This document shows, piece after piece, positions 1 through 14,866 of a stretch of 14,866 bases of DNA. The DNA lies in the IMG/VR virus record IMGVR_UViG_3300010388_000350, positions 1-14,866 of that record; one strand, given 5' to 3'. Origin of the DNA: a virus. The notes beneath the pieces are model-generated. The model did not search any database, had not been told where the DNA came from, and was given only the letters and a program-made list of their open reading frames with translations. Position numbers and translations under genes: made by a program. How positions within the stretch are numbered: the first letter of the stretch is position 1; each line of letters opens with the position of its first letter.

Positions 1-55
1 AAAAGTGGCAACGACAATCATCACGGGTCGCGATCTCACATTGACGATTGCGACC
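1..55. repeat. Terminal direct repeat, left copy (identical to 14812-14866)
   Basis: Base-by-base comparison: aaaagtggcaacgacaatcatcacgggtcgcgatctcacattgacgattgcgacc is present at both ends. Confidence 0.95.
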
Positions 56-406
56 ACAAATTATGATGCTCAGGCAACATCAGCGACCCTAAGCAACTCA
101 CCAACCATCGAGGCATATCAGACACTTGATGGCAAAGTTTTTAAGCACATCGATGACACATGGACATTTGCTGTCGAGATGCTTGCAGACTGGGGAGCTA
201 CTTCATCACTATGCGAAGCACTATGGACAGCGGCAGAATCAGCACCAAACACAGCTTTGGCTGTTTCATTGACAGCTGTTTCAGGCGCGGTTTTTGCATT
301 CAATGTTTTGCCTGAATATCCAACTGTGGGCGGTTCAGCACCTGATGCTCAGACTGTAACGCTAAACTTCACAGTGCTTGCAACACCAACTGAAACATTC
401 AGCTAA
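5..406 (+). CDS. Major tail (tube) protein, 133 aa
   Basis: GTG start at 5. The duplicated copy of this start at 14816 is preceded by AAGGAG (14803-14808, 7-nt spacer). It occupies the canonical slot between the neck genes and the chaperone/frameshift/tape-measure block. The sequence is small, Thr/Ala/Ser-rich and looks beta-type. Assignment is by synteny only. Confidence 0.6.
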   Translation: MATTIITGRDLTLTIATTNYDAQATSATLSNSPTIEAYQTLDGKVFKHIDDTWTFAVEMLADWGATSSLCEALWTAAESAPNTALAVSLTAVSGAVFAFNVLPEYPTVGGSAPDAQTVTLNFTVLATPTETFS

Positions 407-428
407 AAACTAGAGATCGGGAGAAAAA

Positions 429-704
429 ATGAAGCTACCAATCACAATCGAATACAACAATGGTGATTCAGATATTTACATCGCGCAGCCGCCTGAATGG
501 GCAAAGTGGGAAGTGAAAACTGGCAACACCATTTCACAGGCACAAGACAAGATCGGCATCAATGATCTGATGTTTTTGGCTTATCACGCCATGAAGCGTG
601 GTTCAGCTGGAAAGCCTGTGAAGCCGTATGAGGCATGGATGGAAACCATCGCTGATGTAAGAGTCGGAGATGATGACCCAAAAGCCACAAGCGCGGAAGC
701 GTAA
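429..704 (+). CDS. Tail assembly chaperone, short (G-like) product, 91 aa
   Basis: ATG 429 is preceded by GGGAGA (419-424). It lies directly after the tail tube gene and before the tape measure. It has an acidic C-terminus, and a slippery heptamer near its 3' end opens an extension in the -1 frame. Confidence 0.65.
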   Translation: MKLPITIEYNNGDSDIYIAQPPEWAKWEVKTGNTISQAQDKIGINDLMFLAYHAMKRGSAGKPVKPYEAWMETIADVRVGDDDPKATSAEA

Positions 705-817
705 GTCGCTTATTGATCGAGGTGGCAATTGCCACTGGAATTCCAATGAGTGAATGGCAAAGCGCGGAAGATATATTGACAGCTTTGGAGATATTGGAGA
801 GCAGGAATGGCAGCTGA
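429..817 (+). CDS. Tail assembly chaperone, frameshifted (G-T-like) product; join(429..683,683..817), about 129 aa
   Basis: The -1 frame after the slip reads SHKRGSVSRLLIEVAIATGIPMSEWQSAEDILTALEILESRNGS*. It fills the only otherwise non-coding ~100-nt gap (705-806) in the structural module. This matches the conserved position of the gpG/gpGT frameshift. Confidence 0.5.
677..683 (+). promoter_or_regulatory. -1 programmed ribosomal frameshift slippery heptamer C_CCA_AAA
   Basis: The zero-frame codons are GAC CCA AAA GCC. CCCAAAA fits the XXXYYYZ rule. The -1 frame is open from here to TGA 815-817, and the zero frame stops at 702-704. Confidence 0.55.
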
Positions 818-1265
818 GCAGGTCTCGTATGATAAGACCGAGCTTCGAGCTGTCATTCGTGCCTTCAAAGCAATGGATGATGAATCCGTACAAGCTGCCA
901 AAACTCAATCGGGAGCTTTAGCTACTTACCTTCAGCGCAAGATCATTGATGCAGCTGGTCAATCTTTCAATCAGGTTGCACCAATGATCGCGCAAGGTTC
1001 GCGTGTTTCAAAGTCGTCAAAGATCGGTGAGATCAGCTTTGGCTTTGCTTCTCAGCGGTTATCAGGCGGCGGCACAACTCAAATGCTTTGGGGCGGTTAT
1101 GAATTCGGCTCAAACAAATATAAGCAATTCCCAAAGTGGTCAGGTCGCGAAGGTCGCGGTTCAAAAGGTTGGTTTATTTATCCGACACTACGAGCAGAGC
1201 AGCCATATTTGATTCGTGAGTGGGAAAATGGCTTTGACAAAATTCTGAAAGAGTGGGATCGCTGA
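807..1265 (+). CDS. HK97 gp10-like neck / tail-completion protein (tentative), 152 aa
   Basis: ATG 807 is preceded by GGAGAG (796-801). The architecture resembles the HK97-gp10-like family: an N-terminal helical segment (ELRAVIRAFKAMDDESVQAAK...), a central GEISFGF, then GGYEFGS and GWFIYPTLRAEQP near the C-terminus. The position between chaperone and tape measure is atypical. Confidence 0.4.
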   Translation: MAAEQVSYDKTELRAVIRAFKAMDDESVQAAKTQSGALATYLQRKIIDAAGQSFNQVAPMIAQGSRVSKSSKIGEISFGFASQRLSGGGTTQMLWGGYEFGSNKYKQFPKWSGREGRGSKGWFIYPTLRAEQPYLIREWENGFDKILKEWDR

Positions 1266-2755
1266 TGGCACAAAGTAGAACCTTGAAGCTGGCTTTGCTG
1301 GCTGACATTGCCAATTTCAGCACCAACATGAACACGGCTGGAAAACAGTCGGACACGCTTGGCGGACAATTTGAAGCTTTCGGAAAAAAGGCAGCTTTGG
1401 CATTTGCCGCAGCTGGCGCAGCTATTGGCGCATATGCAAAGGTGGCGATTGAGAATGCAGCTGCCGATGAAAAGGCACAGCGCAATCTTGCACTCACTAT
1501 CGAAAACACTACATCAGCCACAGCTCGTCAGATCGCTGGCGTTGAGGATTACATCAGCACAACATCGCTGGCAATCGGCATCACCGATGATGAGCTTCGC
1601 CCAGCTTTTGGTCGATTGGTTCGATCCACAAAAGATGTTGAAGATGCACAAAGATTGCTCAATCTTGCACTTGATGTTTCGGCTGCCACAGGCAAGCCGC
1701 TGGAAGCTGTCGCAAATGCGCTTGGCAAGGCATATGACGGCAATCTGAATGCACTTGGTCGCTTAGGTCTAGGCATCGATGCTTCAATCCTTAAATCAAA
1801 GGATTTTGATCTCGTATTTAATACGCTGACAGATACCTTTGGCGGCTTTGCTGCAAATGAAGCTTTGAGCACTGAAGCGGCTTTTGCTCGAATCAAGATC
1901 GCTGGAGATGAAATTCAAGAGCAAATTGGTTCAGCCTTGCTGCCTGTCGTACAAGAGCTCACCACATTCATTCTCACAAATGTTGTGCCAGTGGTTCAGC
2001 AATTTGTAAATGGTCTAACTGGTCAAGGTGGATTGTCATCATCATTGACGGATTCTGAAAAGAAAGCTTTCGCATGGGGCGAAAGAGTCAAAGCTGTCAT
2101 CAAAACTGTTATCCAATTCAAGGATGAACTGATCGCGGTTGCTGGCGTGATCGCAACTGTGTTTGTGGTGTCAAAGATTTCGGCAGCTGTCACAACCACA
2201 ATTGCTTTGATCAAAACTTTAATTGCTGCATATAACGCTTTGAAAGCTTCAGCAATTGTTGCTGGCGTTGCCACAGCTTTTGCATTGAATCCATTGCTAG
2301 GTGTGGGAGCTGTGGCATTGGCAGCGGCTGTCTTGTCAGGTGCAAATGCTTTGGCTAATCGATCCAACGGAATTGACGAAGCACCATCAACAGGTGCAAT
2401 TCCATTTGCATCAGGTTTTGCAGCTCCAGCCAGCTCAGGCGGCGGCACAGGCGGCGGTGGCGGCGGTACGACCACAGGCGGTTCATTCACAGGTGCTGGC
2501 GGTGGCGTGACCACAGCTTCAAAAGCGGCGGCAGCTGCCGCTGAAACAATTATCGGATTGAACACATCATCAGCTCAGGCTTCAGGTTTATCTGATGCAG
2601 CCAATGCAGCTCGATTGGGTCAAGGCACAACAATCAATCTGACTGTGGTTGGTGCTTACGATAAAGAGGGAACAGCGAGAACAATTGTTGAGACTTTGAA
2701 CAATTCAAGCTATCGCGGCGGCGGTGGTGGAGCTGGTTCATTGGTGGCATTGTGA
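1265..2755 (+). CDS. Tape measure protein, 496 aa
   Basis: ATG 1265 overlaps the upstream stop (TGATG); in-frame ATG 1253 is an alternative start. The N-terminal half is Ala-rich and helical. There are long hydrophobic runs (LIAVAGVIATVFVV..., GVGAVALAAAVLSGANALA) and Gly tracts (GGGTGGGGGGTTTGG, RGGGGGAG). It lies directly downstream of the chaperone genes. Confidence 0.85.
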   Translation: MAQSRTLKLALLADIANFSTNMNTAGKQSDTLGGQFEAFGKKAALAFAAAGAAIGAYAKVAIENAAADEKAQRNLALTIENTTSATARQIAGVEDYISTTSLAIGITDDELRPAFGRLVRSTKDVEDAQRLLNLALDVSAATGKPLEAVANALGKAYDGNLNALGRLGLGIDASILKSKDFDLVFNTLTDTFGGFAANEALSTEAAFARIKIAGDEIQEQIGSALLPVVQELTTFILTNVVPVVQQFVNGLTGQGGLSSSLTDSEKKAFAWGERVKAVIKTVIQFKDELIAVAGVIATVFVVSKISAAVTTTIALIKTLIAAYNALKASAIVAGVATAFALNPLLGVGAVALAAAVLSGANALANRSNGIDEAPSTGAIPFASGFAAPASSGGGTGGGGGGTTTGGSFTGAGGGVTTASKAAAAAAETIIGLNTSSAQASGLSDAANAARLGQGTTINLTVVGAYDKEGTARTIVETLNNSSYRGGGGGAGSLVAL

Positions 2756-3999
2756 CCCAGTGGCAACCCATATGGCGTGTAAAGATTGATGGCACTGATT
2801 ACACATCAGCCATTCTTTCAAATCTGACAATCACAAGCGGTCGGACAAATATCTATGAACAGGCAGCCGCAGGGTATGTCAATCTTCAGCTGATCGATGT
2901 CAATCAGGTTGCAATCCCAGTGGAGATCAACAGCTCGATTTCAATCGAAATCAAAAACACATCAAACACATTTGTGCCGATTTTTGGTGGCAATGTGGTG
3001 GACATTGGGCTTGAAGTCAGAGATGTCGGATCAGTTATGTTTTCCCAGACATACAACATCATCGCTTTGGGAGCTTTGGCGCGATTGCCAAAAGCTTTGA
3101 CCAATGGTGTGCTTTCAAAATCTTTTGATGGTGATCAAATATATACAATTCTTTCAGCTGTGCTTTTTGATACATGGGCGGAAGTGCCAGCAGCTACAAC
3201 ATGGGCGACTTATGATCCAACAATTACATGGGCAAATGCAGAAAATTCAGGATTGGGAACAATCGATCGCCCCGGAAATTATGAGCTTGCAAAACGCGAT
3301 TCATCGCGAACAGATGTTTATTCACTGGTTTCAGCTTTAGCAACATCAGGTCTTGGTTATATTTACGAAGATGCACAGGGTCGGATTGGCTATGCAGACA
3401 GCACACATCGAACAAATTATCTTGGAACAAATGGATATGTTGATCTAGATGTCAATCAAGCTCGTGCCGCTGGACTTCGAATCGAAACTAGAGCTGGAGA
3501 TGTCCGAAACAATTTGACCATTCAATATGGTGAAACATCGTCAGCTGATGTCAGTGCCAGTGATGCCACATCGATTGGTTTATATGGGCAACTTTCACAA
3601 ATCATCACAACTACATTGCACAATTCAACAGATGCCACAGCACAGGCAAATTTCTATCTTTCACTCAGAGCCGATCCATATCCAATTTTCAGCTCAATCA
3701 CTTATGACTTGACCAACCCTGAGCTTGACAATTCTGATCGCGACAATCTTTTGAATGTTTTCATGGGTATGCCAATCGCGTTGAGCAATCTGCCGCTGAA
3801 CATGAATAGCGGAACATTTCAGGGCTTTGTCGAAGGCTGGACATTTCAGGCAAACTACAACCGACTCAGCATGTCGATGAATCTTTCCCCACTAGCTTTC
3901 AGCCTTCAGGCGATGCGCTGGAACGATGTACCAATCACCGAAACTTGGTCAAGCGTGTCGCCAACGCTTGACTGGCAATCTGCAACAATTGTTGCCTGA
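2752..3999 (+). CDS. Distal tail (Dit-like) / minor tail protein, 415 aa
   Basis: GTG 2752 overlaps the tape measure stop (GTGA). It is the first gene after the tape measure. The N-terminus WRVKIDGTDYTSAILSNLTITSGRTN...LQLID resembles the start of Dit-type siphovirus tail proteins. Confidence 0.55.
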   Translation: MTQWQPIWRVKIDGTDYTSAILSNLTITSGRTNIYEQAAAGYVNLQLIDVNQVAIPVEINSSISIEIKNTSNTFVPIFGGNVVDIGLEVRDVGSVMFSQTYNIIALGALARLPKALTNGVLSKSFDGDQIYTILSAVLFDTWAEVPAATTWATYDPTITWANAENSGLGTIDRPGNYELAKRDSSRTDVYSLVSALATSGLGYIYEDAQGRIGYADSTHRTNYLGTNGYVDLDVNQARAAGLRIETRAGDVRNNLTIQYGETSSADVSASDATSIGLYGQLSQIITTTLHNSTDATAQANFYLSLRADPYPIFSSITYDLTNPELDNSDRDNLLNVFMGMPIALSNLPLNMNSGTFQGFVEGWTFQANYNRLSMSMNLSPLAFSLQAMRWNDVPITETWSSVSPTLDWQSATIVA

Positions 4000-4011
4000 T
4001 AAGGAGAAAAT

Positions 4012-4536
4012 ATGAGCAATCCAACTTCCGCGTTCGGCTGGCAAATGCCCACATCGACTGATTTGGTCACAGACCTTCCAGCCGATTTTGAAGTATTTGG
4101 TCAAGCTGTCGATACATCATTGGCTGATCTAAAAGGTGGCACAACAGGTCAGGTGCTTTCAAAAGCATCAAACACAGACATGGATTTCACATGGATTGCA
4201 CAAGACGACATGTCGCTTGCAATCAATGCTCAGACAGGTAGTTCATACACAGCTGTCCTCGGCGATGGAACAAATACCCTTGTTTCGATGGACAATGCTT
4301 CATCAAATACTTTTTATATTCCAACGGATGCCAGTGTGAATTTTGATATTGGAACAGTTTTGAATATTTACATGAAAGGTGCAGGGGTCACAACTATCAC
4401 GGCAACGACCCCGGGAACAACAACTGTTGTTTCATCAGGTGCAACAATTGGCTCACCTGTTTTGGCTCGTTATAAGATTGCAAGCGCAATCAAACTTGCT
4501 GCGAATTCATGGACAGTGATCGGTGGCATTGCGTAA
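4012..4536 (+). CDS. Tail fibre / receptor-binding-type minor tail protein, 174 aa
   Basis: AAGGAG (4001-4006) lies 5 nt before ATG 4012. The N-terminal motifs FGWQMPTSTDLVTDLPADFEVFGQAVD and GGTTGQVLSKASNTDMDFTW are of the kind seen at the N-termini of many phage fibre proteins. Confidence 0.5.
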   Translation: MSNPTSAFGWQMPTSTDLVTDLPADFEVFGQAVDTSLADLKGGTTGQVLSKASNTDMDFTWIAQDDMSLAINAQTGSSYTAVLGDGTNTLVSMDNASSNTFYIPTDASVNFDIGTVLNIYMKGAGVTTITATTPGTTTVVSSGATIGSPVLARYKIASAIKLAANSWTVIGGIA

Positions 4537-5372
4537 TGCGAAATCCCATTCTTGGAATTACAGCTCAGGGAATCAAAGTTGCACCAACGGCTGTTGATTA
4601 TTTGGTTGTAGCAGGTGGAGCATCAGGCGGATTCTTTGCAGGTGGTGGCGGCGGAGCTGGCGGATTGCGTACAGCAACAAATTTTGCTGTTTCTAGCGGA
4701 TCATCAATCACAGTGACTGTTGGTGCTGGCGGTTCGCCTAGCGGTGGACAAGGCAACAATGGAAATGATTCTGTATTTTCAACCATCACATCAACTGGTG
4801 GCGGTGGTGGTTCAGGTAACGGCGGCACAGGAAACAGCGGCGGTTCAGGCGGTGGCGGTGGCGGCTTAGGAGCTGGCTCAGGCGGAGCAGGAACATCAGG
4901 TCAAGGTAATGCTGGCGGTGCAACTGTTGCAGGTTCAGGTGGCGGTGGCGGTGGCGGAGCATCAGCAACTGGATCAGCTGGAACAACACCAAGCGGCGTT
5001 GCAACTGGCGGCAATGGTGGAGATGGAACATCGAGCAGCTACTCAGGCGCATCAGTTACATATGCAGGTGGCGGTGGCGGAGCTGCACAAGATCCCCCAG
5101 CACCATCAGGCACAGGTGGAGCAGGTGGCGGTGGCACAGGTGGACAAGGAAACAACATTGTTGCACCAACAGCTGGCACAGCTAACACTGGCGGTGGCGG
5201 TGGCGGTTCATGGTTCGGTGTGAACGCAGGTGCTGGCGGTTCAGGTGTCGTGATCATTCGTTATCCTGACAGCTATGCATTGGCTACATCGACAACAGGA
5301 TCACCAACAGTGACAACCACAGGCGGATACAATATTTACAAATTCACAGGAAGTGGATCGGTGACTTTCTAA
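4536..5372 (+). CDS. Glycine-rich minor tail / fibre protein, 278 aa
   Basis: ATG 4536 overlaps the upstream stop (TAATG); the track start 4509 is less likely. DYLVVAGGASGG...GGGGGAGG, repeated G-rich blocks and the C-terminal GAGGSGVVIIRYP are typical of the phage glycine-rich fibre domain. Confidence 0.65.
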   Translation: MRNPILGITAQGIKVAPTAVDYLVVAGGASGGFFAGGGGGAGGLRTATNFAVSSGSSITVTVGAGGSPSGGQGNNGNDSVFSTITSTGGGGGSGNGGTGNSGGSGGGGGGLGAGSGGAGTSGQGNAGGATVAGSGGGGGGGASATGSAGTTPSGVATGGNGGDGTSSSYSGASVTYAGGGGGAAQDPPAPSGTGGAGGGGTGGQGNNIVAPTAGTANTGGGGGGSWFGVNAGAGGSGVVIIRYPDSYALATSTTGSPTVTTTGGYNIYKFTGSGSVTF

Positions 5373-5659
5373 TGGCACATGCAGCTGAATTAAATGAGAA
5401 TAACGAAGTCATTCGCGTTGTTGTAATTTCTAACGATTGCGAGCCAAATGTTGAAGAATTTGCTACTGAACTATTTGGTGGCACATGGAAGCAGACTTCA
5501 TATAATTCAACAATTCGCAAAAACTTTGCTGGGATTGGTTTCACATATGATCAAGCAATTGATGCATTCATCCCGCCAAAATGCCATGATGAAGCAATTT
5601 TGAATCAAACAACAGCGCAATGGGATTGCGAGAATGAGGCACACAATGTCATTTCCTAA
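5372..5659 (+). CDS. Small hypothetical protein downstream of the fibre genes, 95 aa
   Basis: ATG 5372 overlaps the upstream stop (TAATG). Motifs ELNENNEVIRVVVISND and AGIGFTYDQAIDAFIPP resemble, from memory, small proteins often found next to fibre genes. Function is unknown. Confidence 0.55.
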   Translation: MAHAAELNENNEVIRVVVISNDCEPNVEEFATELFGGTWKQTSYNSTIRKNFAGIGFTYDQAIDAFIPPKCHDEAILNQTTAQWDCENEAHNVIS

Positions 5660-6218
5660 AGGTACAGCTGCACATTTCATCGATGTTGCTTTGGCTGAAG
5701 TGGGAACTGTTGAAGAAGGCGACAACCTGACCAAATACGGCAAATTCACAAAAGCTGATGGATTGCCGTGGTGTGGATCATTTGTCAATTGGTGTGCAAA
5801 TGAGGCTGGGGTCAAGCTGCATTCAGTAGTTTCAACAGCTTTGGGAGCTCATAAATTCAAAGAGGTTTCACGCTGGCATGAGACACCACAGCTCGGCGAT
5901 TGCGCTTTCATGGATTTTCCACATGACGGCATTGACAAAATTTCTCACATTGGAATTGTTGTGGGGATCAAAGCAAAGTCAGTGATCACCATCGAAGGAA
6001 ATACAAGCGGCACAGGCGATCAACGCAATGGCGGCATGGTCATGATCAAGGAAAGAGAATTCGGTGCTGGAAAGCCTGTTGTGGGCTTTGGGCGACCAAA
6101 ATTCGTGCCTTACAAGGGCGAATATCCTGTCATCGAAGTCAAAGAATCAGCACCAAAACCTTCAAAGGAGAAGAAAAATGGAAAGCTTAAAACCATTGCT
6201 GGCAAGCTGGGGTCGTAG
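5646..6218 (+). CDS. CHAP-domain endolysin (peptidoglycan amidase/endopeptidase), 190 aa
   Basis: GAGG (5636-5639) lies 6 nt before ATG 5646; ATG 5634 is an alternative start. CHAP signatures are present: GDNLTKYG, catalytic Cys context LPWCGSFVNWC, His context ISHIGIVV, then TIEGNTS. The C-terminal tail is Lys-rich. No separate wall-binding domain is evident. Confidence 0.8.
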   Translation: MSFPKGTAAHFIDVALAEVGTVEEGDNLTKYGKFTKADGLPWCGSFVNWCANEAGVKLHSVVSTALGAHKFKEVSRWHETPQLGDCAFMDFPHDGIDKISHIGIVVGIKAKSVITIEGNTSGTGDQRNGGMVMIKEREFGAGKPVVGFGRPKFVPYKGEYPVIEVKESAPKPSKEKKNGKLKTIAGKLGS

Positions 6219-6366
6219 TTTTATGGCAGCTTCACTTGCGCTTTACATGGCAGGGGAAACTGATCCAAAGACTTTATTGATGGCAGGTGGAGCAGCTGTT
6301 GCTCCAGTCATTTTGCGTTGGTTAAATCCAAAAGACACAGCTTTCGGGGTCACACGGGGAAGATGA
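6178..6366 (+). CDS. Holin-like protein with two hydrophobic segments, 62 aa
   Basis: AAGGAG (6165-6170) lies 7 nt before ATG 6178, inside the end of the endolysin gene. The hydrophobic segments are SFMAASLALYMAG and LLMAGGAAVAPVILRWL, followed by a charged C-terminus. The longer track version (6064) lacks an RBS and lies wholly inside the endolysin gene. Confidence 0.55.
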   Translation: MESLKPLLASWGRSFMAASLALYMAGETDPKTLLMAGGAAVAPVILRWLNPKDTAFGVTRGR

Positions 6367-6578
6367 TCTCGAAATGGTTACGGCTGGCAGCGTTGATTGT
6401 GGGGTCACTTTCAATGCTGTCAGCTTGTACCTATCAAGGCTGGACAAGATATGAATGTCAAGAATACGAAAACTGGAAAAAGCCTGAGTGTAATCCGCCG
6501 CAATGTAAGGCTCAGGGAATCTGCACTGAGGACATATACGGAAGCGATCCAAATGAAGAAGCCATCGTCACGCCATAG
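6363..6578 (+). CDS. Small Cys-rich lipoprotein, 71 aa
   Basis: ATG 6363 overlaps the holin stop (ATGA). The signal peptide MISKWLRLAALIVGSLSMLSAC ends in the lipobox L-S-A-C. The mature ~49 aa carry four more Cys (C-x10-C-x4-C-x5-C). Confidence 0.5.
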   Translation: MISKWLRLAALIVGSLSMLSACTYQGWTRYECQEYENWKKPECNPPQCKAQGICTEDIYGSDPNEEAIVTP

Positions 6579-6858
6579 ATACACAAATGAACAGCTCAAA
6601 GCTCGCCTGATTGTTTTCATCGGTGTGGCATTGAGCTTCACTTTTGTGTTTTCTGTCGGTGGGATGCTGTATGCGTTGATCTTTGTCACTCAGCCGCTAG
6701 GCAATCAAGCTCCCAATGACAGGGCTTTCATCGAGCTTCTTTCAACACTGACAATCTTTCTCACTGGAGCTTTGGGCAGCGTACTGGCTTCCAATGGCTT
6801 AAAGGACAAACCCAAATCTGTGGATGACACGCCGAAGCAAGATTTGCCTGAATCCTGA
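6553..6858 (+). CDS. Two-TM membrane protein, 101 aa
   Basis: ATG 6553 gives a basic N-terminus (MKKPSSRHRYTNEQLKAR). Two hydrophobic helices follow (LIVFIGVALSFTFVFSVGGMLYALIFV; FIELLSTLTIFLTGALGSVLA), then a charged tail. The upstream part of the track ORF (from 6397) fully overlaps the lipoprotein ORF and was not used. Confidence 0.5.
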   Translation: MKKPSSRHRYTNEQLKARLIVFIGVALSFTFVFSVGGMLYALIFVTQPLGNQAPNDRAFIELLSTLTIFLTGALGSVLASNGLKDKPKSVDDTPKQDLPES

Positions 6859-6916
6859 TTTTGCTTCACCCTGATGCTAGTGGGTCACACTGACTCACGG
6901 AATCGGGAGAAATGAA

Positions 6917-7075
6917 ATGATGCTTGACTTGTTAGACCCAGCCACATTGGGTCGATTGATTGGCGTGATCAGCTTGATGATCATGGGAACAGCTATCGGA
7001 TACGCAAAAGGCTTCAAAGAAGGTCGCCGTGAAGGCATTGCACTTTCGAAGGCAATCCGAAAGGCGGCAAAGTAA
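6917..7075 (+). CDS. Single-TM small protein, 52 aa (below the ORF-track cutoff)
   Basis: GGGAGA (6904-6909) lies 7 nt before ATG 6917. The sequence is MMLDLLDPATLGRLIGVISLMIMGTAIGYAKGFKEGRREGIALSKAIRKAAK: an acidic N-terminus, one TM segment and a strongly basic C-terminus. Its TAA (7073-7075) abuts the next ATG (7076). It is co-directional with every other gene. Confidence 0.45.
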   Translation: MMLDLLDPATLGRLIGVISLMIMGTAIGYAKGFKEGRREGIALSKAIRKAAK

Positions 7076-7744
7076 ATGGGATTTCTAGACAATTACGAAG
7101 GCAACAAAGAGCGAACAGATCGATGGATCGCGACTTACCCTGAAGGCAGACTTGAAGCTCACATCGTTGAATTCAGTGCTGAAAAGGGCTATGTGCTTGT
7201 ACAAGCTAAAGCTTGGCGCAATCAGACTGAAACAGAGCCAGCTGGCATAGATTATGCATACGGCTATCTAGCTGCCTACAACGCGAACATGAAACGCTGG
7301 ATGATCGAGGACACTACGACTTCAGCTTTGATGCGTGTCATGGCACTTGTCATGGGCGGCACTGAAAAGGCTACAAAAGAGACCATGCAACAGGTCGAGA
7401 CGATGAGCACAAAGGTTGCAACAGCTGATGTGAAAAAGGAATATGACTATTGGACAACCAAATTTGGTGATGTGCCATCATGGGATTCACAAGAAGCTGC
7501 ACAGGAAGCTGGTCTGCCTACATTGGGAACAGCTGTCAATGAAATCGCTTCACAGCTAGGCGGTGAGCTAGTCAAAGAAGCTCCACAGTGCCAGCATGGG
7601 CATATGGTGTGGCGCGAAGGCACAAGCCAAAAGACAGGCAAAGCTTGGGCAAATTACAGCTGCACAGAGAAAAACAAAGCAACGCAATGTCAGCCAAATT
7701 GGTATGTGCTGACGAGCGATGGCACATGGAAGCCACAGGTGTGA
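7076..7744 (+). CDS. Early protein of unknown function with a C-terminal Cys/His zinc-ribbon-like module, 222 aa
   Basis: It is a long clean ORF. The N-terminal ~95 aa (ERTDRWIATYPEGRLEAHIVEF...WMIEDTTTSALMRVMALVMGG) resemble, from memory, a recurrent uncharacterised phage early-gene domain. The C-terminus CQHGHMVWREGTSQKTGKAWANYSCTEKNKATQC has metal-ligand spacing. Confidence 0.6.
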   Translation: MGFLDNYEGNKERTDRWIATYPEGRLEAHIVEFSAEKGYVLVQAKAWRNQTETEPAGIDYAYGYLAAYNANMKRWMIEDTTTSALMRVMALVMGGTEKATKETMQQVETMSTKVATADVKKEYDYWTTKFGDVPSWDSQEAAQEAGLPTLGTAVNEIASQLGGELVKEAPQCQHGHMVWREGTSQKTGKAWANYSCTEKNKATQCQPNWYVLTSDGTWKPQV

Positions 7745-7938
7745 TGATGGCTGACTATGTTGAGCTCATAAACCCACAGACCATGACTTGCAAGCTGTTG
7801 TGCAATGGTGAAGTGGTTGAAGAATATGTCGTTGATCGTTGTGACAAGTGCGAAATGATCAAGCGCAAAGATGCTTTTGGCTGGCAAAAAGGCACAGGCG
7901 GCGAAAAGCTCATGTGGTTTTGTGGGTCATGCCGATGA
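7744..7938 (+). CDS. Cys-rich zinc-finger mini-protein, 64 aa
   Basis: ATG 7744 overlaps the upstream stop (TGATG). Six Cys are arranged CxxxC...CxxC...CxxC (TCKLLC, RCDKC, FCGSC). Confidence 0.5.
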   Translation: MMADYVELINPQTMTCKLLCNGEVVEEYVVDRCDKCEMIKRKDAFGWQKGTGGEKLMWFCGSCR

Positions 7939-8423
7939 TCAAGATCAATCTGACACGAGATGATGAGCTTGAATGTGCATCGGTTGCATTTAGGCGAACA
8001 TTTGAAACACCTGAAAAGGTTGATCAGAGCTTTGAAAAGCTCAACACCTTCGATGACATAGCTAGAAACTCTGAAGCCATTGGTGCTGAGATGGCAGCTG
8101 CAAAGCTGTTCGGTTTCAAGGATTGGTCGCCATCAGTGAACACTTTCAAGCGAGAAGCTGATATTGGTTCGAAAATCGAAATCAAGCACACCAAATGGGA
8201 ATCAGGTCATTTGATTATCAAGCCATCAGATCGAGATGAAGATATTGCTGTGTTGGTTACAGGCAAATCACCAACATTCTTTGTCGTTGGATGGATTCCA
8301 GTGGTGATGGCTAAAAAGCCACGATACAAGCATGACAAATCCGAATCATGGTGGGTCTCTCAGCTCAATCTTCAACCCATCGAAAACCTAGCGAGGAGCA
8401 TTTATGGAAACGCTAAACTTTGA
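7935..8423 (+). CDS. PD-(D/E)XK nuclease-fold protein (possible resolvase/endonuclease), 162 aa
   Basis: ATG 7935 overlaps the upstream stop (ATGA); ATG 7929 is an alternative start. There is a helix with Glu (IGAEMAAAKLFGF), then ADIGSKIEIKHTK, which gives a D...E-x-K arrangement. A hydrophobic strand follows (IAVLVTG...FFVVGWI). Confidence 0.45.
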   Translation: MIKINLTRDDELECASVAFRRTFETPEKVDQSFEKLNTFDDIARNSEAIGAEMAAAKLFGFKDWSPSVNTFKREADIGSKIEIKHTKWESGHLIIKPSDRDEDIAVLVTGKSPTFFVVGWIPVVMAKKPRYKHDKSESWWVSQLNLQPIENLARSIYGNAKL

Positions 8424-8565
8424 ATGTCGCGTGTGTAAGAAGGTTACAAAACAGGTCATCATGAAGATCACTGACAACCTTCCAGCTGGCGTTGAGGTGC
8501 TTCAATGCACCAAATGCGAAGTGATGGGTGTTGCACAGATTGGTGTGCATGATGCCAACCTATGA
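8404..8565 (+). CDS. Zinc-ribbon mini-protein, 53 aa (below the ORF-track cutoff)
   Basis: GAGGAG (8393-8398) lies 5 nt before ATG 8404. The sequence is METLNFECRVCKKVTKQVIMKITDNLPAGVEVLQCTKCEVMGVAQIGVHDANL, with CxxC-x23-CxxC. It overlaps the upstream gene by 20 nt and the downstream gene by 14 nt. Confidence 0.45.
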   Translation: METLNFECRVCKKVTKQVIMKITDNLPAGVEVLQCTKCEVMGVAQIGVHDANL

Positions 8566-8728
8566 ATTCAAATGTGGTGTGTGTGGCAACACTGACACAG
8601 TGACAAGATCGATCGATGCTGATGGTGAAATCCCAGCACCACAGTGCCGTGGCTGCACAATCCCGATGGAGCGAATATGGTCATTGGGTGGGATCAGCTT
8701 CAAAGGCACTGGATGGGGTCATCAATGA
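8552..8728 (+). CDS. FmdB-type (CxxC_CxxC_SSSS-like) zinc-ribbon protein, 58 aa
   Basis: The N-terminus MPTYEFKCGVCG, the second pair CRGC 20 residues later and the C-terminal FKGTGW match the hallmark layout of FmdB-family zinc ribbons. The start was chosen at ATG 8552 to give the family-typical MPTYE; ATG 8549 and the track start 8528 are alternatives. Confidence 0.65.
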   Translation: MPTYEFKCGVCGNTDTVTRSIDADGEIPAPQCRGCTIPMERIWSLGGISFKGTGWGHQ

Positions 8729-8729
8729 G

Positions 8730-8738
8730 TTATCCACA
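8730..8738 (+). promoter_or_regulatory. Perfect DnaA-box 9-mer TTATCCACA (copy 1, inside the 13-nt repeat AGTTATCCACAGG 8728-8740)
   Basis: Exact match to the high-affinity DnaA box consensus, read directly from the sequence. Confidence 0.5.
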
Positions 8739-8749
8739 GGGAGAGAAAG

Positions 8750-8758
8750 TTATCCACA
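8750..8758 (+). promoter_or_regulatory. Perfect DnaA-box 9-mer TTATCCACA (copy 2, inside the 13-nt repeat AGTTATCCACAGG 8748-8760)
   Basis: Exact consensus match, in the same orientation as copy 1 and 20 bp downstream of it. Confidence 0.5.
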
Positions 8759-8761
8759 GGC

Positions 8762-8770
8762 TGTGGAAAC
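8762..8770 (-). promoter_or_regulatory. Imperfect inverted DnaA-box-like 9-mer GTTTCCACA (7/9)
   Basis: The top strand reads TGTGGAAAC. It forms the 13-nt palindrome CCACAGGCTGTGG (8754-8766) with copy 2. Confidence 0.35.
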
Positions 8771-8823
8771 ACGCCGAAAACAGGCGCAATTCAATGAAAT
8801 GCAGAGGTGGCTCGGTACGATTC

Positions 8824-9213
8824 ATGCTCGTGAGGCGAGCCGCTGATGCGGATAGCTCGCGATCGAGGCTGAATCTATTGCCATACTTGTGCCTTATAGC
8901 GGCATTGACTTCACAAACGATGCAACCAACACAAGCTGCATCATATTCAATAGATCATTTGAAGCTTTATGCACATTCAAGATTGTTGGACTATAAAGAA
9001 TTCCAGTGTTTCAATCGCATCATCACAAAGGAATCTCGTTGGTCATACACAGCTCGCAATGGGTCACATCATGGGTTGGGTCAGATGAGATCAGAGCACT
9101 ATCGAGACCTCGATCCATATCGTCAAATAGATGCGACCATTCGCTATATAACAAAGCGTTATCAAACACCATGCAAGGCATGGGCATTCCATCAGCTAAG
9201 GAATTACTACTGA
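8824..9213 (+). CDS. Secreted or membrane-anchored lytic-transglycosylase-like (lysozyme-like) protein, 129 aa from ATG 8824
   Basis: The C-terminal domain FNRIITKESRWSYTARNGSHHGLGQM...QIDATIRYITKRYQTPCKAWAFHQLRNYY resembles small SLT/lysozyme-like proteins (catalytic E in ES-x-W, GLGQ, C-terminal AW...Y). It is preceded by a basic n-region and the hydrophobic LNLLPYLCLIAALTS...TQAAS (signal peptide or anchor). The start is uncertain: ATG 8725 (ATGA overlap with the upstream stop) would add 33 basic residues and place the DnaA boxes in coding sequence. Confidence 0.5.
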   Translation: MLVRRAADADSSRSRLNLLPYLCLIAALTSQTMQPTQAASYSIDHLKLYAHSRLLDYKEFQCFNRIITKESRWSYTARNGSHHGLGQMRSEHYRDLDPYRQIDATIRYITKRYQTPCKAWAFHQLRNYY

Positions 9214-9542
9214 TGAGCAATGGTTGGAAGAATGGAAGCACAAGCCGCTGGCGTAAGCTGAGAGCAGCTGTGATCCTGAGAGATGGTGGATGCTGTCAAT
9301 ACTGTGGCTCACAAGAAAACCTTCATGTGGATCACATCATCCCAAAGCGATTGGTTGGAGAAAACGGAGACACGATGGAGAATTTGATCACGGCTTGCAG
9401 ACAGTGCAATTTGAGCAAAGGCGGCAAATTAGCCGAATTAGGCGAAAATCAATCAAAAGGCGGTTTTTTTGGTAAGCACAGGACACCCCCGACTCTCCAT
9501 GTTGGATATATACCCCAAAATGGCAGCGTAAGTCATGACTAA
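9213..9542 (+). CDS. HNH endonuclease (packaging-associated position), 109 aa
   Basis: ATG 9213 overlaps the upstream stop (TGATG). The HNH signature is present: CCQYCGS...LHVDHIIPK...NLITACRQCNLSKG. It lies immediately upstream of, and overlaps, the large terminase gene. Confidence 0.85.
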   Translation: MSNGWKNGSTSRWRKLRAAVILRDGGCCQYCGSQENLHVDHIIPKRLVGENGDTMENLITACRQCNLSKGGKLAELGENQSKGGFFGKHRTPPTLHVGYIPQNGSVSHD

Positions 9543-11037
9543 GGGCGAACAGGTCATGGCACAATGGGTCGCGGTTGAAAGTGGCTCAGATCGGCTCACA
9601 CAGGTTTTTGAGCCGCAATTAGAACCGCTTATTGGCTCAGCAACACCAAGAATCCACACTCCACTGAATGATTTGCCGTCTAGGGGCTTCGAATTGATCG
9701 ATTTCGCTGACACAATCTTTGAAAATGGCTTCATGCCGTGGCAGAAATGGCTTGCTGAACATAGCTTGAAATACAAGCCTGATGGTCGCTGGCAGCATCC
9801 AATCACAGTCACGACTGTTGCAAGGCAGAATGGAAAGAGCACATACATGCTCGCGCTGATTGCAATGAAGCTTTTCCACTGGAATGAATCGCTTCAGGTA
9901 GCTTCAGCTCACAGATTGGTGACATCGCTGGAGCAATTTCGATCTCTCGTGGCAATCATTGAAGCCAATGATGATCTTGCAAAGCGTGTGAAACGCATCC
10001 GCTGGCAGCATGGCGCGGAAGAAATCGAGACTTTGGAAGGCTGTCGATTTGTCATCAAGGCTGGCGGTTCGGCGGCTCGCGGATTGAGCAAGCCTGAAAG
10101 TGTGCATTTGGATGAATTACGCGAAATGCGAGACATCGAATCTTTTGCCAGTTTAAGGTACACCCTGATGGCGGCGAAAAATCCTTCCGTCAGTGCCTTC
10201 ACGAATGCTGGCGATATTCATTCCGTGGTGCTGAATTCTCTCCGTGAAAGAGGGGTCGCAGCGGCGGCAGGTGCAGCTGATGACATTGGCTATTTTGAAT
10301 GGTCAGCGGCAAGCGATGACATCACTGATCCTGAGAATTGGAAAGCTGCCAATCCAGCAATGGGTCACACGATCAATGTGGACAACATCAAAGCTGTGCT
10401 CAATGATCCGCCTGATGTTGTGATGACCGAGGTGCTTTGCAGATGGGTCACATCAATCAACAGCTGTGTGGATTCTGCAAAATGGCAAGCTTGCAGCGAT
10501 GACACTGTGGAGCTTGATCCTGAAAAACTCACATGGCTGGCGATCGATATTTCACCCGACAGAAAACACGCTGCATTGGTGGGGGCTCAGAAGCGTGGGC
10601 TGGATGAAGGCTTCAATGTAAAGCTTCTCCACACATGGACAAATGATCTCCAGCTAGATGACAAAGCGATCGCAAATGATGCGGCTCATTATTGCCGAAA
10701 GTATGCGATGGAATATCTTCTTTTCAGCCGCCGCACTTCAGGTGCTGTTGCAGCTCGAATGCAGCCAGCTGGAATCCCGATCTTTGACATGGATTCGGCG
10801 TATCCACAAGCTTGTGATGAAATGCTCGGTGCTATCAATTCAGGCAGACTTCATCACAAACCGAACTCAGAGCTGACAACACAAATGCTTTCAGCTGTGC
10901 AATTACGCCGTGGCGATGGCGGTTGGGTCATTGGTCGCAGAGCTTCACAAGCTGCCGTGTGTGCAGCTGTGGCGACAGCTTTGGTCACACACTTTGCGAC
11001 ACGCCAAGAGACGGAAATTGATATTTTGGTGGGCTAG
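9535..11037 (+). CDS. Terminase large subunit, 500 aa
   Basis: Walker A-like VARQNGKST, Walker B-like SVHLDELRE and a C-terminal nuclease-type WLAIDISPDRKHAALVGA are present. It is followed by the portal gene. ATG 9556 (MAQWVAVE) is an alternative start. Confidence 0.9.
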   Translation: MTKGEQVMAQWVAVESGSDRLTQVFEPQLEPLIGSATPRIHTPLNDLPSRGFELIDFADTIFENGFMPWQKWLAEHSLKYKPDGRWQHPITVTTVARQNGKSTYMLALIAMKLFHWNESLQVASAHRLVTSLEQFRSLVAIIEANDDLAKRVKRIRWQHGAEEIETLEGCRFVIKAGGSAARGLSKPESVHLDELREMRDIESFASLRYTLMAAKNPSVSAFTNAGDIHSVVLNSLRERGVAAAAGAADDIGYFEWSAASDDITDPENWKAANPAMGHTINVDNIKAVLNDPPDVVMTEVLCRWVTSINSCVDSAKWQACSDDTVELDPEKLTWLAIDISPDRKHAALVGAQKRGLDEGFNVKLLHTWTNDLQLDDKAIANDAAHYCRKYAMEYLLFSRRTSGAVAARMQPAGIPIFDMDSAYPQACDEMLGAINSGRLHHKPNSELTTQMLSAVQLRRGDGGWVIGRRASQAAVCAAVATALVTHFATRQETEIDILVG

Positions 11038-11044
11038 GTGTAAC

Positions 11045-11062
11045 GCCTGAGAAAATTCAGGC
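11045..11062 (+). other. Perfect 6-bp stem / 6-nt loop hairpin (GCCTGA gaaaat TCAGGC) abutting the portal start codon
   Basis: The inverted repeat was read directly. It lies in the 25-nt TerL-portal gap, and no Shine-Dalgarno is visible for the portal ATG at 11063. Confidence 0.3.
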
Positions 11063-12199
11063 ATGGGATTTCGTGATCTATTTGTGCCTACTGTGAAAAC
11101 AGCCGCGCCAGCTGCAATTGCTGATGTTGCAGCTTCACTTGCGCCTGTCAATACAACCGATTCGCTGAATTCATATTGGGTAGCAGCTGGTCAAATAGCT
11201 ACACGCGAAGAAGCTATGTCAATTCCAACAGTCGCTCGCGGCAGAGGAATCATATGCTCATCGATCGCTTCAATCGGCATTGAAGTATGGGATCGATCAA
11301 CAGGCGAAGAAATTGAAGATGTGCCACGCGTATTTCGCACACCTGATCCGCGCATCAATGGTGCAGCCACTTATGTGTGGACAGCGGAAGATTTGCTGTT
11401 TCATGGTTATGCCTATTGGCAGATTACTGAACTTTACAAAGACACGATGCGAATTCGAAGTGTGCAACGCATTGCACCAACACGCGTGACTATCAACACC
11501 AATGCATTGGGAACAGAGATTGTTTCGTACATGGTGGATGGTTCATATGTACCAAATAGCGGTGTTGGTTCACTTGTGGTGTTTTATGGAAACGATGAAG
11601 GACTTCTCAATCGCGCAGGGCGAACAATACGAACAGGCGCAGAATTAGAGAAGGCGGCTGCAAATTATGCTCGCGAGCCAATTCCGTCAATGGTTCTCAA
11701 ATCAAATGGCACAACATTGCCAGCTGACCGCATCAGAGCTTTGCTCGATGCATGGGGAGCTTCTCGCCGTAATCGCAGCACAGCTTTTCTGAATGCTGAT
11801 GTTTCACTTGAAACTGTTGGCTTTGATCCCGAAAAATTGCAGCTCGCTTCAGCGAGAAGTTACATCGCGACCGAGCTTGCAAGAGCAATCGGAATCCCAG
11901 CATTTTTTGTTGATGCTGAAACTGGATCGAGCATGACATATAGCAACAGCGAAACCACAAGAAAAAGCTTGCTGGATTTTTCTTTGCGACCATTGATGAC
12001 AGCCATTGAAGAAAGAATGTCAATGCCGGACTTCTTGCCTTCATCACAAATTGCAAAATTTGATTTGGATTCATACCTACGCGGCAGCGCGGTTGAAAGA
12101 GCCAATGTCTACAAGATTCTCAACAGCATCGTGGATGCTGAAGGAAATGCAGCAATCACAATCGATGAAATCAGAAAAGCAGAGGAGATGATCTCGTGA
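11063..12199 (+). CDS. Portal protein (HK97-family type), 378 aa
   Basis: It lies between the terminase and the protease/capsid gene. The N-terminal region AMSIPTVARGRGIICSSIASIGIEVWD and the later ARSYIATELARAIGIPAFFV are typical of Phage_portal family proteins. Confidence 0.85.
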   Translation: MGFRDLFVPTVKTAAPAAIADVAASLAPVNTTDSLNSYWVAAGQIATREEAMSIPTVARGRGIICSSIASIGIEVWDRSTGEEIEDVPRVFRTPDPRINGAATYVWTAEDLLFHGYAYWQITELYKDTMRIRSVQRIAPTRVTINTNALGTEIVSYMVDGSYVPNSGVGSLVVFYGNDEGLLNRAGRTIRTGAELEKAAANYAREPIPSMVLKSNGTTLPADRIRALLDAWGASRRNRSTAFLNADVSLETVGFDPEKLQLASARSYIATELARAIGIPAFFVDAETGSSMTYSNSETTRKSLLDFSLRPLMTAIEERMSMPDFLPSSQIAKFDLDSYLRGSAVERANVYKILNSIVDAEGNAAITIDEIRKAEEMIS

Positions 12200-13767
12200 A
12201 GGTAACAACACCATTCAAGGTCAGTGCAGCCGATACAAATTCGCGAACCATTTCAGGTCGCATTCTTGAATTTGGCGTCGCTGCAAATGCATCAACAGGC
12301 AAAGTGATGTTCGAAAAAGGATCAGTCGAACCACAGCTCGTGAAGCTTAATTTGGAGCACCAATCAGATCGCCCGATCGGTCGCGCAATCGATATTTCAC
12401 TTTCAGATGATCAATCAACGATGGATGGAATTTTTAAGATTGCCAACACCACAGCTGGTTCAGATAGCTTGGTCGAGGCACAAGATGGGCTTCGCGATGG
12501 CTTCTCGATCGAAGTTGAAGCCGAAGAATATACATGGGCTGAAGATGGAACACTTGTGATTTCAAAAGGTACTTTGACAGGCGTTGCATTGACACACAAT
12601 CCAGCTTTCAAGAATGCTCGTGTCGAAGAAGTCGCAGCAACAGAAGGCGAAGAAGAAACACCTGAAGTTTCTGAATCCGATGTGGATGCAGAAAACCAAC
12701 CAACAACAGAAGGAGACGAAGTGGAAAACACCGTCAATGACGCTTCAGCCGTAGAGACGGTAGAAGCTACTCAGTCAATCAAGGCAGCTGCACCAATCGT
12801 GGGTGGATCATTCACAAAGCCACGCCTTGAATTCACAGCTGCAAAGTATGTGGAAAACACAATCCGCGCTGCAATGGGCGATGAAGATGCTCGTCAGTAT
12901 GTTCGCGCAGCTGACAACACAACCGACAATGCTGGTCTTGTACCAACACGCCAGCTTTCAGAGGTTGTCAATGGACTTTCAACAATGATCCGTCCATCAA
13001 TCGATGCAATTTCTCGTGGTGCATTGCCTGATGCTGGAATGACTTTTGAAATTCCAAAGATCACAGTTGCACCAACAGTTGCTGTGACAGCTGAAGATGG
13101 CACACCATCAGAGACAGATCAAAATTCTGCCTTCATTTCTGTGGATGTTAAGACCTTCTCAGGTCAGCAAACATTTAGCACACAAATTCTCGACCGCAGC
13201 TCACCTGCATTCTTTGAGGAGCTTGTACGAAATATGGCGGCAGCTAAGGCAAAGGCAGAGAATGCTTATGTTTCAGCAGCACTTGTTTCAGCAGCAACAG
13301 CTGACGGCACAACCACAACAACATACCCAACAGCCGCAGAGCTTCTTGGTGTTGTTGCTCGTGGTGCTGCATCAGTTTATGGCGCGACAGCTGGTCTCCC
13401 AAATGGTTTCGCAAAGAACATCATCATGGGTACAGGACAGTGGTCAAATGTAATGACACTGAATGATTCAGGTCGTCCAATTTACACAGCACAGCAACCA
13501 ATGAACGCTGGCGGCGTAGCTCGTCCAGATTCATTGCGTGGCAATGTTGCAGGTCTTGATCTATATGTTGATCCATCACTTGCAGCAACAGATGCTGACG
13601 GCACAATCTTGATCGTCAATCCAGATGCATACACATGGTATGAGGGAAACACATATCGCCTTCGCGCTGATGTTGTAGCTTCAGGTCAGATCACTATCGG
13701 ATATTACGGTTACGGAGCTTTGGCAACAAAGATCGCAGCTGGCGCATTCAAGAATAACAAGGCTTAA
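12196..13767 (+). CDS. Fusion of an HK97-type (S78) prohead protease domain and an HK97-fold major capsid protein, 523 aa
   Basis: GTG 12196 overlaps the portal stop (GTGA), and AGAGGAG (12181-12187) lies upstream. Residues 1-~145 carry LNLEHQSDRPIGRA (His55), RDGFSIEVE (Ser104) and LTGVALTHNPAFKNARV. Residues ~150-205 form an acidic linker. Residues ~205-523 look like an HK97-type capsid protein (AGLVPTRQLSEVV..., FEIPKITVAP..., GLDLYVDPSL..., ILIVNPDAYTWYE). Confidence 0.8.
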   Translation: MKVTTPFKVSAADTNSRTISGRILEFGVAANASTGKVMFEKGSVEPQLVKLNLEHQSDRPIGRAIDISLSDDQSTMDGIFKIANTTAGSDSLVEAQDGLRDGFSIEVEAEEYTWAEDGTLVISKGTLTGVALTHNPAFKNARVEEVAATEGEEETPEVSESDVDAENQPTTEGDEVENTVNDASAVETVEATQSIKAAAPIVGGSFTKPRLEFTAAKYVENTIRAAMGDEDARQYVRAADNTTDNAGLVPTRQLSEVVNGLSTMIRPSIDAISRGALPDAGMTFEIPKITVAPTVAVTAEDGTPSETDQNSAFISVDVKTFSGQQTFSTQILDRSSPAFFEELVRNMAAAKAKAENAYVSAALVSAATADGTTTTTYPTAAELLGVVARGAASVYGATAGLPNGFAKNIIMGTGQWSNVMTLNDSGRPIYTAQQPMNAGGVARPDSLRGNVAGLDLYVDPSLAATDADGTILIVNPDAYTWYEGNTYRLRADVVASGQITIGYYGYGALATKIAAGAFKNNKA

Positions 13768-13785
13768 TCAGCCACCAATCAATCA

Positions 13786-13813
13786 TCGGCTGGGTTCTCC
13801 CGATCTCAGCCGA
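13786..13813 (+). other. Stem-loop (TCGGCTG ... CAGCCGA, 7-bp stem, 14-nt loop) in the capsid-adaptor intergenic gap
   Basis: The inverted repeat was read directly. An alternative 5-bp pairing is ATCGG/CCGAT. No U-tract follows. Confidence 0.25.
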
Positions 13814-13836
13814 GCAGAATCAAAGGAGAAGTGCTC

Positions 13837-14418
13837 ATGCCAGCAATCGTCACAGCTGCACAGTTGCGAACAGTGCTCGGTGTGAGCACTTCCCTTTATT
13901 CAGATGCGTATCTTGATGAAATTATCAACACAGCTGAAAGCGTGATCTTGCCATTGCTGATCGCAAATCAGGTTGCTGTTGTGGATTACAAACTTGAATC
14001 AAATGTCGCTTACTATTACACACAGCGACCACATCATTTTGTTGCAGGTCAGTCTGTTGTTGTAGCTGGTCTCCCAGCTCCATTTTCTGCCACTGTAACT
14101 GTTGCGGACGACAAGCTCACCCCATATTCATTCACAGCTGCCATCACAAATGCTGATGTCACATTGCGAACATCAATCCCAGCTGGCACAGCTACGCTTT
14201 CAGGTTACTCAGCTGCAACACTTTATGCAGACAACGATGCAATCGAATCAGCTGTGTTGGTGGTAAGCGTTGAAGTATTTCAATCTCGCATTGCAGCTGG
14301 CGGACAAATCGAAGGTGTCGATTTTGCTTCAACACCCTACCGCATGGGCAAAAATCTCGCGGCTCGTGTCAGCTCATTGCTTTCAGCTTATCTTGACATC
14401 GAAAGCGTATGTCAATGA
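13837..14418 (+). CDS. Head-tail adaptor (gp6-like connector) with an internal insertion, 193 aa
   Basis: AAGGAG (13823-13828) lies 8 nt before ATG 13837; the track GTG 13831 is too close to the RBS. The N-terminal TAAQLRTVLGVSTSLYSDAYLDEIINTAESVILPLL and the C-terminal IESAVLVVSVEVFQSRIAAGG...RVSSLLSAYL fit gp6-like adaptors. It is the first gene after the capsid gene. Confidence 0.55.
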   Translation: MPAIVTAAQLRTVLGVSTSLYSDAYLDEIINTAESVILPLLIANQVAVVDYKLESNVAYYYTQRPHHFVAGQSVVVAGLPAPFSATVTVADDKLTPYSFTAAITNADVTLRTSIPAGTATLSGYSAATLYADNDAIESAVLVVSVEVFQSRIAAGGQIEGVDFASTPYRMGKNLAARVSSLLSAYLDIESVCQ

Positions 14419-14804
14419 CAGCCAGCACAATCGGATCAGCTGTCCGAACACCATTGGCGAATGCATTTTCTGCATTGGCGGCTTCGATCTATAGCTCAGT
14501 ACCTGAGACAGTAATCAGCCCAGCAATTGTGCTCATTCCTGATTCTCCATATCTCGAACCAAATTTGATCAACCAATCAACCACAAAGCTTCAGGTCAAT
14601 CTTGTCGTGACAGCTATTGTGAATTACAACAGCAACGCTGGCTCATTGGATAACTTGGAGCAGCTTGTTGTGAGCATTCTCGGTGCAATGCCATCGGGGT
14701 ACATTGTGGGAGCTGTCGAGCGACCAACAGTGGTTCAAATCGGTGCAGGATCATTTCTTGCTGCCGATATTTCAGTATCAACCCAATACACACAGACAAA
14801 CTAA
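14415..14804 (+). CDS. Tail terminator / tail completion protein (SPP1 gp17 / DUF3168-like, tentative), 129 aa
   Basis: ATG 14415 overlaps the upstream stop (ATGA); ATG 14409 is an alternative start. It lies immediately upstream of the tail tube gene. The pattern SAVRTPLANAFSALAASIYSSVPETVISPAIVLIPDSP is of the kind seen in DUF3168 proteins. Confidence 0.45.
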   Translation: MTASTIGSAVRTPLANAFSALAASIYSSVPETVISPAIVLIPDSPYLEPNLINQSTTKLQVNLVVTAIVNYNSNAGSLDNLEQLVVSILGAMPSGYIVGAVERPTVVQIGAGSFLAADISVSTQYTQTN

Positions 14805-14811
14805 GGAGCAC

Positions 14812-14866
14812 AAAAGTGGCAACGACAATCATCACGGGTCGCGATCTCACATTGACGATTGCGACC
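14812..14866. repeat. Terminal direct repeat, right copy (identical to 1-55)
   Basis: Same 55-mer as 1-55. The length equals a commonly used assembler k-mer, so it is most simply a circular-contig closure overlap. Confidence 0.95.
14816..14866 (+). other. Duplicate of the first 51 nt of the major tail protein gene (assembly overlap, not a second gene)
   Basis: It is identical to 5-55 and begins with the same GTG. Confidence 0.9.

Follow-up and report, generated by a model that had tools for sequence, protein, structure and literature searches.

How does a tailed phage propagate if its genome holds less than 15 kb and no recognisable gene for its own replication? This question is raised by the IMG/VR virus record IMGVR_UViG_3300010388_000350, whose whole stretch of 14,866 nt was analysed here (the window). 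A preliminary description had read it as a near-minimal tailed phage with a full virion, lysis and packaging set, devoid of replication, lysogeny and transcription genes. Our Pfam and PHROG scans of every ORF likewise found none of the latter three classes, and neither a polymerase, helicase, primase, initiator, integrase or repressor nor a small terminase was detected by Pfam, PHROG, PDB-profile or AlphaFold/Foldseek searches. The reading we prefer, and to which we give roughly even chances, is that of a complete lytic-type cos siphovirus whose host-driven replication would start at a pair of DnaA boxes.

Genome unit and phage family

Bases 1-55 of the window (unstranded) are identical to bases 14812-14866, so that it consists of a genome unit of 14,811 bp plus a 55-nt assembly overlap. 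An independent contig closes likewise: the 14,938-nt contig of ENA ERZ926485 equals 14,811 nt plus an overlap of 127 nt, with no mismatch to the window unit. At least 596 IMG/VR contigs are related to the window, with unit lengths of 13.7-14.8 kb. Dozens of independent linear contigs of 14.0-14.8 kb span the genome from one cos end to the other, longer family contigs are concatemer assemblies of more than unit length with periods of 13.7-14.6 kb, and host DNA flanking the phage was found in none of about 160 family loci. Because of the closure in two assemblies and the relatives of the same size with the same cos ends, the window is one complete 14,811-bp phage genome, and the objection raised in the preliminary description, that it might be a subfragment of a larger genome, fails. 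Nor is this phage an oddity, as it belongs to an uncultured family of great abundance. A megablast search of the whole genome against 50,697 phage records gave no match, and a literature search of incomplete coverage found no description of the family.

Alternatively, the contig could be non-autonomous: a piece of some larger genome, a satellite or an element akin to gene transfer agents, with its replication genes located elsewhere. Its size indeed resembles that of GTA clusters, and replication genes are absent from it; on the other hand, circular closure with two different overlap lengths, the linear contigs running from cos end to cos end, the concatemer periods, the loci free of flanking host DNA and the full head, tail, packaging and lysis set in the contig all argue against this view. 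As far as sequence data allow, it appears to be refuted already, and we consider it highly improbable.

Virion, packaging and lysis genes

The earlier estimate of about 25 genes on one strand was borne out: after refinement of the starts, 98.0% of the unit is taken up by 25 genes. The + strand carries every long ORF, ten ORFs on the - strand (89-180 aa) had no Pfam match, and neither tRNA genes nor Rfam families were found in the window. All ten start/stop overlaps reported before are present, as TGATG, GTGA, TAATG or ATGA junctions, and the proposed division of the genome matches ours, with about 11.3 kb for virion and packaging, 1.2 kb for lysis and 2.35 kb for other genes. A sigma-70 promoter scan gave 13 promoter-like sites, fewer than the 18.7 in shuffles and none of them informatively placed; terminator-like sites (17 versus 13.1 in shuffles) were near expectation. 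The cos site, frameshift, DnaA boxes and hairpin treated below had been overlooked in the preliminary description.

The virion, lysis and packaging set is confirmed by Pfam or PHROG matches for HNH, TerL, portal, S78 protease-capsid, tail proteins and CHAP; Gly_rich_2, a transglycosylase-like protein and Zn_ribbon_8 were recovered in the same way. All genes described in the following are on the + strand. The unit begins with a major tail protein of 133 aa (5..406; phrog_4574, E 2e-5), followed by the tail assembly chaperone (429..817). The short form of the latter covers 429-704, whereas the long form arises through a -1 frameshift at C CCA AAA (677-683) and stops at 815-817, its extension explaining the largest apparent gap (705-806). 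The heptamer and a -1-frame extension of 45-47 aa are kept in all nine of nine relatives. Next comes a conserved tail-module protein of 152 aa (807..1265; 58-78% identity in relatives), for which no Pfam or PHROG match was found. Position, size and Gly-rich and hydrophobic segments suggest that the adjacent gene (1265..2755), of no significant family match, encodes the tape measure protein (496 aa). The three tail-tip/fibre genes (2752..5372; phrog_8780, phrog_2295; Pfam Gly_rich_2 7e-23) comprise a tail-tip/fibre gene of 415 aa (2752-3999), a minor tail gene of 174 aa (4012-4536) and a glycine-rich tail-tip/fibre gene (4536-5372). A 95-aa protein (5372..5659; phrog_7759) leads over to the lysis cassette (5646..6858), whose four genes encode a CHAP endolysin (5646-6218; Pfam CHAP 4.5e-9; phrog_9589 endolysin), a holin-like protein of 62 aa (6178-6366), a Cys-rich lipoprotein (6363-6578) and a 2-TM protein (6553-6858). 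In addition to a phrog_25359 match in this cassette, a lipobox and TM segments can be recognised in the sequence itself.

Between the HNH and large-terminase genes we found the cos element ACACCCCCGACTCTCC (9483..9498, unstranded), which equals that of the window in 25 of 26 spanning contigs. Of 91 TerL-matching contigs, 34 start at the equivalent of position 9499, with TerL as the gene next to the left end, and at least nine linear contigs end in '...ACAC'. The cohesive end is predicted to be CCCCGACTCTCC (9487-9498, 12 nt), and its overhang to be of 3' polarity. The ORF of the HNH endonuclease (9213..9542; Pfam HNH 1.8e-13) crosses the cos site with its tail, and its stop overlaps the start of TerL (9535-11037; phrog_9, 1e-54). 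No ORF matched a TerS family. The head genes are the portal (11063-12199; Pfam/PHROG), a prohead protease-capsid fusion of 523 aa (12196-13767; phrog_2263 over the full length, 4e-66), with Peptidase_S78 at residues 8-149 and Phage_capsid at residues 273-490, and two head-tail joining genes (13837-14418 and 14409-14804), assigned by position and phrog_22278. The cos element and the gene order can serve as markers when metagenomes are searched for complete genomes of the family.

In our reading, the coding space is taken up by virion, lysis and HNH-assisted cos packaging functions, with a 2.3-kb right arm for small DNA-binding and nuclease-like proteins. After injection, the 12-nt cohesive ends would anneal and the resulting circle would be transcribed by the host polymerase; only then would the HNH ORF be complete and contiguous with the TerL gene coupled to it.

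Right-arm genes, DnaA boxes and hairpin

In the preliminary description, the region 6917-9213 held only small membrane, zinc-ribbon, nuclease-like and transglycosylase-like proteins. The region is not functionally empty, as it includes, besides a PD-(D/E)XK-like protein and FmdB-like zinc ribbons, a member of the L5/D29 gp49 family, whose place in large actinophages is the module for replication and nucleotide metabolism. This gp49-family protein of 222 aa (7076..7744; Pfam PF25690), preceded by a single-TM protein of 52 aa conserved across the family (6917..7075), scored 34.7 bits against PF25690 (cutoff 27), with only the C-terminal 40 model residues, i.e. the zinc-ribbon part, being aligned; 43 of 58 diverse relatives match the same model. 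With 2,521 homologs and 52-65% identity across the family, its gene is the most conserved non-structural one. An AF2 model of low confidence (pLDDT 62) suggests an N-terminal alpha-beta-beta-beta-alpha domain, and the C-terminus carries a Cys/His zinc ribbon that is weakly GRF-like, with weak NEIL3 and ZCCHC4 matches. Sequence-profile searches found no PDB match, nor did Foldseek return anything significant from PDB for the model, the best matches being dsRBD-like domains and the GRF-finger protein ZCCHC4. The beta-beta-beta-alpha topology together with a 'TSAIGRAL' helix prompted a comparison with Rad52/SSAP proteins. This identity was rejected as unsupported, since hhalign against a Sak/Rad52 alignment (100+ sequences; PF04098-type) gave a probability of 2.2% (E 0.021); a local hhalign comparison with human RAD52 gave P 0.17.

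Further downstream, a CxxC...CxxC zinc-ribbon protein of 64 aa (7744..7938) is conserved in all relatives and followed by a PD-(D/E)XK-like nuclease candidate of 162 aa (7935..8423). In the latter, E52, K72 and E82 are invariant, D76 and K84 are kept in at least 90% of the sequences, and the AF2 model (pLDDT 87.7) has a helix-helix-strand layout. The best Foldseek matches of this model in PDB, HincII and PvuII, were not significant; its BFVD relatives are mostly unnamed, two being named 'restriction endonuclease'. Two more small proteins, a zinc-ribbon protein of 53 aa (8404-8565) and an FmdB-like Zn_ribbon_8 protein of 58 aa (8552-8728; 31.8 bits, under the cutoff of 34.4), complete this stretch. 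Profile searches of the small ORFs, with AlphaFold and Foldseek applied to the two largest, revealed no replication protein, in line with the earlier view. The same region of nine diverged complete relatives adds only a methyltransferase-like or P-loop kinase-like gene (motifs only), and inspection of their ORFs disclosed no replication genes.

We assume that the zinc-ribbon protein of the gp49 family and the PD-(D/E)XK-like candidate are probably accessory DNA-handling factors. This raises the question if the 222-aa protein, by itself or together with the latter, might instead be the phage's own replication or recombination factor, either as an unrecognised origin-binding initiator or as a strand-annealing protein driving recombination-dependent replication, in which case the DnaA boxes would be incidental or regulatory. 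Such a role would be in keeping with its conservation and number of homologs, and with the location of gp49 homologs in 52-kb actinophages, between ThyX/MazG and ribonucleotide reductase and near DNA polymerase I. The modelled fold with its zinc ribbon may weakly resemble ssDNA-binding GRF fingers, and the nuclease-like gene two genes downstream could be seen as an analogue of exonuclease/annealase pairs. The Rad52/Sak comparison, the lack of a PDB sequence match or significant Foldseek match, the low model confidence and the absence of iterons in or near the 222-aa gene argue against it, and we rate this explanation as rather doubtful.

The preferred reading, initiation at DnaA boxes, draws on the two perfect boxes of the window, which are arranged in tandem (TTATCCACA; 8730-8738 and 8750-8758, + strand). 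Boxes with at most one mismatch number 13, compared to 3.0 +/- 2.0 in shuffles, none of 200 shuffles attaining that number. In family loci, 76 perfect + strand boxes were counted in 1.38 Mb versus about 5 expected, and 47 of 49 loci have at least two boxes at the homologous place, versus about 1% of background windows. The sites number two to five and sit within an ORF that is open in all relatives, among which the box pair is read in all three frames. Judged from these loci, the cluster is conserved at the DNA level. Tandem boxes of this 13-nt spacing are common in actinobacterial chromosomes within box clusters. As a marker of oriC they were discarded: an Arthrobacter pair lies between rhomboid and sortase/GATase genes, away from dnaA-dnaN, and for this reason no oriC claim is made here. 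A clear AT-rich unwinding element adjoining the boxes is missing from the window; the closest patch rich in AT (8940-9002) ranks only 6th or 7th in AT content within the genome. No DnaA-trio array was seen by eye, and 6800-9560 contains no convincing iterons besides the DnaA boxes.

At a distance of 76 nt downstream of the boxes, the window contains a GC-rich two-tier hairpin, GCGAGC-CGC-TGAT-GCG-GATA-GCTCGC (8835..8860, unstranded). In relatives, it is 97.4% paired and compensatory changes affect seven of the nine pairs (matched by 0 of 500 shuffles); every change is a double Watson-Crick replacement, with no G-T (G-U type) pair in 387 cells. The hairpin is translated in two frames among relatives, and one clade has an A-rich tract in its place, about 100 nt downstream of the boxes. 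The DnaA-box pair and the covarying hairpin are new DNA-level elements. The gene at this site encodes a transglycosylase-like secreted or membrane protein (8725..9213; phrog_12661, 6e-12; actinophage matches), with a possible internal start (TTG 8878) followed by a signal peptide.

The boxes could also serve a purpose other than initiation, be it as a datA-type DnaA sink perturbing host initiation or in DnaA-regulated transcription into the late genes (transglycosylase, HNH, TerL), the hairpin then controlling, as an RNA element, the translation from the internal transglycosylase start. The boxes lie at the 5' end of the gene block leading into HNH and TerL, and the hairpin is located 3-8 nt ahead of an RBS-like GAGG/AAGGG and, in relatives too, an in-frame ATG, GTG or TTG, then a signal peptide. 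DnaA boxes without an assigned role are also reported for other phages, for example in the T5 injection-stop region (bioRxiv 10.1101/866236). However, the lack of G-U type pairs would be atypical of an RNA helix, no promoter-like site was detected nearby, and the A-rich tract replacing the hairpin in one clade fits unwinding better than translation control. Taken together, we think a non-origin function unlikely.

In the preferred scheme, the host replisome would carry out all replication, starting at the host-type tandem pair (8730-8758) and aided by the DNA hairpin; DnaA binding and origin function at this site are predictions. A more far-reaching version, put forward here with much reserve as a tentative possibility, is that the family lacks any replication gene or initiator and replicates as an oriC mimic via host DnaA bound to the tandem boxes inside a coding region, with the hairpin as unwinding or priming signal and the host replisome doing the rest. 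If true, this would define minimal cis and trans requirements for tailed-phage replication. In any case, the conserved boxes and hairpin provide a concrete candidate cis-element for host-dependent replication. We found no comparable element described for cultured small actinophages, and RRH1 and Quaker, when checked, have no such box pair.

Host and relation to known systems

TerL, the protease-capsid fusion, the gp49-like protein, CHAP and the transglycosylase matched almost exclusively actinophages. Based on the agreement of these five independent proteins, the host is most likely a low-GC actinobacterium. The only MAG match in a single-protein scan, a 3.6-kb contig binned as Pseudomonadales, is probably a mis-bin, and no CRISPR or prophage link to a host was found. 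A GenBank name suggests a putative freshwater source. The family is very abundant in metagenomes and therefore probably of ecological importance for the actinobacteria that it would infect.

Clustered consensus DnaA boxes in head-to-tail tandem are shared with bacterial oriC and with plasmid or P1-type origins. Plasmid and P1 origins additionally require an element-encoded Rep protein, whereas the window has no recognisable Rep and only two to five boxes, within an ORF. The gp49 family accompanies RNR, ThyX and Pol I in large phages, but stands alone in the window. As in HK97-type cos packaging, HNH is directly upstream of the terminase with a fixed-end cos in between, and in HK97-like phages HNH proteins of this sort assist terminase cleavage. 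Unlike there, the window has no recognisable small terminase, and its HNH frame crosses cos and is translationally coupled to TerL.

Among the closest known systems are the phages of Microbacterium cluster EE (Orlajensenviridae; about 17.4 kb), grouped with the small-genome clusters AN, AX, FE, CW and DM. Cluster EE resembles the window in the HNH gene at the right end, the frameshifted tail chaperone and the lack of non-structural genes. Over 96% of its length, the capsid fusion of the window aligns at 25% identity with EE genes named 'major capsid and protease fusion'. In contrast, EE phages carry leftward HTH and Lsr2 regulator genes as well as two genes before TerL, all of which the window lacks; they infect high-GC soil actinobacteria, and the window is 2.6 kb smaller and shows no DNA similarity to them. 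With no megablast match and only three related proteins at 25-27% identity, it lacks the shared gene content and sequence similarity expected of a member of the Orlajensenviridae.

Known small actinophages span 14.27-19.7 kb (bioRxiv 10.1101/2022.02.05.479200). A protease-(scaffold)-capsid fusion is a common feature of small siphoviruses, and an architecture of the window type has been described before (PMC7302621). The window shares the traits of small actinophages, i.e. less than 20 kb, a protease-capsid fusion, HNH as last gene, TerL near the left end and cohesive ends, with protein identities to them of at most about 33%. Rhodococcus phage RRH1 (NC_016651) is similar in its one-strand siphovirus order, which runs from TerL (left end) to HNH (last gene), its long fused capsid gene and the absence of an annotated polymerase, helicase, primase or integrase. 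However, similarity is detectable for TerL, portal and capsid only (27-33% identity), and RRH1 differs by an annotated small terminase, 68% GC, no shared right-arm gene and no DnaA-box pair. Its 14,270 bp, next to the 14,811 bp of the window, support the earlier placement at the lower size limit of siphoviruses. Small-genome siphoviruses show how little a tailed phage can make do with, and the family described here, whose units measure 13.7-14.8 kb, lies at or below the cultured record holder RRH1.

Closed genome unit and gene layout

The first 55 bases of the window recur exactly at its end (14812-14866), so that it represents a circularly closed assembly with a unit of 14,811 bp. This unit is found again, with 0 mismatches and a 127-nt overlap, in a public contig of independent origin (ENA ERZ926485, 14,938 nt). 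All long ORFs are located on the + strand. The ten - strand ORFs (89-180 aa) had no match in Pfam, and neither tRNAs nor Rfam families were found in the window. With gene starts refined via RBS and overlap logic, 25 genes cover 98.0% of the unit. The ten start/stop overlaps listed in a preliminary description of this DNA are all present as TGATG, GTGA, TAATG or ATGA junctions. Its central observation, a near-minimal tailed phage, is confirmed, and the interpretation given there is supported.

Virion, packaging and lysis genes, all on the + strand, were called by Pfam and PHROG. They comprise an HNH endonuclease (9213-9542), the large terminase TerL (9535-11037; phrog_9, 1e-54), the portal (11063-12199), an S78 prohead protease and HK97-type capsid domain within one 523-aa ORF (12196-13767; phrog_2263, 4e-66), the major tail protein (5-406), minor tail proteins with a glycine-rich fibre-like protein (4012-5372) and a CHAP endolysin (5646-6218). 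An apparent 102-nt non-coding gap (705-806) is explained by a programmed -1 frameshift: from a C CCA AAA heptamer (677-683) within the 91-aa gene 429-704, the -1 frame stays open until a stop at 815-817, and this extension occupies the gap. Both the heptamer and a -1-frame extension of 45-47 aa are kept in nine of nine relatives, and 429-817 reads as a classical frameshifted tail assembly chaperone.

Genes for a small holin-like protein, a Cys-rich lipoprotein (lipobox LSAC) and a 2-TM protein follow 3' of the endolysin. The latter two overlap out of frame (6363-6858) and are largely nested in relatives such as the one represented by contig L111. This layout recalls overlapping spanin genes, although the presumed host is of Gram-positive type. 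Directly 3' of the capsid gene stop (13768-13836), we observed a hairpin with a 9-bp stem (CGGCTGGG...CTCAGCCG) and a modest folding z-score of -1.5, possibly an attenuator or a structure at the end of an mRNA.

Relatives, cohesive ends and completeness

A TerL scan of IMG/VR revealed at least 596 relatives, and a scan with the minor tail protein 277. Their contigs cluster at 14.0-15.1 kb and show complete synteny, though the proteins are just 40-80% identical. Contigs of 16-17.8 kb are assemblies longer than one unit, which overlap themselves at periods of 13.7-14.6 kb. In four such IMG/VR contigs (L020, L021, L031 and L037; 16.1-17.8 kb) the ends overlap at 89-94% identity, which marks them as chimeric concatemers assembled from co-occurring strains, longer than the actual genome. 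Within the right arm of nine complete relatives, variation is limited to small insertions: two relatives have an NPPY methyltransferase-like gene and two a P-loop kinase-like gene (assigned by sequence motifs only), and no replication or integration genes were found there. Accessory insertions between the zinc-ribbon genes and the DnaA boxes (see below) were seen in L020 (7624-8082), L021 (6320-6829) and two further contigs of relatives, L095 (13418-13861) and L155 (13059-13622); by motif, they are DNA methyltransferase-like (NPPY) or P-loop kinase-like (GAPGAGKS).

Of 91 contigs with a TerL match, 34 begin at one homologous base, 36 nt 5' of the TerL ATG (window 9499). The 16 nt just upstream equal the window sequence ACACCCCCGACTCTCC (9483-9498) in 25 of 26 spanning contigs, which include one duplicate assembly of the window itself; the flanks vary freely. 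At least nine independent linear contigs end in '...ACAC'. According to these shared start and end positions, the 12 nt CCCCGACTCTCC are absent between the right and left ends of linear assemblies, as would be expected if a single-stranded cohesive end was removed during library end-repair. This end would probably be a 3' overhang, as in most actinophages. The HNH ORF reads across the cos element (9483-9498), with an overlap (ATGACTAA) between its stop and the start of TerL. Since the HNH frame crosses cos, linear unit-length DNA can give neither the full HNH ORF nor a coupled HNH-TerL transcript; both need joined cohesive ends, in circles or concatemers.

The window is not a subfragment of a larger genome, an outcome which would have overturned the initial proposal: the unit closes, and the relatives share its size and ends. 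Readings as a fragment, a satellite or a GTA are excluded as far as sequence data allow. There is good support for reading the window as the complete genome of a near-minimal cos siphovirus whose uncultured family is abundant.

Candidate replication elements

For the remaining 2.3 kb, the preliminary description had listed only small membrane, zinc-ribbon, nuclease-like and transglycosylase-like proteins. This account is accurate: the region (6859-9212, + strand) has genes for a membrane protein of 52 aa, a zinc-ribbon protein of 64 aa, two more zinc ribbons (one FmdB-like, under the Pfam cutoff), proteins of 222 aa (7076-7744) and 162 aa (7935-8423) and a transglycosylase-like protein with a hydrophobic leader (8725-9213). 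Searches of the window yielded no polymerase, helicase, primase, SSB, known initiator, integrase, repressor or small terminase. The absence of replication, lysogeny and transcription genes is well supported, and without replication and transcription genes the phage must use host polymerases.

It could be argued that the 222-aa protein is an unrecognised phage initiator or recombinase. The protein scores over the curated cutoff of Pfam Phage_gp49 (mycobacteriophage L5/D29 gp49) via its C-terminal Cys/His ribbon, as do 43 of 58 diverse relatives, and has 2,521 homologs in a set of 5.8 billion proteins (306 representative clusters). In 52-kb Gordonia phages, the gene for a family member is flanked by those for ThyX/MazG and ribonucleotide reductase, with DNA polymerase I nearby; this is a neighbourhood of replication and nucleotide metabolism, which assigns no function. 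Neither PDB profile searches with the protein nor Foldseek with its mediocre AlphaFold model (pLDDT 62; an alpha-beta-beta-beta-alpha N-domain plus zinc ribbon) gave a significant match, the sole hints being GRF-type zinc fingers (NEIL3, ZCCHC4) and dsRBD-like folds. A Rad52-like annealing protein was also considered and dropped (2.2% probability in profile-profile comparison with a Sak/Rad52 alignment).

The 162-aa protein is modelled confidently (pLDDT 87.7). Three residues (E52, K72, E82) never vary and two more (D76, K84) are kept in at least 90% of sequences, a pattern that appears PD-(D/E)XK-like and points to a putative nuclease. Its matches to solved structures (HincII, PvuII) were not significant; the same fold is seen in numerous proteins of uncultured phages, and two of these proteins are named 'restriction endonuclease'.

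A search for iterons uncovered AGTTATCCACAGG twice within 8728-8760, as identical copies 20 nt apart; both include the DnaA-box consensus TTATCCACA (predicted boxes 8730-8758). With up to one mismatch, the window has 13 boxes compared to 3.0 +/- 2.0 in shuffles, and none of 200 shuffles reached 13; DnaA-box-like 9-mers thereby reach overall about four times the number expected from shuffles. Eleven of them, each with one mismatch, are scattered over both strands at 5772-13988. In 1.38 Mb of family loci, 76 perfect boxes were counted on the + strand against an expectation of about 5. They lie at a single site: the first codons of the transglycosylase-like ORF, irrespective of the upstream gene. 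The region is present in 49 loci; 45 of these carry one or more perfect boxes, and 47 carry two or more boxes when one mismatch is allowed, mostly paired head to tail at 13-nt spacing (39 cases). A comparable score is reached by about 1% of background windows. Relatives translate the box as SYPQ, LSTG or (F/V)IHR, i.e. in all three frames, which shows that selection acts on the DNA.

Actinobacterial chromosomes, including those of 70% GC, often carry the same tandem pair within clusters of up to ten boxes, and in the one example examined, an Arthrobacter MAG, it is not at dnaA-dnaN. There, a non-coding stretch between a rhomboid gene and sortase/GATase genes (locus L168, 3218-3750) carries ten DnaA-box-like 9-mers and looks like a chromosomal DnaA-box cluster.

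A two-tier hairpin, GCGAGC-CGC-TGAT-GCG-GATA-GCTCGC, is located at 8835-8860, 76 nt 3' of the second box. Over 43 distinct sequences, 97.4% of cells are paired, seven of nine pairs show compensatory double changes and at least six stem variants occur; none of 500 shuffles equals this covariation, and slid controls pair at just 20-47%. The hairpin is read in two different frames among relatives, and in one clade an A-rich tract takes its place. Like the box pair, it lies within the 5' portion of the transglycosylase-like ORF and is kept at the DNA level family-wide. Directly 3' (8864-8940) follow an RBS-like GAGG, an in-frame TTG (8878; ATG or GTG in relatives) and a canonical signal peptide. 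Translation of the secreted transglycosylase may begin at the internal start 8878, with the upstream 51 codons as a possible leader. This arrangement keeps alive the explanation that the hairpin is an RNA element acting in translation. However, not a single G-T/G-U pair occurs in the 43 sequences, for which reason we lean towards a DNA-level structure.

In our proposal, replication would be nucleated by host DnaA at the conserved boxes, the hairpin or A-rich tract would provide an unwinding or priming site, and the gp49-family and PD-(D/E)XK-like proteins might assist. Alternatively, the boxes could serve DnaA titration or transcriptional control. Boxes and hairpin make the replication of minimal tailed phages directly testable.

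Relation to known phages

The genome had no nucleotide match among 50,697 phage records. Protein matches in cultured phages are almost exclusively to actinophages, also for the CHAP, transglycosylase and gp49-like proteins; TerL matched 1,416 records. The GC content of 47% suggests a low-GC actinobacterium as host. GenBank already holds relatives named 'uncultured Caudovirales phage UFOVP...', presumably from freshwater metagenomes.

The best match of the protease-capsid fusion is the 'major capsid and protease fusion protein' of Microbacterium cluster EE phages (17.4 kb), with an identity of 25% across 96% of the fusion's length. Rhodococcus phage RRH1 (14,270 bp) and the EE phage Quaker have the same architecture as the window phage, but share with it just TerL, portal and capsid (25-33% identity) and do not contain the box pair. 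The class of small-genome actinophages has already been described, with 109 known members of 14.27-19.7 kb (bioRxiv 10.1101/2022.02.05.479200); the window phage is a new, deeply diverged uncultured member.

Follow-up and report, generated by a model that had tools for sequence, protein, structure and literature searches.

The 14,866-nucleotide stretch of viral DNA analyzed here (hereafter the window), which is the whole of virus record IMGVR_UViG_3300010388_000350, lacks GGCC and ACGT entirely, retains only three CCGG and is missing a wider set of short words, very probably as a consequence of selection against many host restriction systems whose putative enzymes are suggested by the missing words. 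In the phage lineage a specific set of words of 4-6 bases stays near zero in whatever reading frame they could occur. The words are depleted in the window, the depletion is maintained among its relatives, individual words switch independently between lineages, and amino acids are replaced. Restriction-site avoidance had already been proposed in a sequence-only reading of the window, and it is supported by codon-preserving null models, by the on/off behavior of the words in relatives, by their persistent absence despite synonymous divergence and by the amino acid replacements.

The window represents a complete circular genome of 14,811 bp, with positions 14812-14866 duplicating 1-55 as a 55-base terminal repeat. 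A Logan contig of 14,841 bp is identical to 1-14811 with zero letter differences and may stem from the same sample; the genome is best represented in freshwater metagenome runs and is matched in part by estuary, lake and aquaculture samples. The genome is that of a freshwater miniphage, with 47% GC and about 25 genes, all on the + strand. These include genes for a CHAP endolysin (5646-6218, +; best cultured matches in Streptomyces phages), the terminase large subunit (9535-11037, +; best cultured matches in actinophages at about 28-30% identity), a portal protein (11063-12199, +; PF04860) and a fused prohead protease-major capsid protein (12196-13767, +; arranged as in 17-kb Microbacterium phages), in addition to tail genes and small genes without known function. 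Small non-structural genes occupy 6917-9542 (+), among them L5/D29 gp49-like, zinc ribbon, transglycosylase and HNH genes, and no methylase or PADLOC match was found among the genes scanned in this region. In scans of the window's genes against Pfam, PHROGs and PADLOC, no integrase or methylase was detected and no anti-restriction gene was recognized, several small genes having no known function. No tRNA was found in the window, and neither the window nor its close relatives carry whiB. One close relative, L252, harbors a C5 methylase in the slot matching 6917-9542 of the window; another, L247 (LR797166.1), is 14,209 bp long with 46.3% GC in the part examined.

Exact counts agree with the zero GGCC, zero ACGT and three CCGG (at 3272, 4411 and 12026) of the sequence-only reading, and the counts remain the same when the circular junction is included; GCC trinucleotides, put there at about 100, number 136. 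The uniform baseline of 58 per tetramer adopted in that reading was too high: synonymous-codon shuffles expect only 30.0 GGCC, 29.7 ACGT and 19.2 CCGG, and the observed counts were reached in 0 of 1000 shuffles. The corresponding expectations of a maximal-order Markov model are 35.5, 13.7 and 20.6 (z of -7.4, -4.3 and -4.8). Under a strict null, a synonymous shuffle in which codon positions one and two and the two bases that follow are also held constant, 9.0 GGCC and 6.7 ACGT are expected, 0 of 300 shuffles fall at or below the observed counts, and both words are zero in each frame where they are expected. The deficits of GGCC and ACGT thus hold under the Markov and codon-preserving nulls alike, while that of CCGG reaches significance with the two looser nulls and not with the strictest. 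The accompanying claim that other 4-bp palindromes are common is borne out for GATC, TCGA, TGCA and CGCG, which are normal or enriched, as is AGCT in the codon shuffle, but not for GCGC, which is depleted (35 versus 61 expected). A general loss of palindromes had been denied as well, correctly insofar as several tetramers are spared; however, 38 of the 64 six-base palindromes are absent versus 9 expected, and the loss is therefore broader than three words.

Indeed, in addition to GGCC and ACGT, the words CCWGG, GGWCC, GGNNCC (0 versus 22.6 expected), RGCGCY (0 versus 17.3 expected), GTYRAC, CTGCAG, GATATC and GCAGT/ACTGC have zero copies in the window, and RGATCY, CGWCG and GACGC are at or near zero too. 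In the pooled clade, comprising 20 sequences including the window, with 83-89% nucleotide identity to the window and some of them partial or near-duplicate, the counts are 4 of 164 for GGNCC and 20 of 171 for CCNGG. A few bipartite words are likewise depleted in the pooled clade, for example CCA-N8-TCC (1 of 63), these being leads only given the many tests. A REBASE-derived list includes all three of the original words, GGCC, ACGT and CCGG, together with CCWGG, GGNCC, RGCGCY, RGATCY and ACTGC/GCAGT, the last of which is classed as Type IIG (PMC6286503). The names of the HaeIII- and HpaII/MspI-like enzymes invoked for the window are analogies only, and the three words belong to a larger group of at least a dozen. 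GTNNAC was rejected as a single motif, with 10 sites remaining and a better fit from GTYRAC together with GTMKAC, and an MnlI-type CCTC was rejected with GAGG present 23 times. The loss of GGAGG is inseparable from Shine-Dalgarno avoidance. Protection of RGATCY by a 210-residue phage methylase was considered and is lineage-confounded, its two close-relative carriers still lacking RGATCY.

The depletion persists across the clade, in which 212,018 bp of pooled sequence hold 3 GGCC, 4 ACGT, 32 CCGG and 31 CCWGG; by comparison, neutral synonymous redrawing to 85-89% identity returns GGCC and ACGT to 17-22 each per genome. Across 157 related loci the distribution is bimodal: a given word has almost no copies or else 2-6 per kb, the combinations are many, and GATC is also lost in some loci. 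Relatives with the same GC and homologous proteins have 3-5 of these words per kb. A 46-row portal tree requires at least 7 changes of state for GGCC, at least 7 for ACGT and at least 9 for CCGG, with a concordant terminase tree for ACGT and GGCC; the relatives share ancestry and several clade loci are near-duplicate or partial, so that these counts do not represent independent events. In a distant lineage (26-30% TerL identity), GGCC, ACGT, CCWGG and CGWCG are missing and CCGG is scarce, whereas RGATCY, GCAGT and CATCT are retained. Within a single contig, L164, the purge covers the part resembling the window, and a 3-kb tail of foreign origin has normal counts.

Avoidance extends to the protein level. 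Any Gly-Pro codon pair creates GGNCC and any Pro-Gly pair creates CCNGG; there is consequently no synonymous escape, and an amino acid change is needed. The proteome of the window contains 0 Gly-Pro and 2 Pro-Gly, versus 17.6 expected each from composition, an expectation inflated by glycine-rich proteins, and among relatives the observed/expected ratio (O/E) of Pro-Gly is 0.73 where CCNGG is kept, compared with 0.21 where it is lost. The two Pro-Gly supply two of the three residual CCGG sites: that at 3272-3275 encodes Pro174-Gly175 of a 415-residue minor tail protein, a Pro-Gly conserved in 150 of 151 relatives, and that at 4411-4414, in the gene at 4012-4536, encodes the only other Pro-Gly of the proteome. 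The third site (12026-12029) lies at a Pro-Asp in the portal gene, is not protein-forced and is common to some clade members. Elsewhere the dipeptides have been replaced, as judged from relatives that share ancestry: residues 99-100 of the portal (11357-11362, +) are Asn-Gly here and Pro-Gly in 89 of 97 CCNGG-keeping relatives; residues 154-155 of a putative adaptor (14296-14301, +) are Ala-Gly here, whereas 72 of 104 CCNGG keepers, and 0 of the 33 relatives low in CCNGG, have Pro-Gly there; and residues 27-28 of the portal (11141-11146, +) are Ala-Pro here and Gly-Pro in 40 of 51 GGNCC-keeping relatives. The absence of Trp-Pro was discarded as uninformative, this dipeptide being rare in all relatives.

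A further group of words is missing from one strand only. Six 5-mers are gone from the coding strand of the window with their reverse complements kept, versus 0.02 expected in shuffles. CATCT is found 0 times versus 32 AGATG and ACCAG 0 times versus 11 CTGGT, while CTGCG (4499-4503, +; versus 15 CGCAG) and GTTTG (2161-2165, +; versus 14 CAAAC) each have a sole coding-strand copy. The same polarity is seen in the clade (CATCT 13 versus AGATG 318, GTTTG 24 versus CAAAC 234, ACCAG 13 versus CTGGT 194, CCACC 14 versus GGTGG 430 and CTGCG 29 versus CGCAG 250); the polarity of GCTCT and CAAGT is not conserved in the clade and was set aside. The mean across 70 family genomes is 2.5 one-strand words. 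Cultured control phages matched in GC (T7, PA6, lambda and P-SSP7) have 0-1 and freshwater contigs of other phages 0-2, but the test yields false positives, since two high-GC actinophage controls score 4 and 6. In 41 (58%) of the 71 distinct one-strand pairs in the family, one strand carries adenine at position 3 or 4 and the other strand carries none, versus a baseline of 26% for eligible words. Most pairs go one way; five were seen in both polarities among the relatives, in few genomes. CGCAG, whose pair is depleted on one strand in the window clade, is a listed Type III site (PMC6329791, Table 4), and AGACC and CACAG, documented Type III sites (PMC6286503), show one-strand losses in relatives, as do ACAGC and CAGAG, which are also documented; AGATG, CAAAC, GCAGG and CTGGT have no match among the Type III sites listed. 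Type III enzymes require two inverted sites (PMC12602166), and we lean slightly toward the view that the one-strand losses reflect Type III-like enzymes.

Two processes other than selection could create such gaps. Orphan m5C methylases of the host might mark GGCC, ACGT and CCGG and deamination might then erode the words, and C-to-T products are mildly enriched in word-losing genomes (GGTC/GACC 1.43 versus 0.96, ATGT/ACAT 0.90 versus 0.69 and CTGG/CCAG 1.31 versus 1.07). However, transversion products are equally enriched (GGCG 1.44 versus 1.04 and CAGG 1.18 versus 0.72), the depletion is about 100-fold (GGCC 3 versus 252), C-to-T changes account for only a minority of the amino acid replacements (Pro-Gly to Ala-Gly, Asn-Gly or Pro-Ala, and Gly-Pro to Ala-Pro or Ser-Ala), and neither the loss of GATC in some relatives nor the one-strand losses fit, so that we regard mutation as unlikely. 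Bias in codons, codon pairs or composition, for example through loss of TpA or Shine-Dalgarno avoidance, is largely refuted: although TpA is low throughout the window (O/E 0.38; CpG, at 0.78, is only mildly low), the simple shuffle gives TA-containing tetramers scores as low as that of GGCC, CCGG fails the strictest null and the loss of GGAGG may be due to Shine-Dalgarno avoidance, the zero counts of GGCC and ACGT survive all three nulls in every expected frame, and the equal-GC relatives carry the words at ordinary density and switch them independently of one another.

The one-strand words, and possibly others, might alternatively record a different defense, namely MazF-type mRNA interferases acting on the coding strand, or BREX, DISARM or Type IIG/ISP systems. 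All genes lie on the + strand and the loss is mostly from the coding strand, as an mRNA interferase would have it, ACTGC/GCAGT is listed as Type IIG, and CCWGG is the motif of the DISARM methylase DrmMII. An RNase is unable to explain words lost on both strands, and the pairs found in both polarities, the adenine asymmetry (58% versus 26%) and the presence of documented Type III sites among the words argue against these defenses, which we consider very unlikely as the source of the pattern, although they could account for some of the missing words.

On the favored reading of selection by host restriction, the phage would enter cells as unmodified DNA, as suggested by the lack of a detected integrase or methylase, and would meet a host population, probably of a freshwater actinobacterium, carrying many interchangeable restriction-modification systems spread across strains, with putative specificities for GGCC, ACGT, CCGG, CCWGG, GGWCC, GGNNCC, RGCGCY, GTYRAC, RGATCY, CGWCG and others. 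Each new site would reduce the odds of escaping cleavage and be selected away, synonymously where possible and by amino acid change where no codon pair avoids the site (Gly-Pro and Pro-Gly), with only invariant Pro-Gly and rare young sites expected to survive. Less certainly, the one-strand losses may arise from Type III-like enzymes with their need for paired inverted sites.

The signature had been suggested as a possible aid in identifying the host, and no host was identified from it. The host is probably an actinobacterium, since the best cultured homologs are from actinophages and the methylase of L252 resembles (at 70-88% identity) those of five phage contigs bearing whiB; Nanopelagicales would be a guess from habitat and GC, not a result. 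A 16S probe for acI gave no match in the viral contigs, and the atlas clusters are all viral. The single GTDB match, L081, an alphaproteobacterial metagenome-assembled genome (MAG) that carries a Type II pair, was set aside as probable mis-binning. To our knowledge, streamlined freshwater Actinomycetota lack CRISPR. Base modification of the m5C type is poorly detected by SMRT sequencing. In favor of the restriction reading, genomic island 3 of Planktophila encodes Dcm-like methylases along with Type I and Type II systems that vary (PMC12817590). Against it, seven actinobacterial MAGs from Lake Biwa showed no methylated motifs (PMC6329791), although restriction-modification genes vary within lake populations (PMC9426551).

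If freshwater Actinomycetota are the hosts, the purging of a dozen or more sites, partly at an amino acid cost in virion proteins, would point to restriction in their populations that is both strong and diverse. Because the sets of missing words vary between lineages and reappear in distant ones, they yield concrete predictions of host methylomes, which could be matched to recently cultured Nanopelagicales to assign hosts. In our judgment the chances are even that this abundant miniphage family evades Type III enzymes, and some of Types I and IIG, in a systematic way by orienting or removing sites, and that from the words missing in each lineage one could read off the restriction systems pooled in a single freshwater actinobacterial clade, so that hosts could be assigned to phages of bacteria without CRISPR. 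Such evasion would run contrary to a survey in which cultured phages did not systematically avoid Type I, IIG or III sites, whether on both strands or asymmetrically (PMC6286503). The family-wide one-strand pattern and the possible host fingerprint are worth following.

Avoidance of Type II sites is a well-known strategy: non-temperate double-stranded DNA phages avoid them, and in roughly one case in ten the sites are eliminated completely (Rusinov et al. 2018, PMC6286503). The window is like those phages in having lost nearly all orthodox Type II sites with no methylase or integrase detected, and unlike the phages of that survey in having lost a Type IIG word on both strands, in its candidate bipartite depletion and in its one-strand 5-mers. 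The miniphages of Kavagutti et al. (2019, PMC6802176) are, like the window, tailed lake phages of 13.5-15 kb, differing from the window clade in whiB, which the latter lacks; the word "restriction" does not occur in that paper. The 17-kb Microbacterium phages such as Leafy (Orlajensenviridae) have the same gene order and fused protease-capsid as the window, at about 25% identity, but have 69% GC and no comparable purge of 4-base palindromes. No report of site avoidance in these phages was found in the literature searched, which included few subscription journals.

A cultured parallel is T7, in which we measured 0-4 GATC per 14.8 kb, found 29-31 of the 64 six-base palindromes missing and saw a dipeptide deficit like that of the window (Gly-Pro 2-7 and Pro-Gly 2-3 versus about 12), so that the deficit is not unique to the window. 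T7 is also known for the loss of CCWGG and for EcoP15I sites all in one orientation (CAGCAG 0 versus CTGCTG 36 by our count). It encodes Ocr, whereas no anti-restriction gene is recognized in the window, and it purges one 4-base palindrome and no one-strand 5-mer by the same test, whereas the window purges three and shows six. The three missing words alone are an ordinary, if very clean, case of the known strategy; taken as a whole, the window is a real and unusually thorough one from an uncultured miniphage family, in which one-strand avoidance across the family is the less expected part.

The loss of GGCC, ACGT, CCGG, CCWGG and CGWCG seen in the window recurs in a distant miniphage lineage (loci L370, L372, L346, L379, L349, L380, L373 and L384), whose large terminase subunit, where present, is 26-30% identical to that of the window, making a common host clade for this lineage and the window a candidate reading. 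One relative (L081/G001) was found inside a GTDB metagenome-assembled genome of Alphaproteobacteria, a placement that is probably the result of mis-binning.

Along three contigs, L164 (at 9700-12802), L066 and L020, the motif profile changes abruptly, and this switch marks them as chimeras or recombinants; the missing words show where their junctions lie.

A 210-aa C5 DNA methylase is encoded between the zinc-ribbon and transglycosylase genes of the clade member L252 (684-1316), which retains the full avoidance pattern despite this gene. The methylase family has very many members among freshwater phages. RGATCY is mostly retained in carriers of the L252-type enzyme (median 0.28 of GATC in L341-L420 versus 0.00 in methylase-negative loci, a comparison confounded by lineage), with the exception of the two close-family carriers.

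Across window positions 1-14811, AGCT (195 versus 101 expected) and CAGCTG (48 versus 19 expected) are in strong excess, possibly through displacement from the avoided words; AAGCT, in contrast, is lost in some relatives.

No replication, integrase or whiB gene was recognisable in the 14.8-kb genome (window 5-14804), nor was a terminase small subunit identified there; an HNH gene adjoins the terminase gene. Past the minor tail gene lies a region (4012-5659), including a gene for a glycine-rich PF21722 protein, in which gene number and size vary among clade members and which is likely a receptor-binding module.

Bipartite words are also under-represented in the clade, namely CCA-N8-TCC, CAT-N7-TCC and CAA-N7-GTA, as is the interrupted palindrome AAG-N7-CTT, and all four are candidate Type I-like words.

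Follow-up and report, generated by a model that had tools for sequence, protein, structure and literature searches.

Conserved consensus DnaA boxes in the first codons of a phage gene: a candidate site of host DnaA recruitment in a family of very small freshwater siphoviruses

Several plasmid and phage origins (P1 oriR, pSC101, F and RK2) need DnaA boxes together with an initiator of their own. The pR/ori-lambda system is likewise stimulated by DnaA (PMC8203912), and DnaA is more generally an established regulator, its promoters or blocks (dnaA, nrd, gua) carrying two or three boxes at the start of a transcription unit in an orientation that is uncritical (PMC8203912). In the basal unwinding system, tandem DnaA boxes are followed by a GC spacer, DnaA-trios and an AT-rich region; at least three trios (3'-NAN-5') are required within 16 bp of the proximal box (PMC8287927). 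The DARS1 and DARS2 core combines two boxes in one direction with one opposed at strictly conserved spacing, boxes I and II facing each other across a 5-bp gap (PMC6868365). Among phages, the closest precedent is the injection-stop (iss) region of T5-like phages, in which pairs of consensus or near-consensus boxes are conserved across the whole phage family; T5 itself has eight boxes, in pairs 3 bp apart, within a long untranslated terminal repeat (bioRxiv 10.1101/866236).

The smallest tailed phages have genomes of 14-17 kb and no replication enzymes, which raises the question of how they copy their DNA. The window considered here, that is, the whole stretch of DNA analysed (14,866 nt; IMGVR_UViG_3300010388_000350), comes from a cos-type siphovirus of 14.8 kb that is kin to the smallest actinophages; all of its genes are on one strand. 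Its relatives form a family of freshwater siphoviruses with genomes of about 14.5 kb that are abundant in lake metagenomes and are represented in IMG/VR by at least 590 TerL-bearing contigs. Homology of TerL and the capsid protein points to Actinomycetota as the host phylum, and protein homology led to actinophages only; megablast against cultured phages gave no match, and the one match in a scan of GTDB genomes, an entire phage contig in the bin of an Alphaproteobacteria MAG, is uninformative on the host. Searches of the genome against Pfam, PHROGs and NCBIfam recognised no initiator, helicase, loader, primase or polymerase and detected no Rep, O-like or HTH protein, so that the premise of a preliminary description of this DNA (a genome encoding no initiator, helicase loader, primase or polymerase) holds for these three collections. 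Five small proteins are conserved, namely a gp49-like protein, three zinc-ribbon proteins and a phrog_18407 protein, and these could include an unrecognised initiator or factors of recombination-dependent replication. The gp49-like protein, which is kept throughout the family and has 2,521 homologues, is modelled by AF2 (pLDDT 64) as an alpha-beta-beta-beta-alpha domain plus a zinc ribbon. A Rad52/Sak-like annealing domain is conjectural for it, and the model matches no PDB fold significantly.

The box cluster and the gene that contains it

The cluster and its surroundings comprise the following features, in coordinates of the window.

8552-8728, plus strand: FmdB-family zinc-ribbon gene (Pfam Zn_ribbon_8, TIGR02605), whose stop overlaps the ATG at 8725
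8725-9213, plus strand: membrane-anchored transglycosylase-like gene, 162 aa, recognised from continuity of the open reading frame in relatives and from domain matches
8728-8740, plus strand: repeat copy 1, AGTTATCCACAGG, holding DnaA box 1, TTATCCACA, at 8730-8738
8748-8760, plus strand: repeat copy 2, AGTTATCCACAGG, holding DnaA box 2, TTATCCACA, at 8750-8758
8762-8770, minus strand: weak inverted box 3, TGTGGAAAC on the top strand and GTTTCCACA on the bottom strand
8770-8775, plus strand: conserved CACGCC motif directly 3' of the box cluster
9487-9498, no strand assigned: cos site, CCCCGACTCTCC, the stretch missing between the common ends of many independent linear contigs

Both repeat copies and both exact boxes lie precisely where the preliminary description had placed them, and, as it had claimed, neither strand of the window holds a further exact TTATCCACA. 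Box 1 and box 2 start 20 nt apart, leaving a gap of 11 bp. Box 3 matches TTATCCACA at 7/9 positions and TTWTNCACA at 8/9; it converges on box 2, with which it forms an inverted repeat and shares the palindrome CCACAGGCTGTGG at 8754-8766, again in agreement with what had been described. A scan of the window for TTWTNCACA accordingly finds two exact boxes and one 8/9 inverted site at the cluster; a third strict match, TTATGCACA at 8967, was rejected as a functional box, its first base (in a Leu codon) varying synonymously in relatives. The number of exact 9-mers expected on the two strands is 0.13 from base composition and 0.11 under a third-order Markov model, close to the figure of about 0.1 given earlier, and an analytic estimate puts the pairs expected by chance within 30 nt at 2.5e-5 to 3.4e-5. 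Between 8350 and 9250 the box repeat is the only convincing close tandem repeat, and no iterons were found there.

The stretch from 8729 to 8823, which the preliminary description had considered ambiguous in its coding status, is coding: the frame continuous with the transglycosylase domain runs without a stop as far back as box 1 in 115 of 116 relatives (the other two frames do so in 0 and 3), and we rejected an intergenic reading on this ground. In the relatives, box 1 is usually preceded at 5-11 nt by a start codon in frame; in the window this is the ATG at 8725, which shares the letters ATGA with the stop of the gene before it. Residues 73-162 match PHROG transglycosylase families and the NCBIfam aggregation-promoting-factor C-terminal domain; the N-terminal 50 codons are sequence tolerant and carry both the boxes, in codons 2-12, and a stem-loop that is considered below. 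Repeat copy 1 is read as S-Y-P-Q (codons 2-5) and copy 2, in a different frame, as V-I-H-R. On a larger scale, the cluster sits right where the small non-structural genes give way to a transglycosylase-HNH-cos-terminase-structural block, 756 nt from the right physical (cos) end of a genome that has no terminal repeat; the common right end of the linear contigs is ...GGACAC at 9486, and the common left end is ATG... at 9499.

Conservation of the boxes among relatives

For comparison, we assembled 116 non-identical relatives anchored on the transglycosylase domain, independently of the boxes, with identities down to 44% in that domain and 72% in TerL. Conservation in relatives was a check that the preliminary description had itself proposed, and its outcome is almost, though not wholly, uniform: at least two DnaA boxes occur at the matching spot in 115 of the 116. 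The lineage L185/L366 is syntenic yet box-less, the segment being replaced by a very AT-rich palindromic stretch without a new gene in the sequenced part. Across six complete genomes, this box cluster is the only conserved one.

What is retained is the boxes and not their arrangement. The start-to-start spacing is 20 nt in the clade of the window and in L057, 13 nt in most other relatives, and 11-12 nt where the boxes are on the opposite strand (23 nt in the weak-box relative L018); most relatives leave 4 bp between their boxes, and a 2-bp gap is confined to the inverted class. All boxes are inverted in L012, L241 and L023, the orientations are mixed in L013 and L026, and L018 has inverted boxes as well. 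Depending on the clade, the boxes are translated as S-Y-P-Q, K-L-S-T or V-I-H-R. An inverted box with one or two mismatches (GGTGCAAAA, TGTGCGCAA, TGTGCGAAA) stands 0-3 nt past box 2 in most clades; it is perfect (TTGTCCACA) in L178, which has six boxes inside 190 bp, and weak or absent in some others. The CACGCC motif follows the boxes in both orientation classes (logo columns 47 and 49 are 100% and 99% C).

For the sequence logos we took the 106 relatives that fall into the 13-nt (+,+) register. Of these, 97 have TTATCCACA as box 1, which varies almost only at position 5 and is preceded by A(-2) in 99% and G(-1) in 97%. Box 2 reads TTAT(C 58%, A 20%, G 23%)CACA and then GG; its position 5 carries 0.59 bits, compared with about 2 bits at the other positions, which are 93-100% conserved. 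Position 3 is A or T throughout this register, and G, which gives the actinobacterial form TTGTCCACA, is found in L178 (box 3) and in clades whose boxes are inverted or mixed. The information profile thus fits TTWTNCACA, with position 5 free and position 3 A, T or G. The flanks of box 1 equal those of R4 in Escherichia coli oriC, AGTTATCCACAG, and the G...G(G) flanks of the boxes are the same as those of R1 and R4. The exact consensus match, the placement of the variation at known degenerate positions and the R1/R4-like flanks argue that the boxes are DnaA sites. Because they sit in a coding stretch and yet are kept in differing frames, at differing spacings and on both strands, the cluster is, judging from these alignments, a protein-binding site at the level of DNA, and the protein that it serves is almost certainly host DnaA; the earlier claim of a DNA-level rather than a peptide repeat is borne out. 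Both the TTATCCACA-type match to DnaA boxes and its selective maintenance as DNA are direct results of the sequence analysis, as is the lack of recognisable replication genes.

Comparison with origins and other DnaA-box systems

Three further features lie downstream of the boxes.

8816-8821, plus strand: TACGAT hexamer (TANNNT), -10-like and conserved, a putative promoter element
8819-8875, plus strand: 57-nt stem-loop, conserved and covarying, just downstream of the boxes
8940-9000, plus strand: AT-rich patch with 72% AT, in the top five of the genome's 40-nt windows by AT content

The window shares with oriC arrays and the basal unwinding system its tandem same-direction consensus boxes, the upstream one being nearest to consensus, and box flanks identical to those of R1 and R4; in relatives of the inverted class, the boxes are 2 bp apart and are followed by a 4-bp GC spacer, as in that system (PMC8287927). 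It differs in the parts that open the strands. Reading by eye, we found no run of DnaA-trios after box 2, and the minimal run of three upstream in L012 is one that chance could give. No AT-rich unwinding element adjoins the boxes (40-57% AT across 8700-8900), as the preliminary description had remarked. The AT-rich patch at 8940-9000 (median 70% AT in relatives) lies about 180-200 nt downstream of box 2, too far away for an unwinding element of the basal type, and, since it starts the conserved enzyme domain, may be explained by coding. Moreover, such origins keep their tandem boxes within 3 bp of each other and in one polarity relative to the unwinding element, whereas here the boxes are separated by 11 bp in the window and by 4 bp in most of the relatives, the polarity flips between clades, and the element lies inside a translated gene. 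We therefore rejected an origin of the basal-unwinding type. In the earlier proposal of a DnaA-dependent origin or control site, the reality of the DnaA boxes is strongly supported by the sequences, and origin and control site are both still candidate roles; the tests for an unwinding element and for DnaA-trios failed.

Like the plasmid and phage origins and ori-lambda, this phage would be a mobile replicon that borrows host DnaA through consensus boxes near a control region, but those replicons have iterons and a Rep or O protein, neither of which is recognisable here, and an iteron/Rep-type replicon was accordingly set aside. In priming of the ABC-primosome type, a DnaA box is rebuilt in the stem of a single-strand hairpin and its paired positions covary. 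A hairpin of this kind between box 2 and box 3 was rejected as a priming signal, there being no covariation: the combinations of box 2 position 5 with its would-be partner are A-C 20, C-C 18, C-G 28 and G-C 18. The DARS core resembles the cluster in having three boxes, two in one direction and one opposed, but its spacing rules do not apply to the phages, in which the opposed gap is a variable 0-3 bp, tandem boxes start 13 or 20 nt apart, and the layout changes from clade to clade, some clades having a weak opposed box or none; a DARS-like core was rejected. DnaA-regulated promoters match the cluster in their two or three boxes at the start of a transcription unit without critical orientation, and differ in that the phage boxes occupy the first codons of an open reading frame and the promoter is only putative. 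With the T5-like iss region, the cluster shares conserved box pairs throughout a phage family, near the end expected to enter first and beside inverted repeats, the function being hypothetical in both cases. T5, however, has its boxes in untranslated DNA and encodes its own replication machinery, whereas the present phages have 2-4 boxes in coding DNA, no terminal repeat and no recognisable replication genes.

The stem-loop consists of an outer stem (8819-8824 with 8870-8875), a middle stem (8827-8830 with 8864-8867) and a core at 8835-8860 (GCGAGC-CGC-tgat-GCG-gata-GCTCGC), with a fold energy of -28.2 kcal/mol (z = -3.1) for RNA and -15.4 (z = -3.0) for DNA. The core is 97% paired with four compensatory pairs, a result reached by 0 of 500 shuffles, and is read in two frames depending on the clade; pairing along the entire rod is 85%, both sides have changed in 11 pairs and 50 cells, and covariation scores 0.295 against 0.097. 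The covarying stem-loop is that of the sense strand and has many G-U pairs. A search of Rfam gave no match, so that a known RNA family was rejected, and no T-tract follows the hairpin on its 3' side.

Possible roles of host DnaA at the cluster

From the sequences, these phages very probably recruit host DnaA, for replication or for gene control. Our favoured reading is recruitment for replication, to which we assign a probability of roughly 0.4, because no replication gene is recognisable; its main rival is DnaA-dependent control of transcription. Both the binding of DnaA at the boxes and the replication role are what we infer from the sequence. Within about 45-75 bp the element comprises two high-affinity tandem boxes and, in addition, one or two that are weaker or inverted, and it is embedded in the sequence-tolerant first codons of a phage gene. 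It would draw host DnaA onto the circularised phage genome, where the recruited DnaA would start, or license, replication by the host replisome, with the strands opened by non-classical means, of which supercoiling, transcription across the cluster and the nearby stem-loop region would be examples. The standing of the cluster as the only conserved one in six complete genomes supports a role in replication. Cultured small actinophages that share the capsid-protease fusion carry HTH or 'O-like initiator' genes, and no DnaA boxes were found in Loca, Decurro and RRH1; initiator genes without boxes in the one group and boxes without a recognisable initiator in the other form a complementary pattern that lends the replication reading weak support. 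The AT-rich palindromic replacement in L185/L366 is compatible with a swap of origin modules. An origin is made less likely by the missing unwinding element and DnaA-trios, by flips in orientation that a directional box-to-unwinding-element origin should not tolerate, by the loss of the boxes from L185/L366 with no new gene in the sequenced part, and by the five conserved small proteins that could hide an initiator. The narrower proposal, that the family replicates from a minimal, initiator-less origin of host DnaA boxes within a gene, in mimicry of oriC, is one that we advance tentatively.

In the alternative that DnaA acts as a transcription factor or roadblock tuning transcription into the packaging and late genes, which we regard as possible but doubtful, the site could act in concert with a promoter at the TANNNT hexamer, or with the stem-loop if this serves as an attenuator, a terminator, an antiterminator RNA or a site of processing. 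The free orientation and spacing of the boxes are usual for transcription-factor sites, the cluster stands at a boundary of functional modules in a genome with genes on one strand, DnaA is a known regulator at sites that include lambda pR/ori-lambda (PMC8203912), and a stem-loop covarying on the sense strand lies directly downstream. In addition, 23 diverse relatives all keep the T, A and last T of the hexamer, the A despite its being at a third codon position, and in most clades TTGAC precedes it by 7-9 nt, a combination unique in each genome. TTGAC cannot be the -35 element of this hexamer, however, because the two are merely 7-9 nt apart, and it is absent from the window; the roughly 100 bp around the boxes hold the conserved hexamer with no -35 at proper spacing. 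A scan with sigma-70 promoter and terminator consensus sequences found nothing at the locus and no convincing promoter elsewhere in the genome, in which sigma-70 promoter-like sites are fewer than in shuffles. The 3' half of the hexamer is itself base-paired within the covarying stem, and a transcript with its start some 7 nt past the hexamer would therefore miss the outer helix; the missing T-tract also speaks against this alternative. A further alternative, which appears unlikely, is that the cluster captures or manipulates DnaA without being used on the phage genome itself, either by retaining at the membrane the genome end that enters first, a model put forward for the injection-stop region of T5, or by titration or nucleotide exchange of DnaA that disturbs host initiation when the phage genome is present in many copies. 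The cluster would lie near the first-entering end if a lambda-like order of packaging and ejection applies, T5-like phages keep their box pairs near the first-injected end (bioRxiv 10.1101/866236), and two boxes one way with one opposed recall the DARS core (PMC6868365). One-mismatch boxes are enriched across the window (13 compared with 4.1 expected) and in L174, L178 and L218. The enrichment is absent from L190 and L234, though, and the DARS core needs a fixed 5 bp between opposed boxes; the T5 model is itself hypothetical, and a few boxes per genome make a weak sink.

Readings that dispense with DnaA fare worse. If the repeats were operators for a phage protein and resembled DnaA boxes by coincidence or mimicry, candidate ligands would be at hand in the three zinc-ribbon proteins and the gp49-like protein (with its nucleic-acid-binding-like fold), all conserved across the family, and the conserved motif does run 2-3 nt past the 9-mer. 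Those extended flanks, however, equal E. coli R1 and R4, and the match to the DnaA consensus is 9/9 with freedom exactly at the positions that are degenerate for DnaA. The form of this idea in the preliminary description, operators of the adjacent zinc-ribbon protein, is disfavoured in particular: the gene directly upstream of the boxes varies, the FmdB gene is not their neighbour in many relatives, and the complete genome L234, in which no FmdB homologue was detected, keeps its boxes. We consider operators for a phage protein improbable. That chance duplication, or coding itself, produced the repeat is suggested by its place inside an open reading frame, but only about 3e-5 such pairs are expected, and the boxes, whose encoded peptides differ, are conserved on both strands and in three frames; the comparative data refute this reading, and we give it a negligible probability.

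Replication from an initiator-less origin of this kind, if true, would mean a replication strategy of tailed phages that depends wholly on the host initiator, and would account for the ability of the smallest tailed phages to do without replication genes. A strictly maintained cluster of DnaA boxes offers a concrete, testable handle on the replication of these phages. The locus also illustrates how a compact genome stacks protein-binding DNA and a structured nucleic-acid element on translated, sequence-tolerant codons; the clade-differing frames beneath these shared elements call for caution in annotation and provide a useful case for finding non-coding function inside genes.

Gene content and affinities of the phage

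The window is a circular assembly of a 14,811-bp genome (positions 1-55 recur at 14812-14866), with every gene on the + strand. Searches of Pfam, PHROGs and NCBIfam detected no initiator, helicase, loader, primase or polymerase families in this genome, in agreement with the preliminary description, which had read it as lacking an initiator, helicase loader, primase and polymerase.

Genes of the window
9535-11037, +, terminase large subunit (TerL), annotated
11063-12199, +, portal, annotated
12196-13767, +, prohead protease (Peptidase_S78) and major capsid protein in a single fused gene, annotated
running round the circle to about 5372, +, tail genes, annotated
5634-6218, +, CHAP endolysin, annotated
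7076-7744, +, protein with a mycobacteriophage L5 gp49-like C-terminus, small-gene block
7744-7938, +, small zinc-ribbon protein, small-gene block
7935-8423, +, phrog_18407 protein, small-gene block
8404-8565, +, zinc-ribbon protein, small-gene block
8552-8728, +, FmdB-family zinc-ribbon protein, small-gene block
8725-9213, +, transglycosylase-like protein, small-gene block
9213-9542, +, HNH endonuclease, small-gene block

No DNA-level similarity to any cultured phage was found for the window. Its TerL matches lie below 30% identity and are overwhelmingly actinophages, and the capsid-protease fusion, which is common only to the smallest known actinophages (14-17.5 kb; PMC5513430) and is carried by Microbacterium cluster EE, Arthrobacter cluster AN, Rhodococcus RRH1, and Gordonia and Curtobacterium phages, is a hallmark of that group (clusters EE and AN, RRH1). 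DnaA boxes are absent from those cultured phages. Judged by this TerL and capsid homology, the host is probably a freshwater actinobacterium. Genome collections gave a single match, a contig that consists entirely of phage and sits in a GTDB 'Alphaproteobacteria' MAG; this 14,197-nt sequence (L241, JAIXWE010000062.1) represents a complete genome of the window's family, and its placement is probably a binning artefact that provides no evidence for the host.

The gp49-like protein, for which metagenomes contain 2,521 homologues, is part of the family's core gene set. Its AF2 model (pLDDT 64) combines an N-terminal alpha-beta-beta-beta-alpha domain with a C-terminal zinc ribbon (PF25690), and a structural search with this model gave no significant match; the protein may bind nucleic acid and could matter for replication. 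The phrog_18407 protein is conserved throughout the family, and its D...E-I-K motif (EADIGSKIEIKHTK) is reminiscent of PD-(D/E)XK nucleases; searches gave neither a family nor a PDB match for it. In the tail region, GGN-rich imperfect repeats with GC up to 61% occupy 4600-5250 in a glycine-rich protein (PF21722, Gly_rich_2).

The box cluster and its conservation

Upon re-reading of the window, all statements of the preliminary description on the repeats, boxes and palindrome proved correct: AGTTATCCACAGG is present twice (8728-8740 and 8748-8760), exact TTATCCACA starts at 8730 (box 1) and 8750 (box 2) with no further exact copy in the window, the bottom strand at 8762-8770 reads GTTTCCACA, and a palindrome spans 8754-8766. 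By composition, a genome should contain 0.13 exact sites and about 3e-5 pairs no more than 30 nt apart, so that the pairing is, as had been claimed, not due to chance. The window also contains 13 9-mers within one mismatch of TTATCCACA, against 4.1 +/- 2 expected under codon permutation within genes; this excess was reached by 0 of 300 permutations. The relatives L174, L178 and L218 share it; L190 and L234 do not.

Sites in the window resembling TTATCCACA (at most one mismatch)
5772, 5915, 6819, 8967, 9326, 10377, 10625, 10800, 12849, 13922, 13980

Relatives in IMG/VR comprise at least 596 stretches confirmed via TerL and 409 via the transglycosylase. We followed box conservation, a check that had been proposed at the outset, through 116 non-identical upstream regions anchored on the transglycosylase domain, independently of the boxes. 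A strict TTWTNCACA pair on the + strand is present in 98 regions and one strict box with one single-mismatch box in 12, and in five seemingly box-poor regions the boxes lie on the other strand or their orientation is mixed; boxes are absent only from L185. Examples of the reoriented arrangements are L012, on the opposite strand (CTGTGGATAACCTGTGGATAAC...TCTGTGGATAAC), L013 and L026, mixed (TGTGGATAA-cc-TGTGGACAA then TTATCCACA), and L241, which has three perfect boxes, all inverted. Boxes start 13 nt apart in most relatives, 20 nt apart in the window's clade and, independently, in the relative L057, and 11-12 nt apart in the inverted classes; in L018 the two weak boxes start 23 nt apart.

Among 106 sequences of the 13-nt class, box positions are 93-100% conserved bar position 5 (in box 2, C 58%, A 20%, G 23%; 0.59 bits), the spacer between boxes carries 0.5-1 bit, and the flanking nucleotides (A-G ahead of box 1, G or G-G behind the boxes) show 87-99% conservation. 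At the sequence level, the conservation profile is TT(A/T)TNCACA. The family's boxes include the variant TTGTCCACA, which we take to be the actinobacterial DnaA-box consensus, and the extended motifs GTTATCCACAGG and AGTTATCCACAG are identical to R1 and R4 of E. coli oriC, respectively. This is the sole conserved box cluster in six complete genomes, and in L178 it reaches six boxes in 190 bp. The conservation argues strongly for a selected double-stranded DNA binding site of DnaA specificity, and we assign a probability of roughly 0.85 to the predicted DnaA binding site.

The segment 8729-8823 had been described as ambiguous in coding status, a view that the relatives overturn. In 115 of the 116, the frame that leads into the transglycosylase domain has no stop as far back as box 1, against 0 and 3 relatives for the remaining two frames. 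The in-frame start, as a rule 5-11 nt ahead of box 1, is ATG in 89 relatives, TTG in 17 and GTG in 9 (in the window, ATG 8725, overlapping the FmdB stop). This places the boxes in codons 2-12 of a genuine gene, whose initial ~50 codons lie ahead of a membrane helix and seem tolerant of change; where indels between and after the boxes are not multiples of three, a shifted start codon offsets them. Box 1 reads S-Y-P-Q in some clades and K-L-S-T elsewhere, box 2 reads K-L-Y-T or V-I-H-R, and inverted boxes encode quite different peptides, bearing out the earlier assignment of the repeat to the DNA rather than the peptide.

Adjoining elements and physical ends

Directly after the boxes, CACGCC is found in every orientation class, followed by a TANNNT hexamer (TACGAT, 8816-8821) whose T, A and T are invariant even with the A falling at the third position of a codon. 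Most clades have TTGAC 7-9 nt upstream of it, a spacing too short for a -35/-10 pair, and the window's clade has the TANNNT part alone. TTGAC-N7-9-TANNNT is unique per genome (for example at L174:13941, L178:13985 and L218:13368) and is kept even where the downstream hairpin is replaced, as in the subclade of L169, L218 and L233, which retains the boxes with a different hairpin and an A-rich tract.

A 57-nt stem-loop (8819-8875) inside the 5' part of the transglycosylase ORF folds at -28.2 kcal/mol as RNA and -15.4 as DNA (z about -3 for both). Pairing in its core, GCGAGC-CGC-loop-GCG-GATA-GCTCGC, amounts to 97% and includes four compensatory pairs, which 0 of 500 shuffles equalled, against 20-43% pairing in slid controls; the whole rod is 85% paired, with both-side changes at 11 pairs (50 cells) and a covariation score of 0.295 versus 0.097. 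Its many G-U pairs point to the sense strand. Indels of -1 and +1 lie on either side of the core, which is read in two frames in different clades, marking the stem-loop, on comparative grounds, as a nucleic-acid element. An Rfam search with it gave no match; RNA processing, termination or antitermination, or an origin hairpin are candidate roles. Further downstream, an AT-rich patch (8940-9000; 72% AT, median 70% in relatives) coincides with the start of the enzyme domain.

The box-less lineage was sampled twice independently, as L185 and L366 (reverse strand), which are 93% identical. At L185:7900-8200, a very AT-rich, palindromic, Lys-coding stretch replaces the boxes and the GC-rich stem-loop; within this stretch, TAAGTACTTTAAG...CTTTAAGTACTTA forms an inverted repeat and TTGACA...TGCTAGACT resembles a promoter.

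The first nucleotide of many independent metagenomic contigs corresponds to 9499 (ATGG...) and the last to 9486 (...GACAC), and the 12 nt between (9487-9498) are absent from both ends, so that this is likely a cos site with CCCCGACTCTCC as its 12-nt cohesive overhang. Shortly upstream is GGCGGTTTTTTT (9459-9470), a G-run and then a T-run. Because the HNH ORF spans the site, this ORF is intact in circular or concatemeric DNA only. From the box cluster to the right end is 756 nt; by likeness to lambda, that end would be packaged last and injected first.

Possible roles of the cluster

The host relies on DnaA to load helicase in a sequence-specific way, and recruitment of DnaA to the boxes would permit replication of a phage without recognisable replication genes of its own. 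We favor this role tentatively, at somewhat less than even odds. In its support are the lack of recognisable replication genes, the status of the cluster as the sole conserved one, with top-affinity boxes, and the absence of DnaA boxes from cultured relatives with HTH or 'O-like initiator' genes. However, the evidence against an origin is substantial. Judged against the basal unwinding system (PMC8287927), the cluster has neither DnaA-trios nor an AT-rich element next to it, consistent with the initial remark that no obvious AT-rich unwinding element adjoins the boxes. In addition, box polarity flips between clades, the L185/L366 lineage exchanged boxes and hairpin with no new gene in its sequenced part, and the family has five uncharacterised conserved small proteins.

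DnaA-dependent control of transcription would accommodate the free orientation of the boxes, their position at the border of early-like and packaging/late blocks, and the adjoining hexamer and sense-strand stem-loop. Nevertheless, no promoter is demonstrable, and since the hexamer lies partly in the covarying stem, a transcript that began from it would be without the outer helix; we consider such control possible but doubtful. Capture or manipulation of DnaA, including titration, is unlikely. What speaks for it is that the cluster is close to the genome end, that one-mismatch boxes are in excess genome-wide in some members (13 versus 4.1 in the window), and that the architecture loosely resembles the T5 injection-stop region (iss) or a DnaA-reactivating sequence (DARS), but the family's boxes depart from DARS spacing rules. 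It is also unlikely that the site is an operator for a phage protein, such as the adjacent zinc-ribbon proteins suggested earlier, given a specificity profile that is exactly DnaA-like and an upstream gene that varies among relatives.

Clusters of DnaA boxes are familiar from chromosomes, plasmids, lambda, P1 and T5-like phages, and at least 120 further IMG/VR contigs (L246-L325; 5-166 kb) have a pair of perfect TTATCCACA boxes no more than 12 nt apart, with several tandem perfect-box pairs per contig in L278, L293 and L302. What is new here is the strict maintenance of such a cluster by minimal phages that have no replication genes and form a very large family, its embedding in translated codons with varying frames and on either strand, and its pairing with a covarying structured element. 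The cluster is of real interest for specialists in phage replication and DnaA.
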